Source: Psammoneis japonica (Eukaryota). From it: a stretch of 64,000 nucleotides of DNA. Position 1 is the stretch's first letter; every line of letters begins with the position of its first letter. This document shows positions 1-64,000 of the stretch, piece by piece. Location: assembly GCA_008632985.1 (NCBI GenBank), contig QPGO01000129.1, forward strand, positions 124,001 to 188,000. Reading direction: 5' to 3'. A model generated the notes under the pieces. It was not told the origin of the DNA, did not search any database, and saw only the letters and a list, made by a program, of their open reading frames with translations. The position numbers were made by a program, and so were the translations under genes.

Positions 1-1699
1 CTCCTTGGTCTTGGAAGCCTGAATGTGATTCTCATTGGTCTTGCCAGTGCAATGTTTCCTTCCTTTGTCCTTCTTTTGCTCAGCCAGGTGGACAACATGT
101 GCTGACCTTCGAGTGGTTTTGGTTCATTTCTTGGCAGGCGATGTGATTTTGAGTGCATGTCGGAAGGAAGCTTTGTTGGTCAAAGCCTGCAATGTGTCTC
201 CCTTTTCCACCAGAGGAGTGGGGTGGAGCTCATCCTGCAGATGGGAAGCAGAGTGCATGTAGAAAGTGCATCCTGAATTGTCGATCGCCCTCTCGAATTT
301 CATGCTCAACCCCTCCCGGTTCTCCAAGGCTTTGTCCATGGCATCTTCAACATCTTGGAAACCTGGGCTGCAGTCAAGATCTCCATTGCTGATGTTGTTC
401 AGCAAGAAGTTGTCATTGAACAAAGCTTCCTTCTTTCCAGCGACTGGAGAGTCGAAGAATCACAGGCGCCAACTCGAAATCAAATGCGGAGTCATCTGAC
501 ATCAGCTGGGTTGTCTTCCTCTTCATGATCTGAGATGAGCTGCTCTCTGATGCATCACTTGGAGACAAAGGCATGTGTTGAAAAGCCTTCCTTCTCTTTG
601 TGCTTCGCCTTTTAGCCTCAATGGTTGAGACACAGAGATCAACTGACAATCTAAGAAAAAATCCGTGCTCGGCATCTTTACGGACATCAGTTGCACACCA
701 CAATGTTCAGCAAAACCAAGAGCACAGTGTCACACAACACGCAAAAGGTGAATGTTAGACAGCAGGTGATGTGGGGGTGAACCACGCAGCAGCACAAACA
801 AACAATTCTCATCGATTTCAAGAGGAACAACAACAGATTTTCGAGTCGGTTTTCAACGGATCTCTTTCTTGGAACGCACCAGCATCAATTTTTTGCACTG
901 CAGATTGATGGAGCATGCAAAGACATTTCTAAAACGCCCCTGCATGTCTCTGGGTGTGGCTTGGTTGATGAGAAATGACACTGAGAGGCAGCAAGAGTGG
1001 TGTGACGAGTGTTGTGATCAAAATTTTTTTTCTTTTTGCGCATGTCTGTGTGTGTGCAACTTGGTGTCACAATGGACACACATCATTTGTGCACTTCAAT
1101 CAGTCCATTTCTTGATGCCTTTGCATGCCGTCTTTGTCATCCCATGCCTTTTGATGCACGGGCCATGCCAGTCTGTCTGGAGATTCACAATCTCATCACA
1201 TTGGTGCTTCCTGTTCTTTCTGTTGTTCTTTGTGTCCAGAATCATTTGGCACACATCCAAAACATTGTGATGCATGCAAGGGGGTTGCTGGTCAACTGGT
1301 TTGTGTTTCCTTTGAGCTTTTGTGCCAACTCATCATGCGCAACTTTGAAGCTCAGGTTTTGAGCTTTTGACAGCATCTCATTGATGTCCACATCCAACGA
1401 TTGTTCGCTGACATTGTGCAATGCTTCTGTGGCAATCATCATGTCCTTCAAGCAGTTTTCTGACCACCGCTGCACAGTCACATGTCATGCTGTGTCCCCA
1501 ACTCATTGCTGAGCCAAGTCACATCATCCATCTCATTGATGGCCAATGGCTCCTTTTCTTTTGATGAACAGATGGTTTGTGGTGCAAGTGTCACATTCCG
1601 TCATGTCAGAGGTGCTGCCAGCCTCACATTGCCAAGGGATCTTTCACCCACACCACACATCAGAATTCCCTTTTTGACATCACAAACAGGATGCACTCC

Positions 1700-4250
1700 T
1701 GTTGTTCTTGATTCTCAACTGCCTGTGATGGCTTGCTTCAACTTTCAGAACTTCTTGCCCTGCAACGGCTTTGTCGTGAAGTCTCCAAGCATGTCATCTG
1801 TTGGACAACACTGTGCTCTTGGGTTGCCCTTCTTCGCTTGATCAGCAATGAAGAAATGCCAAATGTTGAGCACCCCAGACTGTTTCCCAGCACTCTTGTG
1901 CCCATTGGTTTCCAGCAGTGTGGCACTTTTGTTGTCCTGACATGGGACATTCTTGTCAATCAGACAACCCTGGTGTTCCACAAACAACTTGCTCCACAGG
2001 GTCATGGGGTCATCACATCATCAACTCCAGCTGGCTCAGCCTCTGTGCTGCTGTGGGCATTGAGCTGCTGCTGTTTGAACATTGTCTGCACCCCTCCATC
2101 ACCCATGGTCACAACTCCCCCTGTGCAGCTTTTAAAGTCCAGGTTTGCTGCAAATGATGTGCTCACATGCCACTTGACAACTTGGAGGTCCTTTGCACTT
2201 AAAGTGGCAACTTCACTCTTGTGTCCGTTTCAAACATTTGACACAATGGACTGGTTTCCCCCAATCCTTGTTGGTGAGTTCACTCACTTGCATGTGTGCT
2301 GCAGCAACAGCTGGGTGCACATCTGTGTGGCCCCTCTTGGAAACAAACAGTTGCTTGGCCACCCCTCTGTGGAAGGGTTGTGCTTTCTTCTTGGTCAGCA
2401 GTTGCATGCTGCCAGTGTCAAAGAGGTTCTGTGCAGCTGGCATCATGGCAACATCCACACTCTTGATCTTCTCTGGGAACTTGTTGATCATCTTCTTGAC
2501 ACAGCCACTCATGTCAACCTTCACTTTGCCCTTTGCACTGAAATCCAGGGTCATCCCCAGGCAGTTGTGCCTCTTTCCTTGAACAACAATGACCTCATTG
2601 TGGCTTCTGCACATCATGTTGAGCCAGCTCAAGAATTTGTCATTGACCTTTGGGTTCCTGTGGCTTGACAACAGGTTGTCCACATGGAAATGAATCATGT
2701 GCTGTTTGCCGCTGACATTTCCATTGGCAATGCATGGATCACACCATCTTGATGTCCATGTTGGCTTGCATCGTGCTTGTTTCTGGTTGATCACATGTGA
2801 GCCGCAGCTTGTGCCATGCAGAACATCTGCTTCTGACAGAACAACTTGGTCTGTTGGATGTTGTGGTGCTGATGCTTGTGCTGTCACCATCCATGAGTCT
2901 GTGCATGACTGTGTCCCCTGATGTCCAGCTTCTGTCCTGTGTCCCAAAACCAGTTGTTCTGCACTGTGCCACCTTTGTGCAAGCAGCTTGGGGACTTGTG
3001 GCCTTTTCCATCACAACAGCAGTGCACTGTGGTGTCACTTTGGTTGCTGTTCTGGGCATGGCTCTGGTTTTTGCTGTTGCTGTTGTCATTGTTGCCACCC
3101 TTCTTCTTTTTGCCCTTTTCATTGCTGTTTTCTTGTCCTGGTGCAGCTGTCCTTTGGATGGTTCAGCAATGTGTTTGCAGCTTTCTCCAGGGTCTTTGGG
3201 CAGGAGGCATCCTTGTCTGGACTGCAGTCCCTCACAATGCTCTTCTTGAGGCCCTTGCAACAATGATTGTTGCTGTGCTCTGAGAACAGGTGTGTCATCC
3301 ACTTCTTGCATGCCTCATCCTTTGGCTGTCTCTGAGTGTCAGGATTTGCTTCTTGACATTGTTTTGTGTTGGCGATGAACCCATCAAACATTTTCTTTCC
3401 CTGGCCTTTGCTCACAGCATCCTGCTGGTTCTTGAACCTTGACAAACAGTCATCACCTGTTCTTTTGTTCTCTTGCTGCCTCACATCCAGGAGGTTCTTC
3501 AGCGACTTGGTCAGCATGTGGAGTGGATGACAACCTCTCATTGAGTCAAATGTCAGGGTCTGAACTGGCTTCAGCGGCTCAATCAGATTGTCCCTCAGCA
3601 CAGGACAAGCTGGATCATGTTGCACTTGTTGTCACATTTGCCTGGAGCAACAGAGTCATTCCATGTTGTGAAAAATGCAACAGTCTTGTTCTCTTTGAAC
3701 TGCACAATCTTCTTGCAGCAACCATGCAATTCCTCCATGCACCTCTGCTCTGGCTCCTTGTTTTTGCACTCACACTGTTTTGGCAAGCTTTGGCAATTGG
3801 CGTCTCCTGGACCTGGTGGCGCTGTCTTCTGGGACATCTTCAGAGCGGGTTTCTTGGAATTGAAGTCCTTGCATTTTGTGTCCTCCAGTGATCTCGCCAG
3901 ATGGACTCCTTGCTCATTTTCCTTTTGCATGTGTCAAATGATCCACTCTATGTTGAAGGGTGGAACTTCAGCTCGGATGGAGAGCACTTCTTGTTGTTGG
4001 GACTGTCTGACCTGCGAATCTTATCATCTCTGTCTCAACTGCCAACTTGGCCAGATTGCTTGCCACTCCCTGTGCCACTCATGGCACAGGAGATCTCAGC
4101 TCATCTTTGGAGTGAATGTCAAACCAGCAAGTCAGTGCTGCCAAAAGGGAATCCTGCTGGGCTTCATGTGCTGCTTGTTGCACTTGCCTTGGCTTCTGCG
4201 TTGGCTTTGGGTTGCCTGCGGCGCCAATGTAAAACCTCCAAGCTGACAAC
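1700..4250 (-). mobile_element. Degenerate Ty1/copia (CoDi-like) LTR retrotransposon remnant: gag, RT and RNase H fragments
   Basis: Minus-strand fragments CDPCIANGNVSGKQHMIHFHVDNLLSSH (RT, HVDD-type) and KSAGKQSGVLNIWHFFIADQ...CCPTDDMLGDFTTKPLQGKKF (copia RNase H C-terminus), with a gag-like fragment at 3119-3930. Many frameshifts. LTRs not identified and boundaries approximate. Confidence 0.85.
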
Positions 4251-7200
4251 ACAACAGGCACCTGTTGACGCTGAGTGACAAATCAGGCAAACCAACAAAT
4301 GGCTCACTTGAAGAAAGAGCAAAAACAAAACAAAAAGCAAAGGCAGGGGGATCAATGATGGCGCACTCTTGTCAAAGATCATCATCATTCTTTGCTGTGC
4401 CAGGATTCAAAATTTGTTTTCTTCAACACTTCCAGGTCCCGCCTCTGGGTGTCCCAACACCAATTTCACCCTGTCAACTTTTTCTCTCCTCCCTTGGCAA
4501 AGTCTGATGCAGTGTCAGTGGGCAGCCACAAATTCACTTGGTTCGTTGTGTGCTGTGACTTGTGCCGCAATTTTTTTTGTCATTTCTGTGAGACTTTCTC
4601 ACAAATTTCACCTCATCAATTTCTGCTTTCTTTCTTTTGACTGATGTTGACAGGGTGAGATTTGTGTGCACACCCATGGGTGAGGAGAGCACTGGATGCA
4701 GCCATGGGGAATTCTCCTGAGCACCTTTTGTGACTCCCTTTCTCAGTTCAAGAATGGCAGCAGACAGAGAGGAAAAAGTGTCGGACACCTTTTCCAGTGA
4801 TTTTGAAGACTTTGCTGGCAATGAAAAAGAGCAAGAGGCCATTTCTTCTCACTGATCTTAGCACAGCACAGGGAGAATGGAGCTGCTGCTGGCAATGACT
4901 CTCTTTGCAAACAATGAGCAGAAGGTGGCTGTGATGTTGCCAGAAAAAAATTGCACTTGTGTCTTTCTCAAATGCAGCCACAAACAACTGAAATGTTTTT
5001 GAAACTTTGGGGGGGTGCAATTTTGAATCCGCACAACTTTTTCCAGGTCAAGAGAAAACACAAAACAAGGAGGCCAACTTGCAACAATGCAAAGCAGCAC
5101 CACACAGCATGTCACACACAACACAAAAGTTGTGAAAAAATGCAGCAATTGCAGCTCAGAGACAGACCAGCCTCTGAGTGAGCAGACACCAATGATGACA
5201 AGGTTGACAGAGACATTGTCAAGGGTGAGAGACCACATCAAAGAAAGAGCCTTTCTGAGCATCACACTCACATTTGATGCAAAGCAATTTGAGGAAACAG
5301 GCATGATGTGTGAAGACAAAATTTGCTGCAAGTGTCATTGAGCAAGATGGAAAATTGACTCCCACATCTTGCTGTTTCTCATGATGCAGGGGTGCAAGAA
5401 AACAAAGAAGCAAGAGCTCTCTGCTCTGAGGCCAACAGATGTTGCAAGCAAGCTTGAGAGCATCATCAACAAGGGCTTCATGGAAAAAGAAGTTGTCGTG
5501 AAGAAGGGAAAGTGCGCAAGACACTCAAGCACTTTGCAGCAAGCAACTGGAACCCAGCAGAGGAAGACACAGGCAGGAGATGATGCAAAATGCCAAGGAA
5601 GAGCAAGGGATGGTTGATGAGAGCCAACAAGTTCTTCTGCAAGCTGCTCATGGAAATCAAACAAGACATTGCTTCAAGTGAATGATGGCTCCTCTGCTGA
5701 CAGGAAGATTTGCACAAAAGAACTGCAGCCAGCTGTTGAAAGCAAACAAGAAAAGAGCTTGATGACTTGAGTGATGAGGGAGACCACATGATGAGCTGCA
5801 CCAAGATCTGTGAACTGGAGCTGGTGGTGGCAGTTTTGCAGACAAAAACCCACAAGCAGAATTTTCTTTTCATTGTTCAACATGAGATTCCAAGGCAACA
5901 CTCCACTCCAGAAACTGCACTTTAGACACAGCAACCATCAAGTTGAACATTTTGGGGGTGAAAACTTGGCGAGTTTTGCTGCACACTGACTGGGTTGACA
6001 AGATCTTGATTTGCAACCTCTTGGACATCTGTCAGAAAAATGGGCACTCATTTGTTTTCAAATCTTGCACCAACTCATGATGAAAGGGGTGGTTTGTGAC
6101 AAATCTGACTGATTTGTCACAAGTGAAATCATGCACTCACACTCACACACCTTTTCTTAGACTGCAGTCCACTCATCAGTCAGGGGGGGAGATTTCCAAA
6201 TTCCCCCCCCCCCCCCGATGCCATGCAGTGGCTTCAGCCAATGCTCAGCAGACAACACAAACACTCAAAAAGTGCGCTGGTCAGCAACACAACAACTGCT
6301 CTTTGGGCACACACAAGCACTTTGCAGGTGCAAGAAGCAAAGTTCTTGCTGGCTGTTGTGGCATGTCCCCATTGGAAGCATGGGCTGCTTCTTCAACAGG
6401 CAGCCACCATTTCACCTTGAGCTTGCTTCCAAAGACATGTGCAGTCAAATGCACGCAGAGAAAGCCACCAAGAACCCAAGCCTTCAAATTTGCACAGCAG
6501 TCATGTGTGGATGATGTTTGATGACTGAACTCCAGCAGATTTGGCTTGCAATGAGAGTGAGAGACAACCAACTTGCGCGCCTTTGGCAAAGAGCTGAAGT
6601 GGCCACATCAACAAAGATGATGATGTGTCTTTTTCAAAACATCAAATGGAGATTTTTGTGAGCTCCATGCAACAACAACAAGCAAAGTGATTCAGAAACC
6701 CATGTTGTTCCTGTGGTGTTTGCAATTTCAAAATTTTTGAGAATGGTGGGGAGAAACCAGCGGTGTTTCACTCTCACATTTGTGTGGCTTTTGTAAACCC
6801 CAATGCAACGCATCAGTCAACTTGGCACAGCACAAGCTCCAAACTCCAAGATTTCTTTTCCTCCAACCTTCATGCACCTCGCTGCATTGTTGCATCATGT
6901 TTCACCCCTCACACACCCACAGTGGCAGAAAAAACCACAAAGCCCACCAATGCTGCAGTTGCATCACACAATGTCACAGTTTGGGATGATCAAGCTCAAT
7001 CAATTCCATGGCTGCATGTTTGTGAAATTAACAGAGATGACTTTGACCACCAAAAGCAAATGCTGAGTCAGAATTTGACCACAGCAGCACACAAAAAGCA
7101 GAGAAAGAGCCCAGGAGGAATTGGAAGCAGCACACGAAGCACATCCTTTGCAAGACACAAGCAACAAAAAATCAATTGTTCAAAATGGCAGCCTTTGGTG

Positions 7201-10119
7201 CGTGCACTGGCAAAGCACGTTTTGCAGGGCACAGTGCAATTGGCAAGCTTTTTTGTGGTGGCTTTTTTGGTGGACATTGTGTTGCAAGTTCTGCACAAAG
7301 CTGCCCAAGGCATGTGGTGCACAGCTTGTCATGGAAATGGCAAGTTTTTTTGGAAATGGCAAGAAGAATCAGAGTGCATGTGAGCCATCCTCTTTTGCAT
7401 TGCAAACACATTGGCACACCTTTCCTCTTGTTCAAAATGCAATCTGTCTTGTTCAGTGCCTTTTTTGGAATGGCACAAATGTGGATTGTGTGTTGCAACA
7501 GATCCTGGCACTCCAGCTGAGATTTGTTTAGCCTGAATGGCACCCATGGCCGGGGATGACAATGTCTTGGCTGGCACTTTGTCCACCATCCTTGCCCTGT
7601 GCTGGTGTGCACATTGCTGAGTTTTGTCCTTCACCAAAGACATGTTTGGAGATGTGCAACCCAAAAATGTCTTTCTTTGGTTGCCAGCTGTTGCACAGTT
7701 TAATTCTAGCCTCGCTCTTCACTCTGTTGCTGTTCATTTCCAATCTCAGTCAGCATCTTCATGCAAGAAATGGACAAGCAGTGGTGCAGTGGTTGGCAAG
7801 CTGCAGAGAGATTTGATCTGTGAACTGCTTTGTGTCTGATTCCAGCACCACTCTTTGCCCCATGCACAAGAGAGTGAGGGGATTGGCTTGTCCCATGAAA
7901 TTGCTGCAGCAGTTGGCAGGGAAGTCATCAATGATTCTACAATGTTCACATCAAACAGTTGCTGTTGTGCAAGCAACATCGCCTCCTGTCACATCACTGG
8001 GACAGGTGAAATTCAATGAGTTGGCTGTGTGGAAATGGAGCTGCAAGTCATTTGAGCCACTTGCAAAAAATGCCAATGATTTTCACAGTTTGGAAGAAAA
8101 TGAGTTGGCAGCGATGCACGCAAGCATGGCTGGCAGAATTGCAAAACTCTCACAAGCCTTGAAAGAGCCCTTCATGAAGCAGAAGCAGCCCAGTGAGGAG
8201 TTGCAACAAGAATTTGATCCCAGGCTAAACTGTTTTGAAAAACTTCATCTCAAGCAACATCAACAAAATGGCGCTGGTGAGTCACAACAAGAGTTTGATG
8301 CAAGGAGAAACTTTTTCAAGCACTGCAACAATCAGCAGCTGGACAGAGAGCAAGAGACAGCATTTTTTTACAAGCCCTTCAGTTGCCATGCAAGAACAGA
8401 ATGAAAATGCACCAACAAAAATGACCAATCCTGGGGAAGCAGCATGCAAAGCACAAGCAATTCCAAACAGTCACCATGATTTGATGTGTCCAAGGTGCCA
8501 ACATTGCATCATGTGCCAAGGTGTGCTGCCTCTGTTCTTTTGTGAAAAGTGCAGATGAGACCATTGACCCCTGCATGGGTGCACAACTGCAGAACTGTCC
8601 ACGGGCAATCAAATCAGAAGACTGTTGCCACCAAAGCAGATGACCTTTTGCAGGCTTTTGGAGGCATTGTTTTTGTCTGAGGGGCACGCTTTTGGGTTGC
8701 ATCTTAATGGCATTTAGACCAAATGGGTTGCTTGTGGGAAGTGACTTGAAAGCATCCATTCCCAGCCTTTCAAATGAGTGTGGCGCAAAAGCTGCAAAAG
8801 ACTCCTTCAAAGCACTGTGGCAAATTTTGCAGCTGGAGATGAAATGTCAGACTCGCAGCACACATGTGCAGCTGCAGCTTTTGAGATGATGGTTGGAGAC
8901 AAGAACTTGACTCAGGAACAATTGCAGTGTCTCAAAAAGTTTGTGCGTGACCATTGAATCAGAACAAAGCCAATGAGGCTGCTGCCCAGGGCCCCATTGG
9001 AAGGTTGTTGCTTGGGCTGACACAATGGCAACACAGGAAGCTGCCATGAGCAAATGGTTTCCAGCAAAGAGCTCTCTCATTCTGATGAAATGTTTGCTTT
9101 GGAGTTGCATCAACAAGTTGTTGCCAGAGAGCACACAAGGCCATCAACCACAAGAAAGCTCAAAACCTCAAACATTCCACAAGGGAAAGCATCAAGCAAT
9201 GCAAGGAAAAGCTTCGACACACTGGCTCATTAGCTGAGGCTGCAAGCATGACCTGACAAGAGAGAAAGCCATCTTGAGTTGCTGTTGACAATGTGGTGTC
9301 CAGCGCAGACTTTGATGCAGACCAGTCTGATGTGCGCATCAAGTTGTTGTCAGGAGAGGACATCATGCCCAAAGAAAAGGAGCTGCCATCACTGGAAATT
9401 CAGCACTTTGTTGCAGACAGAGGCTTGGAGAAGTCAGAAGAAGTGAAGCTTTGGGAAATGACCAAGGGACAAGATCTTGCTCATGAAGAGACCAAGAGAA
9501 AATCAAGGCAGCTGCTGCTTTGCCAGATTTTTGTCTTGGACAATGACTTGCAGCTCAACAGCAAGGAAGCTTTTGTCTGATTGGTGTCCAGTCAGGATCT
9601 TGCTTTGGAAGAGGAGGCTCTTGCCAAGTCTGCAAGCCAACAAATTTCATTGAGCAAAGGCTTGGCACAAGAAAGAAGCTGCAATGCAGAAGGTGGTGTC
9701 AGGGGATGCTGTTTCTGATGAGGAAGTCCAGCTGCCTTTTTGGGCATGCCAGAAAATGTCCGAATCCAGACAAAATGTGCTTGGCAAGTCTTGTGACAAG
9801 ACTGAGAGGTGACAGACATTGAGACAGGAGAGGTTGCTGTGATGATGCTTCAGAGAGTGCAGGCAGGAAAATCAATGACAGCAAGAAGGGAGGAGGCTTC
9901 CATGCAGAAAATGGTGTGTGACAAAGAGCTCTCAACAGAAAACACTTCAGACAGCTGGTGCAATGCAAGCCACAAACTCTCTCCAACACAAATGCATCCA
10001 CAAACAAAATGAAGTTTGGGACAGAGTCTGGCTTCACCAGCTGCTGTTCTGACAAGGACAAGAGCAAAGAAGAACACTTCTTTGATGCCATTTGAAAACT
10101 CAGTGTCACTTGAGATCAG

Positions 10120-11590
10120 GAGAGCAGACTTGGACTTCCAAACTCCTCTGCAGAGTGAGAGGATCCCATGATGGTGCCAGCCAACCTGACAGCTGCACAA
10201 ACTGAGGACATTGGCGGTGTCTGATGGACCCCATGTGACAGTTTGAGAACTGTGGCTGGGCATTGCAAGGCTGATCTTGTGGTGTTGTGTTTGTCCCCAG
10301 CGGCAGCAGATGTGAGCTTCCAAACTCTAGAGCACAGGGGCCCCATGGCAGCCAACCCAGCAGCCGCTGCTGGCAGAGGACACTGGCAGCATCTGGTGAA
10401 CCCAGAGAGTCAAACTTCAAGAGCTGTTGTTGGGCATTGTTGCAAGGTTGATGTTGTGTTGTTGTGGCCCCATGTCACCTTGTGCCCAACAGGATGAGGC
10501 TTGAACTTTCAAATTCTGCAGTGAGAGGATCCCCCATGATGGTGCCAACCAACCTGACAGCTGCAAACTGATTGCATTGGTGGTCTCTGGGGACCCCAGG
10601 TGACAGCTTGAGAACTGTGGCTGAGCATTGCAAGGTTGATCTCATGGTGTTGGGGCCCCATGTGGCCTTGTCCCCAACAGCAGCAGACTTGAACTTCCAA
10701 AACTCTGGAGTGCAGGCACTCCATTGCGATGCCTGCCAACCCAACAACAGCCAGCAGAGGGCACTGGCAGCATCTGGTGGACCCAGGGTGAGACTTTTCA
10801 AGAGCTGTTCTTGAGCATTGCAAGGTTGATCTTGTGGTGTTGTGCCTCAGGTCACATTGTCCCCATCAGGAGCAGACTTGACTTTGCCTGCTCCTGAGTG
10901 CAAGGATCCCACGATGGCACCAACAAACCTGACAGCTGCTGGCAGAGGGCATTGGTGTTCTTTGGTGGACCCCAGGCGAGACTTCAAGAACTGTTGCTGG
11001 GTGTTGCAAGGTTGATTTTGTGGCACTGTGACCATGTGCAAAGTTGTGCCCAACAGCAGCAGCCTTGAACTTCCAAACTCCTGAGTGAAAGGACCCCATG
11101 ACTGCCCCAACCAACCTGACAACTTCAAGCCAAGAACACTGGCAGTGTCTGGTGGTTCACCCCAGGTGTGGCTTAAAGAGCTCTTGTTGTTGGGCATTGC
11201 AAGATTGCTCTTGTGAGTTTTGGCCCCATGCCACATTGTGTCCTCAACAGCAACAGACTTCAACTTCCACAAAGTTTGCACCAAACAGACCCCATGATGT
11301 GGCACCAACCATGCTGCCAGCAGAGGGCACTGGCAGTGTCTGACAGACCCAGGGCAAGACTTTGAGAGTTGTTGTTGGGCACTGCAAGGTTGATCTTGTG
11401 GTGTTGTGGCCCCGTCATGTCACCTTGGCCCCAACAGGAGCAGACTTGAGCTCCCAAACTCCAATGTGCAAGGACCCCATGTTGGCACCAACCAACCTGC
11501 CAGCTGCCAGCAGAGGGCACTGGCAGCATCTGGCGGACCTGGGGCAAGACTTCAAGAGCTGTTGTTGTGCACCACAAGGTTGACCTTGAT
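10120..11590 (+). repeat. Tandem array of about 8 diverged units of about 185-190 bp, probably a decayed protein-coding repeat
   Basis: Recurring motifs gcagacttgaacttccaaactc, ccaaccaacctgacagctgc, gagggcactggcagcatctgg and gcattgcaaggttgatcttgtggtgttg. Unit starts near 10124, 10305, 10493, 10683, 10872, 11059, 11252 and 11440. Confidence 0.9.
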
Positions 11591-12880
11591 GTGAGAATTG
11601 AGCAACCTTTTCTTTCAATCCAGCAGTGCCAGACAAAGGAGCCAAGATCACATGAGTCAAGCCTGCTGTGGCTCCTTGACTCTTGACGCATCCACCCAAA
11701 TGGAGCTGGAGCTGGCATGTTGTGAGGCAGCTGCCAACTGTTTGAACCTTGGGGGGAGAATGGCGCACATGCCACAGCTGGTCCTTCTGATGATGACAGT
11801 GTGGATCTTGGGGGGAGAGCAGTCACATGCCACACCTGGTCCTTCTGACAATGAAAGTGTGGATCTGGCTGAGTTGGAGAGAGAATCAAATGCAGACATG
11901 GAAGAGGAGAATCAGATTTCTGCAATCAAGAGAGACTGTTGCAAAGTGAAGGAGGTGACAAAAATGCCAAGGAAGTTCCAAGTGGTGCAGTTGACTCAAC
12001 CAAACAAAACAATTTGATGCACGTCAAACTTGTGTCAGAGTTGGATGCTGGTGAGCACAAGGATCTGCTGCTGAAGGCATTGGTCAAACAAATGGGGTGG
12101 AATGTTTGCAAGACACACAAGGCAAACCCCTGAAAAAGCAGTTGCATGATGACTTGAGTTTGCCCCCACCTCCAGACCACACGTTGTGCCAAACAAGGAA
12201 CAGCTGCTGAAGGTGTGCACCCAAGACTGCCACTTTTCATGTTGCTGCACTGCAGATCTCATGCATGTGCACCAACGTGCCCCAACTCTGTGCTGGCCAA
12301 GGCAAAATGCCCAGAAAGCATCAACTGTGCAATGCTGCATGGACTGCAACACCTTTGCAAATGCCCTGGCTGTCTGGAAGGTGCCAGGGAAGAGCTCACC
12401 ATTGCTTCTCTCACCCAGCCAAAAAATTGCTCCTTTCATTGCTGTGTGCTCAAACTGTCTCAAGAATGGATCTGGCATCCTGACTTGCCTGTGAACAATT
12501 TTTCGTTTGCTTTCCCAGCTGGCAGCAAAACACCCCAAACTTCAGCAGCAAGAGGCTGCTGTGCCTTGCATGGCTGCAAGTGCTGCACATCTGCACATTG
12601 TTCAGTCTCGCTGATGTCAAACAGCATGGAAGTGTGAACAGTTTCCAAAAATGGACAAACCAACAGAGATCTGCTCTGTTGGAAGCTGTTGTCTGTGGCT
12701 CTCCAATGTGGATGTCTTGCCCCAAGCTGCAACAGATCTCTCATGAGAGAAACATTTGAGCTCTGCCAATGGCGCAGCACTGCATTGTGGTGGTGAAGAG
12801 AAAGAAGTGGAAGATGCAAGTGTTGAAGTTGTTTTCACTGATTGCAGGGTGCTGATGCAGCCAGGAATTAAGGCGCTGTT

Positions 12881-13200
12881 GTGGAGACAGACCTCCCCTT
12901 TCATCATGGCATGGGGTTGCTGACGACACAACAACACAAAAGCACATGGACAGAGCTGTCACCACAGGAGCTTCAAATGAGTGGCTGTGCAAGTGCAACA
13001 AACCAATGGCAGCAAGACAAGAACTTGTTGCATGACGAGACTCAGACACTGCAAGAAATGCAAAAGGGAGGGTGTGTCATGTGCAAAACAAAGACAGCCA
13101 ACTGCTGCATGGGGTGTCACATGCATTGCTGCAATGACTCCTCCACAATGAAGGAAACAGTGTGCAGGAGTTTGCCATGGGCCCCCCCATCCTTTGCCAT
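12881..13200 (+). pseudogene. Cys-rich C-terminal fragment resembling the CRD of a piggyBac-like transposase
   Basis: CVMCKTKTANCCMGCHMHCC matches CxxC...T...CxxC spacing. Some Cys may be mutated Tyr and no DDD core was recognised. Confidence 0.25.
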
Positions 13201-15639
13201 TTGCAGCTGTGACAAACAACGCATCCAGCCCAGTTGCATGTGGATTCTCCACACCAAACTTTGGCACCAAAACAGAAAGAGAAGAAGTTCACAGAACATT
13301 GGTGCCACAAAGCCAATGACTGTGCATCCATTCTAGATGCTTGCTTTGCTCAAAAGCACCACACAGCTCTGCACCCAGATGCACAGCAGTGCCACAATGA
13401 TTCTGAAGACAAACAAACACACACAGCACCAGTTTTTTAATTCAATGCAAACCCATCAAGAGTGTTGTCTTTTGCAGTTGGCTGCCTTTGCTTGGTGCAA
13501 CCCCTTTGCACTTTCATTGCATTTTGGTTGGTTGCCACACAAGGTTTGTGCAGCGCTGCTGTGGACATGTGAAAAGCTGCTTTGGAGTTGCACATTGATG
13601 AGGATGACCAACAATGCACAAATTTTTAGGCAACTGTTTGGAAGAACTCAAAGAAATTGCCACATCAACTGTGACCCAACCATCACACAACACAAACATC
13701 AACTGTGACAACAGCCCCAGTTGAGCCAGTGCAATGCTGTGTGACAAGATGAGCAGTGTGCAACAAATGCAAAAGTCATGAGAGGCATCAGAGCACAAAA
13801 GAGGCAGTGCAATTCTGCAACAACAGAAAGTGCTGCAGAGTCGATTGCAAGAACAAACAGATTTCATGCACAAGCCCTCTGAGGCTTTCTGTGCATTTGC
13901 ACAGATTTCACACAAGCAGCCTCCTCACAGGGGGATCCCATTCACTGGCCAAAACAAACTCTTTCTTGGACACAAAATGTTTTTGACAATTGCCAGCTTG
14001 GTGGAGACAGGTTTGGACAGGCAGGTTTTGCATGGTCCTTGATGGCTGCAACCAGGAAGGCCACCAGACCACCCACAACTTGCATCAACCAGAGACATTT
14101 CACTCAGCCCTCTGACCCAGTTTCTGCCCACCACCAAGGGCACACAATGGTTTTGTCATCTGGCTCCACCACAAGGTCGTTTGCAGGCATGTCATCATTT
14201 CCCTTGTCTGGCGGTGCTCCAGCCAGCATGCTGGGGACGGGGTTGGACGGTCGAGGAGCACAAGAGCCAAAGTGAGCTGCAACATCAGCGCAGCCCTTCT
14301 GAGTTGCACTGCAAACATGCTGAAGTTGGAGAGTGGTTCACGTGTCCTGCCCTTGTTTTCATTGGTTGGGGAAACCACCTGCTGGTTTGTGATGCTGTTT
14401 GACCTCACTGCTCCCTCATCCGGCAGCCGAACCCGGAAACCTCGCAAGGCGTTGTTTTGTTGCAATGCTTTGCCAATTTGTTGCCATTGCCCATTGCCAA
14501 TGGAGACTCTAGAGCAGGCCCAATGCTTCTCGCTCGCAATTGCTCATGATCATGACGACACAGCACCGCTTCACCTTACACTCTAGAGAGCAGACTCTAG
14601 AAGCAGCGGGAGCATCCATTGAGAGTTTACAGTGCACTGATGCAAAGCAACCCATCGCCCTGCAAAACCATGAGCCATGAGTTCAGCATCATCTGCGCTT
14701 GTCCAGGGGATGATCCTGTCGTTGCTGTGAAGTCAAGCCCTCCAAAGTGCAAGAAGTGTTTTCGCAAGGACGGCGTGACATCTGGGCATCCCAACCCATT
14801 TTTCCCGGATTTCTCTTTTCTCCCATGCGAGACTTTGTTCTTGATCCGACCCTTTGCCGTCTCTGCCACTTTTGCTTCCCTCTTGGGAGAATGAAGCAAT
14901 GCCATTGCTGCCCGTGGGTTTTGTGTCATGCCAGCACCAGCACGGCTTGTGTGCAACAAGAAGGTTGACAAAAATGGCAACAACGAAGACGGAGTGGGAA
15001 GCACGGTGAGGAACTCAATCGCACATGTTGGGCCTTCCTCAAAGACTTCCAAAGTTCACGCCTCCGTCTGACATGCAAAGTGCTTTTGTGGGTGCCATTG
15101 CCTTGGCATGCAGCACCATTTCAGATGTTGCATCGGCTGCAATGACACCTGAGAAAATGAAAAAAAATGGTTCGCAGCCATGGCGCAACTCAAAGCTCAC
15201 TTTGATGCATCTGGTGTGGGAGATGAGCTTGAAGAGGTGAGCCAAGACATTTTGTGGACAAGAGAAGCTGACTAAATTCCCGCTTTTTCAATTTTCAGGC
15301 CCTCATGAAACCCATGTTGTGAGGGCGTTTGCTGGGTGACATGAAGATCTTGAATGACATCCAAGAGAAGAATGATGCTGATCGTTGCAAGAAGGCTCGG
15401 TCTCGCAATGTCAGCAACATCAATGAAGAAGCCAAAGAAAGGAAGCGACAAATGAGGTTTGTCACAGCAGGCAAGGCATGGATGCATGTGCATCTTCAAC
15501 TGTGCTTGTCTGACTTTTGCTTGACTCACTCAACCGTCTCCAAAACTCATCGACATTCCCAGCTCATGGAGCCGAAATGATTCGGAGCTCCATTGATGAA
15601 GAGGTTGATCCAGAAGATTGAAAGACGGCGATTGCTCGT

Positions 15640-15810
15640 CACACCAAGACAAACATCTCCTGAGGACGTGAAACTCTTGTGCGCAAAGGACGACAGCGAT
15701 GACTGCCATGTTCTGCACCACTTTGTAGCTGTGGATGCAGAAAACGAGTCAATCGTGTGGTCATTGCACGGTGCACTGTCAATGTGTGGAGCCATCGTGG
15801 ACATTCAGGG
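15640..15810 (+). pseudogene. Class-3 lipase-like fragment (hypermutated)
   Basis: HFVAVDAENESIVWSLHGALSMCGAIVDI resembles the Lipase_3 segment F-A-D...IV-SIRGT-S--D---D. A GHSLG motif could not be recovered. Confidence 0.35.
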
Positions 15811-17518
15811 CATGGAATGTAAGCAGTGGGCATCACTCATGCTGCATTCTCACTGCAGGTCCAGAACGAACCCGGTCAGGACAGGCGAAATCTGTGAAAA
15901 AGGAGTTTCAATGGCCCACGCGTGCGGCACGCACATGTTCTTGTTTGATGATGTTCAGTGATCACTGTTGCTTTGTGCCAAGATTGCAGACTTTTTCGCA
16001 CACCGTTGGTTTTCTCAACCGCTCAGGTAACTGTGCAAGGCATGCCTGAGCACGGGGCATGGTCATGATCCCGCCCCCAGGCATTCCGCACTGGCACATT
16101 TTGACAATCGCGAACAAAACCAGTTTTCTCATCGCCAAGCTGCGTTTCTTCCTGTTGTGAAACCAAGCCGCCTGGACCAGGCAAAGGCAAGCCGGAGCAC
16201 AGCCACAAGTCACTCATCTCTCATGCAGAGCAATGAATCCTGGTGCATTGCCGAAACCAGGTGCTGCAGCACAACAGCTGCAGCTGAGAAACTTCGATGG
16301 CAGGCACTTGTGGAATCATCCCAAAGATCTTGATCAATGACGTCGTTGTGTTTTTTCCTGCGCTCGACATGTTGACAGGTTGCGCACCATTCGACAACAG
16401 CTTTGATTCTCTCCGCTTCACGAAAGACTGCTGAAGACAAGACGTCTGCTCGTAAAAGCAACAGAGCATCAAAAAGAGCAGCGATGGCAACAGAGTGCAG
16501 CACGCGAGAGCTGCGACCGTCAACGCAGTCCATTGACATGTGCACGGAATGAATGGCATGCAAATGAAGATTGCCACACTGCGCTTTTAGTCTTTCTGCT
16601 TCTCTGTTGCAAAGGTTCAAAGTGTGTTTCGAATGTTTGAAACACGCCAATGTCAAAAGTTGATGGAAATCGGTCGCGCAGGACAACATTGCCTCAAGAG
16701 TGCCATCATCAGATGGCGCTCAAGCTTTTTCCCATTTTCGGGGTGGAAAACCATCCCAAAAAAAAAGAAAAAGGGGGGGGTGCACTGCGGAGACAGCAAG
16801 AGAATCTTGCGAGTCAACCGCGTGCTAAATCAACACTCCCTGCGAGTGAAGACTTGCCGCACCACATCACTGATGCGATGGAACCCCAAACCCCGCATTC
16901 CGTCAATGGCATGATCTGCTCAGCGAGCTTTTGCTGCTTCGCAGACAAACGCTGCTGTCTGTTTCAACAGCCGTGACCTGACGGGTCAAGCGAACAGGCA
17001 ACTTCCTGCGGTCAAAGACACAGGAGTGACATGGACTCCAGGTCAGCGACATGCATTTGATTTGCCCCAACCTCCGGACTTAACTGGCAACACCTGCGCT
17101 GCCGATTTCAACAGCACACTTGTGCTGAAGCAACTTTGACAAAAAAAGAGAGACAAACCGCCAGCATTGGAGTCAAGCTCAAGGTGAATCAGGGAAAAAG
17201 AAGGATCCGATCACACCACGCGGATGATTCCGCGGGCAGTTGTTCATCACGCTTCTCGAATGACGAAGCGAAAGAAAAGTGCTTGGTCCTTCTCCACGGA
17301 TGGAATGCCAGCCTGAAACAGACAGTGTCGACGCTCCACAGGTGGGGTTCGTTGCACTTCTCTTCACCCATGGTGCCATCATCATTCCCGCGCCAATCAC
17401 TGATGACTCCCTTGCGGCATTTGTGCGGAGATGAACAGATTTTTGAAAACGGGCATCGTTTGAAAATGGAGGGAAATGATGTGGCTGGAAAAACCAACGG
17501 GCATCTCACTGTCACATT

Positions 17519-17771
17519 TTCATCGTGAGACCCCACAAATGCGGAGGGACCCTCCTGTAGAGCTCTACGCGAATTTTTGTATGTGGTGCTGAAACATGTA
17601 GCCTGCACACGCAAAACTGGTGCAGTTTCTACGACAAAAATCCGAAAAAACGCCCAGTTCGCTAGACAGCTCTGGTGCAAAACCTACGTGAACAGTCCCC
17701 ATACATTCACGTAGAACTCTACACATTTCCGGGTTGCGGGTCCCTCCGTATTTGTGGGGTCCCACGATGAA
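17519..17771. mobile_element. Small MITE-like element with 34-bp terminal inverted repeats
   Basis: ttcatcgtgagaccccacaaatgcggagggaccc (17519-17552) is the reverse complement of gggtccctccgtatttgtggggtcccacgatgaa (17738-17771) with 2 mismatches. No TSD established. Confidence 0.7.
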
Positions 17772-17839
17772 TTTTGTGTACATAGAGTTTGTGCGAACCT
17801 CTACGACGTCAGCCGAACTTCAAACAGCGCGAGCTCCGA

Positions 17840-18055
17840 ACTCCAGATTTCCTTGTCTCTCCACACTCAAAAAACGAAAAAAGAAAAGAAAAACGAAAAA
17901 CTTGAAAAAAACGAAGAAAATAGAAAAACACAAAATAATGAGCAACATGCAACATACTGTACAGTATGCCATCGTCGTCCATGTTGGAAGAGAGAAGGAA
18001 CTTGTCATAGACGATATTCACACGCATCAAATGAGCAAGAGAAGTCATTACTAGA
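17840..18055 (+). repeat. Diverged duplicate of the Hsp70 gene 5' leader and first codons (about 19530-19850)
   Basis: A-rich leader followed by atgagcaacatgc...tccatgttggaagag..gaaggaacttgtc..gacgat...caaatgagcaagaga, matching 19741-19835 with frameshifts. Confidence 0.75.
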
Positions 18056-18155
18056 AGTAGATAATAAAAGGTAAGGTACAAGGGTTGAGCGTGGAGGAAT
18101 ACTGTTGATTCATACACTCAGACCATTTACTGTCGTACCACCAGTCAGAAACATC

Positions 18156-19151
18156 ATGAGCAGCAGCAGCAGCGACCAGGAGGAGACTGAGCTAAACTGT
18201 GTGATGCAAAGGACAAGGGGCTTTGACAAGGAGAATCCGAATCATATGCGTGCGGCGCGACACTTGCTGTATGAGGTCAAGTTGGGGGCGTCTCGAGCGA
18301 TTGTCGCCATGACGAGTGTCCTGGATATGACTCCTAGAGGCGCCTTTATGTATGATACTACCAGAGCTGAGTGGTCGTCAAGTGTAACCAACATTAGCAG
18401 AGAAACGCAGGACAAATTGATTGATTGGCTGGGAAAGCGACCCATGCTCGACGAATACCATGAAAAAGAATCCAGAATAATAAAGGAGGCCACCGAGGAT
18501 CTGCTGCACGCGAAAGCAATTTGTACTGAGATACAGCAGATTATTCCTTTCCTAATGTCGTCACCGAACAAGCATGATGACCCAGAGAGACTGGACCTAC
18601 TCCAAAAGAAATATTTGAACGTCGTGGCGCCAGCGACCAACGGCGACGGAACTGATGCCTTTCGCATGGGTGAATACCTATGGTTTCTCGACTTGTTTTT
18701 GTATTCTCATCCATGCACTCGTGTTCTTGGTAAAGCGGTTTGTCAAGCTTGGGTCTATCGAACTCGTGCACACCAGCAAGACCGATCGATCAAGGGCGCG
18801 TCTCTTGGGCGATTGATTTGCTTTAACAGAGTTCAACGTGGCTACTCGCATCTTACAGGAGACAATGATTACCACGACAAGGTTTTGCTCCCGGAGAAAT
18901 ATGTTCGAGAATCGATCAGCTTGCTTGATGCAGGCGGTTCCAAATGGTCATTCGATTGGAATACGATGGGAAAATTGGATCTTTCAGACTTGCTCAAAAA
19001 GGCGGCTTCTCAGTGTGCGACATGTCAAAAGACGGACTGCAAACTCAAACGGTGCTCAGCTTGTAACAAAATCTTCTACTGTTCTACGGATTGTCAAACT
19101 ATTCACTGGAAACAGCATAAAAAGTTGTGCAAAGCATGGAGAACAACATGA
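18156..19151 (+). CDS. MYND-type zinc finger domain protein
   Basis: Intact ORF with normal Tyr content. C-terminal CATC...LKRCSACNKIFYCSTDCQTIHWKQHKKLC is a canonical zf-MYND. First ATG is at 18156. Confidence 0.9.
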   Translation: MSSSSSDQEETELNCVMQRTRGFDKENPNHMRAARHLLYEVKLGASRAIVAMTSVLDMTPRGAFMYDTTRAEWSSSVTNISRETQDKLIDWLGKRPMLDEYHEKESRIIKEATEDLLHAKAICTEIQQIIPFLMSSPNKHDDPERLDLLQKKYLNVVAPATNGDGTDAFRMGEYLWFLDLFLYSHPCTRVLGKAVCQAWVYRTRAHQQDRSIKGASLGRLICFNRVQRGYSHLTGDNDYHDKVLLPEKYVRESISLLDAGGSKWSFDWNTMGKLDLSDLLKKAASQCATCQKTDCKLKRCSACNKIFYCSTDCQTIHWKQHKKLCKAWRTT

Positions 19152-19582
19152 AGAGCCGTATTTTGCATGAGGTGTCGTCAACAGAAATCCTGCGGTCTGT
19201 AACAGACGATTAGAGCGGGTCTACATGTAGCCTTCATTGAAAGTCTAAAAGCATCGCAGGTGTATGAATCGAGCTCTGAGCATTGTCGCGTTTCGTCCGA
19301 TACAAATCCGGGCCAGAAGCATCGTCGATAGCGTCGTGATGCTCGGGTCCTCCGCAAGCGACGATAATGACACAATGGCGACTACAGTATACTACGACAG
19401 GTATAGCAGCTCAACATGCGCTAAATTTCCTTGTCCTAAACGTATGAATAGGTCCATAAGCCTACTTGCTCCTAAAATCACTCAGTCGCAGACCCTTGGC
19501 GGTTCAATGACGATGCAACATTACGACACCGAGAAAAAGGGACCCAAAGTCTGTTTTTTCTTGGACCTCGCAAAAACTGAGC

Positions 19583-19754
19583 AAAAAACGAAAGAAAGGA
19601 AAACAGCGCAAAAACAGCGCAAACAACGAAAAAAAGCACGCAGGCACACACAAAATGAGCAACATGCCAAAAAACGAAAGAAAGGAAAACAGCGCAAAAA
19701 CAGCGCAAACAACGAAAAAAAGCACGCAGGCACACACAAAATGAGCAACATGCC
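19583..19754 (+). repeat. Exact 86-bp tandem duplication covering the Hsp70 leader and start codon
   Basis: 19583-19668 and 19669-19754 both read aaaaaacgaaagaaaggaaaacagcgc...cacaaaatgagcaacatgcc. Confidence 0.9.
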
Positions 19755-21840
19755 GTCGCCGTCGCCGTCATCCATGTTGGAAGAGAAGGAGCTAGTCTTT
19801 GACGATTCGAACCAAGCAAATGAGCAAGAGACATCAATACTAACTAATACAAGTGGTGTTTGGGTGGGCGTTGATTTTGGAACTTCGAATTGCGCGGCTG
19901 CCGTATGGGATTCCAACGGAGGACGTGCAAAACTCATGCGACTGGGAGAGAGTGGTGGCGGTGGTAAAGCTAGTCGCATTGTCCCATCCGCTGTCGCATT
20001 CTTAAACGATGAAAAAGACAGTCATGGTGATCATCAGAACGGTACAATCATTGACGTTGCTGATATTCTTGGAGAGAAACACCGGGACGATGAACTTTCG
20101 CGGTGTGTTGCGGTTGTGGGACAAGCTGCGATGAATCTGTTTGGGAATCAGAGTCTCGAGCAGGAAAACTATGAAGTGGTTTCAACTTGTGTTATTACGT
20201 GTGTGAAACGTATCTTGGGCATGGCTGGTGACGACGATTCCACCAAGGACTTTTTGAAATCCATGCCGTTTGAATGCAGTACCGATTCCGACACGGGGAA
20301 CCTCAGAATTCAAGTGTCACCACTCAACGACACGGACGAGGTACTATCCGTCGATCCTGTTGATATTGTAGCAATTCTATTGAGGTATATTCGACTTATG
20401 GCGCAGCGCTACTTGAAGAAAGCGGTACGAAAAAAAGGTCTAAAGGTACCGTGTGATGAGACGGAGCACGCCGATTCCATACAAAATGTCGTGGTGGGCG
20501 TTCCTGCTCATTTCAGTCAAGCACAACGCCATTTGATTATGAAAGCATGTCAGATTGCTGGATTTGAAGGACACGTATCGACATTAACAGAATCAACGGC
20601 TGCTGCCATGGCGTATGGATTGTTTGTAGGAAGTCAGCAAGAGTCGCGGCACATTTTGATGTTTGACATGGGCGGCGGGACGACCGACGTTACCATTGCT
20701 AAAATGACCACAACGGACGAAACCGGCCCGGCGTTTCGTGTAGTGGTGGCAGAGGGTGATGGGCAGCTTGGAGGGACCGACATGGATCAGTGCTTGTTTG
20801 ATTTGGTTCTGAAGAAACTCAATGTCGAAGCGAAAAGTCTAACCAAACGAGAAGTGCAAAATCTTCTCTTGTCCTGTCGACGAGCCAAGGAGGAACTGTG
20901 TGGCGATGGTACAAGCAAGGTTGACGACGAAACATCAGTCACTGTTTCATTGGACAAACATCGATCTGTATCGGTTTCCATGAAAGATTTCAACAAGTCT
21001 ATTCAACCTCTTTTGGACCGTGCACGACATTTGGTGGAGCAAAAGGCATTGTTGCACTTTCATGACAAAGACCACAGCGGCACTCCCACAACAATTGTTG
21101 ACGAGGTTGTTTTGGTGGGTGGGGCAACACGAGTCCCTGCGGTGCGACACTTTCTAAAGGAGTTGTTTCCCCACGTGGAACTATGTTGTTCCCTGAATGC
21201 CGAGGGTGCCGTAGCTCAGGGCTGTGCCATCCAAGCAGCGATTCGGTCGAAACTAGTACCCAACCATGAAGTTCGATCTGCGCTCATGCTAGACGCATTG
21301 CCGCACGCAATTGGTGTTTTGGTAAATGACAAGGATTTTGTTTCAATACTGAAAAAGGACATGCCGCTACCTGCCATGGGATACGCTACCTTTACATTGG
21401 CAAACATTGATCAACCGGGTGTGACGGTGGAAGCGGTCGAGTTTGTTCCCGACTACCATGAACCGTATCAGCCCATGGGCACCTTTTCCTTCCTGTTACG
21501 TCGACTGTCAAAGGCACAGCTGGCTTCCTTGGGTAAACGGTCCGTTGATATTGGAATGACTTTGGAAACGAGTGGCAAACTAATTGTTTCCATTTTTGAT
21601 TGGAACGATCCGGAACACTTGGATAAGAGACGTCGTTTTCAAGCTGAAAAGATTCCGCGGTCGAACGACAACCTCGATTTAGGCTATGATGAAGCCAAGT
21701 CGCATGGGGTTGAACCAGACGAGAGCGTGACACTAGAACAAGTCTTTCTCTTTCTGGCTTGTGTCATTCTATTTGCACTCTACGTTGTGGTCAAGTTAAC
21801 CTTTCATGGGCAACCAGAGGAAACTGCGAGAATACTGTAA
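19741..21840 (+). CDS. Atypical Hsp70/DnaK-family chaperone with a C-terminal hydrophobic (putative transmembrane) helix
   Basis: Motifs VGVDFGTSNC, VVVGVPAHF, ESTAAAMAYG, FDMGGGTTDV, QLGGTDMD, VVLVGGATRVP and AVAQGCAIQA. Ends with VFLFLACVILFALYVVVKL and has no EEVD or HDEL. Start is placed at ATG 19741 because the upstream ORF extension is low-complexity duplicated leader. A 22-bp tandem repeat spans the stop (21820-21871). Confidence 0.92.
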   Translation: MSNMPSPSPSSMLEEKELVFDDSNQANEQETSILTNTSGVWVGVDFGTSNCAAAVWDSNGGRAKLMRLGESGGGGKASRIVPSAVAFLNDEKDSHGDHQNGTIIDVADILGEKHRDDELSRCVAVVGQAAMNLFGNQSLEQENYEVVSTCVITCVKRILGMAGDDDSTKDFLKSMPFECSTDSDTGNLRIQVSPLNDTDEVLSVDPVDIVAILLRYIRLMAQRYLKKAVRKKGLKVPCDETEHADSIQNVVVGVPAHFSQAQRHLIMKACQIAGFEGHVSTLTESTAAAMAYGLFVGSQQESRHILMFDMGGGTTDVTIAKMTTTDETGPAFRVVVAEGDGQLGGTDMDQCLFDLVLKKLNVEAKSLTKREVQNLLLSCRRAKEELCGDGTSKVDDETSVTVSLDKHRSVSVSMKDFNKSIQPLLDRARHLVEQKALLHFHDKDHSGTPTTIVDEVVLVGGATRVPAVRHFLKELFPHVELCCSLNAEGAVAQGCAIQAAIRSKLVPNHEVRSALMLDALPHAIGVLVNDKDFVSILKKDMPLPAMGYATFTLANIDQPGVTVEAVEFVPDYHEPYQPMGTFSFLLRRLSKAQLASLGKRSVDIGMTLETSGKLIVSIFDWNDPEHLDKRRRFQAEKIPRSNDNLDLGYDEAKSHGVEPDESVTLEQVFLFLACVILFALYVVVKLTFHGQPEETARIL

Positions 21841-22593
21841 AGAAACTGCGAGAATACTGTAAAGAAACTGCTACTACCAGTAGAGCATTATAACGAACGT
21901 ATGTGTGCACACTCGTACCTCCGATTCTATTAAGAAAAGAAAAGAGGAGGGGGCGCACAGCAGCAGGCAGCGCTGGTGGCAATGTTGCATCAGCAAGTGA
22001 CAATGTTGCTTCAGCAAGCGATGGCAGTGACTTTGCAACATTGGTCGATCGAACATGATGACAGTGACAGCACTCCAGCAACATCGAGTGTCTCGTCACC
22101 ACATCTTCGCCTGTCACAACATGCCAACCAAAATGACAAGAATGGACCAACAAGGTGTCTTCAAATGCCACTGGCACCTGCCCTTTCCGTTGTTTCACAA
22201 AAAGGCAGCATGGCACTTCTGCATTTGTCTTCCAACCCTGAGTGCAAACAAGCCTGTGCAGGTGCATTGGTGACCCATTTCAGAGAAAAAACCTGCAACG
22301 AAAATCCTGAAATTTGTGTGGTCATTTTTGGTGCTTCCTTCCTTGAGCAATTGCATTGATTCTTTCACATCACAACAGGAGCACACAAAACATGCCATGA
22401 AGTTTCTGCATGGTCACAAAGGATGAATGGGACAAACACAATTGCAAGAGACAAGAGAAGCATCTGACTGCCACTTGCTCTTGGCTCTTCAACCATCACA
22501 TTCTTCCACACCAATGCCTGAATTATGTGACATGTTCCAGCACCAGGTGACTTGCAAATGGGCCTTTTCATCAGCTTGTGTGTTGCTCACAAT

Positions 22594-23148
22594 GACGTGT
22601 TCCAGCCGCTCGTGAACCAAATCGTGCACAAAAACGACATTTGCGCGATTTTTGCGCGGTCCCTAACTTACGATCGAACTTTCACCACCAAAAGTATAGA
22701 TTTACTCAAATATATATGTTTTGCAACACTAACAAGACTCGTGTGAGTGTTGCAATATCATTGTTATTGTGCTATCTATGTTTTTCATTGCGTTAAAAGA
22801 TTCGTAACACAACGGATGATTTTCGGCGAAAATATTGCCGTTATTTTGATGTTACCTAAATATATCTTTCTACGATGATATTTGGTATGTTTTCTACCTA
22901 CAAAAAAATCTCAGTATAAATCTACTGACGTACAATCAGTATTGAGTCTACTGAGGAAGTTTATGATACATATCCCATGAGGATTTGAATACCCCTCAAA
23001 AAACTATTTAAATGTGCATACTCTAGAGTCCTATAAAAGTCAATCCGTCTAAGTATTTTTATTAAAATGCTGCATACACTAGAATATACATAAATTATAT
23101 TCAAAATCCGATTGTCGTTTTGTGCGTCACCTGGGACTGGAACACGTC
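22594..23148. mobile_element. MITE with perfect 12-bp TIR GACGTGTTCCAG and 4-bp TSD CAAT; TA-rich, essentially unmutated copy
   Basis: caat|gacgtgttccag ... ctggaacacgtc|caat. Interior is rich in TA although both flanks are TA-depleted. A related terminus lies at 22529. Confidence 0.9.
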
Positions 23149-23600
23149 CAATGAAGCACATTCACCCCAACCACAAGCATCAAAAAAATTAACCACCTTC
23201 TTCACACTCCAAGGGAATCATTTTTTCAATTAGGAGCAAGCTCCCCAATGTGGCAAACAGCATGCTCAACATGACAAGGAAAATGATGGCATGTGGCGAC
23301 GTGGACACTTTCCACCTGATGACAACCAAAACAATGTTTTCTGAGTTGTCACATTTGGCTCAATCTCTGCAGACACCAATTCTCTTTTCCAGGGTCATTT
23401 TGTGATGCCCCGCTCTGAAAGTGCTCAGCACACAAATGACAAAACATTGAATCTGCCACATCTGATTCATCCCGTGTTGTCATTTTTTCTGTGTCATGCA
23501 GGTCAATTTCAGTGGCCTTGTGTGTCAACTTTCTGTCATGCATGAAAGACCAACAAAATCTTGCAAACACAGCAGGGTCTGCTTTGACACAAAATCTGCC

Positions 23601-24379
23601 GATGGGCTCCAGTCCCAGGTGGGACTCCGTGTGACATTGGGCCCGCAGAATTCTGCGTGCAAGCTCCGCAGCAAATTCACGCTGCAATGAAAATGTGTGT
23701 GATCGCCAACAGAAAAAGAGGCAATTTTGCGAACGCATCTCCTCTTTCACACTTGGAGCACATCATTGACAGTTTGCCTGGGTTTGTTTCTTCAGACATC
23801 AACTTTTCTGCACCCGTGCTGTTTCGCGCGATTGCCCCATTTGAACAAAATCTTCAATTTTGAACACAAATCATCATGTGTCTCTCGTGCATGCAGCACT
23901 TGCATGTAAAATGCTCATGTGGATGTGCTTTTGCAGGTGTCTAGAGTGTGAACATTTAATTGGGTTTTTCGTTGGTGTGTGCACAAGTCCTCATCGGATG
24001 TGCATCACAAACTCCCTCAGTGGACTCAACACTGATTGCACTTTGGCACATTGTGCGCACAGATTTGTCTGCAAGCGGCAATCATGCCAGACAGCATCGC
24101 AGAAAAATTGCTTGTGTCAACATCAAAATGACGGCAATGATTTTGCCGAAAATCATCCGCTGTGTTGTGACTCGTTTGTTGCAATGAAATGCACAGATTG
24201 CACAAAAACAATGACGTCGCAACACTGACGCGAGTCTTGTCAGTGTTGCAAAACATTCAAATTTGTGCAAATCTGTGCTTTTGGCAGAGAAAGCTCAATC
24301 GCAAGTCAGGGGCTGAGAAAGTCGTGCAAATGTCGTTTTTGTGCATGACTTGGTTCGCGTGCGGCTGGAGCAGCACGTC
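23601..24379. mobile_element. Related MITE in inverted orientation, fully TA-depleted
   Basis: About 23855-24379 aligns as the reverse complement of 22594-23108. The left end gatgggctccagtcccaggtgggactccgtgtgacattgg resembles the MITE end at 57490-57533. Flanks do not form a TSD, so it may be composite. Confidence 0.8.
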
Positions 24380-24513
24380 CAATGTTGCTGGAGCACATTG
24401 CACGTGAGAGATGTTCTGGGCAGATCCTCACCTGGCAGGGCAGTGCATGAACAGCCAGGAGATGCAAAAGAGTGCCACAATGAATGCTGCTGTCACTGCT
24501 TTGTGTGCACACT

Positions 24514-24773
24514 GGCCTGTTCCAGCTCCAGGTGATCTGCTTTTCATCGCGCGAAAGGCCGATTTTCTGCGCAGTTCAGCGCAATTGACTCCTTCAACTT
24601 TGATCGTTTCGAAAATCGAAAGGTGAGTGTGCACCCAAAAACACATGCAAAGTGCACACTTGCCCTTCAATTTGGCAAAAAACGGATTTGGAAAAAGTTA
24701 ATTGCGCCAAATGCACAAATTTCCAAATGATGGGAATCGAACCCACGCGGAGCACCTGGAGCTGGAACAGGTC
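24514..24773. mobile_element. 260-bp MITE, TIR G(G/A)CCTGTTCCAGCTCCAGGTG
   Basis: cact|ggcctgttccagctccaggtg ... cacctggagctggaacaggtc|cgct, a 4-bp TSD with one transition. Interior matches 41879-42056. Confidence 0.85.
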
Positions 24774-25835
24774 CGCTGCTTTTTGTGCTGAAAAGGAAAA
24801 GGCTCTTGTTGTGATCGACAAATTTGAGTCAGGAATGTGAGGAGTTGCAGTCTGGCACACCCATGACAGTGTGTGTTGCAGTCCTCTGCTGCAGAGTGGT
24901 GGAGAGTGGCACTCGGCACATCATTTTGCCCTCAGCCTTGCCCCTTGCCTCACAGCAGACAGCGGTTGTAAATTGTTGTCGTGCGTCCTTTGATGTCCTC
25001 GGATGTCCTAAAATTATGTCCTCATATGTCCTCAGTTGTTGTCCGCAATCGTCCACAATGTCGGCGACACACTACACTTATGCTGGTACGAAGAGACAGC
25101 AGGGCTGTCTAAATCAAAAATGTCCAAAGGGCATAGTCGTTAAGCAGCTTTCTTCCGATCGCTAAGCAGTCGTCGAATGTGGATCGGCCATTTTTTCCTT
25201 AATGGACATTTGATGAAATGAATGCTTTTTATGTAGGGATTGTTTTTGCTTCGAAGACATTTTGTTTGATGAATATATTATTTAACAAATTGTTAAATGT
25301 CTGAATAAGATACTGTAGAGACAAAACTAACAACGCACGGGTGTTCCTATCGGGTGTTCTTATCTTCAATCAATGACTGTGACTGGAGATATGACCAAAC
25401 ATTTAACGCAGCATCGAACCAAAAAGACTTATACTATCTGCTTCTCATAGTCGTACTGCCGCAACAGCAGACGCTACGCACAAAAAAAATGCGGTCATTC
25501 ACCGGGAAGCCAAGAGCAAGCTATGAGAACCCCGCAACCGCCGGCCGATCGTGGCAAAGGTCAGCGAGTTCAAAAACAGACACTGTGTACTGTGTACAAG
25601 GACACGCATCCGATGTCAGAAATAAACGAAAGAGGATTTGAATTGACAACCGTTTTCCTTTTATCACTCTTGGCACTTATGTAAGTTGCTTGCTGTTGAT
25701 GTCGACTGCTTTTGCTTCCTACAAGTATCATAAGCTCAGAAATGTGGTTGCACGTTGATGTCGACAATAAGAGCTTACCAGAACCAGCTCACTTTCTGCT
25801 TTCTTGTGCTTGGTTGGCCAGCGCTCTCTATTATT

Positions 25836-26462
25836 ATGAAGTTTCCTCCTTATACTCTCGTACTCGCACTCGGCCCCGCCATTACTACGAACAATACTAA
25901 TGGTACAATCTTCCCAAACAACACCAGCAATGCAACACTCTCCCCCGTCGTGAAAGAGGACCCCGGTGACGCTTTTACGGAGGAGGGCTACCTCGTTTCT
26001 CACATAAGCAAATCCCGCGATTGGTGTCTCACTGCCGTCAAGAAGACACGTGATTACGGGAACCTCGCCATCAGACGTTGCAGGTATTCCGCCTTAACTG
26101 ACGATCAAAAGTGGCAGATTTTCGAAAATGGTACGATCCATAGCGGCATTGATCATGCCGGTAACGCCTCGGACCGATGCGTGGTTGTCGGTCACCAGCG
26201 CAGATTCTTCAACGGCGTTCGATTACGTCTCGGTCCGAAAGGTTCGTGTGGATCTGGTAAGTTAAACCAGTTCATCACAGATGGCGACTTCCTCAACCTC
26301 ACCGAAGACTATATCAAGCTTCAGGATGACAATGAGTTTTGCGTCACCAACCGCGGTCGGAAAGCACACAACAGTGACATTATGCACGCCAAGCTGTGCC
26401 ATAAGAGGGACGATTTCCGCTGGACGTTCAAGCCGAAGAGTGAAGTGTCGTCACCGGGATAA
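25836..26462 (+). CDS. Secreted ricin-B (beta-trefoil) lectin-like protein, one domain
   Basis: Hydrophobic N-terminus MKFPPYTLVLALG, then WCLTA..C..DQKWQ, RCVVV and FCVTN..C..FRWTF subdomain pattern. Paralog of 29668-30903. Confidence 0.75.
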   Translation: MKFPPYTLVLALGPAITTNNTNGTIFPNNTSNATLSPVVKEDPGDAFTEEGYLVSHISKSRDWCLTAVKKTRDYGNLAIRRCRYSALTDDQKWQIFENGTIHSGIDHAGNASDRCVVVGHQRRFFNGVRLRLGPKGSCGSGKLNQFITDGDFLNLTEDYIKLQDDNEFCVTNRGRKAHNSDIMHAKLCHKRDDFRWTFKPKSEVSSPG

Positions 26463-26699
26463 GTATGCTTGAGCCTGCTCTCGAGATTGTAGCTTTCTCG
26501 ATTCGTTGTTCCCTGCAGTCCAACACTACAAATGCTACTGTATCATGTTTCATGACTTTCTGGGATGGGTGGGGGTGGGGCTATGATTTGTTAATGTGCA
26601 TGCACGATCAATATTCTTTAGTAGTTTTAGGGATACAAAAGCTGGACGAAAGAAGTAACCTGTAGACAGAAATGTCGTTATCTCCAGCACAGTCTCGAC

Positions 26700-27800
26700 C
26701 TCTACCTTTGTCTTGCAGTCGTCTTTTGAGCAATCCTGCCTTTTAGAATTCAAAGTTTGTGCTTGTTCGGTGGCTTGTTGTAAAAGGCTCGTGAAACACG
26801 CTAAGAATGATTTTTGCAGCAAGAGATTCAGAATTGTCCCTTGCACAACGTGCACAAGGTGCAAGTCAAGCTGACCACATCAAACAGAATGCTCACATCA
26901 GGAACAAGGGGAAACACATTGAGTGCAATGCAAACAGTTGAGCTGCCACCTCTTCCATTGGAAGCTGCTTTTTCCACAAAATCTTGATGCTGTGAGGACA
27001 GAAGGCATTTCAAGAACAAAATCTTCAAGAAGTGACAAAAGCTCGGGGTTGCAGGCAAGAAGCAAGAACAAAGCATTTGCACATGATGAATTTGGCTGCA
27101 GCAACACATCAAGCTTGACAAGAGCAGAGATTGTGATGAGCTGCCCAGCTCCCACACAACCCCCACACACTTGCCTTTTGTGCCGTTGTTTGTTGCCAGC
27201 AGTGGAGACCAGCCACACCACAACGGTGTTTTGTCTCTGGAGGCTCCTGGTGACCACTTGGAGTGCTCTCCATGAAGATGGCAATGAAGTCAGAAATGAC
27301 AGCAGCAAGGCCAGCACCAGCTGTGGGTGACCCAGCTTTGCAGCCATGGCATGTGCAAGCTGATGCCAGCCACAAGTCACACAGAGCGAGAGATGGCCAC
27401 AGAGGAATGGCGAGCCCCAATGAGTTGTCTCTGTCAAAAGAGAGGGTGCCCTTGTGTCTTGCAATCATCACCCCTTTTGTTTGGGACAAGCCCCAGTTGC
27501 TTGGAAATCAAATTGAAGTTTGCAGCATGTGCGGCACTTGGTGGTGCTTTGCACTTGGAAAACTGTGCTGCTGCACAGCAAGAGCTGTGCTGAATCACAC
27601 TGCATGCAAGGGTTCCACTTGCGAGCATCAACGTCAAGGTTGGACCTCATTCAAGCAGCAGCCAAGTTTTAATTTTTTTGCTGCACATTGAAAAAATCAC
27701 CACACTTCAACCGGCAGTGGAAAAATTGCATGTCTTTGCAAGGGGGCCAGCAACTTTTGTCAAAGAAAGAAACTCAGGTGCTCTTTGTTTTTGTGTTTTG
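26700..27800 (-). pseudogene. Hypermutated paralog of the PIG-T/GPI16-like gene
   Basis: Aligns with about 31250-32100, e.g. gtgcaagtcaagctga..atgctcacatcaggaaca vs gtgcaagtcaagctga..atactcatatcaggaaca. Peptide LVPDVSILFDVVSLTCTLC vs PVPDMSMPFNVISLTCTLY. May extend to about 28600. Confidence 0.8.
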
Positions 27801-29667
27801 TGCAGTCAAAGACTGAGCATTGATTGTTTCTTTGAGCTGTGCCATGCCTCAAGAAGACATTTCATGCAAAGGAAAAAAGCAGACAGCAAGCCACCAAATG
27901 CTGCCCTCAGCATTTTTCAAAAGAGAGCGTTGTGATGTGCTTCAATCAAGCACCACAGCCAACTGTTGCAAGTCTGGGCTTTTTGTTGTTTTGAGCAACA
28001 TTTGGTTGGCTGTGGCTCAACAAAACAAAACCCAAAATCCCTTTTTAAGGTGCTGCGCTGCTGCACTTTTGCCCCGAAACTCCAGCAAACAAGCCAGCCC
28101 ACACTCCCAGTGCACACAAAGTGCAGCAGGGGTGTGCAGCAATCAGCCTAAATTGGTGTTGCTGCAAGGTGATTGGCTGGCTGCAGTTCAATCTCACATC
28201 GTGCCAACAACTGGCACACTTGAGTGCGCACCCTCTTGTCAGATGACCCTTTTGAAGTCACATCAAATGAGCAAAAATCATGCGCACAAAGCCGCGCATT
28301 GCACGGTGTTCATTGAGAGCCAAGACAAGCTTGGGCAAGTGCAGCTTTTCTTCATTCAAGAACATTGTTGAAAAAGCTTGTGTGTGCATGCAAACAAGCA
28401 CACAGCTCGCCACATGGCCAAATGTTTCAGAGCAAAAGCTGCCAACTTGGCAAGAAATGGCCCCACAGCTGTTGTCTCAACAGCAATTTTGCAAGCAGCT
28501 GCCTTTGCATGCTTGCTGCCAAGCTTTGTTGTTTGCAGCAAGGCAACCTGCTGCTGCCTTTTGTGGTTTGATTTTGAGTTGCACCTCAATCATGCCCATC
28601 ATGGTCGTGCCCACTTGCATCTGATTGAATGTTCACACACCATGCAGAGCAAGCTGTTGGGATCTGGATGTTTTTTGGTGCTGTGCTAGAGCAGCAGCAT
28701 GACCAATGAGCAGCATGGCCAACGGTGGTGCACGGCATCTGTGCACCCACACCAAGAGGAGCTGATCTGCTTGGCTCTTGACAAGGCACTTTGCCCAACG
28801 ACGTCATCTGCTGCAAGCCCAGAGATGGTGGTTGTCATCAGCTGTGCAGCTCTGTGAACATTGTGTGCACTGCAGAAGCCAGGCATTGCATGTCTTGCCT
28901 GAAACGCAGGGCAGCAAGCGACTCTGTGAACCCTGGCCAAGCATTTTCTTTTGTTCTTTCGGCTTGCCCTCACAGGAAGAAGGCCAGAAAATGGTGCTGG
29001 AAACTTGGGCAGCTTCACAGTGCCACCCTGTTTGCCATCCCTGGTTCACTCCAAGTCTCTTGGCATCTGAGAATCCATCGACTGGAATTGCCCAACTAAA
29101 AAGTGCACTTCTTGTCTGCCTCTCTGAGTCTGTCCATCCCACCAAACAGAGTCGCTGACACCCCTGACACCTGACACACCTTTTCTGTTCACTTGTCTTT
29201 GTCACACACGACTTGACTAACTCCGTCTGCGCTGTCTGTTGATCACACGAGTGGGTAAAATTTGGCGCCCCCTCCCCCCGGATGACAGCCAGCCCTACGT
29301 ACAGTAGTGGAGTGCCGTAGTGTTTGCTACGTCGTAACGTACACCATTCGCGGAGTTGTCACCGGCCAAATATTTTTGAAACACCCCTTCTACCAGTAAA
29401 TCCATCGCCGGTCTGGGTCGTGTGGTCAACGAGTTATCCGGAAAATAAGCGAACCCTCCTCTCACAAAATTGTTTCACTGTTGAAGTGATAAGTGCTTTT
29501 TCTTTTATCATCCTTTGCAGTTCGTAAGTTGCTTGCTTTTGATGCTATTGACTGCGTTTGCTTCTCTACCAGAAACTCAGGAATGTGCGAATTGATAAGA
29601 GCTCGTCAGAACGATCTCACTTTCTGGTTTCTTTTGTTTTGGTTGTTGGCCAGAACTGACCTTTGTG

Positions 29668-30903
29668 ATGAAGTTTTCACCTTTTTCTCTCCCGCTTACA
29701 CTAGCCCTCGTCATCGAGAACATCAATGGCGCACTCGCCCAAGACGATGGCGTCGGCGCCTCTACGGAAGTGGGCTACCTCGTTTCGAAAATCAGCGAAA
29801 AACAGGATTGGTGTCTCACTGCCGTCAAGAAGACACGTGACTACGGAAACCTCGGCATGAGCCATTGCAGGTTTTCCGCCTTAGCTGACGATCAGAAGTG
29901 GCAGCTTTTCGACAATGGTACGATCCACAGCGGCATTAACTATGTCGGTGACGCCTCGGACCGCTGCATGGTGGTTGGTCACCAGAGTAGGTTTCGCAAA
30001 GGAATTCGATTGCGTCTAGGTCCGCGAGGTTCGTGTGGATCCGGTAAATTGAACCGGTTCACCACGGATGGAGGCCTCCTCAGCCTCACCGAGGGCTTTA
30101 TCAGGATCCAGGATAACGACGAATTCTGTGTCACCAACCGCGGTAAGAATCCCCACGAGGGCGACATTATGCACGCGAAGGCGTGCTGGATGAGGGATGA
30201 CTTCTTCTGGACATTCAGGCCAGAGAGTGAAGTCTCCCTAGGGGATTCAGAGCCATCGAGTGAAGTGCCGCAACCAGGACCATCACCAGACGATGGCGTT
30301 GGCGCCTCTACGGAAGTGGGCTACCTCGTTTCGAAAATCAGCGAAAAACAGGATTGGTGTCTCACTGCTGTCAAGAAGACACGTGACTACGGAAACCTCG
30401 GCATTACCCATTGCAGGTTTTCCGCCTTAACAGACGATCAGAAGTGGCAGCTCTTTGACAATGGTACGATCCACAGCGGCATTAACTATGCCGGTGACGC
30501 CTCGGACCGCTGCATGGTCGTTGGCCACCAGAGTAGGTTTCGCAAAGGCATTCGATTGCGTCTAGGTCCGCGAGGTTCGTGTGGATCCGGTAAGTTGAAC
30601 AAGTTTACCACGGATGGAGGCCTCCTCAGCCTCACCGAGGGCTTTATCAGGCTCAAGGATAACGATGAATTCTGTGTCACCAACCGCGGTAAGATTCCCC
30701 ACGAGGGCGACATTATGCATGCCAAGGCGTGCTGGATGAGGGATGACTTCTTCTGGACATTCAGGGCAGAGAGTGAAGTGTCCCGAGGGGGTTCACAGCC
30801 TTCGAGTGAAGTGTCGACACCGGTACCATCACCAGATGAGAGTTTCGTTGTGTCGACACCGGTACCATCGCCAGATGAGAGTGGGCTGTCGCCATCAGGA
30901 TAA
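29668..30903 (+). CDS. Secreted protein with two tandem ricin-B-like lectin domains and a Ser/Pro-rich tail
   Basis: Signal-like MKFSPFSLPLTLALVI. Near-identical 546-bp internal repeat (units start 29743 and 30289), each with DQKWQ and FFWTF motifs. Confidence 0.8.
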   Translation: MKFSPFSLPLTLALVIENINGALAQDDGVGASTEVGYLVSKISEKQDWCLTAVKKTRDYGNLGMSHCRFSALADDQKWQLFDNGTIHSGINYVGDASDRCMVVGHQSRFRKGIRLRLGPRGSCGSGKLNRFTTDGGLLSLTEGFIRIQDNDEFCVTNRGKNPHEGDIMHAKACWMRDDFFWTFRPESEVSLGDSEPSSEVPQPGPSPDDGVGASTEVGYLVSKISEKQDWCLTAVKKTRDYGNLGITHCRFSALTDDQKWQLFDNGTIHSGINYAGDASDRCMVVGHQSRFRKGIRLRLGPRGSCGSGKLNKFTTDGGLLSLTEGFIRLKDNDEFCVTNRGKIPHEGDIMHAKACWMRDDFFWTFRAESEVSRGGSQPSSEVSTPVPSPDESFVVSTPVPSPDESGLSPSG

Positions 30904-31184
30904 TTACTCCTGTGTCTATATCATCCTGTCGTCGACATTGTAGCGTTCTCGTTTCATTATTCACAGCAGTCCATTACAACTGCATATCAAGTTTCAAAGC
31001 TGGCCGATCGTAAGCACGAGTAAGAGATATCGTGTCTCCAGCTTTGTCTTACTCTACCTTCGTTTTGTTTCATGATTTTCTCGATTCATATGCTGTAGTA
31101 GAGATACGAAAGCCGGCGGAAAATAAACTATAGCTAGAATCATTGTCGCTCTCTCTCTCTTTCTTTGTCTTGCAGTCTCTTACT

Positions 31185-32990
31185 CTACGTTTCTCTTATC
31201 ATTACCGTGTGGCATCTTGTCGTGTCCCAAGGACTTGACCCTTTGAACAATCTTGCCTTTGAGAATGCGAAGTTTGTAATTGGATGGCTTGTTGTAAAAA
31301 GCTCGAGAGAAAAACGCTCGGATGACTTACGCAGCAAAAGATTCAGAATCGTCCCAAATATAAAAGCGTACAAAGTGCAAGTCAAGCTGATGACATTGAA
31401 TGGCATACTCATATCAGGAACAGGAGGCATAAGCAACAATGGTCCATTTGAGTACAAGGTATACGGCCGAGCTGGCGGCTTACATTCCCTGACACCTGTT
31501 CCAGCGGAAGCTCCTTCCAAAATTACCGCTGAGGACGGAGGCATTTCAATTCCTCGATTGGAATCAACCGGGAATTCTTCAAATGACAAGAGCTTGGGGT
31601 TGTAGTCAAGTGAAGCCGTCACACGTGAATTCGGTGGTAGAATCATATCAAGCTTGACAACAGCAGTTCCGTTTTGGTAGAATGACACGCCGTGATGAAA
31701 TATCTAACCAACATCCTGTTGGTTGGCGGGCCACACCGACACAGTTTCGTCCCTTGCTACATTACCAAAACGGTGTACAACTTGGAATGATTTCCACGAG
31801 GGCAACACAAAGTCGGAGACTACAATCGTAAGGTTGAAAGCTGTAGATGCAATCTGGCAGTCGTAGTCTTGGTCTGCAGGATGATGAGCCTCCGTGATGA
31901 GAGTGCCGGTGTTGGAAATCCCTCGTGGCCGTAGAATTGTTTGGGACAAGCTCCAGTTGCTGTTTGATGCAAGTTCTTGACGTTCCCGCTCATTGAAGGA
32001 TGAGGTGATTGGAATCATGGCTTGATCAAATGGACCACCGTCGTTGAATGAAACATTTTTACAAGAGTTTTGATTCGGGGCCGATTCGTACATCCTTATT
32101 GTTCTCGTCGACTCGGCAACCGGGCAAGACTTAAATTCGAGTCTTTGCTGCTTGCTATCCTCTGAAATAGGCGAGAAAACGGTATGAGCTTCGATCATGT
32201 CGCCCTCTCCAGTGTCACACCGTATCGTATTCTCCGATGAATATAATGATGAACAGGCGATGTTGAGTCTTCAACGCAAGAGGCCTTCAAGTCTATCCAT
32301 TTAGATCTTGGTACGAGCGAACTTGTCGTTGATGGGGACGTCCCCAGCAACACATTCGACATGGAGCTTGTAGACATGATGGAGCCCAAGACCCCGGTAT
32401 TAAAACAACTTTGCGGCGTCAGCGCCGTTTGGAATGAGCTCACACCTTATCTATGCAGATAGACATGGGACCAATTTCTGTCGGCAGAACTACGGTTGCT
32501 TTCCAAACATTAGCGACTTTATTATCTTCTCTCCTTTCAACATGGATCCATCGATGTAAGCAAGGAGAATCAACTGAATCAAGTGATGCTAAAACGATGC
32601 GTCTGTCGGCCAAGTGAGATATAGGGTGGTAAATTGGATTCTCACTTGATCTTCCGAGCGGTTCTCGTCAAGAACAAACCAAACCATAATAGAAAGACCC
32701 GATGGACTCGAATATGGTGAGATGATATAGCCATAGGTTTTTGATAGCATGATGAGTCTTCCCACGAATCAGGGCCGTTGTTGTGTTGATAAGCATCCAA
32801 CGACGAAGATGTTGAAGATGAGGAAGTTTGAATCAAGATACGAGACGCCTGGAGCATGGAACCGTTTCAACACTTCTTTTACTGCATATGGAAACGGTGT
32901 TGCCATTGTAACAAGGGAAGTTGCGTGTGTTTCCAGTCTCACTCGGAACGTTGGCCAGTGTCTGTTTTCTACTGCAACCCCAGAATCCAC
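31185..32990 (-). CDS. PIGT: GPI transamidase subunit PIG-T/GPI16-like gene (frame interrupted; possibly a pseudogene or spliced)
   Basis: LLSFEEFPVDSNRGIEMPPS and PLLLMPPVPDMSMPFNVISLTCTLYAFIFGTILNLL match the PIG-T C-terminus (PDFSMPYNVICLT-type motif). Split among ORFs 31185-31688, 31704-32198, 32195-32443 and upstream pieces. 5' end approximate. Confidence 0.8.
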
Positions 32991-35900
32991 AGATCACAGA
33001 TCCTCTTGCAAACCGGGGACACTGCAACCCGTTCCGACAAGAAAACGGGACAGATTTGTCGCACAATGCCATTGTGAAAAGAAAACGACTGCAGGATGGG
33101 TGCAGTCAATGCAGTGCTGCAGCGGGCAGGAACGGCTTCGCTCGTTGCTGCGTCGTTGGCTGCATCAACATCATTGTACGCATGGCTACGTGTGATCGCC
33201 GCGATGAGCTTCTTCACTTTCTTTTGCCCATCACGGAGAAGCTTTTGGCCCATTTAGGCCATCCAAGGAGCGCGCAAATCGTCGTGGGCGAAGTTCTGTG
33301 TGTGCCGTGTTGGGTTGCAGTCACGGATGAAGATGTGTGGTTGGACGGGGGGAGTGACGCAGTCTCGTTGTGGCCGTCGATCTGCTGCATGTCGACTCCA
33401 GAGACTGCACAAAATGAATGATGGAAATGTCAAGCGACACTGGCGTGATCGGAAGGTTGTCCATTGTCGACATCATGTTTGTTTGTTGCACACCACCACA
33501 GAGAGGTGCAGTTTGACAACAAACTTCAAAGCCGTGCGCACAGTTTTTTTTTTGTTGCACCGCAGGGGAAAAGAGTGGCACCGCGAATGAGTCAATCACA
33601 ATGGCACCATCATTGTTTGCACCTTTGCATTGAGGTTTTACCGTGAGCGGTGTGAGCGGGTCCAGCAACGAGACAAACGGCAGATTGGTTGTTGGCGCCA
33701 GCAGAGGTGCCGAGCTGCCCTTGTTTGAGCACAGCGCAGGAGATGAGTGCTCTTTCTGTGCACCCTTTTTGCCCACAACAGATGTCAGCACCTCTTTGCA
33801 ACATGTCTGGTCAATTTTTGGTGGCAGCAGCTTTGGCCACATTGTTGCTGACGAGAATGTCGCGCCTCAGCTGGCACATGTCGCCACACTGGGCTGTGCT
33901 TCTGCTCGTGCTCAAATTTTGCAGTGTGGTGCCAGATCTGCTGTCAGCTTCTGCTTGAACATTGAAAAAGCAAGCTGCAAACTTAAGAAAAAAGCAACAA
34001 AAACTGCCAAAAAAGGGAGGGTTGGGGGCAGCACAAAGCTGTCTTGAAGGAGAGCAGCAGGAATCAGAGTCAATCAAAGAAAACAAGAAGATGAGGCCAG
34101 CAACAATGGAAAGATCAAGAGCATCAAATCTCAGCTTTAAATGCCTGCAAAGTCATTGAGTTCAGCAGCAAAGTTGTGCCCATTGAAGCCTTTGGTTGAG
34201 AGCTGTTGTTGTTGCAAAAGTCACAAACAATGCCTGCTGCTGCACTGTGCTGCATTTCTGACATGCGCAGATGATGTTTCAGGTTTCATTTGACAGGTCA
34301 CCTGGTGTCAACAAGAAGCATGCATTGCAGACACAGGCTGGCAGAAACCAGCGTGATTTGAGAGATTTGATCGTAGCTCAACTTTGCAAAGAGAAGTGCC
34401 CCAGCACTCCCATGTCAATTTTTGGTTGTGGAGTTAAAAAAGAATGGCTGTGAAGGAGTCCTTTTGGGTGAGAACATTGAATCTGCTCAGTTGGCTGTGC
34501 TGTGCAGAATTGCACAAAGACCACATTGTGGCATTTTGTGCAGCTGGAAGCACTCACATTGACAGAGTGCGGTGGCTCTGCTCTGTGTCTGCAATGTGAA
34601 ACTTGCTGCTGGTGGCGCACCCACATTGGTTTTTGGACATCGTTGTCTCTTTGGAGTGGGTGCCCCAGAGGGGGCCCCACACTGCTCTAAAGCTTGCTTG
34701 GTGCACAGCATCCAAAGAGTTTGTTTTTAGTGTGGCCCACAATGCTCTGTGACAATGACAGCTGCACATTGAAGATCAATGTGTGATCTGCAGCATGACA
34801 AAAGGCTGGTGGACATCTGACTTCTTTGTGGCAGGGGGTGACTTTTTGTCATTTCTGGAGTGCAGCCCAGCATCTCTCTTGAAACTTTGGGGTGCGGCAG
34901 CTTGCAAAATGTTCAGCAACCATGGGGGTTTCTTGCACCTAATTTGGAGCTGTGCTGGCATGGCTTTTTGGAACAATCTGAGCCAAGTGAGGTGGTGGTG
35001 TGATGATGAAATTGCGCCAACTGATCTCAAGTTGTGCACAATTGCCTGTTGAAGTTAACTGGTGCAGTGCACCCTTTCTTGGTCTTCACTGTCTTGTGTT
35101 TCTCTTGCTTTTGAGCCTGCTTGAGGCAGCTTTTGTGGTTGTGTTCATTGAGCATTGAGCACATCATCTGGGATGCCAACAATCTGGGTCTGGTGACTGC
35201 CTGTCACAATCTGGCCATTTCTTGACTTCACAATCCCACATGTTTGTGGACTTGTGAACCAAGTTTTTTTTGGGTGTTAGCTCAGAACCAATTGGGTTCA
35301 TGAGCTTCTTGATTCTGGGTTGCACCCCACTTTGAAGTGTGCACATTCTTGCCCACAATTTTGCTCTCAGCCCTTTTTGACATTTGCTGTTTGTCGTTCC
35401 TCCTTCATCACCTCTCTTGCCACTTGCAATCCACCATCCTTGCCTGCATCATCCTTCTGCATTTCATTCTTTGTGTTGTTGCATTGAAAGCAAGTGTTGC
35501 AGCTGCCATTGTTTCTCAACTTTTAATTGCCTTGCAATTTGCCTCTTTGTTTTGCTGTTGTTCGCATTTCATTGTTTGCTGCAATTTGTGTTCACACACC
35601 AGTTTGGTTTGTCCCCACTGCTGCAATTGCTTCTGCGCCATTGCTGGCAGCCACTGGCTGCAAGGGCAGGTGCTCTCCATCAGCATGGCCCGCCCACCCT
35701 CTCTCTCCTTCCTCTTCTCCTCTCTCTTGCATTTTTTCTCTGTGCCTCCTTGGACAAGTTTGACTTCTCTTGCCTCTGTTCCTTGAGCCATGCACCGAAT
35801 CTTTTGTTCTCCTCCAGGTCTTTCATCACCCACTTGCACAGTTCATTGCACTTCTTGATCCCCTCCTTGCTCCATCATCCTTGGCTTCTTTTGGCCATTT

Positions 35901-36037
35901 CCCCCTCTCAGCCATTGTGGCACACTTTGAAGGTGCAGCATCCTCTGCCATCAGCTTTCTTCACCTTGCAATGTCACTGTCCTGCTTTTCCAATTTTTCT
36001 GCCATGTCAACCACCTTGTCACAGCAGTTTGGGTGCA

Positions 36038-39000
36038 CCAGCAAATTGGTCGTGCTTCTGCCAAAACTGCGCTTGGCCTGCCAAAGTCTGCTGCAGTTTC
36101 CAAGAACCATGCATGCATGACTTTGTCTGCTCTGCGCTTGATCAAATCTTTGCACTCAGCCAGCTGCCCCTCCAAGAAAGCAGCAGCTGCTTTGATCAAA
36201 ACAATGGAGTTCACACTCAAATTGCCAGACATTCCTGTCCATGACCACCAAACACGTGCACTTTCTTGCTCACCTGCCATCCTTCTCTTTGCACCATTCT
36301 CTCCACATCATTGTTCCTTTTGTGGTTGCTTGAGTTTTTCCCTGAAAACCTCTTTGCACTCACATCCCAGAAGAGGCCTCTGGCACAGATGCCATGCTCC
36401 TTGACTCCTTCAGAGCCATTTCATGTGCTCTTCTTCTGCTGCCAGTTCTCTGTTGAAAATCATTCACCACCTTTGTCAACATGGACCCCATCAATTTCTC
36501 ACCAACTGCAGGAGCTTGATCCATCACATGACGTCCCTCTGTGGGAGTCACTGCAGAACTTGAGTCCCTGCCCGCCAACTGGAATCAGCTCAATTCCCCA
36601 CACTTGTTGGCTTGCACTTTGAACAACCCCGCTGCTGCAGGACTCATGGCAACTCCCAGGACTCATGGCAACTGGAAAGCATGCCAAAAAGGTCAACTCT
36701 AACCCATGAGTGCAACATGGTCAGACTTTGTCATGCCCTCCTAAACCCAACATGCTGCTTGGCATTGTGCTTCCACCATCTTGCATTGTTGCTCCTCTGT
36801 GACCACCATTTCCTCCACATTCTGTCCCGTTGCAACAGGTGCCTCTCTTGTGTTGTGCTGTTTGCCATGTTCCTTCTGGTTCATGACACCAGAAGTCCCA
36901 AAACGAGTGTGCACTTTGCAAGTGATCTTCCCTGTTTTGCCAGTGCTTGCTTCTCCAAGGTTGATTCAAACAGGTGTTTCAGCGTCATTGTTCAGCGCAC
37001 ATTTCCAACTCAATGTTTGAATTTTTCAAAGCCTTCCACTGTTTTGAAATGTGCTCCATTGCAAGCAATTGATGATGCGCGCAATTGCAGATTTGTGTTT
37101 TTTTTAAGATTTCCTCCCAACTTTGTGCTTGTTTGTTCATGACTGCACTGGCCATTCTGTCTTCCTTTCTGACACAACTGCAGATTTACATTGTTTTGAA
37201 ATTTTCCACCAAGCCCACATTTTTTTGTTCACAACTGGGTTGACTGTTCCCTCTTCTTCATTTGCTGATGACTGAACTGACCATTCAATCTTTTTGTCCA
37301 GTGCCTCCCCCCTCCAGCTGCTTTGACTGTTGCCCAAACAGAACATTTCCACATTTTGACAATGGATGCCCACGTGCATTCAACAACCCACTTGTCCACA
37401 AACTTGCACATTCTCCATTTCTCATCCAGCGGTGCACCGCTGCATCACCACTTTGTTGTTGTCACACAGATGTGGCTGGCAGTGGTCAACTGTGGCAACT
37501 GCAGGTGTGTGCACTCCCTTTGCCGCCAGCCACTGCATGCTGGTGACAGAGCATCAATTCAGTTGTGTTGCTGGTGGCAGCATGGAATCTCATGGAGGGA
37601 TGACAAGTTTCAATTTTTTGCTGAGATTGCTTGTCACCCCACCTTCTTTGGCACTCACCAGTGTTGCAGCTTGTTCAATTTCATCAATTTCAGTGGTGCT
37701 TGTGCTGGTTTTGTGGTTGCTTGTCATTTGCTTGTTCCTTCTTGCAAGGCCCACAGTGTTGAGCTCCACCATCCTTGTCATGACTTGGGCTGTGTTTGGT
37801 GTGCTCGGACCTGGTCTGACTCTGCCAGCAGTTGCCCCACTTTGATCAATCAGTCATTCCTTGCCAAAGATGATGTTGTTTGCAGTTTGTGCCATGAGAA
37901 CAGCACCAAGATTTTCTTTGACAACCACAATGGGCGGATCCTGTTCAACAAGAACGTGACACAGAATTGCCTCAAGGAGATCCCATCCATTGAGTGTGCA
38001 GAAGGAATGGTCATTGTTTCACTTGATGTGATGTTTTGTGGTTGTGCCCACAAATGGACTCATGAATCCTTTTTTGTTCCTGCCCTCAAAGCTGGTCTGT
38101 TGTGGAGTGGCATGGGGTTGACAGGCACCGCCCCTGCCCGCAAAACTGATCTGGTGTCATGGGGTGGTGGGGTTGACAGGCACCTCCTTCACAAGCACAC
38201 CAAAAAAAGAGACAGCGTCATTGAGCCCAGGCATTCCACAAGGAACAACCTTGTGATGGACATCAAACAAAAGTTTCATCCACCCAAACATGGGTGGTGT
38301 GTTGCTGCACTCCTTGGTCATTTCTTGCAACTCTTGGCTGTTGTGTCAATCACCACCACTTTGACAAAATTGCTTTCTGCCTTGACAAAGCAACTGCCTG
38401 TCCTCTGCTGCAGCACACCACCACCGCCACCTTTGAAGCATTGCTGGACTGGCCCACTGGTGGATTGCACCCACCTCAGTCCTCAATCAGAACTGCAATG
38501 CATCGCAAGCTGACCAGACTGCAGCTGCAGATCAGACATGCACCATGTTCTTCCAACCTGAATCTGCTTTGATGTTTGGCAAAGCATGGTGCAACATTCT
38601 AGCATCAAAAACAAGTGCAGCACCTGCTTCTCCCACCAACAGTTTTTTTCCAAACCCAACCTTGCCAGTTGTCTTTCAGGCTCTTTCTCACTCAAAACTG
38701 CCTTGCAACCATCCGGCCAAATCTCAATGGTGCCATTGTCCTCAGTCATGTTGTCAAAGAACAGAAAGACAGCGAACATCTTGTGTCCAGGACTCCACCA
38801 AGTCTCCACAAAATTGACCAGAAGCAAATTGGTTGTGCTTCTGCCAAACTGCCCTTGGCCTGCCAAAGTCTTCTGCAGTTTCCAAGAACCACGCATGCAT
38901 GACTTTGTCTGCTCTGCCCTTGATCAAATCTTTGCACTCAGCCAGCTGCCTCTCCAAGAAAGCAGCAGCTGCTTTGATCAAAACAATGGAGTTCACACTC

Positions 39001-41531
39001 AAATTGTCAGACATTCCTGTCCATGACCATCAAACACACGCACTTTCTTGCTCACCTGTCATCCTTCTCTTTGCACCATCCTCTCCACATCATTGTTCCT
39101 TTTGTGGTTGCTTGAGTTTTTCCCTGAGAAAACCTCTTTGCACTCACCCCAGAAGAGGCCTCTGGCACAGATGCCATGCTCCTTGACTCCTTCAGAACCA
39201 TTTTCATGTGCTCTCCTTTTGCTGCCACTTCTCTGTTGAAAATCATTCACCATCTTTGTCAACATGGACCCCATCAATTTCTCACCAACTGCAGGAGCTT
39301 GATCCATCACATGACGTCCCTCTGTGGGAGTCACTGCAGAACTTGAGTCCCTGCCCACCAACTGGAATCAGCTCAATTCCCCACACTTGTTGGTTTGCAC
39401 ATTGAACAACCCCGCTGCTTCAGGGCTCATGGCAACTGGAAAACATGCCAAAGAGGTCAACTCCAACCCATGAGTGCAACATGGTCAGACTTTGTCATGC
39501 CCTCCTCAACCCAACATGCCGCTTGACATTGTGCTTCCACCATCTTGCATTGTTGCTCCTCTGTGACCACCATTTCCTCCACATTCTGTCCCGCTGCAAC
39601 AGGCACCTCTTGTGTTGTGGTGTTTGCCATGTTCCATCTGGTTCATGACACCAGAAGTCCCAAAACGAGTGCACTTTGCAAGTGATCTTCCCTGTTTTGC
39701 CAGCGCTTGCTTCTCCAAGGTTGACTCAATGTTTGAATTTTTCATGGCCTTCCACTGTTTTGAAATGTGCTCCATTGCAAGCAATTCATGATGCGCGCAA
39801 TTGCAGATTTGTGTGTTTTTAAGATTTCCTCCCAACTTTGTGCTTGTTTGTTCATGACTGCATTGGCCATTCTGTCTTCCTTTCTGACACAACTGCAGAT
39901 TGACATTGTTTTGAAATTTGCCACCAAGCCCGCATTTTTTTGTTCACAACTGGGTTGACTGTTCCCTCTTCTTCATTTGCTCACAACTGAGTTGACCATC
40001 CATTCTTTTTGTCCAATGCTTCCCCCCTCCAGCTGCTTTGACTGTTGCCCAAACAGAACATTTCCACATTTTGACAATGGATGCCCACGTGCATTCAACG
40101 ACCCACTTGTCCACAAACTTGCACATTCTCCATTTCTCATCCGGCGGTGCACCGCTGCATCACCACTTTGTTGTTGTTGCACAGATGTGGCAGTGGTCAA
40201 CTGCAGCAACTGCAGGTGTGTGCACTCCCTTTGCCACCAGCCATTGCATGCTGGTGACAGAGCATCAACCCAGTTGTGTTGCTGGCAGCAGCATGGAATC
40301 TCATGGAGGGATGGCAAGTTTCAATTTTTTCTGAGGTTGCTTGTCACCCCACCTTTTTTGGCACTCAGTGTTGCAGCTTGTTCAATTTCATTGATTTCAT
40401 TGGTGCTTGTGCTGGTTTTGCGGTTGCTTGTCATTTGCTTGTTCCTTCTTGCAAGGCCCACAGTGATGAGCTCCATCATCCTTGTCATGACTTGGGCTGT
40501 GTTTGGTGTGCTGGGACCTGGCCTGACTCTCCCAGCAGTTGTCCCACTTTGATCAATCAGTCATTCCTTGCCAAAGATGATGTTGTTTGCAGTTTGTGCC
40601 ATGAGAACAGCACCAAGATTTTCTTTGACAACCACAATGGGTGGATTCTGTTCAACAAGAGCGTGGCACAGAATCACCTCAAGGAGATCCCATCCAACAA
40701 GTGTGCAGAAGGAACAGCCCCTGTTTCACTTGATGTGATGTTTTGTGGTTGTGCCCACAAATGGACACATGAATCCTTTTTTGTTCCTGCCCTCAAAGCT
40801 GATCTGTTGTGGAGTGGCATGGGGTTGACAGGCACCGCCCCTGCCCACAAAACTGATCTGGTGTCGCGAGGTGGTGGGGTTGACAGGCACCTCCTTCACA
40901 AGCACACCAAAAAAAGAGACAGCATCATTGAGCCCAGGCATTCCACAAGGAACAACCTTGTGATGGACATCAAACAAAAGTTTCATCCACCCAAACATGG
41001 GTGGTGTGTTGCTGCACTCCTTGGTCATTTCTTGCAACTCTTGGCTGTTGTGTCAATCATCGCCACTTCGACAAAGTTGCTTTCTGCCTTGACAAAGCAA
41101 CTGCCTGTCCTCTGCTGCACACCACCACCACCACCTTTGAAGCATTGCTGGACTGGCCCGCTGGTGGATTGCACCCCTGCCTCAGTTCTCAATCAGAGCT
41201 GCAATGCATTGCAAGCTGACCAGATTGCAGCTGCAGATCAGACATGCGCCATGTTCTTCCAACCTGAATCTGCTTTGATGTTTGGCAAAGCATGGTGCAA
41301 CATTCCAGAATCAAAAACAAATGCAGCACCTGCTTCTCCCACCAACAGTTCTTTTTCCAAACCCAACCTTGCCAGTTGTCTTTCAGGCTCTTTCTCACTC
41401 AAAACTGCCTTGCAGCCATCCGGCCAAATCTCAATGGTGCCATTGTCCTCAGTCATGTTGTCAAAGAACAGAAAGACAGTGAACATCTTGTGTCCAGGAC
41501 TCCACCAAGTCTCCACAAAATTGACCAGAAG
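36038..41531. repeat. Tandem segmental duplication, two units of about 2.7-2.8 kb
   Basis: agcaaattggt(c/t)gtgcttctgcc begins units at about 36040 and 38823. Both end ...ctccacaaaattgaccagaag (38824, 41531). Copies differ mostly by transitions and small indels. Confidence 0.92.
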
Positions 41532-41800
41532 TTGGTTCTTGAGCTGGTCGCTGGAGCATGCACTGTGGTGTGCCTGGTGATTTTTTTGTCATGTCATCTT
41601 GCGCAGCAGAAAGTCTGGAATGATGCCCGCTGTTCTTTGTGCCAACTCAATGCCTTTGGCCTTGTCTTTTTTGTCCTGAACAAAACCTCTGATGAGCAGG
41701 TGTCCTTCCATTTGTTGCGTCATTGCTGGTGCTTTGTTCGCCAAAGCATCAACCCGTTTGAGCAGTTGTTTTGGCGCTTGGTGTTTTTGGAAATGGCGTG
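41230..41800 (-). pseudogene. Phytanoyl-CoA dioxygenase (PhyH)-like Fe(II)/2OG oxygenase fragment; second partial copy at about 38530-38810
   Basis: FTVFLFFDNMTEDNGTIEIWPD...VGEAGAAFVFDSGMLHHALPN matches the PhyH pattern LDD-T-ENG-----PG ... G--G----F----H----N. Confidence 0.65.
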
Positions 41801-41878
41801 CTGACCCTTTCTTCAACACACTTTCTGCACATCTCCTTTTTTTGGTTGCTGCTTTTTTCCTCCCCAGGTGCAACTCCT

Positions 41879-42056
41879 GGCCTGTGCTGGCTCCAGGTGA
41901 TGCACAATTCATCGTGCAAAAGGGTGTGAGTGTTGTGTGCACTTGCCTTTCAATTTGGGAAAAAATCGGTTTTGAGCAAGTTCATTGTGCCAAATGCACA
42001 AATTGGCCAGTGATGGGACTCAAACCTCTGCGCATCACCTGGAGCTGGAACAGGCC
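41879..42056. mobile_element. 178-bp MITE with 4-bp TSD TCCT, same family as 24514-24773
   Basis: tcct|ggcctgtgctggctccaggtgat ... atcacctggagctggaacaggcc|tcct. Confidence 0.85.
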
Positions 42057-43156
42057 TCCTCTCTGCCTTGCCGCATTGCCAATTGGCCATGATTGCAACG
42101 TTGATGTTGTGTTGGCCACCACCTGGCAAACTTCTGACACCCATTGACTTTGCACTTTTGCCCCATTTTCTGACCTTTGATCATGTGTGAAGGATCAGTC
42201 TGCCTCTGCCAAAATCCAAAGTCAACAAACAACCAGTGTGTCATTGCTGCCAAGCTCCTCTGACACCAGATCTTGCAAGGAGGCAACAACGTCAAACATT
42301 TCATGCACCCGCTGAGCAGTGGTGCACCAACTGTGTTCACCGGTTGGACAGCAGAGGTCTTTCCTGAAATGCAAACTCACATCTTCTTCACAACAAAATG
42401 TTGTTTTGGCTGCAGTGGACTGCTTTCAGCTCTTCCCAGCCAGAAACACATCGCAGCAGTTGGCAACCCCCTGTGTCTTTTCTCTGTCAACAATGCATGT
42501 TTGTGACTGCAGACAATGAAGAGTGCATGCCAACATGAGCCAAGGTTGTCATTTTAGATTTGGCGCCATCAAAAAGTGAGCACATTCCAACATCACATCT
42601 GCCCATTGACGCCGCAATTGAAGACACAATTTTTGTCAACCAAAGTCAATCCACTCCCACCAGGACTTGATTCTGCATTGATGAAACCTGTGTCTGGAAA
42701 TGAAACATTGGAAAATGCCATCTTTGTTGTTTTCATGTTCTGTTGGTGCCACAAACAATGGCACCTCTTTGCATCCAATTGCTGGCCAATGCACAGTCAT
42801 TGATGCAACAACGTTTGTTCTCAACACAAACAAACAAACAAACAATTTTCTTTTTGACACAGCGACATTCGCTGCAACACACCACACCAACTGTTGACAT
42901 GATCTCCCCCTTGCAGAATGTTGGCAAACCCATTGCCTCTCCCACCATTTGATCACCCAACTCAACAGTGTCAGCATTCTCCAAAAACATCACGCAGCTC
43001 CACCTGCTCCATGTCATCCAGCACAATTTCCTCCGCTCTTGAGCCACAATCAACGTTGTTGCTGTCCAAAAACTTGCTCTTCACCACCATCTTGCCATTG
43101 TCTGCCACCAGTGCATCTGGCACCCTGTCAAGCAAACAGACAGCTTGACACCAAAT

Positions 43157-46100
43157 GGAGCAAATGCTGTTGCACTGTCATGAATGTGGGCAGTTTATGT
43201 GCTGTTGGCGATTGGTCCACTGTCACTCATTCAGTGGCCCCGGTGGCGCAACATCTCACAATTCTAGAACATGCTGATGCTGTTCAACACTCTGCCTTGT
43301 CTTGCACCCAACCCTCAGCTGTCATGGCAGCATTTGTTCACTTTGTCAGAGCCAATGCGCTGTGATGTTCATCACCTGGAACGGGCATCGCGAACGGCAC
43401 GACGGCATCGTTGCAATCGATCGATTTTTGCAGCAAGCGCCATGTTGGTCCCATGGTTGCTCGCGCAATTGCTGAGTCCTTTGTGTTTGTCAACATTCAT
43501 GCATGTGAACGACATGCTCTTGGAGACCAGAGCTGTGATCCGTCAGACATGACGTTAGAGCACGGAATGTTTGATCACGTGGATGGAATGTGTTGGCTGA
43601 GGCACACAAACATTTGTGACAAAGATGACATGATGATTTGTGCGCTGATGTCTGTCATTTGATCACATGCATTTCATTGATCAAAACACGTTGTCAAGCT
43701 GCTTGGACACTGTGCATGTGGACACATGTCTGTTGCCAATCATTGCTTGGGAGTGACACCGCCTGCTCGCGGGTTCGCCAAGTAGAAACCGCCAAATCGG
43801 CACAAGAACCACACATTTTTCTCACTTTCCTCCACTCACACAAGTGGATGCTCACGTGTCGAAATGCAAACAACTGCTGATGCACCATGGCCGCTGCCGC
43901 AGCCTTTGCCGCTTGTCTTGCGCACTGTGGACACAATGCGCAGATGTGCACCTGCACAGCCCATCAAGGCTTTGCTGCTGTCAAGGACTTGGAACAGGTC
44001 CCTTTGACAGAAATTGCCGACATGACCAAGGGCATTGTGAAGAGCGTGGATGCCGCCACTGACCCCCGAGTCCGCTTCCCATGTCTGGTGAATCACAAGC
44101 TCAAGGCACTGCGCACATGGATTGGCTGCCGCAGGGCCCGAAATCAAGAGCCGACCGCTGCTCTCTTTGCTGGCGACGTCATTGGAACATGGACGGCACA
44201 TCTCACGGAACTGGAGCAGTTCAAGTCTGCAGACTCGGATGACGAATCAGCTGCCAAAATGGCCGTGGAGCTCAAGAACCCACATGACTAGCCTGCCTTC
44301 CAAGAGTTGCTGGAGACCGAACTGCGTCACCACCGCAGTGCTGTTGCGGCATGCCCCTTGTCCACCTCATCAGGGAGCATGAAGACATCACCGCCAAAAT
44401 GTTGGATGCCACCTGCACTGCCATTGACGAGGACCTTGTTGCCACTGCTCGACTTGCAGGAGCTCAGCATGCGCAGGATGGACAATGCCTGTGTGATCTC
44501 TTGAAGAAGTTGGTGACAGGTGGGCCCGGATGGGCTTTTGTCAAGCCTTCCAATCGCAACTGCGATGGTCGCACTGCTTTCTTTGCACTCAAGAGGCAGG
44601 CAGAAGGATCGGCTGCCACCACTGCCCGAAAGAACCGTGCTTGTGCACAGATTGCTGCTGCAAAGCACACCGGATGGGGTCGATTCACTTTCGACCAGCA
44701 CGTTCAGTGCCACAAAAAAGCTCACAACGACTTGTCCGAGCTTGATGAGCCGGCAGCCGAGACCAAGAAGGTCTCTGACTTTCTGAAGGGTGTTTCCGAC
44801 CCCAGGTTGGAAACTGGTGAGAGTGCAGTGGATGGAGACCCGACAAAGCTGGCGGATTTTGAAGCATGCCAGCAGCACATGAAAACTCTGGCAGAAAATG
44901 CCAAGAACCGCAATGCTGACACTCGTGGAATTGCATCCATCCAATGCCACAACAACCGGCATGGAAACCCTGGCGGAAAGCACCAACCTAAAAAGGACAA
45001 GCCCAGGATCTGGGCAGGCCATCATCCCACAGAAGAGTGGAGTGCTCTTGACGGTCCTGAGCAAGAGCAAGTTCAAAAGCTCTGCGATGCCAAGAAAGCC
45101 AAAAAGAAATGCAAAGCTGCAGCTGCGTCCTCGGAGGCTGAGACGGTCGATGCCGAAACTCGCGCTGTTAAGAAAGCGACCATTGCCGAGCCCAATCCTC
45201 AACCTGCTGATGAGCCAAAGGACTCTGAAGAGCCCAACAAACCTGCCGCCAATGCAGGCACCCAGTTCAGACGCAGTGTGCACAAGAAACCTCAGAAGGA
45301 GGAACGAATGGTTGCACCAGCACCAAAAGGCACAGAACCAAATGTCCCTGAACCTGCTGGCACTGCACATTTATCTGAGCGATTCTCAAAGGACACACAT
45401 GTCTCTTCATCATCTGCTGGAAATTCAGATGATGAAGCAACCACTGATTTGGACTCGCACGCTGACACGTGTGCTGTTGGGTCCAATTTTATAATGTGCT
45501 CTGATGTCGACAGAACTGTCATGGTGCACCCTTGCTCCGAAGAGCACGCACCAATGGAAAACATTCCTGTTTGCATGGCTGCTGCCATGTGGGTTGATCC
45601 AGCTGATGGACAACCACACCTGCTGCCAGTCCATGAGGCTGTGTTTTTCGGGGACAAGATGACTGACACTCTCCCATGCCCCAACCAACTGCGAGCGAAT
45701 GGACTGATTGTCCACGACACCCCTTGCCAGTTTGATCCGACTGGCGCACACTCTGTTTCTTTCCCTGACTCGAAGATCAGGACACCATTGTGAATGCGAG
45801 GTGTTGCTTCAGTCTTTGATTCACACAAGCCAACAAAGGAGGATTTGGAGAACCTCCCCCAGCTGGAACTCACATCACCCCTGAGATGGGAGCCTTCTGC
45901 TGATGCCCTGGCGCAAAAGGAGGAAGCGCGTGCATGTGCCAGTGTGCGCCAAGGATCAGCAAAGTCTGACGGACGGTCGACGATGATGAATGCGATCAGG
46001 TGTGTTGCCTCCATTCATTCACACCAAACGTCCTGTCACAATGAGAGCGTCATTGTGGATGCTGATGACGATGATTCTTTGCATCACCGCCTGGTTGCTC

Positions 46101-49100
46101 AGGCAAATGTCTCCCACAATGACACTGAGGGAGACGGGCCACACGACCGGCATGACCTGGATGTCCACCTGGATTGTGCCGAGCGGAAACGGGTGCATGC
46201 ACTGTCAAACTCGGGTCGTGCATCAACCATCACACCCAAGACACTTTCTAAAAGGTGGAACATTTGCCTGACGGCCGCCAAGAACACCCTTAGAGTGACA
46301 ACCCAGGCAGGGGTCCGCAATGCCTGCACACCTTCCGAATGGAAAGTCCGGAAGAAAGCCCCTTGGCTTAAGTTCCCTGCTGTCAAGGGACGCTTCTACT
46401 CTGACCAGATGTTTTTGAAGGTCAAATCAACACATGGCAAGATGGGAGGAAGCGCGCTCACCAACGGAAGAGGGTGTGATGGGTTCTGTCCTTGGAAGAG
46501 GAAACAGGACCACCCAAACACCGTCATGTCATTCATGCATGACGTTGGCACACCGCAGGTCCTTGTGTCGGATGGCACGCCGGAAATGGCTGGAAGGCCA
46601 GACCAAGGAGATCTGCAAGGAACACAGGACACACCAGGAGGTGTCCACCCCTTGCAGCCCCTGGCAGAACCTGGCCAAGGCATCCATTCATGAGTTGAAG
46701 AAAAGAGTCCGTGTGACTCTACGCCGGACTGGCGCTCACAGGCGACTTTGGTCCTGTGGTGCCAAATGGATGTGTGACATCTGACGCATGATTGCGGCTG
46801 GCATGTCGGATGTGGGAGGACGAGTCCCAGAAGAGGAGGTGACAGGTTCAACACCTGACATCTTGTCCCTCTCTCTCTTTGATTGGCATCAACCTGTCTG
46901 TTGCTGCATGCCTGTGGCGGAGTTCCCACATGAGAAGAAGTGCATTGGCCATTGGCTCGGAGCAGCTGACAATTGCACTGATGACATGGCATTCATCATC
47001 TTGCCTGAATCAGGCAAACCCATCATTCAGAAGGATGTGTGGGCCATGCCGGAGGATGACCTTAAAACTCCAGCGATCCAGACAGATCTTGCATTGGTTG
47101 ATCAAGCTTTGATCGAACAGCTTGGCATCCCGGAACAGGGTGCCAGTGCTGACTTCCCTGAACTCCCTGACGACTTCATGGACGAATGGGACGATGCCGT
47201 TGAACCCGTGGAACCCGATGCTTCCAAACCGGAAGCTGATGAGCACACCCCGGAGGGGGCCAGATGAGTGTCTCACAGCTCAAGTCATGTCACCATGCGG
47301 AGGCGAGCTGACTCATGCCAGGGTCATTGCACGCAAAAGAGATGGCGACGGGGTTCCCATTGGTGCTGGGAACGACAACCCTGTCCCAGACTCAAGGACA
47401 CACGATGTGGAATTTCCTGATGGATCTACTGACTCCTGTGCTGCTGACGCAATTGCAGAGAACCTGTTCGCACAGATCGACTCTGAAGGGAATGCCTGCC
47501 AGATTGTGAAGGAGATGGTCGATCACCGACGTGATGCCCGTGCTGCAATGGCCGATGACGGGTGCATGACGACTGAGACTGGCAGGCGTGCTCCTGGGAG
47601 GACGACCGCAGGCTGGGACCCACAAGTCAAATGGAAGGATGGGACTGCATCCTGGGTTCCTCTCAAGGATTTGAAGGAATCCAATCCAGTCGAGGTTGCT
47701 GAGTGCGCTGTGGCAAACAAAGCAGCCAGTGAGCCAGCCTTTAACTGGTGGGTCCGCGACGTCTTGTGTCACAGGTCAAGGATCCTGAAGAAAGTCAAGT
47801 CGCGCCACTGGAAACGCATGCACAAGTTCGGAGCTGAACTCCTGAAATCTGTCAAGGAAGCCATGTAAACAGACAACAGAATGGGGACTGACTTCTGGCT
47901 CAAGGCTGTTGAGAAGGAAATGCGCAACGTCATGCCTGCGCTCGAATTCCGCGATGATGACACTGCACCGGTCGGGCACAAACACATTGATTGTCACATG
48001 ACTTTTGACATCAAGAGCACCCTCCAATGCAAAGCGAGGTTCGTGGCCGGAGGCCATCAAACTGATCCACCCAAGGAATTGACCCACTCCAGCATGGTGT
48101 CGCGTGATGGCGTTGGGATGGCATTCACTGTGGCAGCTCTGAATGACCTGGAGGTCCTGAGTGCTGATGTTCAGAATGCCTGCTTGAACGCACACACTGA
48201 GGAAAAGTGTTGCACTGCTGCTGGCCTGGAATTTGGGAAGCAGAATGAGGGAAGGCCGGCAATCATTGTCCGTGCCTTGCATGGTCTCAAGTCTTCAGGT
48301 GCAAGATTTAGGGAACACATGGCAGCTGCTCTGCGGGATGCTGGGTTTGAGTCTTGCAAGGCTGACCCGGATGTCTGGATGCAAGCTGCGGTTAAGCCGG
48401 ATGGCTTCAAGTGCTGGGAATGTGCACTTGTCTGTGTGGACGACTTGTTGTGCGTCTCCCATGAACCTCAGAAGGTCATGGATCATGTGAGCTCTAGACA
48501 CACGCTCAAGGACGGAAGTGTCTGCGAGCCGGAAGAGCACTCAGGCGCCCAGATCAGAAAGCACCAGCTGTCTGACTCGGATGGTGAGACACGCTGGGCT
48601 GTGTCTTCTGACATTGGTGTCAAAAGGGCATCAGCTGATGTTGAATTGGAGCTTGAGAAAACTGACAGGCATCTTCCAATGAAGGCGTCGACGCCCTTGA
48701 GCTCGGGATGCAGGCCTGAACTGGACGGCTCACCTGAGTTGAATGCCAAAACGGCCAACTGCTGTCAAGGCCTTGTCGGTGTGCTGCGGTGGGTGGTTGA
48801 ACTAGGGCGAGTGGACATTTTTGTCACTGTCTCACTCATGTCCTCCTGCTCAGTGGCACCACGGGTTGGACACCTGGACAAGGTGCTCCACATCTTTGCA
48901 TGCTTGAAAGCTCATTCTAAGTCTGCGCCAGTGTTCGACGACACTGAGCCCGTCTTTGATGAGAGTCACTTTGCCAAGTGTGATTGGGAAGAACATTGCC
49001 CTGGCGTGGCTGAAACAATGCCGCCGAACATGCTGGAGGCATGCGGGAACAGCGTGACAACTGCTTGCTTTGTCGATGCTGACCACGCCGGATGCCATGT

Positions 49101-49853
49101 GACATGCAGGTCCCATGCTGGGATCCTGACATTTGTCCAACGAGCACTCATCCTGCATTGCTCTAAATGGCAGAATGCCATAGAGTCCTCTGCTTTTGGG
49201 TCGGAGTTTGTGGCTGTGAAGACTGCAGCGGAGCAAATTGAAGCCTTGCATCACAAGCTTCGGATGCTCAGAATCCCCATGGATGGGGCCACTGACGTTT
49301 TCTGCGACAATGAGGCTGTCTTCAAGAACTCAACTGAACCAGAGTCCACTTTAAAGAAGAAGCACAATGCAGTTGCCTGTCACAGGACTCGTGAGGCACA
49401 AGCCGCTGGAACAGCGCGCATTGCTTGGGAAGACGGACGCACGAATTTAGCAGATGCACTGGCCAAGTTGTTGCCTGGACCAAAGCTCCAGGAAATCACA
49501 AGCCACATCCTGTGGTGAGTCCCAAAAGGGGACAAACCAAACGGGTTTGCCGCGCAGGTGTGGCTTTTCCCACCCCCAAAATGAAAATGCCACCCTGGAG
49601 TGGGGCAGCATCAGGTTGCATTTGTCTGTCAATCTGGCCCGAGCGGAGCTGGTGTCAGTTCGAGGGGACTGAATGAATGCTGACACACTGTCACGAACAC
49701 AGGCAGTTCATGTGCTGTTGGCGATTGGTCCACCATCGCTCATTTGGTGGCCCTGGCAGTGCAACATCTCACAATTCTAGAACCTGTTGATGCTGTTCAA
49801 CACTCCACCTTGTCTTGCACCCAATTCTTGGCTGTCATGGCAGCATTTGTTCA
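43157..49853 (+). mobile_element. Full-length Ty1/copia (CoDi-like) LTR retrotransposon A, inactivated
   Basis: Direct LTRs at about 43157-43340 and 49671-49853, PBS-like tgtcagagcc after the 5' LTR and PPT gagggga before the 3' LTR. Domain order is gag, protease, integrase, RT, RNase H. TSD ambiguous (aaat occurs at both ends). Confidence 0.95.
43887..49518 (+). pseudogene. gag-pol of element A; conserved Tyr replaced by Cys/His, several stops and frameshifts
   Basis: Protease DLDSHADT, integrase VLVSDG and PCSPWQNLAK, RT KARFVAGGH, ADVQNACL, RALHGLKSSG and CVDD (48433-48444), RNase H FVDADHAG, FCDNEAV and NLADAL. ORFs 44351-45793 (480 aa) and 47881-49518 (545 aa) contain no Tyr. Confidence 0.95.
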
Positions 49854-52800
49854 AAATTGAGGTTCTGTTGTTTTCCAACATGGTGGGTGTCATGCAGAGG
49901 TCCTGTGTGCTGGTCATTGAAGAAAAGAAGATTGATGAATGACTTCATCTGCGGCACTCTGTTGATGATGTTTGGTGCAGAAGTGTTTTCCTTCAAGGCA
50001 AGTGGGAAGAGCAACAGATTTAATCCCAGCCAGCTTGGCAAGTTTGAAAAATGGCCAGCTCATCCATGCTGCATTGGAGCAGGTTTGAAGGAAGCTTTGC
50101 TCCTGGAGCTTGTGGAGCCAAAGCACAGAAAAGCAATCAAAAAGATGTCCTCCCGTTGCTGTCTCCAAAACAAGAAATGCAAGGCATGCCAAGCACTTGA
50201 TGCAAGTTGCCCAATGTTTCCTCCTGTTGCCATTTTTCTGTCCATCCACCAACTGATGCCTTTGCAATTGTTTCTTTTTGCAGCTGCCCAGGCTTTCTCA
50301 AAGCAGTGTGACTGCCGCCAGAGAAGACCCACCAGCAGACAAATTTCAGGACAAGGGTGACAATGTCAATTGGCTGGATGTGGAGGAAGTTGACAATGAT
50401 GGTCACAGCACCAACTGTGGAGAAAAGGAGGGAGAAGTTGCTGAAGACAATTGATTGTTGGCAATGGGCATGGAAGTTGGGGGTGACACCAGCAGCAGTG
50501 ACAGAGATGCGCGCAACAGTTTTTGAACTGAATGCCTCCTCCAAGAACTGGGTTGTGATGTTTGCACCATTGACAAAAGACAATGCCACACTTCCTCTCT
50601 GAGGCACATTGAATGCAATGTTCTGAGTCTACACAGGTCCAGCCAACAGAGCGCCCCATTCAATGATGCAAAGAGTTTGACCGCATTTGCCTCAACTGTT
50701 TGCATTGTGCACCATCCTGTCTGTCATCCCCCTTGGTTCTCACTGCAAAGTTTTTCCAAAATGCACTCAAGGAGCTGTTGCTGTTGCTTTCAGAATGTGG
50801 AGATTTCCATCTGCCAGAAAGCAACCAGGCTTTTTTGGAATTCTGGATTTGGTGAAAAAGACAAGGCCTTTCAGGAGAGTGCATCATTTGCTTCCTGTGG
50901 GAAGAGCAAGTTTGTGGTGCAACCCCAATCCTTTGTTGAAGATGTGCAAGCAGACATCTCTGCCAATGGAGAATTTCAGTCAAGAGAAGAGCACACAAAG
51001 GATTGTGAGTTAAAGCCAGAAGAGTTCCGACACCTTGCATGCTCAGATGAAGCAACATTCTTGGCAACCTTCCCTGATTTTGGAGGCAAAGAAGTCTGGT
51101 GCATCACTTTGACTCAACAGAGAGTGGATCCATGCCATGCTCCAGTTTTCATGGGCAAAAAGAGTGCACATTGTCAGCGGCACAGAGTCCAAATTGACGA
51201 GTCTTTTTGGTGATGAGCGTGTGGTCAAATTTCCCTCCCCATGTTGCAATCCTTCTCACCATCACTTGCAATGCCAGATTTTTCTCCATCATGTGTGGTG
51301 TGTTCTCACTTGGTCATGCTGCCAGCACAAGCCACCACCAAAACCACAATGACGGCATCAACAACCATTGCTGGATTTTGCTGCCAAGTGCTTTTGCACC
51401 AACAACGCCAATGCATGACATGATTTGTTTTGCTCTGATGAGCACATCTGTGAAAAGAGAGGTGAGAGAAAGTCCAAAAATGAACAAAAACATTCTCACA
51501 TTCTAAGTGAGTGAAACACTCCACAGCATTTGACAGATTCTGTTGGTTCAATGATTTTTTTTTGTTTTCTCAACTTGTTGTTTTCCTCTGATCTTTGTCC
51601 ACATTTCTGCAGGAAAACACCACATCATGTGGGCAGCTCAAGTGGACACTGCAGCACGCAAGGGGACTCAAGTTGATGCCACTTCAAAAGGGGCAGCTCA
51701 AGTGAACACTGCAACATGTGAGGTGGCTCAAGAGGATGTCAATGCCTTCAGATTTGAGCCAGGTGGTTCTGGGGGAAAACAGCACAAACACCCAATCCAG
51801 CCATCAGGTCAGCTTGTGAGGGGGGCAGCAAATCTGTGGCATTTGCAGCGTGACTTCATGCTGTTGTGCACAAGAAATCTGACATTGCAGAATGACATCA
51901 TGGGATGATGTTGCATGGTTGTGCAAAAGGAAAATCTGACACTGCAGAATGGCATCACGGAAACACAGGTCAAGTGACATGCCTTGACATGGGGACACTT
52001 GAGATGGCGCAAATGGGGTGGGAAACCCTGAAGTTGCAGCATGACCCCTCGACATGTGGCAGTGGAGGGGTGCAGGGGCAGGACATGTCTCGAGGGTGAA
52101 AAGGGTCCCCCAAGATGGGCCCCAACTTGGGGGGAGTGCACCTTCTGTGTGGCAGATTGGCCAGAGAGTTCTCGCTGCACACAAGGTTTGACCACGGGTT
52201 TCAAGGAATGGCATCTCCAGATGTTGGTGTGAATGGAGTCATTGCACAAGGTTGGAGTCACAATGACAGATCAGGTGTTTCAACAAAGCCAGGAACAACA
52301 CAAAAGGAAGACAATGTCTTGGACAGGTGCAGACAGTGGATGTTGCAACTTGCCACTGTGTTGGTTCATGTCATGTGCCAAAATGCTTTGCAGAGTGTGC
52401 CAAGGGCTGGGCAAGGACACATGATGGAACAACAATGAAAAAAATGTCTGAACAATTCCAAGTCTTGTTGGGATGTCCCAAGAAACTGAGAACAGCATTG
52501 AAACTTGATGAAGCATGTGCTCACATCATGACTGGTTTCCCTTTGCCTCACACACTGACTCAGAAAATGAGTGGCAGTTCCCATTGGACAACATCAGCAA
52601 TGATGTGGTGTGCGTCGAAGATTGGCGTGAATGCAACATTGGCAATGACATGTTGCATGAGCTGCAAAAGTTTTCTGTGCCTGTTGATGACACCACCTCA
52701 AACCATTTGTGCTGCGACAGTTGTGAGACAGCTGCTTGATCTTGCTTTGGCTCATGACTCTGCCACAAATGTGTTCGTGATTGAGGATGTTGCCCAACAG

Positions 52801-55800
52801 GGAGTTGCAACACATTGTGGCTCTTGTGTGCAGGCACTCATTTCCTGCCCTGTGATTGCACAAATGATGGGTAGATTGGCCTGGCAATGAAGCAGCTCAC
52901 AAAGAACCGCCTTGAGAGTGCGGCAACAATTGGCAACAACAAGGTGCACAGACTCATCCTTCTTTTCTTTTGGGTCAGCATTTGTTGCAGGAGAACAACA
53001 GAGCTTGTTTTTTTGCTTTTGACTGGGCACAAAAATCTCTTTTTGTTTGTTGAGAAGCAACAAGGAGAGACAAAGTTGGTGCTTTCATGACCAGCCAATG
53101 TTTTGAGTCAATGAGTGATGAGCAAAATGAGCACATTGTGGATGAGTTTTGATGCAACCCTGCCTGCATCATTTGCCAAAGTGGCTGGATCTTCGATTTT
53201 CTCAAGACTGGCTGAGGCAAATCAGAGCAAAGCAGAGCAGAGCAGAGCATCTCTTTTCGTGTGCAAAGTTGTCCACAGCACTGGACATTGAGCTCACATG
53301 CTTGGCACAGCAGCAGCTCTTGTTGACCCAGAGATTTGACAACATTGGTGTTGCAAGTTTTGTCATTGCAGGAACTTTGTCAAGCTGTTTTGTCACAAAA
53401 GTGGCAGAGACCAATGTCAACACCCGTCAGCGCAGTGCCAACATTGGGGTTGTTGAAGTCACAAAGTGTGCACTGCCTTTGAGAAGAGACTTGGAGCTGG
53501 GTCACTTTTGGCTGTTGTTGATCTTTTGCTCAACACCAAGCACTCCATGGAGAAAGTGGCAGGAGTGGTGCACCAAAATGGTGGCTTTGTCAAGCCAGGG
53601 ATGTTGGTCAATGCAAAATGTGGTCAGGAGCTGGCACCCACTGCTCCTTGCAACAGCACACTCCTTTTTGCATGACAGAAAATGAAGATGACTGGGTGGA
53701 AGAAAACAACAACTCCTTGCTGCTGTCTAAATGGCAGATGAGTCTCGGTGCAGAGACCGTTGCAGGAGCCGAAAGACTGGTGTCATGATGTTGGTGCTGC
53801 TGTCATCATTTTTGTGAGCCCAGTGGCTCAAAAGCAAACTGCATCACATGACACGTGCGCAGAACTGAGAGCACACACAATTGTGTGTGACAAACTAAAA
53901 TCTTGTTCAAATCCTGTCACTCCCCAGTTTGCTTGAGGGGTCAACAGCAACAGATTCAAAGTCGGGTTGGTTGAAAGCCTCAGGATTGAAGCTCCAAAAC
54001 ATTAGAGGATGAAGGAGGTTCCAGATTTGGGAGCAACCCCAATGCTTGCTGAGGATGCCAGCCGGGTTGCAGGAGCCTTCGACAAAATGAAACTCAAGGA
54101 AACTGGAGGCAATTGCCTCACGCACACAATGGAACAAGAGGGCGGTGTGTCACTTGTGCAACTTGGAGTGCAGGATGGCAGCACTGTCCACAACCAACTT
54201 GAATGGACACTGTCGATGGGCATGTCTGTGAGGTGTCCATCAGCAACAAGCCTTGCTTTGTGCCATCCGTCATGTTTGACGTCACAGATGAGATGCACCC
54301 GGATCTTCTTGTGTCCTGATGGAGCACTGGAGTCGTTGTGGTGTCCGCAGTCATGGAAGACCTTGCACTCATCAAGCTGAGTCATCTTGAGGTCCGTTGC
54401 ATCTCCCCACTTGCAGTTGCCATTGCACTCATCAAGGGCCATGGCATGCCTGCAGTCCCGTGGCACTTCACACCCGCACTTGCATCGTGGTGCAGCACAA
54501 AAGGAGCGCAACTTGGCTTGGTTGGCCATGCGGAACAGCTTCTTCTGATGAAGGGCTGTCTTGCAAAAGCATCTCCATCCTTCGGTTTCTAGAAGGCTGT
54601 GCTCATGCGCACAGATGGCACAGGTGATGGGGTCATCCTTCTTGGCAATGACGGCAAGGGGTTTGGACGTGATCTCCCCATTCTCCCATTCAAGCATGAC
54701 GTTGCAGCTTGAGCCTTTCCAAGAGAAATCATGGGGTCGCAATGGTCCTTCGTGCGATGCGATGCGTTGGAACTTCCAGAGGGTGGTGTCCTCGTCTTCT
54801 TGCTCAATGTGGTGCATGATGTCATTGCAGGCCAGGACTTCCTTGCATTCGTCATTGTTGACGGAGCAAATGAACTTGACCAGTTCAGGATTGTCTCCGG
54901 TTTTCCAGTCATGGTCCTCAACAACTTTGACGATGCGGGCTCTGCAGCGTTGTCCACCCTCTTGTGGCTTCATGAGAAAGGTGTGTCCTGTGACATCCTT
55001 GGGGTCAAAGACCGGCATTTTGGGCATCCTGATCACCTCCCCATCTGGCGAATCTGGCAAATCCTTGGAGTCGTGGTGGGATGTGATGACAGGTTCAGCA
55101 GATTTCTTGTCAGGAGGATCAAGACGCAGGTTTGGAGCAGACGGATCATGGGCGGAGTGCACGTTGGAACGGCAGAGAATCTTCTGAGTGTCATCAGAAA
55201 GAATCTTGAACGTCATTTGGTGGCCAATGTGCTCAGCGATGTGCGGGAGGCCGGCTTTAATGTCGATGGGAATGACGCATCCATCAACAGTGGTGACACG
55301 CTGCAGACCATCGGGGACCTTGATGGACCGATCATTGACACCATGTTTGTGCCACTCAAGCTGGCCGCAAGAGTGTGGCAGGGCCACGATGCATGTGGAT
55401 GACACCGCTGGCAGCGACAATGGGAATGTCTGCCAGTTGATGATCATCGACACCTTGGACGTCAATGTCATTGGGCTTCACGTCAGAGCGGACGGAAGGT
55501 GCAGATCTGGGCGGTTTCTTGCCAGAACGGGCGGAAGGAGGCCGTTCAGGTGCCAGGAGACATTGCAAGTCGCTGGGTGGAAGGGGCTTGTGCCTGGTGA
55601 GATGAGTCAGAATGGGGTTAGTGTCAGCTGCATCGGCTGCAGCGTTGGATTGTGCGAAGGCTGACGCAAGATCGCGAGTGTTGGCGGACAAGTTGACATC
55701 GCCATCACTGCCAATGTGGAGGTCATGCAGGTTGACCGCCATCAAGTCATGGCAGTTGCCGGTGTGGGCGGTGCACAAGCCAAGAATGATGGCCTTGGTG

Positions 55801-55821
55801 GACTGGGGCAAGGTGTCCCAA

Positions 55822-56210
55822 GACGCGTTCCAGGTCCAGGTGGGACCTTGCACTGCTGAACTGTGACATCGACAGTTTTTTGAATCGCGTCGCATGTTGC
55901 GCACGTGCATTTCTACGTGATTTTGGCGAAATTTTGCATCATTTTACAGTGCAATTGTCAGGCGATCCATTCAACAACTTTTAACATTTTTTTCTTCTGC
56001 ACCATTCTTGAGTGTCTTAAGAATGGCGTGGGGCAGGCGCATTGTCCAAAACTTTGAGTGCAAACAGAGACATGTGCACTGCAAACTTGGCCGTTTGTTT
56101 CATGTCGAAGACAAACACATCCATCAACCAGAGTGTGAACTGCAGAGCTTGCACGCAGTGTTCCATGGGGCAAATGTCACAAAAAGTCCCACCTGGGTCT
56201 GGAGCCCGTC
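55822..56210. mobile_element. 389-bp MITE inserted in gag of element B, 4-bp TSD CCAA
   Basis: ccaa|gacgcgttccaggtccaggtgggac ... gtcccacctgggtctggagcccgtc|ccaa. Removing it restores QCVW-DTLPQ. Confidence 0.9.
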
Positions 56211-57143
56211 CCAAACGCACTGATGGTCCAGCGGAATGCGACGCCATTGTTCCTTGGTGAGGGAATTGCCACGAATTTGCACAGCACAAGCTTGGATGAT
56301 GTCAACATCACTGTCGATGTCAAAGAACACATCATCATCAGGGTCATCAGGGACCAGGTCATGTTCACAGATGGCACGGCGCGGAGCACAAGGAGCTGTC
56401 TTGGGGGCAAACGTGCTGTTGCACTGTGCTGCAGCAGAAAGCAGGAGTCCACAGTGCTCTTTGCAAGAGAGCCCCTTTTCATTCTGCACGCGGAACTGAT
56501 CGGCCAGATTCTTTGCTGAGCGGAGTTCTTCAACAGGATGAACGGCGTTCTCAAGCATGGCATGTTTCTGGCCAGCAGAGAAATGGTCTGCACCCGGGAC
56601 AAGAGCTTTGTGCTTGTGAATCAGGTCCTGCCAGTGAAGTGTGGAGGCATGAGTGGATCCCTTCCAGGTGCCATCACCGAGGCGAGCAGTGGTGAGGTGC
56701 ATGAGAAGGGTCGAGGACTCCAGGGATGCACGAGTGGAAGCAAGGGCGCACTTGGAGAGGTCACGACACACCGCTTGAGCATCAGAGGAGCTGACATGTT
56801 GATGAACAAGTGCCCTGCCTTTGTCATTCTGCAAGATCCGTTCCAACACTGCGAACATGCACTTCTGTTGTTCATCAAACAGGGCCTTGTCCTCAGCCGT
56901 GGAAGGATTGCATGTCGGATTGAGAATGCGTGCGACGTCTTGGGAGCGGGCCTGTGCGATGATGGAGGTGTGCCATGTGTGCCGCTGTTTGCAGGACTTG
57001 AGAAGCACAAAGGTGAGTGGGTCACGTTTGATGCCTCACTCAAAGTCACGCACGGGATCACGTGGTTTGGGTGGCAACAAGCCAGGAGTGGGAGCAGATG
57101 GTGCTGTGCCCATGGAGAGGGACGCTGCATGCTCAGGACCAAG

Positions 57144-57533
57144 GATGTGTTCCAGGTCCAGGTGGGACCTCACACTGCTGAGCTGTGACATCGACAGTTT
57201 TTTGAATCGCGTTGCATGTCGCGCACGCAGATTTCTGCGTGATTTTTGCAATGTTTTGCATCATTTTATGGCACATTTGTTGAGCGATCCGTCCAACAAC
57301 TTTTGACATTTTTTGTTGCAGCACAATTCTACAATGTCTTGAGAATCGTGCAGGGCAGGCGCACTTGCGAAAACGTCGAGTGGTGTGAGGCACAACTGCA
57401 CCACAAACTTGGCCATTTATTTGATGTTGAAGACAAACACATCCACCAATTAAATTCTCATGCAACGGAGCTCGCATGAAGAATTCTGTGGGCCCAATGT
57501 CACACGGAGTCCCACCCAGGGCTGGAACGCGTC
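57144..57533. mobile_element. 390-bp MITE, same family, second insertion in gag of element B; TSD CAAG/TAAG
   Basis: caag|gatgtgttccaggtccaggtgggac ... gtcccacccagggctggaacgcgtc|taag. Interior aligns with 55822-56210. Confidence 0.9.
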
Positions 57534-57957
57534 TAAGATGACAGTTGGTGAACTCCTCTTGTGTGAACAATTGAGGGTCATTGCTGACATCTGCGCCGTG
57601 CACGCTTTTACCTTGTGCAGGCCAATCAGCGCAGCTGTCTGTGCTTTGCAACCACGTGGCAAGGGCATTTGATTGGTGCCATCGTTGCACACAAGGGCAT
57701 CCAATTGCACCAAAGTAAAAGTGACAAGGTCCTGGTGCGAATCGGTTCCATCAATGTTGAGGGCGGAGCGCAATGGACTGTCTGTGGCTTGATTCAGAAC
57801 AGTGCCTAGAATGTGCTTGAAGCCATCGATTTGTTGTTGCCTGGTGAGAACCATGTTGCAACTGGGTGGATGTCGGAACTGGCTGGAATCAGAGTGTGGG
57901 CTTGAAACAACTTGAAACTTGACTTGAATCTTGACTTGATGTCTTGAACTGTCTCAA

Positions 57958-58501
57958 GGATGGATCGTTGAGATGAGGTCTGTCCACGTGCGAGCTCGCA
58001 TTTTTTTGGAAAAAACCCGGATTTCTTGCACTGGATGCGCGCACTCGCCAACAAAATGTTTTCAGCGATGGGCGCGCTCGCCAACAAAATGTTTTCAGCG
58101 ATGGGTCGAACTTTCTCCCTTCAAAAGACATCACAGAATGTGTTGGCGATGGTTGTGACCATGCGCGATCTTTAGCTTGACGACTGAAGACATGTCCATG
58201 GCCAGTCAAACGCCAATTGTCGGCTTTTCCTGGAAAGTTGTGGCTTGTCTCCCATGAGCAGTGCGATTTTGGCGAAAAACAGCGGTTTGTTGCATGTGAC
58301 AACTGCACCAAATCCGACAACTGGCATTTGAAGGTTGAAATGTGTGGCTCACACACAGATCTGACAGCCCTGATGGGGGCTGGACACAGTCATGTGTGTT
58401 TGGGGGTGCTCAGAGGCATCGCAAAATGACACGGGCGAAGTGCGGGGAAATTGCAAAATCACGAGCTAATTAAAAAAATGCCTCATCTGGACGATCCATC
58501 C
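57958..58501. mobile_element. 544-bp non-autonomous DNA transposon inserted at a TTAA site (Kolobok-like termini)
   Basis: tcaa|ggatggatcgttgagatgagg ... cctcatctggacgatccatcc|ttga. The homologous empty site in element C reads ctgattttaagacagttc (about 62697-62714). Confidence 0.8.
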
Positions 58502-59923
58502 TTGAGAGTCAGAAACCGCCGGGCTGCGACATCCTGTTTGCAGTTGAGTGCTGAGCTTCCCATCCGGTCCACAGGGTTGTGCCGGCACATCCGAGCCCGC
58601 AGCTGGCGACGCTTTGGGTTGCTTGAGAGTGGAGCAACGGGTTAAAAACCCCTGCTGACAAGCCAGCCAGAGGTGGGCAAGACCTCCAAACCATTCTTGT
58701 TTTATGTCGGTTGGATGACCCGATCAGGCCAGCCAAATTTGGTGCTGTGGAGGGACGAACAAAGGTGGGAAATGCACCCTTGCCCCAACGCAGGCTGTGA
58801 TCATGAACTGCTTCCTCTCACAGTTGTCCTCGCAGACCTTGTGGGACTGTGGAAGACCAGCAATCCGGCGCAGATACAAGGTGGCAGACTTGGCGTGCGC
58901 GGAGCAGAGCCAGAGTCAGGGGTTTGTGTCGTGTGCGCGTGGACGTGAGCGGATGGATTGGTGGGATCCGCTGTGAGGAATCCAGAATCTCGGATGTCTG
59001 AGGATTCGGGAATTCCTGGCCAAACAAACATCCGTTGAACAAATGTGTCCAATGATGAGAAGCATTGGATGAATCCAAACATGCAGATTTAATCCAGCGT
59101 CCAACAGTGAAGAAGGTAGACACACACTTCCACCACCAATGGTGCGCGTCATCGAAAAATTTCTCGATGACGATGATGAATGCTCAATGGACAATGAAGA
59201 GCAAGGCTGTCAATCTGACAGAAAATGAAGATGACTGGGTGGAAGAAAACAACAACTCCTTGCTGCTGTCTAAACAGCAGATGAGTCTCCATGCAGAGAC
59301 CGTCACAGGAGCCGAAAGACTGGTGTCATGATGTCGGCACTGCTGTCATTGTTCTTGTGAGCTGAGTGGCTCGAAAGCAAACTGCATCGCGTGACGTGCA
59401 CGGAACCAGGAGCACACATGATCATGTGTGACAAACTAAAATCTTGTTCAAATCCTGTCATTGCAGATTCAGCTGATCCAGGGCTCACTTTCAACACAGC
59501 AACATCAGCCCAAACAGACAGCCGCTGACTCACACCATTGATTTGAAGCTCTGGAGTTGGCCCATGTTTTCAATCCCCAAGCCACTGAAAGCAGGCCAGC
59601 CCAAAGACGGGGGCATTGTCAACATTGAATCCACAACCACAAGCTGATGCTGGCAAAGAATTGGAGATAATTCCAGGACATTGAGTGTCTCACCCCTCTT
59701 CTCACAACTTTGCCAAAACCTCTTTGGCCAAGTCTTTTTGCATGCACGGCCAAATTGTCAACATGGGCAAGTTCAAAATGCACCGGCTGTCCAGCAGTTC
59801 CTCCCAGCCAGATGGAAGAAGAAGAGAAAAGGAAAAGGAAGGAAAAAATGAACATTGATGAAGGTTTGAAAGGGTGCGCTGCAGCACCGCAGTGCGCACA
59901 GTGGTGAAGACGGACGTGGACAG

Positions 59924-61450
59924 GTGCAGACGCGCTGCGTGGAATTTGGTGCGAAGTGTCATGCGTTTGCGTGCGCAGAAGGATGTGGATCACCAACGGC
60001 TGGAACAAAGCAGCACACCACACAGCAGTCAGTGCAGCTCTGTCATCACGGTGCTAGAATGGCAGAGGACAACATCGTTGCATCTGGCAAAGCAGAGGAT
60101 GCAGCAGCTCCGGAAGTCATGGCAGAACTCACGGGCGCCGAAGGCGCGGCGGCAGCTGCCATGACTGCACTTGGCACCGAGGGAAGTGCCGAGGGTGTGT
60201 CTGTCGAGTCCAAACATGCAAGGATGTCGGAGAAGCCAGCGCAGCCCCAAACTGAAAAGAGGGAGAAAGCCGTGCCGCCGGAGCCAACCTTTCAAATTTG
60301 TGGTTGGAATGTCGAGTTGGTGGGTGATCAGGCCACCTTTGTGAAACCGGAGGTCCTGCCTTTTTGCAGCGGCAAAAGCGAGGAGGCAGCCAAGCCCACG
60401 GCCAAAGTGGTCGCGAAAGCAACGGCGGAAGAGGAAGAAGAAGGAAAGCAATTTCCGGACCCCAGCGATCCGTCATTCAACTTGTGGGACTGGGTGTTGC
60501 GGCACGAAAAATCCGACAATTTCCAGGAGTCCATGTGCCTGATGAAGGATGCGCCGAACAATCCCGACCTCTGGTTCCCTGTGCTGGGAGAACTGGGGTG
60601 CATCAGGAGCGACCCTGAAGCCGTCGCAAATGCTCACGGCGAACACCACAAGTGGGTGTGGAGGTGCCGCACGGAAGTCGACGAGAGGGGCATCCCAGAC
60701 TCGACGCCGAAGAGCAACAAAGTGTTCAAGACCGCCGTCGAGGCTTTCGAAGCAGGGTGGTCGCTCGCACTGGTCCACCTCGTGAAGAGAGCAAGCACAA
60801 AAGTGTGCACATTTGGATGAGGCGCCGTGTCACTTCAACCTGCGTTGTTTTGCCTCAAAAAGTCCGTTCGCTCCGCAGGCCCCAAGGAGGTGGAGGTGGG
60901 CGAGCTGCGCGTGTCGCAACGGAGGGGCACAGGCATTGGTTTTTTTGCTTTGCGCCAGTTCCAGAAAGGCAGCACGGTTGGAATCTACATGGGCCCCAGG
61001 GTGCCCGGTGCGACGAGGAGCCACTCATGGTGCGACCACGACAGCAAGTTTGGAGAAGACCACAGCGTGTGCTGCTCCACCATCCATGACAGCGAGGGCT
61101 GCTGCGTCACAGTGGAGCCAAAACTGCTTGATTTTAGCAGTCCAGGGAACAAGAATTCCCATCCACTCTGCCTCAGAATGCACTGCGTGAACGATGCCAC
61201 CAAGTGTTCAAGGACAAGAAGAAGATCAAGGCAAGCCAACACGCAGACAACAACTGCGAGTTCTGCAACGACGGGTGCTTGGCAGTCATGAAGCGAACCA
61301 TGCCCGGGGAGGAATTTCTCTGCAGATGCAACTTGGACGAATTGGAGAAGAAGAAGAAGAAGAGGAAGGCAACGTCGGGCGCCATGAATCGGAAGAAGAA
61401 ATCGCGTCTGCTCCCCAAGTCGGGGGGGAGAAGCTCTGCGTCTGGCAAAA
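59924..61450 (+). pseudogene. SET-domain protein, TA-hypermutated and frameshifted
   Basis: GIGFFALRQFQKGSTVGIYMG, LCLRMHCVNDA and NCEFCNDGCLAVMKRTMPGEEFLCRCN follow the SET pattern GxGxFA..KG..IG-Y-G, Y-N(H/D) and GEEL---Y, with Tyr to Cys. Confidence 0.7.
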
Positions 61451-61605
61451 CGTTTGCCGTGCAGTGTGCTCTGCAAATTAGCAGCACAGTGTGTTGGTGT
61501 TTTTCAGCGAAACTGTGGCATCAGTTGGAAAGGCGCAGCCCCAGTTGTGGTTCGAAAAATGGGAACGAGGAAGAACAGAAAGTCGGCAAATTTGTGCATG
61601 TCCAG

Positions 61606-64000
61606 TGACAGGATTTGAACAGGATTTGGGGTGCGCACGAAGTGTCGCGCGCTGTTTAGTTTACCGTGCACAGTTTTGTGTGCTTTAGTTCCGCGCGTTC
61701 ACGCGCGATGTAGTTTGCTTTCGAGCCACAAGGCTCACAAGAATAATGACAGTAGCCCGATTGTGTGCCGACTCACACGTCTTTCGGCTCCTGCAACGGT
61801 CTCTGAGCGGAGACTCATCTGCTGTTTAGACAGCAGTAAGGAGTTATTGTTTGAATTCTTGCCATTTGCCTTCATTTCCTGTCAGATTAACAGTCTTGCT
61901 CATTGTCAACCCATTGAGCAACCGCCATCGTCGTCGTTGATTTACCAACGACGCTATTTCAATTCTACGTGGACCTCCGTATATATTCTACATACATCGG
62001 CAAGTCTACGCGCATTCGATACCAGGGCATCGGCAGGAAGTTAACGTCACCGTCAAGTCTCCTTACCGCTGGATATCTGGATTGATTACACTACCTTTGA
62101 CCGCTGAAGACATACATTCAACGGTCATATCCAAGTCTATCCTTGATCCTCATCCCTTGATATACCTATTCATCGGTTAACGGTCAAGAACCCTACATAT
62201 TCAAGGATCTTCGTCGCTGAAGACATGTATATATATACATGTCTTCACGGCCAAGAACCTGTACCCACTCTTCGGACTGCGGTTTTGCCACCACTCTGCA
62301 GGCACACCGAGTCCATTGTACCTGATCTACCCCGGACTGCTGGTGCTCTACAGTTCTGCTGGGTCCACGAGGACGACTGTGAGAGCAAGTGGCCGTGATT
62401 GCAGCCTGCGTTGGGGCGAGGGTGCTTTCCCACGTTTGTTCGTTCGTCCACAGCGCCTGACGCCTACGTCAACTGGCCAGCCTGATCGGGAAATCCAACC
62501 GACATAAAATAAGAACGGTTCGGGGGTCTTGTCCACCTCCAGTCAGCTTGCCTGCAGGGGTTTACAACCCGCTGCTCCGCTCGCAAGCAACCCAAAGCGC
62601 CACCAGCTTCGGGTTCGGACGTGCCGGCACAACTCTGCGGACCGGATGGGAAGTTTAGCACTTGACAACAAACGGGATGACAAAGCCCGGCGACTTCTGA
62701 TTTTAAGACAGTTCAAGATTTCAAGTCAAGTCTGTTTCAAGTCAAGTCTGTTCTCACCCAAGTTTCGAGTCTACCTTCTCTTCCCAACCAGAATTGATTG
62801 TCCTGACACCACTTTTGTCTGCCATGGTTCTCACTCGTCAGCAACAAACCGATGGTTTCGAGCACGTGGTTGGAACCGTGCTTGCCCAAGGTGCTGGGAG
62901 TCCTCTTCGTTTGGCTTTGGCCCAAGACGGCACGGACTCGCATCAGGAACTGTTCACGTTCATGCCGTCCCAAATCGACTCGCTTGAGTGCGACAACGGC
63001 ACTAATGCAATCCCTTTGCCCCGTGGTTATAAGAACATGTTAGCAGCACTGGTCAGTCTGTACATTGTCAAAGCACACAAAGGTCTTGACGTTGCCAACG
63101 ACTCCTCTTTGTTCACGCATGACGAGTTCCTTGCCTGCCGCCTCAGCCCCGACTGCATGTCTTCTGTGTCCATCGGCAGCTCACCCCTTGCACCTCCACA
63201 TGTCACCAACCCGACCAAGGCACGCGACCCGGTGCGGGACTTCAAGCGAGGCATCAAGCGTGATCCCACCGCTTTCACGGCTCTCAAATCCGACAAGCAG
63301 TGGCACACTTGGCACACCTCACTTGTGGCACAAGCCCGTGCCCAAGACGTCGAGTGCATTCTAGACTCGTCGTACAAACCGACCAGCCCCGAAGACAAAC
63401 TGCTCTTTGCTGAACAGCAAAAGCACATGTTCGCCGTCTTCGAACGCATCCTTCTCACCGACAAGGGCAAGGCTCTCATTCGCGAAAATGTGGGGTCTTC
63501 TGACGCACAGACCGTCTGCCGCTCCTTGTCTGAGTGCGCGCTTGCCTCCACCCGTGCATCTGTCGAGTCCTCCACCCTGCTCACGCACCTGACCACCGCT
63601 CGTCTTGGTGATGGCACTTGGAAAGGTCCGACCCACGGGTTCATCCTTCATTGGCAAGATCAGTTGCGCAAGTGCGAGGCACTCATCCCGGCCAGTGACC
63701 ACTTCTCTGAAGGACAGAAGCGCGTCATGCTCGAGAATGCCGTGCACCCTGTCGAGGAACTCCGTGCTGTCAAGAACCAAGCTGATCAGCATCGTGCGCA
63801 GAGTGGCAAGAGCCTCACATGCGATCAACACTGTGGCTTGCTCCTCTCCGCGGCAGCTCAGTGCGACAGCACGTTTCAACCCAAGACGACACCTCGAGCT
63901 CCCCGACGCGCCACACACGCACATGACGTCTGCTCCGAGGAACCGTCCGACGATGTGTTCTACGACATTGACAGCGACGTTGACGTCCTTCAGGCCAATG
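61606..64000 (+). mobile_element. Ty1/copia element C (same family as B): 5' LTR, leader and gag, only partly mutated; runs off the window
   Basis: LTR 61606-61884 (tgacaggatttgaac...ttcctgtca) is homologous to the B LTRs. gag starts at ATG 62824 (MVLTRQQQTDGF), includes RDPVRDFKRGIKRD and appears open to the window end. Confidence 0.93.

Follow-up and report, generated by a model that had tools for sequence, protein, structure and literature searches.

How does mobile DNA come to be crippled by mutation? Fungal RIP changes C to T, mainly at CpA, which creates TpA and lowers G+C, and it requires duplicated sequence. APOBEC3 deaminates C to U in minus-strand cDNA, with a strand bias and ahead of integration. 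Adenine deamination has its own contexts: a conserved U33 precedes tRNA A34, giving a TAC-like site, and early ABEs prefer YAC. The natural site of TadA is given as A34 followed by C (5'-ACG), while the described substrate of ADAR is dsRNA, with 5'-UAG as its hot spot (PMC10661471). Wild-type TadA is described as not editing DNA; amphioxus ADAT2, one ADAT2 shown to edit DNA, is reported to edit 5'-GAA (adenine) and 5'-TCG rather than TAY; and nothing on TadA sequence context was found in PMC9399415 or PMC5808320. The closest precedent comes from Illumina-sequenced mutation-accumulation lines of Bigelowiella natans, a chlorarachniophyte (Rhizaria), in which 231 of 302 new mutations are reported from two integrated viral regions, with the GC-biased mutations there all at TpA, and in which reverse transcriptase and DDE domains are overrepresented among clusters poor in TpA and rich in CpA and TpG (Mettrop et al., bioRxiv 10.64898/2026.01.13.699255). 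Literature searches turned up no account of such TpA hypermutation from a diatom, and preprint 10.64898/2026.07.24.739820 contained none of the terms looked for.

How does the locus studied here compare? Across the window—the whole 64-kb stretch of DNA analyzed—the observed/expected (O/E) ratio is 0.16 for TA, 0.50 for CG, 1.64 for TG, and 1.61 for CA. We split the window by TA clusters into TA-poor and TA-keeping segments (Table 1). The TA-poor part (51,969 bp) contains 140 TA against 3,270 expected (O/E 0.043), with O/E of 0.39 for CG, 1.74 for TG, and 1.71 for CA, whereas the TA-keeping part (12,031 bp), made up of gene-bearing blocks, has O/E of 0.62 for TA and 1.01 for CG; G+C is 0.498 in the former and 0.469 in the latter. 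This loss of TA is real and far above chance. The combined deficit of TA and CG (3,892 dinucleotides) approximately matches the excess of TG and CA (3,487), borders between the two kinds of DNA are sharp (within tens of bases), and TA is wholly absent from 58 stretches of 300 bp or more in the window, up to 2,735 bp in length. The original prediction held that repeats had lost TA while three gene islands kept it. The loss, and its contrast with the gene-bearing blocks, stands; the count does not, because five to eight blocks keep TA and because one of them (61657–62772) belongs to an LTR element with fewer mutations rather than to a host gene island.

The TA-poor share, about four-fifths of the window, consists of retrotransposons and other repeats; LTR elements, a satellite, and duplications have been identified in it, and a large share is unclassified. 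A stretch of ~400 bp in an LTR element and one inverted-repeat arm, both untouched, adjoin fully converted DNA.

Table 1. Segments, genes, and repeats along the window, with positions counted from its first base
Feature	Position	Strand	Remarks
TA-poor block	1–17557		CG O/E ~0.1–0.2 to 14k, 0.4–0.8 over 14k–17.5k
Old copia-type RT remnant	2216–3010	-	Nearest named Atlas clusters RVT_2, score 0.93–0.94, a lead only
188/376-bp satellite	10122–11588		Inside TA-poor block 1–17557
TA-keeping gene block	17558–21931	+	Two short gaps; MYND-finger ORF 18156–19151, Hsp70-family ORF 19264–21840
TA-free block, 591 bp	21933–22523		Adjoins end of Hsp70-like gene
TA-keeping block	22524–23231		Contains untouched inverted-repeat arm 22601–23083, 48 TA
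TA-poor block	23233–24968		Contains converted inverted-repeat arm 23883–24369, 3 TA
TA-keeping block	24969–26802	+	Ricin-B-lectin-like gene 25758–26462
TA-poor and CpG-poor block	26804–29096		Separates two lectin genes
TA-keeping block	29097–32970		Tandem ricin-B-lectin gene 29668–30903 (+); Gpi16 fragment 31188–31703 (-)
Tandem duplication in TA-poor DNA	36040–41531	+	36040–38824 vs. 38823–41531, 93–95% identical
copia element 1	43163–49853	+	LTRs ~43163–43340 and 49676–49853; pol 45392–49515, at least three frames
LTR element 2	53673–59460	-	LTRs 53673–53919 and 59216–59460; ends TGACAG...CTGTCA
copia-like pol fragment	54197–54703		Within LTR element 2
Element 2, second, less-mutated copy	61657–64000	+	Extends beyond window end

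In which direction did the sites change? Across five paralogue pairs, the 72 TA of the TA-keeping copies correspond to 27 CA, 25 TG, 3 CG, and only 5 TA in their partners. TA is changed at 93% of sites, compared with 58% for CG and 29–45% for the 14 other non-CG dinucleotides (AA 39%). In the inverted pair, the 48 TA of the untouched arm gave 18 TG and 16 CA in the converted one. The copia reverse transcriptase (RT) tells the same direction at the protein level: at the 18 columns in which at least 70% of 40 relatives conserve Tyr, this residue is absent from the window, which instead reads Cys at 11, His at 6, and Gly at 1, while conserved His (10/10), Asn (10/10), and Phe (15/16) are retained in the same alignment. 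Judged against a consensus built codon by codon from 32 relatives, none of the 13 conserved TA remains (9 are TG, 3 CA, 1 GG), and a conserved A has become G in 10 of 13 cases after T but in 1 of 24 after A, 0 of 12 after C, and 3 of 52 after G. These data support a near-saturating, TpA-specific A:T to G:C mutator that has worked on transposons and repeats while passing over the gene blocks.

Such a mutator had been proposed in the original prediction from Tyr codons turned to Cys or His, and this core of its interpretation holds: the motifs it cited (CVDD, NACL, ALHGLK, SGCRPELD, ACLK, and VACH) all lie within a 545-aa ORF (47881–49518) that, like the 480-aa ORF also named, has a Tyr count of zero; 52 of 72 TA are now TG or CA and 17 of 18 Tyr columns are now Cys or His; and T:A to C:G change at TpA dominates the spectrum by context (4/88 for A to G outside the T context). 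Its suggestion of a Pol-eta-like WA signature fails, since AA is spared. Tyr stands in the relatives at the positions that are Cys or His in the window, so TA poverty is not native to the copia family. Tyr content is 2.9–5.5% in all 240 protein relatives listed, and 79 related metagenome copia loci (408,631 bp) have TA O/E of 0.46–0.90 and nowhere go 300 bp or more without a TA; a natively TA-poor family is ruled out by the Tyr columns and by the normal TA of these loci. Selection against TA is ruled out because noncoding repeats and LTRs are affected too, and GC-biased gene conversion because change in AA, AT, and TT contexts is not elevated.

The outcome at a site tracks its neighbors. Among surviving TA, YTAR makes up 96 of 140 in TA-poor DNA versus 85 of 528 in TA-keeping blocks, as well as 4 of the 5 kept paralogue sites, and survival rises from 0.6% for RTAY through 3.2% for YTAY and 3.3% for RTAR to 26% for YTAR. 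Trinucleotide O/E is 0.01–0.03 for TAY versus 0.06–0.08 for TAR, with T at +1 at least equaling C. Flanks also sort the products (RTAR to 11 CA and 1 TG, YTAY to 12 TG and 4 CA, RTAY to 7 of each; Fisher p = 6e-4), and for the mixed classes a strand-additive model gives a -ln survival of 3.23, with 3.46 and 3.41 observed. The target is the A in 5'-TAY (equivalently, the T in 5'-RTA), and the flanks predict TG or CA; because TpA is self-complementary, A to G and T to C are indistinguishable from sequence. The two strands are balanced in TA-poor DNA (5,467 TG versus 5,353 CA). Strand-coordinated or processive editing was rejected: TG and CA outcomes along the inverted pair fall in 17 runs versus 17.9 expected, with no clustering, and |z| exceeds 2.5 in 3 of 100 windows.

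When did the changes arise? The two LTRs of copia element 1 differ by 7–8 adjacent TG/CA double mismatches per 178 bp and those of element 2 by 7 per 245 bp, counts reached in 0 of 5,000 simulations; four TA-keeping control pairs have 0, 1, 1, and 2, the chance expectation. Outside TA and CG sites each LTR pair has only 2–3 single mismatches and 2 other double mismatches. Because the LTR pairs are discordant and element 2 is still flanked on both sides by an intact 5-bp target-site duplication (TSD; TTGCA), the changes arose after insertion, in chromosomal DNA. In the tandem duplication, TG/CA doubles number 8 in 1,805 aligned bases of one part and 0 in 904 of the other; most TG/CA states are common to both copies, and conversion therefore mostly predates the duplication. 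The pattern resembles APOBEC3 and ADAR activity as a deaminase-type hypermutation with a neighbor-base preference that cripples retroelements, but it differs in that it runs from A:T to G:C, affects both strands, postdates integration, and goes with a 3' pyrimidine.

The idea of a repeat-targeted "reverse RIP," as the original prediction phrased it, finds no support. Like RIP, the process inactivates repeated or mobile DNA by transitions after integration, in a dinucleotide context and with sharp local borders; unlike RIP, it destroys TpA and raises CA, TG, and G+C. The inverted-repeat arms, 800 bp apart, comprise one untouched and one converted copy. The second copy of element 2 is converted only in part: its LTR (61657–61886) retains 11 TA, none of class RTAY, and its gag region (62773–64000) retains 8, while 61953–62350 is untouched with 32. 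Homology alone therefore does not set the target, which seems to be chosen locally instead.

A second, slower decay lies on top of the first. CpG depletion is strong (CG O/E ~0.1–0.3) in 1–14k, 27–29k, 34–43k, and 50–54k and mild (0.4–0.9) in the remaining TA-poor DNA, and 56 of 132 ancestral CG in the paralogue pairs are now TG (31) or CA (25). This is 5mC-type CpG decay superimposed on TA-poor DNA, with the same TpG and CpA products in the same blocks; it accounts for the CpG part alone, as it cannot yield TpA loss, and it is slower here (copia element 1 has CG O/E of 0.5–0.66 versus TA O/E of 0.04–0.10). LTR retrotransposons of Phaeodactylum are reported to be CpG-methylated (PMC2806351). 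One deaminase acting on both T-C-G and T-A was rejected, because CpG survival at TCG/CGA (0.32) is not lower than at ACG/CGT (0.32) or CCG/CGG (0.36).

We consider it probable (roughly 0.8) that the window records DNA-level, post-insertion TpA to TpG/CpA hypermutation in transposon-rich, probably silenced, CpG-methylated DNA, with gene blocks left alone. Its signature, direction, context, post-insertion timing, and sharp local borders are read directly in the window. The process would act on the two strands separately, attacking the A of 5'-TAY (the T of 5'-RTA) ~4x faster than the A of 5'-TAR, and a change of either base would remove the site as a target; Tyr codons would turn to Cys or His, TAA and TAG stops would vanish, and elements would be inactivated, while ordinary 5mC-type CpG decay would proceed more slowly in the same DNA. 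By analogy with what is proposed for B. natans, we infer that the process may be enzymatic and serve genome defense.

Which base is attacked? Our first guess for the chemistry, held at a little under even odds, is adenine deamination by a polynucleotide deaminase. TadA and ADAT2 turn A to I, read as G, and U33-A34-C35 partly fits the 5' T and 3' Y seen here, although their natural substrate is tRNA and T at +1 does as well as C. The same targeted process acting instead on thymine, ranked second, would involve JBP/TET-like formation of 5hmU or 5fU mispairing with G. The motif reads equally well as RTA, dinoflagellate DNA carries 5-hydroxymethyluracil mainly at TpA and TpC, 5-formyluracil mispairs with G, and the only ADAT2 described as tested on DNA had no TA preference. 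Even so, thymine attack seems unlikely: the window documents no thymine-modifying enzyme or modified base, the sole candidate named in the B. natans preprint is an ADAT2 homologue, and the TadA site, A then C after U33, resembles TAY.

Could the pattern arise with no dedicated system at all? A spontaneous adenine or thymine adduct at flexible TpA, repaired in open, transcribed chromatin and left unrepaired in heterochromatin, would leave the signature as by-product drift. This would suit targeting that tracks local domains rather than homology, the strand symmetry, the co-occurrence of CpG decay of the kind usual in methylated, silent DNA, and gene blocks that themselves reach a TA O/E of only 0.62. 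We nevertheless regard it as quite improbable, given that 96–99% of TA is lost against the handful of other mismatches per LTR pair, that TA-rich untouched DNA is enclosed by converted DNA, and that the B. natans rate, reported as ~1,000-fold over background in 11 of 15 lines, suggests a switchable activity.

An artefact, in which base calling consistently misreads modified TpA (and 5mC at CpG) of silenced DNA whose true sequence keeps TA and CG, appears very improbable. Both dinucleotides are self-complementary and could carry modifications, their losses coincide in the same domains and both give TG/CA, which a modification-dependent base-calling error could in principle mimic, and no second occurrence of the signature was found among the 79 metagenome loci or the 240 protein relatives listed. 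However, two-strand, per-position miscalls should also produce CG and TA, whereas the outcomes are mutually exclusive (52 TG or CA versus 3 CG and 5 TA among 72). LTR pairs are highly discordant while the 1.8-kb tandem duplicate is mostly concordant, and so inheritance fits where context-determined error does not. Two intact gene ORFs, 858 and 411 aa long, indicate high consensus accuracy, and B. natans is reported to show the same signature with Illumina reads. Contigs of run X1 contain 0.81 of the sampled 31-mers of 14001–24000, a stretch that is 49% TA-poor; these exact matches also speak against miscalling but are no independent support, because X1 may be the source sample. Finally, RNA-level, ADAR-like A-to-I hyperediting of retrotransposon transcripts fixed by reverse transcription, for which the clearest cases being LTR retrotransposons and the 5' U/T neighbor preference of ADAR (PMC10661471) would speak, has a nearly negligible chance of being correct and is contradicted by independent TG and CA outcomes in the two LTRs of an element with intact TSD, by equal effects on both strands, by conversion of the satellite, tandem duplication, and inverted repeat, and by a 3' Y with TAG among the slow sites, where the described ADAR hot spot is 5'-UAG.

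The hypermutation we favor is, then, not undescribed, as had been suggested, since the B. natans lines show its signature. In both systems TpA goes to TpG/CpA, almost exclusively A:T to G:C; the effect is local, with foreign or mobile DNA affected and the rest normal; and some candidate targets escape. The host here is a diatom-like stramenopile rather than a chlorarachniophyte, and the targets are LTR retrotransposons and other repeats, near-saturated, rather than an integrated giant virus and virophage in which many TA are reported to remain (Rho 0.45). B. natans offers de novo mutations in lines, and the window discordant LTR pairs and one intact TSD in a single sequence. The words trinucleotide, flanking, and context have no occurrence in the main text of that preprint, and its abstract, Results, and Discussion contain no LTR test or CpG-decay analysis. 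Near-saturation gives the TAY rule, strand-independent kinetics, and proof of post-insertion action, which the young B. natans targets cannot; all three limit what the enzyme can be and lead to a sharp prediction for the B. natans mutation list already published.

With this window, TpA-specific A:T to G:C hypermutation would gain its second lineage and its first stramenopile, turning a single-species curiosity into a possibly widespread algal genome defense, a mirror image of fungal RIP. With two distant hosts, phylogenetic profiling for the enzyme becomes possible, and an enzyme that naturally edits adenine (or thymine) in DNA would be of interest to the base-editing field. More speculatively, and on balance somewhat unlikely, Stramenopiles and Rhizaria may share, by descent or convergence, a dedicated chromatin-directed enzyme, a natural A:T to G:C editor of chromosomal dsDNA at 5'-TAY, that would serve as a homology-independent, bursting, heritable defense against transposons and integrated viruses.

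Loss of TAA and TAG stops and of all Tyr codons presents gene callers with long false ORFs on both strands and leaves dead transposons that Pfam misses. Among 158 ORFs of at least 110 aa, a Pfam scan recognized nothing but Gpi16, which lies in a gene block, and had no match in the old RT remnant; the domains named for the gene ORFs come from a separate search. Atlas gave no usable match for ORF 40258–41577, and no tRNA genes were found in the window. The RVT_2 profile scores the hypermutated RT at 28.9 bits, under the 31.6 cut-off. Named relatives of the window's proteins are exclusively diatoms; those of the Hsp70-like ORF are 35–48% identical.

How do the two states of DNA in this window differ? 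Over its whole length, observed/expected (O/E) dinucleotide frequencies are 0.16 for TA, 0.50 for CG, 1.64 for TG, and 1.61 for CA. Counts in 250-bp bins, together with the individual TA positions, reveal two TA states that switch over only tens of bases, and the two parts were delimited from clusters of TA. Boundaries between the states fall at 17558, 21932, 22524, 23232, 24969, 26803, 29097, and 32971. The TA-poor part (51,969 bp; G+C 0.498) has 140 TA where 3,270 are expected (O/E 0.043), with CG at 0.39, TG at 1.74, and CA at 1.71, whereas the TA-keeping part (12,031 bp; G+C 0.469) has 528 where 847 are expected (O/E 0.62), with CG at 1.01, TG at 1.20, and CA at 1.18. This confirms the observation behind the original prediction—that transposon and repeat DNA has lost nearly all its TA. 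The window contains 58 runs of 300 bp or more without any TA, the longest being 2,735 bp. If TA-poor DNA is assumed to have started from the O/E values now seen in TA-keeping blocks, its losses and gains nearly balance: a deficit of 1,898 TA and 1,994 CG (3,892) and a surplus of 1,754 TG and 1,733 CA (3,487).

On both strands of TA-poor DNA there are 2,459 TGA triplets, 139 TAA, and 99 TAG (238 for TAA and TAG combined). Because TAA and TAG are so scarce, many long ORFs overlap in these blocks; those of 200 to 490 aa do so on both strands (e.g., at 44327-46014 and 54002-57188), and gene callers would predict false proteins there. Tyr is absent from a 545-aa and a 480-aa ORF; eight of the ten long ORFs counted in TA-poor DNA are Tyr-free, and the ORF at 45794-46693 has a single Tyr. 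Four gene ORFs have 6 to 13. All the Cys- and His-bearing motifs from which the original prediction argued are present in the 545-aa ORF. Pfam recognizes almost none of the TA-poor content (i.e., the named elements), and the remaining TA-poor DNA is without classification; the true reverse transcriptase (RT) in this DNA scores 28.9 bits for RVT_2, below the Pfam cut-off of 31.6. The TA-keeping blocks hold ordinary genes as long unbroken ORFs. Nothing closely related to the Hsp70-like protein was found in the sequence collection, the best match being 48% identical; its named matches are all diatoms (Seminavis, Cylindrotheca, Nitzschia, Amphora, Thalassiosira, Skeletonema, and others), and for the copia RT the named relatives belong to Fragilaria and Epithemia. 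The DNA therefore comes from a diatom or something closely related to one, and not from Bigelowiella.

Features of the window, with positions, strand, and DNA state
Feature	Position	Strand	DNA state	Remarks
Old RT remnant	2216-3010			in TA-poor DNA; lead from nearest Atlas clusters only
Satellite	10122-11588		TA-poor, CpG-poor	188-bp units; 376-bp higher-order period; 68-76% matches
MYND-finger protein			TA-keeping	
Hsp70-family protein			TA-keeping	858 aa
Perfect tandem duplication in Hsp70-like ORF	19582-19754			86 bp; 2.0 copies; 100% match
Tandem repeat at Hsp70-like stop codon	21820-21871			22-bp unit x2.4
Inverted pair, untouched arm	22601-23083			
Inverted pair, converted arm	23883-24369			
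Ricin-B-lectin-like protein	25758-26462		TA-keeping	
Ricin-B-lectin-like protein	29668-30903		TA-keeping	internal tandem copies 29742-30290 and 30288-30836, 94% identical
Gpi16 fragment	31188-31703	minus	TA-keeping	Pfam; profile positions 448-548 of 571
116-bp repeat	24657-24771; 41940-42054		TA-poor	83% identical
Tandem duplication			TA-poor	2.7 kb
Copia element 1	43163-49853	plus	TA-poor	pol 45392-49515
LTR element 2	53673-59460	minus		in TA-poor DNA; LTR ends TGACAG...CTGTCA; perfect 5-bp TSD TTGCA
Second copy of element 2	61657 to window end	plus		partly converted
Palindrome	62218-62247			perfect

In which direction did the changes run, and how specific are they? Five paralogue pairs have one copy each in TA-keeping DNA. 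At the 72 TA sites of that copy, the other has 27 CA, 25 TG, 5 TA, and 15 other dinucleotides, i.e., 93% changed; in the same pairs the fourteen other non-CG dinucleotides changed in 29-45% of cases and CG in 58%. A set of 40 full-length relatives (60-67% identity; 3.55% Tyr) served as reference for the copia RT. In the 18 columns with Tyr in at least 70% of these, the copia RT carries 11 Cys, 6 His, and 1 Gly, so Cys and His are not native to its relatives at those columns; at conserved columns it retains His (10/10), Asn (10/10), and Phe (15/16). Its other frequent changes (Ile to Val, Thr, or Met; Thr to Ala; Val to Ala; Leu to Ser; Arg to Cys or His) are those that TA to TG/CA conversion over codon borders, together with CpG decay, would be expected to leave. 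When 32 metagenome relatives (six with internal stops, read as X) were aligned to it by codon, 13 TA proved to be conserved, all changed in the copia RT—to TG (9), CA (3), and GG (1). A to G changes in that alignment are specific to TpA, occurring at 10 of 13 sites after T as against 1 of 24 after A, 0 of 12 after C, and 3 of 52 after G. Two outcomes that the original prediction named as refuting it, native Cys or His in relatives and no preference for TpA, were thus not seen. The signature is absent from all 79 metagenome loci and from the 240 listed protein relatives, which leaves this window as the sole instance in the analysis.

The original prediction called this mutator undescribed. That part is not supported, because the same signature is in print once, in a study of Bigelowiella natans that followed 15 mutation-accumulation lines (Mettrop et al., bioRxiv 10.64898/2026.01.13.699255). 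There, 231 of 302 new mutations lie within an integrated giant virus and virophage; mutations in the viral regions are nearly all A:T to G:C, with the GC-biased ones all at TpA, at a rate about 1,000-fold above background and with activity in 11 of the 15 lines. The same report describes 124 TpA-poor, CpA+TpG-rich clusters and TpA-poor coding sequences enriched in RT and DDE domains; its main text uses none of the words trinucleotide, flanking, context, or diatom. Our literature search found no report of TpA hypermutation in diatoms. Judged from sequence, the window is best read as a case of B. natans-type TpA hypermutation, a kind known but barely explored; here the host is diatom-like, the DNA affected consists of LTR retrotransposons and other repeats, and conversion is near saturation. 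With it come a new trinucleotide rule and direct evidence that the process acted after insertion.

When did conversion take place? The two LTRs of one element are identical when inserted. In element 2, whose target-site duplication (TSD) is intact, they now differ at 26 of 245 aligned bases, 14 of them in seven adjacent TG/CA doubles and six as CG/TG or CG/CA; in copia 1 they differ at 26 of 178 bases, with seven TG/CA doubles (eight counting overlaps). Such a double is the trace of two independent hits on one ancestral TA. In 5,000 simulations with mismatches equal in number and type, the observed doubles were never reached (means 0.5 and 0.8), and four TA-keeping control pairs have 0, 1, 1, and 2, which is chance level. 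Doubles beyond chance in the LTR pairs therefore show that conversion took place in chromosomal DNA after integration. In a 1.8-kb tandem duplicate, most states are common to both copies (8 doubles in 1,805 bases), and most of its conversion is therefore older than the duplication. Copia 1 still has a CG O/E of 0.5-0.66 inside older DNA poor in TA and CG alike; TA loss must therefore be much faster than CpG decay.

Could the true sequence still be TA at the TG and CA sites? Such an artefact is unlikely: outcomes are mutually exclusive, with only 3 CG and 5 TA among the 72 paralogue sites; the LTR pairs are discordant, yet the tandem duplicate is concordant; gene ORFs are intact; and the B. natans precedent is based on Illumina data. 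Contigs of run X1, which may be the source sample, contain 0.81 of the 31-mers sampled from a stretch that is 49% TA-poor. Both strands were hit (5,467 TG versus 5,353 CA), and no strand-coordinated runs were found: the densest pair has 17 runs where 17.9 are expected, and |z| exceeds 2.5 in 3 of 100 windows of 500 bp. Editing of a transcript or single-stranded cDNA as the main source is excluded by this balance, the lack of coordinated runs, and the LTR divergence after insertion. The TpA-specific mutator of the original prediction is supported.

Which TA escaped? The 140 survivors in TA-poor DNA are a nonrandom sample: 96 are YTAR (TTAA, TTAG, CTAA, CTAG; R, purine; Y, pyrimidine), compared with 85 of 528 in TA-keeping blocks. 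Flanks of the ancestral TA predict the product. RTAR gave 11 CA and 1 TG, with 1 TA kept, and YTAY gave 4 CA and 12 TG, with none kept (Fisher's test on products, P = 6e-4); RTAY gave 7 of each, with none kept, and YTAR 3 CA and 5 TG, with 4 of the 5 TA kept overall. Trinucleotide O/E is 0.03 for TAC and 0.01 for TAT, versus 0.08 for TAA and 0.06 for TAG, and the most enriched products are TGC, TGT, GCA, and ACA. Such prediction by the flanks is what is expected if, on both strands, the A of TAY is hit faster than that of TAR. Relative to TA-keeping density, survival is 0.6% for RTAY, 3.2% for YTAY, 3.3% for RTAR, and 26% for YTAR; a strand-additive model with per-strand exposures of 2.56 (TAY) and 0.67 (TAR) predicts a -ln survival of 3.23 for the mixed classes, where 3.46 and 3.41 are observed. 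As a Tyr codon is always TAY, this third-base rule accounts for the Cys/His pattern: Cys is always open, and His requires a purine before the codon. Tyr codons preceded by a purine became 4 His and 4 Cys, and those preceded by a pyrimidine 2 His, 7 Cys, and 1 Gly. Because TpA is self-complementary, the motif is equally readable as T in 5'-RTA.

How does TAY compare with known deaminase contexts? The TadA site is preceded by U33 and, as U33-A34-C35, is partly like it. The ADAR hot spot, 5'-UAG, is unlike it, and the TadA/ADAT2 site is given as 5'-ACG (PMC10661471, Table 1). An ADAT2-type adenosine deaminase has been proposed for B. natans (bioRxiv 10.64898/2026.01.13.699255); amphioxus ADAT2, the sole ADAT2 tested on DNA, edits at 5'-GAA and 5'-TCG (PMC10354150), again unlike TAY.

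What determines which DNA is converted? Repeat targeting, as originally proposed, is not supported: in inverted copies 800 bp apart, one arm retains 48 TA, many belonging to the most sensitive class, versus 3 in the other, and homology is insufficient to decide the target. The second copy of element 2 is mixed. Its LTR keeps 11 TA, none of them RTAY, and is at an early stage of conversion; its gag region keeps 8 TA in 1.2 kb; and 61953-62350 is untouched, with 32 TA including 18 RTAY. That segment matches the other copy poorly and could be a recent insertion; by eye, it also contains a palindrome around a TATATATA core. Converted DNA coincides with CpG-decayed DNA, and LTR retrotransposons of Phaeodactylum are CpG-methylated (PMC2806351). 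The simplest reading is that hypermutation would track the local state of chromatin or methylation, perhaps acting in bursts.

Several smaller features were seen. The 116-bp repeat has a tRNA T-arm-like string on its minus strand, by eye, and is possibly a tRNA-derived SINE remnant; ARAGORN called no tRNA genes in the window. One ORF covers only the C-terminal part of the Gpi16 profile, and the gene probably has introns or extends into neighboring ORFs. The 86-bp duplication lies in the Lys/Arg-rich N-terminal part of the Hsp70-like ORF, and the 22-bp repeat spans that gene's stop codon. The ricin-B-lectin-like secreted proteins form a small family, the internally duplicated gene being about 80% identical to the other.

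Follow-up and report, generated by a model that had tools for sequence, protein, structure and literature searches.

RIP, as known from ascomycetes, is a C-to-T change, found mostly at CpA, that creates TpA; it needs duplicated sequence and operates at a premeiotic stage. Among adenine deaminases, TadA naturally targets an adenine that lies between U and C in the tRNA anticodon loop. A variant of TadA edits DNA adenine in the context pyrimidine-A-C, as described in a review (PMC13109818). The closest described system is that of B. natans. In mutation-accumulation lines of this organism, two integrated viral regions gained 231 new mutations, of which 230 were A>G or T>C, and these GC-biased mutations, seen in 11 of 15 lines, were all at TpA according to the preprint (Mettrop et al., bioRxiv 10.64898/2026.01.13.699255, 2026). 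This chlorarachniophyte preprint is the single report of TpA-specific DNA hypermutation known so far, with a faint long-term footprint and a suggestive link to transposons. Full-text literature searches returned no report of TpA hypermutation in diatoms.

Here we describe a 64-kb stretch of DNA (the window) whose signature matches the TpA-to-CpA/TpG hypermutation of B. natans, in this case near saturation. Across about 50 of the 64 kb, the observed/expected ratio of TA is 0.02–0.1. The distribution is all-or-none and bimodal: among 255 windows of 500 bases, 174 have ratios below 0.1 and 45 have ratios of at least 0.4, with 16 within 0.15–0.4. TA-normal segments contain HSP70-like, MYND, ricin-lectin and Gpi16 frames, TA-poor tracts contain MITEs and a Copia element, and beside genes the TA-poor tracts break off sharply, over tens of bases. 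These tracts are poor in CG too (observed/expected 0.06–0.8), which likewise becomes CA/TG, and CG loss looks like a slower, separate process that trails the loss of TA. That TA and CG end alike in the same tracts could also mean that modified bases at TA and CG in silent DNA were miscalled as CA/TG, the true DNA being TA. Several observations make such an artefact very improbable. The two losses are uncoupled in many tracts, CG standing at 0.55–0.78 in the Copia element and in the MITE copy B described below while TA is at 0.05–0.08 (copy B: CG 0.78, TA 0.08), and the B. natans signature came, as the preprint states, from Illumina reads.

The TA dinucleotides that survive obey a context rule. 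In TA-poor tracts, 98 of 141 lie in CTAA/TTAG, TTAA or CTAG, whereas 80 of 519 do so across TA-normal DNA (odds ratio 12.5, p 3e-34), and no ATAT or GTAC survivor is present in the TA-poor tracts. Given these survivors, it follows that the target is T-A-pyrimidine; read from sequence context, the pattern implies that T-A-pyrimidine would be mutated and T-A-purine largely spared, with T and C about equal at the third place. A TA that escapes the process would then be preceded by a pyrimidine and followed by a purine. At A/B sites with T-A-pyrimidine on one strand only, the outcome agrees with that strand in 13 cases versus 4 (p 0.049).

The TA-poor tract at 21932–25008 holds two MITE copies, A and B, and at least three further elements with related termini. 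The initial annotation had described copy A (22594–23148, forward strand) as an element with perfect terminal inverted repeats and a target-site duplication. This description holds: the ends, GACGTGTTCCAG and CTGGAACACGTC, form a 12-nt perfect inverted repeat (82% when extended to 22 nt), and CAAT can be read directly on both sides (22590–22593 and 23149–23152). Copy A, 555 bases long and non-coding, has no stop-to-stop frame of at least 110 codons. It contains 53 TA (observed/expected 0.92), with corresponding ratios of 1.46 for CG, 0.96 for CA and 1.28 for TG; TpA/ApT is 0.88 and (CA+TG)/(AC+GT) is 0.97. Its composition looks like that of unbiased DNA, with neither an excess of TA nor a deficit of CA/TG. 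The outermost bases are free of TA, namely the first 70 (3.6 expected) and the last 49 (3.0 expected, from base composition), and the interior has 53 TA versus 52.2 expected. Copy A was also said to be TA-rich within TA-depleted surroundings, and indeed only 8 TA are present in the other 2522 bases of the tract. A hairpin within this copy (22721–22755), taken as an internal outgroup, fits both directions of change.

Terminal inverted repeats, a 4-nt target-site duplication (in three elements), short length, lack of coding capacity and many copies place A and B in a non-autonomous DNA transposon (MITE) family of high copy number, whose termini are 12 nt long and whose target duplication measures 4 nt. 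With up to three mismatches allowed, the window contains 10 occurrences of the terminus motif, versus 0.39 expected from shuffles. A solitary terminus of a related element (22529–22558, forward strand), with an exact motif match at 22533–22550 and inverted-repeat pairs I3 and I7, ends 36 bases upstream of the start of copy A at 22594. On the other side of copy B, a small MITE that lacks TA and shares the terminus type (24514–24773) is flanked by CACT/CGCT, one mismatch apart; its arms (pair I4) are 92% complementary, with terminus matches at 24518 and 24752, and 28 loose contig ends fall at 24771. A sibling small MITE at 41879–42056 has the 4-nt flank repeat TCCT/TCCT. The window also contains a second TA-normal repeat (61501–62800) with TA-erased relatives at 58509–59460 and 53673–53919; for its 11 TA in 305 aligned bases, the copy at 59.3k has 4 TG, 4 CA, 2 TA and 1 TT. 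Pfam scans of 150 of the 192 stop-to-stop frames of at least 110 codons, and of 12 ORFs, revealed no transposase, the 150 frames giving matches to RVT_2 and Gpi16 only; coverage of the other 42 frames is sparse downstream of 54969, and some of the 42 overlap the 12 separately scanned ORFs. The window has no tRNA genes, and the sole Rfam match in 21000–26000 is a sub-threshold scaRNA (16.9 versus 68 bits). Matches of a 20-mer common to A and B at two metagenome loci were rejected as chance, as these loci have ordinary TA and the similarity is confined to the 20-mer.

Copy B lies in inverted orientation relative to A (23836–24379, reverse strand) and is in the TA-erased state; its 3' terminus has decayed and its target duplication is not recoverable. 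An inverted relative had been placed at about 23855–24379, and it is indeed there, with a left limit that has to be moved outward since the local alignment (22584–23135 versus 24395–23836) reaches 23836. Within 23855–24379 there are 3 TA (observed/expected 0.08), with CA at 2.03 and TG at 1.83; TpA/ApT is 0.08 and (CA+TG)/(AC+GT) is 1.79, as in TA-poor tracts. By blastn, the two copies are 74.8% identical over 492 bases, and copy A matches the reverse complement of B at 405 of 531 aligned positions. Every pair of A/B strings quoted in the initial annotation was found, both in the sequence and in this alignment.

The pairwise alignment and its substitution table bear out the asymmetry from A to B. 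Of 52 aligned TA in copy A, 38 are CA or TG in B (21 TG, 17 CA), the rest being 3 CG, 2 TA and 9 other; 23 of 31 CA and 30 of 35 TG are unchanged. Substitutions from A to B comprise 32 T>C and 32 A>G versus 4 C>T and 8 G>A. T>C precedes A in 19 of the 31 cases scored for context, and A>G follows T in 24 of 32. The two TA kept in B are a TTAA and a CTAG, corresponding to 2 of 9 sites in that context class versus 0 of 41 in the others. Because 82 of 126 differences are other than TA-context transitions, A and B are best regarded as fellow family members and not recent siblings. Copy B may have inserted already mutated.

Comparison of these copies alone does not give a direction. The claim that the pair itself reveals TA as ancestral and CA/TG as derived was right about the direction and wrong about its sufficiency: the A/B pair cannot polarise the change, a RIP-like CA/TG-to-TA change in A being equally compatible with it, and outside evidence is needed. 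We take TA as ancestral because five lines of evidence say so, namely the conserved tyrosine columns of the Copia element (with its homologues as outgroup), the differences between its LTRs, the context rule, the family states at site 22940 and the B. natans result.

The Copia-type LTR retrotransposon (43165–49853, forward strand) is decayed and lies in a TA-poor tract; a target-site duplication was searched for and not found. Its reverse-transcriptase/RNase H frame (47869–49515, forward strand) spans 549 codons with zero Tyr. The match to Pfam RVT_2 (E 1.1e-06, 28.9 bits) falls below the cut-off of 31.6 bits, and phmmer finds 466 library proteins at E<=1e-30. In 32 homologues, Tyr makes up 3.4–6.2% of residues, compared to 0% here. 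The frame is identical at 177 of 232 conserved columns, yet keeps 0 of 15 conserved Tyr, which have become 8 Cys (TGY), 5 His (CAY), 1 Trp (TGG) and 1 Gly (GGT). Conserved His (6/6) and Cys (1/1) are kept, and 5 of 15 conserved Arg columns became Cys, Gln, Trp or His. No effect of the preceding base was seen at the Tyr codons of this frame (2 His and 4 Cys after pyrimidine, 3 His and 4 Cys after purine). Two more Tyr-free Copia frames occur among the 150 best library hits, which also argues against miscalled bases in the window.

The two LTRs of an element are identical at insertion, by the mechanism of LTR retrotransposition. Those of the Copia element (43163–43340 and 49676–49853) are now 85.4% identical over 178 bases, and 8 of their 11 double mismatches at adjacent positions set CA against TG, thereby covering 16 of 26 differences. 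These CA-versus-TG differences show that the change took place in integrated chromosomal DNA.

Relatives of copy A were sampled in contigs from sequencing run X1, 3760 of which show at least 80% likeness to 21000–26000. Summed depth over A is 90–450 times that of the flanks, depth not being a copy number. At site 22940, TA in copy A corresponds to TG in B, and other family contigs carry C in place of the T in 63% of summed depth; TA is thus the sole state one step from both of the others. At five of six inspected TA sites of A there is one alternative, the state of B, in 63–80% of family depth. Taken alone, a majority rule over family depth would make CA/TG look ancestral. We read this majority as a putative amplification of already mutated copies, which the TA-less termini would allow.

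The family majority is one of three observations in favour of CA/TG as the ancestral state, with A struck by a RIP-like, repeat-confined CpA-to-TpA (C-to-T) process; the others are that the change ends exactly at the borders of A, as RIP does at repeat borders, and that the indices of A (0.88 and 0.97) are near the thresholds used for Neurospora. We give this reading hardly any weight. It offers no account of why about 50 kb of the window is TA-free, it runs counter to the loss of TA at 15 of 15 Tyr columns in the Copia frame, and it needs double changes at 22940. In addition, the TA kept in B and the strand outcomes there obey the rule seen for surviving TA in TA-poor tracts. RIP is recognised by CpA-to-TpA change with TpA excess and CpA/TpG deficit in the affected copy; in A both of these skews are absent, and the direction is opposite.

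With TA ancestral, we can ask how copy A came to be intact. Run X1 contigs cover 21000–22640, 23121–23630, 23754–24144, 24255–24540 and 24742–25516 with 0 differences. At the left junction of A, a 2916-nt contig spans 21000–22640 and extends 47 bases past the junction; at the right junction, the 510-nt contig 23121–23630 reaches just 28 bases inside A, short of our bridging rule of 31 bases. Both contigs are unbranched, with depths of 67.3 and 64.8 versus 56–60 in the flanks, and the empty-site joint (22593 to 23149) is absent among the 15 joints listed of 29, from one sample. The insertion looks fixed and not polymorphic in this single sample, which is no proof and is silent on other strains. 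The contigs were made from exact 31-letter words at a depth of about 65, such that rare variants were dropped, and the runs are from one sample, possibly the source of the window's assembly. This last point, together with a library type that is not on record, leaves some room for the miscalling considered above; on the other side, contigs of this kind, with 0 differences on TA-poor pieces, are as expected from accurate short reads.

Copy A is not demonstrably brand new, because it departs from the family consensus at five positions (22847, 23016, 23028, 23029 and 23082), where 92–97% of summed depth differs. Depth that shares the letter of A is 67.6 at 23029, about one locus, and 169–289 at the other four positions, with the proviso that depth is not copy number. 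These figures bear on another explanation, in which A was shielded and is not younger: the mutator would be aimed at marked sequences or chromatin (by small RNAs or silencing marks), and A would be unmarked. Such an account fits the rarity of the A variants, which makes A part of a small sublineage, as well as the apparent fixation of A in the sample. The sharp tract borders beside genes mean that some targeting exists, and in B. natans, as the preprint has it, only some viral insertions and only some lines were mutated. We nevertheless regard shielding as unlikely. Fellow members of the family have been rewritten, as evidenced by B and by most contig depth at the TA sites of A, and now-single-copy DNA in the same tract (bins 22002–22502 and 23171–23504, at single-copy depth in the contigs) has been rewritten too, indicating that targeting is not narrowly sequence-bound. 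Moreover, A has 21 TA in the context class that is most susceptible, and not one of them has changed.

The remaining reading is that A arrived late. Since A is unhit within a rewritten tract, it should be younger than the last wave to reach this locus, and the proposal of the initial annotation that A inserted after the last mutation episode is supported for the locus of A, a TA-intact copy sitting in a rewritten tract. The data allow its further suggestion that rewriting comes in episodes or runs more slowly than transposition. The untouched copy and the bimodality also fit a fast continuous process yet to reach A, or selective targeting. Taken together, we consider it likely that A and B are MITEs, that conversion of TpA to CpA/TpG on this chromosome is nearly complete, and that A is younger than the last wave here.

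In the mechanism that we favour, a mutation process would rewrite TpA as CpA or TpG in non-genic chromosomal DNA, nearly completely. Copy B would have been exposed to this rewriting, or would derive from a copy that was. Copy A would have inserted into the rewritten tract, within an older related element, and would have stayed untouched since. Most likely, adenine in T-A-pyrimidine is deaminated on either strand and the resulting hypoxanthine is read as G; a TadA/ADAT2-type deaminase is a likely candidate for the enzyme. Alternatively, the chemistry may act on the opposite strand, where a thymine preceded by a purine would be modified and mispair with G. We infer the identity of the enzyme, the choice of targets and the discreteness of the waves from the footprint in the DNA.

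More tentatively, and with slightly less confidence than we would need to prefer it, we propose a defence of the diatom lineage in which saturating, all-or-none waves of adenine deamination at T-A-pyrimidine, on both chromosomal strands and conceivably linked to the rare sexual phase, remove almost all TpA, including all Tyr codons and most TAA/TAG stops, in transposons and other non-genic sequence, and MITEs with TA-less termini stay mobile. If true, TpA hypermutation would be old and widespread, common to Stramenopila and Rhizaria, and not an oddity of one chlorarachniophyte. What is new here is a saturated signature in a diatom-like genome, with MITEs and an LTR retrotransposon struck after integration. 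The third-base rule narrows the search for the enzyme. The A/B pair provides a natural before-and-after specimen and, with other TA-bearing copies, a clock for the last run of the process. There are consequences for annotation as well: in TA-free tracts, long spurious frames open up in every one of the six frames (64 kb gave 70 ORFs of at least 150 codons), and Tyr-less transposon proteins escape domain models, as with the RVT_2 match that fell under the Pfam cut-off here.

How, then, does this locus compare with known systems? As in RIP, repeated or foreign DNA is riddled by a transition in one dinucleotide context up to element borders, leaving bimodal composition and dead transposons. Unlike in RIP, TpA is destroyed, towards G+C, and now-single-copy stretches are rewritten too. 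A likeness to CpG methylation decay in transposons is that CG in the window also ends as CA/TG. Adenine deamination by TadA/ADAT2, ADAR and base editors gives A-to-G, as in the window; natural deaminases act on RNA, whereas the T-A-pyrimidine context here is on DNA and is known from its footprint only. ADAR prefers a 5' U/T, like the process in the window, as cited in the preprint (10.64898/2026.01.13.699255).

The comparison with B. natans, drawn from the preprint as reported there, is the closest. B. natans is a chlorarachniophyte (Rhizaria), whereas for two host genes in the window every named relative is a diatom. Its new mutations were seen directly, whereas the window offers a footprint in sequence alone. 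Its long-term signature is mild (viral-region TpA Rho 0.45, 124 genome clusters), compared to 0.02–0.1 over about 50 of 64 kb here, and its transposon link is a Pfam enrichment, suggestive in kind, where the window has rewritten MITEs and a rewritten Copia element. The main text of the preprint, in which neither 'trinucleotide' nor 'context' occurs, is silent on the third base, and the window yields T-A-pyrimidine. Common to both are the change of TpA to TpG/CpA (A:T to G:C) in chromosomal DNA, the mutation of non-host or silent sequence with ordinary genes spared, and clusters poor in TpA and rich in CpA+TpG. Finally, the process in B. natans is non-constitutive (11 of 15 lines), which is consistent with an unmutated newcomer such as copy A.

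The dinucleotide composition of the window is extraordinary, with observed/expected ratios of 0.16 for TA, 0.50 for CG, 1.61 for CA and 1.64 for TG. Among 255 windows of 500 bases, TA observed/expected is below 0.1 in 174 and at least 0.4 in 45, with only 16 lying between 0.15 and 0.4. Normal TA levels are limited to the gene regions, the MITE at 22594–23148 (copy A) and a further repeat at 61501–62800. The DNA is eukaryotic, and its recognizable host genes are an HSP70-like frame (19264–21840), a MYND-finger frame, two ricin-lectin frames and a Gpi16 exon. Because the named relatives of the HSP70-like frame (35–49% identity) and of Gpi16 (40–46%) are all diatoms, with no chlorarachniophyte among them, the host appears to be diatom-like. 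The ricin-lectin frames are paralogs (72% identity over 821 bases; 25638–26449, 29481–30236 and 29742–30839), the second has 552 bases duplicated internally (93.8%), and 31242–31422 matches 26725–26906 at 77%. Throughout the window, TA-poor tracts carry long, overlapping open frames on both strands because TAA and TAG have been erased; 70 ORFs of at least 150 codons are listed, with domains in almost none, and such frames are a trap for gene callers. One tract (TA 0.02, CG 0.06–0.09) holds self-matches at ~10115–11588, at offsets of ~171–190, 371, 559, 750 and 935 bases (69–73% identity), which suggest a decayed satellite built from units of roughly 185 bases.

Copy A has perfect 12-nt termini and is flanked on both sides by CAAT. 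Four-nucleotide flank repeats are also present at two sibling elements of its terminus type, and the terminus motif of the family occurs 10 times in the window, compared to 0.39 expected. Copy A is nested in an older element that shares its terminus type, and its surroundings are rewritten (TpA to CpA or TpG) right up to the target duplication: it holds 53 TA, the remaining 2522 bases of the TA-poor tract around it (21932–25008) hold 8, and its inverted relative in that tract, copy B, holds 3. The composition of A resembles unbiased DNA, and that of B resembles the TA-poor tracts. The initial annotation placed B at ~23855–24379; it is indeed an inverted relative, but its left end lies further out, at least to 23836, and its 3' terminus is decayed. 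The string pairs quoted there for the two copies are all correct in the sequence. We aligned A to the reverse complement of B and found identity at 405/531 positions, with substitutions from A to B of T>C (32) and A>G (32) versus C>T (4) and G>A (8). The 52 aligned TA of A correspond in B to TG (21), CA (17), CG (3), TA (2) or other dinucleotides (9), and A's own CA and TG are retained in 23/31 and 30/35 cases. The differences number 126, of which 82 are something other than TA-context transitions, so the two copies are family members rather than recent siblings. Outside TA, A-to-B changes still show an excess of A/T-to-G/C transitions (T>C 12, A>G 8, half in AA/TT; 4 non-CpG changes in the reverse direction), and there may be weak mutator activity on A-A.

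The pair had been taken to give the direction of change. However, two sequences cannot tell which state is derived, and outgroups were therefore sought. A decayed Copia-type element (43165–49853) sits in a TA-poor tract, and its reverse-transcriptase/RNase H frame of 549 codons matches 466 library proteins at E ≤ 1e-30. The frame contains no Tyr, compared to 3.4–6.2% in each of 32 homologs, picked from the 150 best matches for covering most of the query. The window copy is identical at 177/232 conserved columns, including 6/6 His and 1/1 Cys, and keeps 0/15 of the conserved Tyr columns, which are now Cys (TGY, 8), His (CAY, 5), Trp (TGG, 1) or Gly (GGT, 1). This loss of Tyr columns, with His and Cys columns kept, shows that TA became CA or TG and not the reverse. 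Two proteins among the 150 best homologs, P0187 and P0201 (query, 47869–49515), have 0% Tyr and 4.5–5.1% His and Cys, and each has lost 13/13 conserved Tyr columns, mostly to His or Cys; hence, TA-erased Copia frames exist in other public records.

The two LTRs of a retrotransposon are identical at insertion. Those of the Copia element differ at 26 of 178 positions, and 16 of these differences form 8 CA-versus-TG sites, which account for 8 of the 11 adjacent double mismatches. Such a site can arise from TA or CG, but most of those in the LTRs should stem from TA, given that CG is about half retained in the element while TA is almost gone. Since the LTRs were alike at insertion and now carry CA versus TG, the change struck each LTR independently, acting on chromosomal DNA once the element had integrated. 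A target duplication of the element was looked for and not found. Directly 3' of the 5' LTR is a stretch (43341–43355) that may be a primer-binding site in which TG stands in place of one TA, and a purine-rich run lies before the 3' LTR. A RIP-like origin of A's TA, which would make the TA-rich state the derived one, conflicts with the results from the Copia frame and the LTRs and with A's unbiased composition. The direction proposed for the pair is thus supported, by evidence from outside it.

TA survival also depends on context, as scored on 50,045 bases of TA-poor and 12,755 bases of TA-normal sequence. Of 141 TA surviving in TA-poor sequence, 98 are in CTAA/TTAG (45), TTAA (36) or CTAG (17), compared to 80/519 in TA-normal sequence (odds ratio 12.5, P = 3e-34); ATAT and GTAC have no survivors, ATAC/GTAT has 1 and ATAG/CTAT has 2. 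Strand by strand, the A in T-A-pyrimidine is hit and the A in T-A-purine largely spared. Scaled to TA-normal density, TA survives at ~30% with T-A-purine on both strands, 1–6% with it on one and 0–0.4% with it on neither. Copy B follows this rule, retaining TA at 2/9 sites of the spared class (TTAA, and the CTAG that the initial annotation noticed within 'ctctaga') versus 0/41 in other classes, and the rule ties B to the TA-poor tracts. Where T-A-pyrimidine is present on one strand only, the outcome follows that strand in 13 cases versus 4 (P = 0.049). At site 22940, TA in A corresponds to TG in B, and the family's other contigs carry C instead of the T in 63% of their summed depth; TA is the sole state a single step away from both alternatives. 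The same pattern is seen in a second pair, in which the repeat at 61.6–62.7 kb has TA and its relatives at 58.5–59.5 and 53.7–53.9 kb have CA or TG; two TA are retained in all three copies, both in TTAG. The TA-normal repeat (61501–62800; TA observed/expected 0.62, CG 0.98) and its TA-erased relatives (58509–59460, 53673–53919) are another before-and-after set. Elsewhere, a 2.8-kb tandem duplication within a TA-poor tract (36040–38824 and 38823–41531; 95.8% identity, transitions at 90/114 differences) has only 8 CA-versus-TG sites, compared to 582 concordant CA/TG, and so postdates TA erasure.

Within our main explanation, we lean slightly toward deamination of adenine in T-A-pyrimidine on DNA: it would occur on either strand, and the following round of replication would read the deaminated adenine as G. 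The sequence alone is compatible with a mirror-image reading, in which the base affected is a modified thymine that follows a purine and mispairs with G. The adenine naturally targeted by TadA lies between U and C in the tRNA anticodon loop, a U-A-C setting that resembles the T-A-pyrimidine footprint of the window. The pyrimidine-A-C context described as preferred on DNA by a TadA-derived editor resembles it too (PMC13109818). A base-calling artefact in TA-poor sequence is unlikely, as exact-word contigs of depth ~65 match that sequence with 0 differences, although the runs behind them are possibly the assembly's own data, with library type unrecorded. Two stretches, 22002–22502 and 23171–23504, have single-copy depth in contigs at 80% likeness, yet are TA-free; therefore, targeting is not strictly repeat-dependent, and rewriting is not confined to DNA repeated today. 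CG loss looks like a process of its own, and a slower one: CG is 0.55–0.78 in B and the Copia element (TA 0.05–0.08) and 0.06–0.2 in older tracts. Surviving CG in TA-poor tracts is also context-dependent (GCGC 0.85, ACGA/TCGT 0.17 of TA-normal density).

Copy A keeps 53/53 TA inside a rewritten tract, including 21/21 of the most susceptible context class. The simplest reading is that it inserted after the last wave of rewriting to reach its locus, as originally proposed, and this is supported once polarity is drawn from the Copia frame, the LTRs, the context rule and other outside evidence. That A was shielded from rewriting is the serious rival. Three observations temper the description of A as young. 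At five positions, 92–97% of family contig depth carries a different base. At five of the six TA sites shown, one single alternative holds most family depth (63–80%), which suggests that already mutated copies kept amplifying. Finally, the insertion seems to be fixed in the single sample available, since both junction contigs continue at flank depth without branching and the joints shown include none for an empty site. The first 70 and last 49 bases of A lack TA, and all eight termini of its type printed are TA-free (first 50 bases in seven of eight), which might explain how mutated copies remain mobile. Small MITEs of this terminus type (24514–24773 and 41879–42056) have a stretch near one end that may resemble a tRNA T-arm; ARAGORN found no tRNA genes in the window.

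Direct evidence for such a process, in another organism and in the direction inferred here, comes from mutation-accumulation lines of Bigelowiella natans, as described in the main text of a 2026 preprint (bioRxiv 10.64898/2026.01.13.699255). Two integrated viral regions received 231/302 new nuclear mutations, 230/231 of them A>G or T>C and, according to the authors, all on TpA, at a rate of ~6e-7 per site per generation and in only 11/15 lines; an ADAT2-like DNA adenine deaminase is proposed. With the 3.3% TpA given there, that rate corresponds, purely for illustration, to ~1e-5 per TpA per generation, and a first hit on the 53 TA of A would be due within about 1,000 generations. That leaves three options: a very young A, a process that is switched off most of the time, or an A that escapes targeting. 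The literature searched contained no account of TA erasure in diatoms, and the preprint's main text makes no statement on the base 3' of the mutated A. The process in this window is of a kind described once before; what is new, relative to B. natans, is its saturation, its occurrence in a different eukaryotic supergroup and a third-base rule not found in that main text.

Follow-up and report, generated by a model that had tools for sequence, protein, structure and literature searches.

Several systems in which selfish DNA is hypermutated have been described. Fungal RIP converts C to T at CpA, thereby creating TpA and stop codons, and mutates both copies of a duplication. APOBEC3 and ADAR act before integration, on cDNA and RNA, respectively, and leave changes of a single polarity with respect to the sense strand. 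A scar of DNA-level editing comparable to that described below has been reported once, in an unrelated alga: a mutation-accumulation experiment in Bigelowiella natans revealed A>G/T>C changes at TpA only, within viral inserts in the chromosome (Mettrop et al., bioRxiv 10.64898/2026.01.13.699255). According to the main text of that report, one demonstrated target is an insert of giant-virus origin and the other a virophage insert, Rho TpA being 0.45 in the virus insert; TpA-poor CDS are enriched for reverse-transcriptase domains, ADAT2/TadA is the enzyme class proposed, and intermittent activity belongs to the features of the type. ADAR is quoted there as preferring U 5' of the edited A (10.64898/2026.01.13.699255). 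Additionally, amphioxus BjADAT2 has been reported to edit DNA (PMC10354150).

The window analyzed here is a 64,000-nucleotide stretch of the diatom Psammoneis japonica (GCA_008632985.1 QPGO01000129.1:124001-188000), and about 95% of TpA is gone from the 78% of it that is occupied by purged blocks. Specifically, 21 of the 32 two-kb windows have a TpA O/E of 0.00-0.09 and a TpG/CpA raised to 1.6-2.0, and TA counts per 500 bp are bimodal, being either 0-5 or 15-37. The features discussed are as follows:

1-17413, 22140-22453, 23338-24823 and 26914-29055: TA-purged blocks other than the largest
22598-23083, plus strand: unmutated repeat copy, with its inverted mutated partner at 23883-24372
33138-61494, no strand: largest TA-purged block
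43163-49853, plus strand: element A, another hypermutated copia element that serves as an independent replicate, with LTRs at 43163-43340 and 49676-49853
53668-53672 (left) and 59461-59465 (right), no strand: TSD TTGCA of element B, read from the sequence
53673-59460, minus strand: element B, Ty1/copia-like, with LTRs and TSD
53673-53919, minus strand: element B 3' LTR, 247 bp, TGACAG...CCTGTCA, orientation from RT homology
53920-59215, minus strand: element B internal region, hypermutated Ty1/copia-like pol, RT homology at 54197-55276
59216-59460, minus strand: element B 5' LTR, TGACAG...CCTGTCA
59466-61605, no strand: spacer between elements B and C, TA-purged, CpG nearly intact
61606-61884, plus strand: element C 5' LTR, unmutated (9 TA, CpG intact)
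61885-64000, plus strand: element C 5' UTR and gag-side ORF, leaving the window

Sparing of genes is directly evident: zf-MYND, HSP70-like and ricin-lectin genes hold 15-37 TA per 500 bp, as against 0-5 in the purged blocks, elements A and B included. Duplicates of the lectin gene (72-94% identical) are unmutated, and the 94% pair contains 14 TA/TA positions and no TA>TG. Those purged sequences of the window that could be identified are all retroelements; among ORFs of at least 110 aa in the remaining purged blocks, 0 of 126 had a Pfam match at E<=0.01 and none reached a family's curated score cut-off. Purged DNA also contains a 188-bp satellite (10122-11588) with columns mixing TG and CA, and of the inverted repeat 22598-23083/23883-24372 one arm is purged while its partner is spared.

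Element B has the termini expected of a Ty1/copia LTR retrotransposon, namely direct LTRs of the form TG...CA and a 5-bp TSD. The preliminary description of this DNA had assigned its 3' and 5' LTRs and noted a TTGCA duplication on both flanks; the duplication is present at 53668-53672 and 59461-59465, and the minus-strand RT homology identifies 53673-53919 as the 3' and 59216-59460 as the 5' LTR, in agreement with that assignment. ORFs of element B are matched by copia polyproteins carrying PF07727 (26-58% identity), while the ORFs themselves gave no match to Pfam, RVT_2 (copia-type reverse transcriptase) included, which fits their mutation load. Within the internal region TpA O/E is 0.06-0.09 and CpG O/E 0.6, and the ORF at 54005-55477 (491 aa) contains 0 Tyr, 27 Cys and 29 His. 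The two LTRs are 88.7% identical over 247 columns and differ by 24 transitions, 20 of them held by YR dinucleotides, and 2 transversions. Element A likewise has 26 differing positions between its LTRs, and its RT ORF (47869-49515, 549 aa) has 0 Tyr, YVDD having become CVDD.

At one site the three LTRs differ as previously read, with CA in the 3' LTR of element B (53807-53808, gtcatCAttt), TG in its 5' LTR (59350-59351, gtcatTGttc) and TA in the LTR of element C (61744-61745, reverse complement gtcatTAttc). The element C sequence is indeed a related LTR in which TA is present, about 76% identical to the LTRs of element B, but its extent, 61606-61884, is slightly less than the earlier span implied. 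Past this LTR, TA density is normal to about 62350 and partly depleted beyond, and the ORF at 62707-63999 encodes 4 Tyr in 431 aa. The adjoining spacer (59466-61605) has 1-2 TA per 500 bp versus 21-29 expected at a CpG O/E of 0.5-0.86, and searches of Pfam and the Atlas returned no match to it. Taken together, the three LTRs read quite probably as a record of DNA-level hypermutation that erases TpA from resident selfish DNA.

That TA is the ancestral state, as had been proposed for the site shared by elements B and C, is supported by four independent lines of evidence. Firstly, every Tyr codon has been destroyed in the affected ORFs, the YxDD motif of reverse transcriptase included. The element A RT ORF has 0% Tyr versus 4.0% in 40 relatives, and 15 conserved-Tyr columns now read C (10), H (4) and G (1); the element B ORF has 0 Tyr versus 3.2-4.8% in 22 relatives, with 8 such columns reading C (5), H (2) and W (1). 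In a related family, 7 of 7 reciprocal Cys/His columns are Tyr in an intact relative and 0 are Arg. Secondly, the direction of change, TA to TG or CA, is directly demonstrated by the inverted repeat, where the 37 TA of 22598-23083 correspond to 14 CA, 18 TG, 3 CG and 2 TA in the partner and 0 changes run in the opposite direction; TA sites of element C are likewise TG or CA in element B, with one reverse case that is weakly aligned. Thirdly, there are 0 sites with CG kept in B and lost in C; since CpG has thus not decayed in element C as compared with element B, a CG>TA double hit in C is very unlikely. Finally, among the 40 best-supported differences between the window and other genomic copies, a CA or TG of the window is TA in 9 and CG in 14, and some TG/CA sites of element B carry TA in those copies. 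For the 53807/59350 site there is a single outgroup, its identity being about 76%. Of about 7 TA sites of element C, 5 have both LTRs of element B in the same derived state, which the context rule described below would predict, although changes made before insertion would also produce such sites.

On either strand it is the A of 5'-TAY-3' that is hit, a rule presented here as new. YTAY became TG in 17 and CA in 3 cases, and RTAR became CA in 7 and TG in 1 (Fisher P = 0.0007). Consistently, YTAR makes up 192 of 288 strand-symmetrised counts of surviving TAs versus 16% in unmutated DNA, and RTAY 8 of 288 versus 30%. Estimated TA survival is 31% for YTAR, 4.2% for mixed contexts and 0.7% for RTAY, and is thus multiplicative across contexts, as expected for strands that are independent of each other. 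The base 3' of TA is preferred in the order T > C > G > A. In the purged repeat copy, per-strand A>G amounts to 38 of 91 at TA versus 5-11% elsewhere, and spill-over to non-TA adenines reaches 11 of 105 at AA and 5 of 52 at GA, as compared with 2 of 89 and 0 of 52 in the reverse comparison.

Because TpA is palindromic, A>G and T>C chemistry are indistinguishable from sequence. A chromosomal process of a different chemistry, in which TpA of silenced chromatin acquires a modified base that mispairs when replicated, yielding T>C or A>G, is therefore conceivable, if rather unlikely. Oxidised thymine (5hmU or 5fU), which mispairs with G, and modified adenine are candidates; T>C at RTA would be the same change as A>G at TAY, and strict confinement to silenced blocks would suit a chromatin-linked mark. 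The mild spill-over to AA and GA, however, resembles an enzyme with a 5' neighbor preference rather than a mark bound to the palindrome, and the literature searched records no such modification for diatoms.

Reciprocal sites, at which one LTR of a pair has TG and its sister CA, bear on both timing and strand. Seven occur in the element B pair and eight in that of element A, whereas random placement (of 24 transitions in the case of B) yields means of 0.52 and 0.82, respectively, and in 0 of 20,000 trials for either pair was the observed number reached. Computed from the CG/CG and CG/x counts of each LTR pair, the expectation from CpG decay is 1.5 (B) and 2 (A), so the LTRs carry an excess over CpG decay (Poisson P about 0.001 each) and most hits are indicated to be post-integration and on both strands. 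The refuting condition, that the reciprocal sites were ancestrally CG, accordingly does not hold, and the central claim of the preliminary description, that chromosomal DNA was mutated after insertion on either strand, gains support from both elements and from the shared TSD. Action on both strands is also plain from the presence of both polarities in both LTRs and both pol ORFs of elements A and B, Cys (TG) to His (CA) within a single ORF being 10:4 in A and 5:2 in B, which excludes editing of RNA only or of minus-strand cDNA only. Editing before integration of the ADAR or APOBEC type, with its single polarity and alike sister LTRs, was rejected on these ratios and on the 26 differences within each LTR pair.

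It had further been argued that opposite outcomes in sister LTRs speak against editing of RNA or during reverse transcription, since these would give one polarity. While this stands for RNA alone and for minus-strand cDNA alone, the premise is too simple, as edits of plus-strand strong-stop DNA together with minus-strand DNA could give TG in the 5' and CA in the 3' LTR. A composite form of pre-integration editing, in which sense RNA undergoes A>G and single-stranded DNA (minus strand and plus-strand strong-stop) is deaminated such that copies arrive purged and with unlike LTRs, was thus weighed and appears improbable. In sense orientation its predicted arrangement is found at 11 of the 15 reciprocal sites of A and B (binomial P = 0.12, not significant); all purged sequences identified are retroelements, and the interior of element C is partly depleted where its LTR is not, as patchy editing might give. 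Yet both arrangements occur in each pair, the 53807/59350 site being one of the 4 of 15 with the opposite one. The polarity rule is strand-symmetric and does not differ between element A, on the plus strand, and element B, on the minus strand, so that two substrates edited with equal specificity would be needed. Purged blocks of 17 and 28 kb span many element boundaries as well as the 188-bp satellite, and the B. natans signature, as its main text describes it, arises in resident single-copy chromosomal DNA. Hypermutation of DNA already resident in the chromosome is accordingly the reading we infer for elements A and B from their sister LTRs, with an 11:4 bias in arrangement.

There is very little to suggest that the LTRs of element B come from separate insertions joined by recombination, with differences older than the present element: 88.7% identity is low for a single insertion, but the TTGCA duplication reads alike on either flank, transitions account for 24 of the 26 differences (20 of these transitions in YR), and the same pattern is seen independently in element A.

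Loss of TpA precedes, and is distinct from, a slower decay of CpG, presumably via deamination of methylated cytosine. TA-free blocks with near-normal CpG lie at 14001-17413 and 59501-61500, elements A and B have a CpG O/E of 0.5-0.67 while TpA is already at 0.06-0.09, and older blocks have fallen to a CpG O/E of 0.07-0.2. Among metagenomic relatives of the elements, many are CpG-poor with normal TpA (e.g., L076, CpG 0.05, TpA 0.70). That all TG/CA sites arose from CpG by this deamination on either strand, the TA of element C being a double hit, is scarcely credible. CpG decay is real in the older blocks, accounts for LTR differences of CG versus TG/CA (6 in B, 4 in A) and suffices alone for the 8 reciprocal sites (6 expected) of a 2.7-kb tandem duplication; as a full account it was rejected, since it creates TpA and cannot remove it. 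Nor does it agree with the passage of Tyr codons to Cys or His, the TA-free blocks with intact CpG, the lack of CpG loss in element C relative to B, the reciprocal excess (7 versus 1.5, 8 versus 2) or the columns of the related family that are Tyr, and never Arg, in the intact relative.

Although miscalling of modified bases, here those of silenced DNA read as TG/CA, is a known problem on some sequencing platforms, a sequencing or assembly artefact is hardly believable given that run X1 yields k-mer contigs of up to 315 kb at a depth of about 30-60, implying accurate reads, that one of its contigs (377 nt) is identical to TA-poor 59434-59810, that TG and CA alternate within tens of bases rather than in read-length runs, and that proteins of unrelated public assemblies bear the same signature.

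Under the favored reading, hypermutation of resident DNA, the A of 5'-TA-3' on either strand would come to be read as G, TAY being hit most readily, such that a top-strand hit gives TG, a bottom-strand hit CA and, rarely, hits on both strands CG. Element B would have inserted with identical, TA-bearing LTRs; once these were chromosomal, independent hits to each would have left one with TG and its sister with CA, at the 53807/59350 site and at several more. The process would saturate transposons and other non-genic blocks while sparing neighboring genes. By analogy with the proposal for B. natans, the chemistry may be enzymatic deamination of adenine to inosine by an enzyme of the ADAT2/TadA kind, and the role may be genome defence.

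Comparison with known systems places this locus closest to B. natans. With fungal RIP it shares transition-type hypermutation, on either strand, of selfish DNA in the chromosome, dinucleotide specificity, ruined coding capacity and sharp block boundaries. RIP was nonetheless rejected on both features examined, C>T at CpA with TpA enrichment and duplication-triggered mutation of both copies: here A>G at TpA erases TpA (O/E 0.02), removing TAA and TAG, and enriches TpG/CpA, a compositional shift in the opposite direction, while lectin segments duplicated at 72-94% identity show no such mutation and the 22598/24372 repeat has been purged in a single arm. Like decay of methylated CpG, the process converts a palindromic YpR to TG or CA according to strand, hence the reciprocal sites between sister copies, but it targets TpA rather than CpG, whose decay here is slower and later. 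Like the deaminase-driven activities of APOBEC3 and ADAR it hypermutates retroelements, but both polarities coexist within individual ORFs and LTRs, and sister LTRs differ. A-to-I chemistry on an A after U or T, as proposed here, would be shared with ADAT2/TadA; the 3' preference T > C > G > A belongs to the window data, apart from any enzyme's measured preference.

As in the main text on B. natans, TpA alone is hit, yielding TpG or CpA by strand (37 TA to 18 TG, 14 CA and 3 CG; Tyr to Cys or His), selfish or foreign DNA is purged while neighboring host genes are spared, and the long-term trace is clustered low TpA with high TpG/CpA; action on resident chromosomal DNA, likewise shared, is indicated here by sister LTRs with an 11:4 arrangement bias. 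The host differs, a diatom (stramenopile) as opposed to a chlorarachniophyte (Rhizaria), as do the targets, LTR retrotransposons and unidentified repeats instead of viral inserts, and the events were watched there in mutation-accumulation lines and are inferred here. Added here to that report's main text, which has no mention of 'flanking', 'trinucleotide', 'diatom' or 'retrotransposon', are the TAY rule and the test on LTR pairs, although its supplementary mutation tables may hold flanking bases. In place of modest depletion (Rho TpA 0.45), saturation is seen here, at O/E 0.00-0.09 over 78% of 64 kb; the B. natans-type signature thus has a further case, in a diatom, in LTR retrotransposons and at saturation.

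Across the window, the observed/expected ratio (O/E) is 0.16 for TpA, 0.50 for CpG, 1.64 for TpG and 1.61 for CpA, and by window counts the surplus of TG and CA approximates the TA deficit plus the CG deficit. Specifically, TpA O/E is 0.00-0.09 in 21 of 32 two-kb windows, and the number of TA per 500 bp is bimodal, being either 0-5 or 15-37, with sharp edges between blocks. When a position is termed purged, i.e., TA-depleted, if no more than five TA lie within 250 bp to either side, 78% of window positions are purged, and the window divides as follows:

1-17413: purged block
22140-22453: purged block
23338-24823: purged block
26914-29055: purged block
33138-61494: purged block
Unpurged: recognizable genes (zf-MYND, HSP70-like, ricin-type lectins)
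Unpurged: a short AT-rich piece (22454-23337), and the long terminal repeat (LTR) and 5' UTR of an LTR element designated C

The named relatives of the HSP70-like ORF (19249-21837) are diatom proteins (35-42% identity), and its nearest cluster in Atlas, a protein cluster resource, is mostly Bacillariophyta, on which basis the source is called a probable diatom. Pfam searches at E<=0.01 with 115 ORFs from the remaining purged blocks gave 0 matches, 20 further ORFs searched at E<=1 were all at noise level, and ORF 59870-60817 had no usable match in Atlas; no purged DNA transposon, virus insert or host pseudogene was identified among these window ORFs. Purged DNA at 34001-44000 displays strong strand asymmetry of composition (GC skew to -0.21, AT skew to -0.22). 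A 188-bp satellite array (10122-11588; approximately 6-8 units, 68-76% matches) is TA-free, and several columns of its monomers mix TG and CA, the ancestor being unreadable because TA and CG are both gone.

The site on which the preliminary description centered is a single instance of this window-spanning pattern and lies in the LTRs of two related elements:

53673-59460, minus strand: element B, with LTRs 53673-53919 and 59216-59460, starting TGACAG and finishing CCTGTCA
61606-61884, plus strand: LTR of element C, approximately 76% identical to the LTRs of B; element C extends beyond the window end

Direct reading yields CA at 53807-53808 and TG at 59350-59351 in B, and TA at 61744-61745 in C, exactly as had been claimed. 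Both LTRs of B had been assigned to one insertion, and the TTGCA target site duplication (TSD) is indeed present at both element edges; likewise, because copia polyproteins align to the minus strand (54197-55276), the left LTR is the 3' and the right the 5' copy, as originally oriented. The pair aligns over 247 columns with 24 transitions, 20 of them within YR dinucleotides, and 2 transversions, and contains seven reciprocal sites, at which one LTR reads TG and its sister CA; seven was reached in 0 of 20,000 random placements of 24 transitions (mean 0.52). A degenerate 27-nt LTR pattern, used to look for copies outside the window, had no match in metagenome contigs. No same-species proteins were found, the best identities being 47% for the HSP70-like ORF, 67% for element A (a hypermutated copia element, 43163-49853, plus strand) and 57-60% for element B. 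Element B also carries an internal direct repeat of approximately 300-400 bp (55817-56116 / 57139-57438; 77-79% identical, 1.3 kb apart). Element C is uneven: its LTR and 5' UTR are at normal TA density (18-26 TA per 500 bp), beyond approximately 62465 the counts are only 6, 7 and 1 TA per 500 bp with CpG intact, and its ORF 62707-63999 has only 4 Tyr in 431 aa. Element C could be partly purged or recombinant, or its gag could be naturally poor in TA.

That TA is the ancestral state, as the preliminary description proposed, is agreed upon by Tyr losses in elements A and B, by repeat pairs and by other genomic copies. Firstly, the plus-strand reverse transcriptase (RT) ORF of element A (47869-49515) contains 0 Tyr in 549 aa, compared to 4.0% Tyr in 40 relatives (P0121-P0160, the top of a list of 120); where these relatives conserve Tyr, at 15 columns, it has Cys 10 times, His 4 times and Gly once, YVDD becoming CVDD, and it also shows marks of CpG decay (Arg>Cys 3, Arg>His 2). 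Similarly, ORF 54005-55477 of element B lacks Tyr altogether and has 27 Cys and 29 His among its 491 aa, versus 3.2-4.8% Tyr and 0.2-1.7% Cys in 22 relatives spanning the region, picked from 150 listed, and eight columns with conserved Tyr have become Cys (5), His (2) or Trp (1). Secondly, the 37 TA of repeat 22598-23083 face CA 14 times, TG 18 times, CG 3 times and TA twice in its inverted partner (24372-23883), the reverse direction being seen 0 times. This is the window's cleanest before/after alignment: the AT-rich unpurged piece 22454-23337 lies inside purged DNA, its inverted relative (23883-24372) 800 bp away is purged, and the piece looks like a young insertion with an old member of its family nearby. 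Thirdly, TA in element C faces TG or CA in B, with one weakly aligned opposite case, and there are 0 sites at which a CpG kept in B is lost from C, so that a CG>TA double hit in C at 61744-61745 is very unlikely. Finally, 13,827 contig pieces of one sequencing run (X1) match, and family copy number is therefore very high, with differences between copies being almost all transitions; among the 40 best-supported of 1,026 variable places, a set that omits all three focal sites, a CA or TG of the window is TA in other genomic copies at 9 places and CG at 14.

Whether these changes struck integrated DNA depends upon how outcomes are arranged between sister LTRs, which the preliminary description took as evidence against RNA editing or editing during reverse transcription. 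Both TG/CA arrangements are present in each LTR pair, and both polarities in the pol ORFs of plus-oriented A and minus-oriented B, and editing of RNA only or of minus-strand cDNA only is therefore excluded. The claim does not extend to the editing, before integration, of both plus-strand strong-stop DNA and minus-strand DNA, which predicts a 5' LTR with TG and a 3' LTR with CA, the arrangement found in sense orientation at 11 of 15 reciprocal sites (A 6:2, B 5:2). This bias, however, is not significant (P = 0.12), and the CA/TG site at 53807/59350 is one of the four with the opposite arrangement and thus an exception to the prediction.

A second alternative, that the reciprocal sites derive from CG, was evaluated in the window's LTR pairs, where CpG decay proved too weak a source:

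Reciprocal sites expected from CpG decay and observed in two LTR pairs
B LTRs: CG/CG 3; CG/x 6; expected 1.5; observed 7; Poisson P 0.0009
A LTRs: CG/CG 1; CG/x 4; expected 2; observed 8; Poisson P 0.001

The counts for B imply approximately 12 ancestral CpG, each with a loss probability of 0.5 per LTR. Given the excess over the CpG expectation, most reciprocal sites come from TA and arose after LTR synthesis, and the post-insertion, either-strand reading is supported. The analysis demonstrates that TA was ancestral, that both strands were targeted and that, in two LTR pairs with intact TSDs, the hits go beyond CpG decay; we infer that the chemistry is adenine deamination and the role defense.

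Moreover, TpA loss precedes CpG decay and is separate from it. Two blocks (14001-17413 and 59501-61500) contain no TA although their CpG is almost normal, the CpG O/E of elements A and B is still 0.5-0.67, both TpA and CpG have disappeared from the oldest blocks, and no CpG-poor block with normal TA occurs in the window. The CpG left in old blocks are more often preceded by G and followed by C (RCGY 36% vs. 21% in unpurged DNA; YCGR 11% vs. 24%), and some of these CpG may be new products of RTAY double hits, not survivors.

Consensus miscalls are argued against by a 377-nt contig of run X1, which consists of accurate k-mer contigs (longest, 315 kb): it matches 59434-59810 with zero differences, crossing the junction between the B 5' LTR and its flank, although X1 is possibly the sample behind the assembly and is not independent of the organism. 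TG and CA outcomes also interleave within tens of bases. Duplication as a trigger is ruled out by intact lectin duplicates (72-94% identical) and by the one spared arm of the 22598/24372 repeat. The tandem ricin-type lectin genes (25638-26906 and 29481-31422) are all unpurged despite duplication, and an internal repeat of 546 bp, 94-96% identical, lies in lectin ORF 29599-30900. In a purged block, a 2.7-kb tandem duplication (36040-38824 / 38823-41531; 92.8% identical) has TG/CA agreeing at 582 and disagreeing at 8 sites, and therefore postdates the TpA purge; its 24 CG/x sites reflect CpG decay continuing afterwards, and its 8 reciprocal sites were rejected as TpA evidence, 6 being expected from CpG decay alone.

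The TA that survive in purged blocks, as well as the polarity of those that do not, reveal a dependence upon flanking nucleotides. YTAR makes up 192 of 288 survivors (strand-symmetrized counts) versus 16% in unpurged DNA, RTAY makes up 8 of 288 versus 30%, and ATAT survivors number 0.

Outcomes at TA by flanking context (ancestors are proxies, both B LTRs are scored on the same C sites, and 16 other outcomes are excluded)
YTAY: TG 17; CA 3; CG 1; TA kept 1
RTAR: TG 1; CA 7; CG 0; TA kept 0
RTAY: TG 6; CA 8; CG 2; TA kept 0
YTAR: TG 5; CA 3; CG 0; TA kept 5

Polarity thus tracks the flanks (YTAY vs. RTAR, Fisher P = 0.0007) and, together with flank-dependent survival, identifies the target: on either strand, it is the A in 5'-TAY-3', which is the same as the T in RTA, and the 3' neighbor preference is T > C > G > A. 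Rough estimates, which assume that purged DNA once equaled the unpurged part in TA density and contexts, place TA survival at approximately 31% for YTAR, 4.2% for mixed sites and 0.7% for RTAY; the product of square roots (0.557 x 0.084 = 0.047) is near the mixed-site value of 0.042, as independent strand hits predict. TA>CG double hits are rare, so the first hit usually destroys the opposite strand's target. Adenines outside TpA show a mild A>G excess in the purged copy (AA 11/105, GA 5/52; reverse comparison 2/89 and 0/52), and along the 22598/24372 alignment the outcomes switch back and forth, without obvious runs that would indicate processivity.

The signature was also sought in other sequences. 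Across 80 metagenome loci with relatives of B's RT, TpA O/E is 0.31-1.00, many loci being CpG-poor with normal TpA, and the longest TA-free stretch is 288 bp versus 2,735 bp in the window. Among copia relatives, 2 of 150 representatives are Tyr-free (P0264, P0390) and 3 of 118 further ones Tyr-poor (P0467, P0480, P0509). The intact ORF of one metagenome locus (L051) shares 81% identity with P0467 and P0509, which keep 7 of its 32-33 Tyr; Tyr is replaced by Cys 15 times in P0467 and 11 times in P0509, and by His 9 and 13 times, respectively. At seven columns the two proteins are reciprocally Cys and His, and L051 has Tyr at 7 of 7 and Arg at 0; the outgroup comparison, repeated in this lineage, again returns TA as ancestor. 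Against L051, YTAY sites yield Cys 14 and His 6 and RTAY sites Cys 12 and His 16 (same direction, not significant, P = 0.08); for this family's T|A codon boundaries, the A>G counts are 14 of 59 for TAY and 3 of 32 for TAR (same direction, not significant, P = 0.16). Since such Tyr>Cys/His copia proteins are found in other public assemblies, the process is not confined to this genome.

These findings bear on several practices. In purged DNA TAA and TAG are gone and TGA alone remains as a stop, which produces long false ORFs (70 frames of at least 80 aa in the 11 kb at 53000-64000, both strands), and gene callers would predict from such DNA false Cys/His-rich, Tyr-lacking proteins. Insertion dating by LTR divergence is invalid in such genomes. 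Sister LTRs sharing a common TSD nevertheless provide a built-in test of timing and strand, usable genome-wide, and the TAY rule, together with the way survival multiplies across YTAR, mixed and RTAY sites, sets a quantitative specificity that any candidate deaminase must match. A broader proposal, tentative and in our judgment rather less probable than its negation, is that TpA erasure is an old immunity shared by SAR algae (stramenopile and rhizarian), in which a natural chromosomal adenine deaminase acting on 5'-TAY-3' is the main killer of diatom transposons, saturating soon after silencing and before CpG decay. If true, the SAR enzyme would parallel, in nature, the adenine base editors that have been engineered, and its action could be timed from LTR pairs.

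Our search of the literature for TpA-removing DNA hypermutation found one report, a 2026 preprint on one chlorarachniophyte (10.64898/2026.01.13.699255). As described in the accessible portion of that work, two integrated viral regions in mutation-accumulation lines of Bigelowiella natans mutate approximately 1000-fold faster than the remaining genome, the mutations being confined to some lines, and its authors suggest that an ADAT2-like adenine deaminase provides a defense (10.64898/2026.01.13.699255). The words diatom, stramenopile, retrotransposon, flanking and trinucleotide do not appear in that portion (10.64898/2026.01.13.699255), and term look-ups in the accessible portions of diatom transposon papers returned no mention of hypermutation, deamination or dinucleotides. 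Diatom DNMT4 enzymes are described, in the part of the source available, as related to fungal RID and of unknown function (PMC9998398); we see no link between them and the present chemistry. The novel elements are how far the process extends, the TAY rule, the finding that the process depends on neither CpG decay nor duplication, and its occurrence both in a probable diatom and in public sequences from elsewhere. TpA hypermutation is accordingly not peculiar to a single alga or to viral inserts and may be widespread in marine protists, with which the Tyr-free and Tyr-poor copia proteins found elsewhere agree. Compared with B. natans, the signature is the same, but it is encountered here in a probable diatom, in LTR retrotransposons and at saturation.
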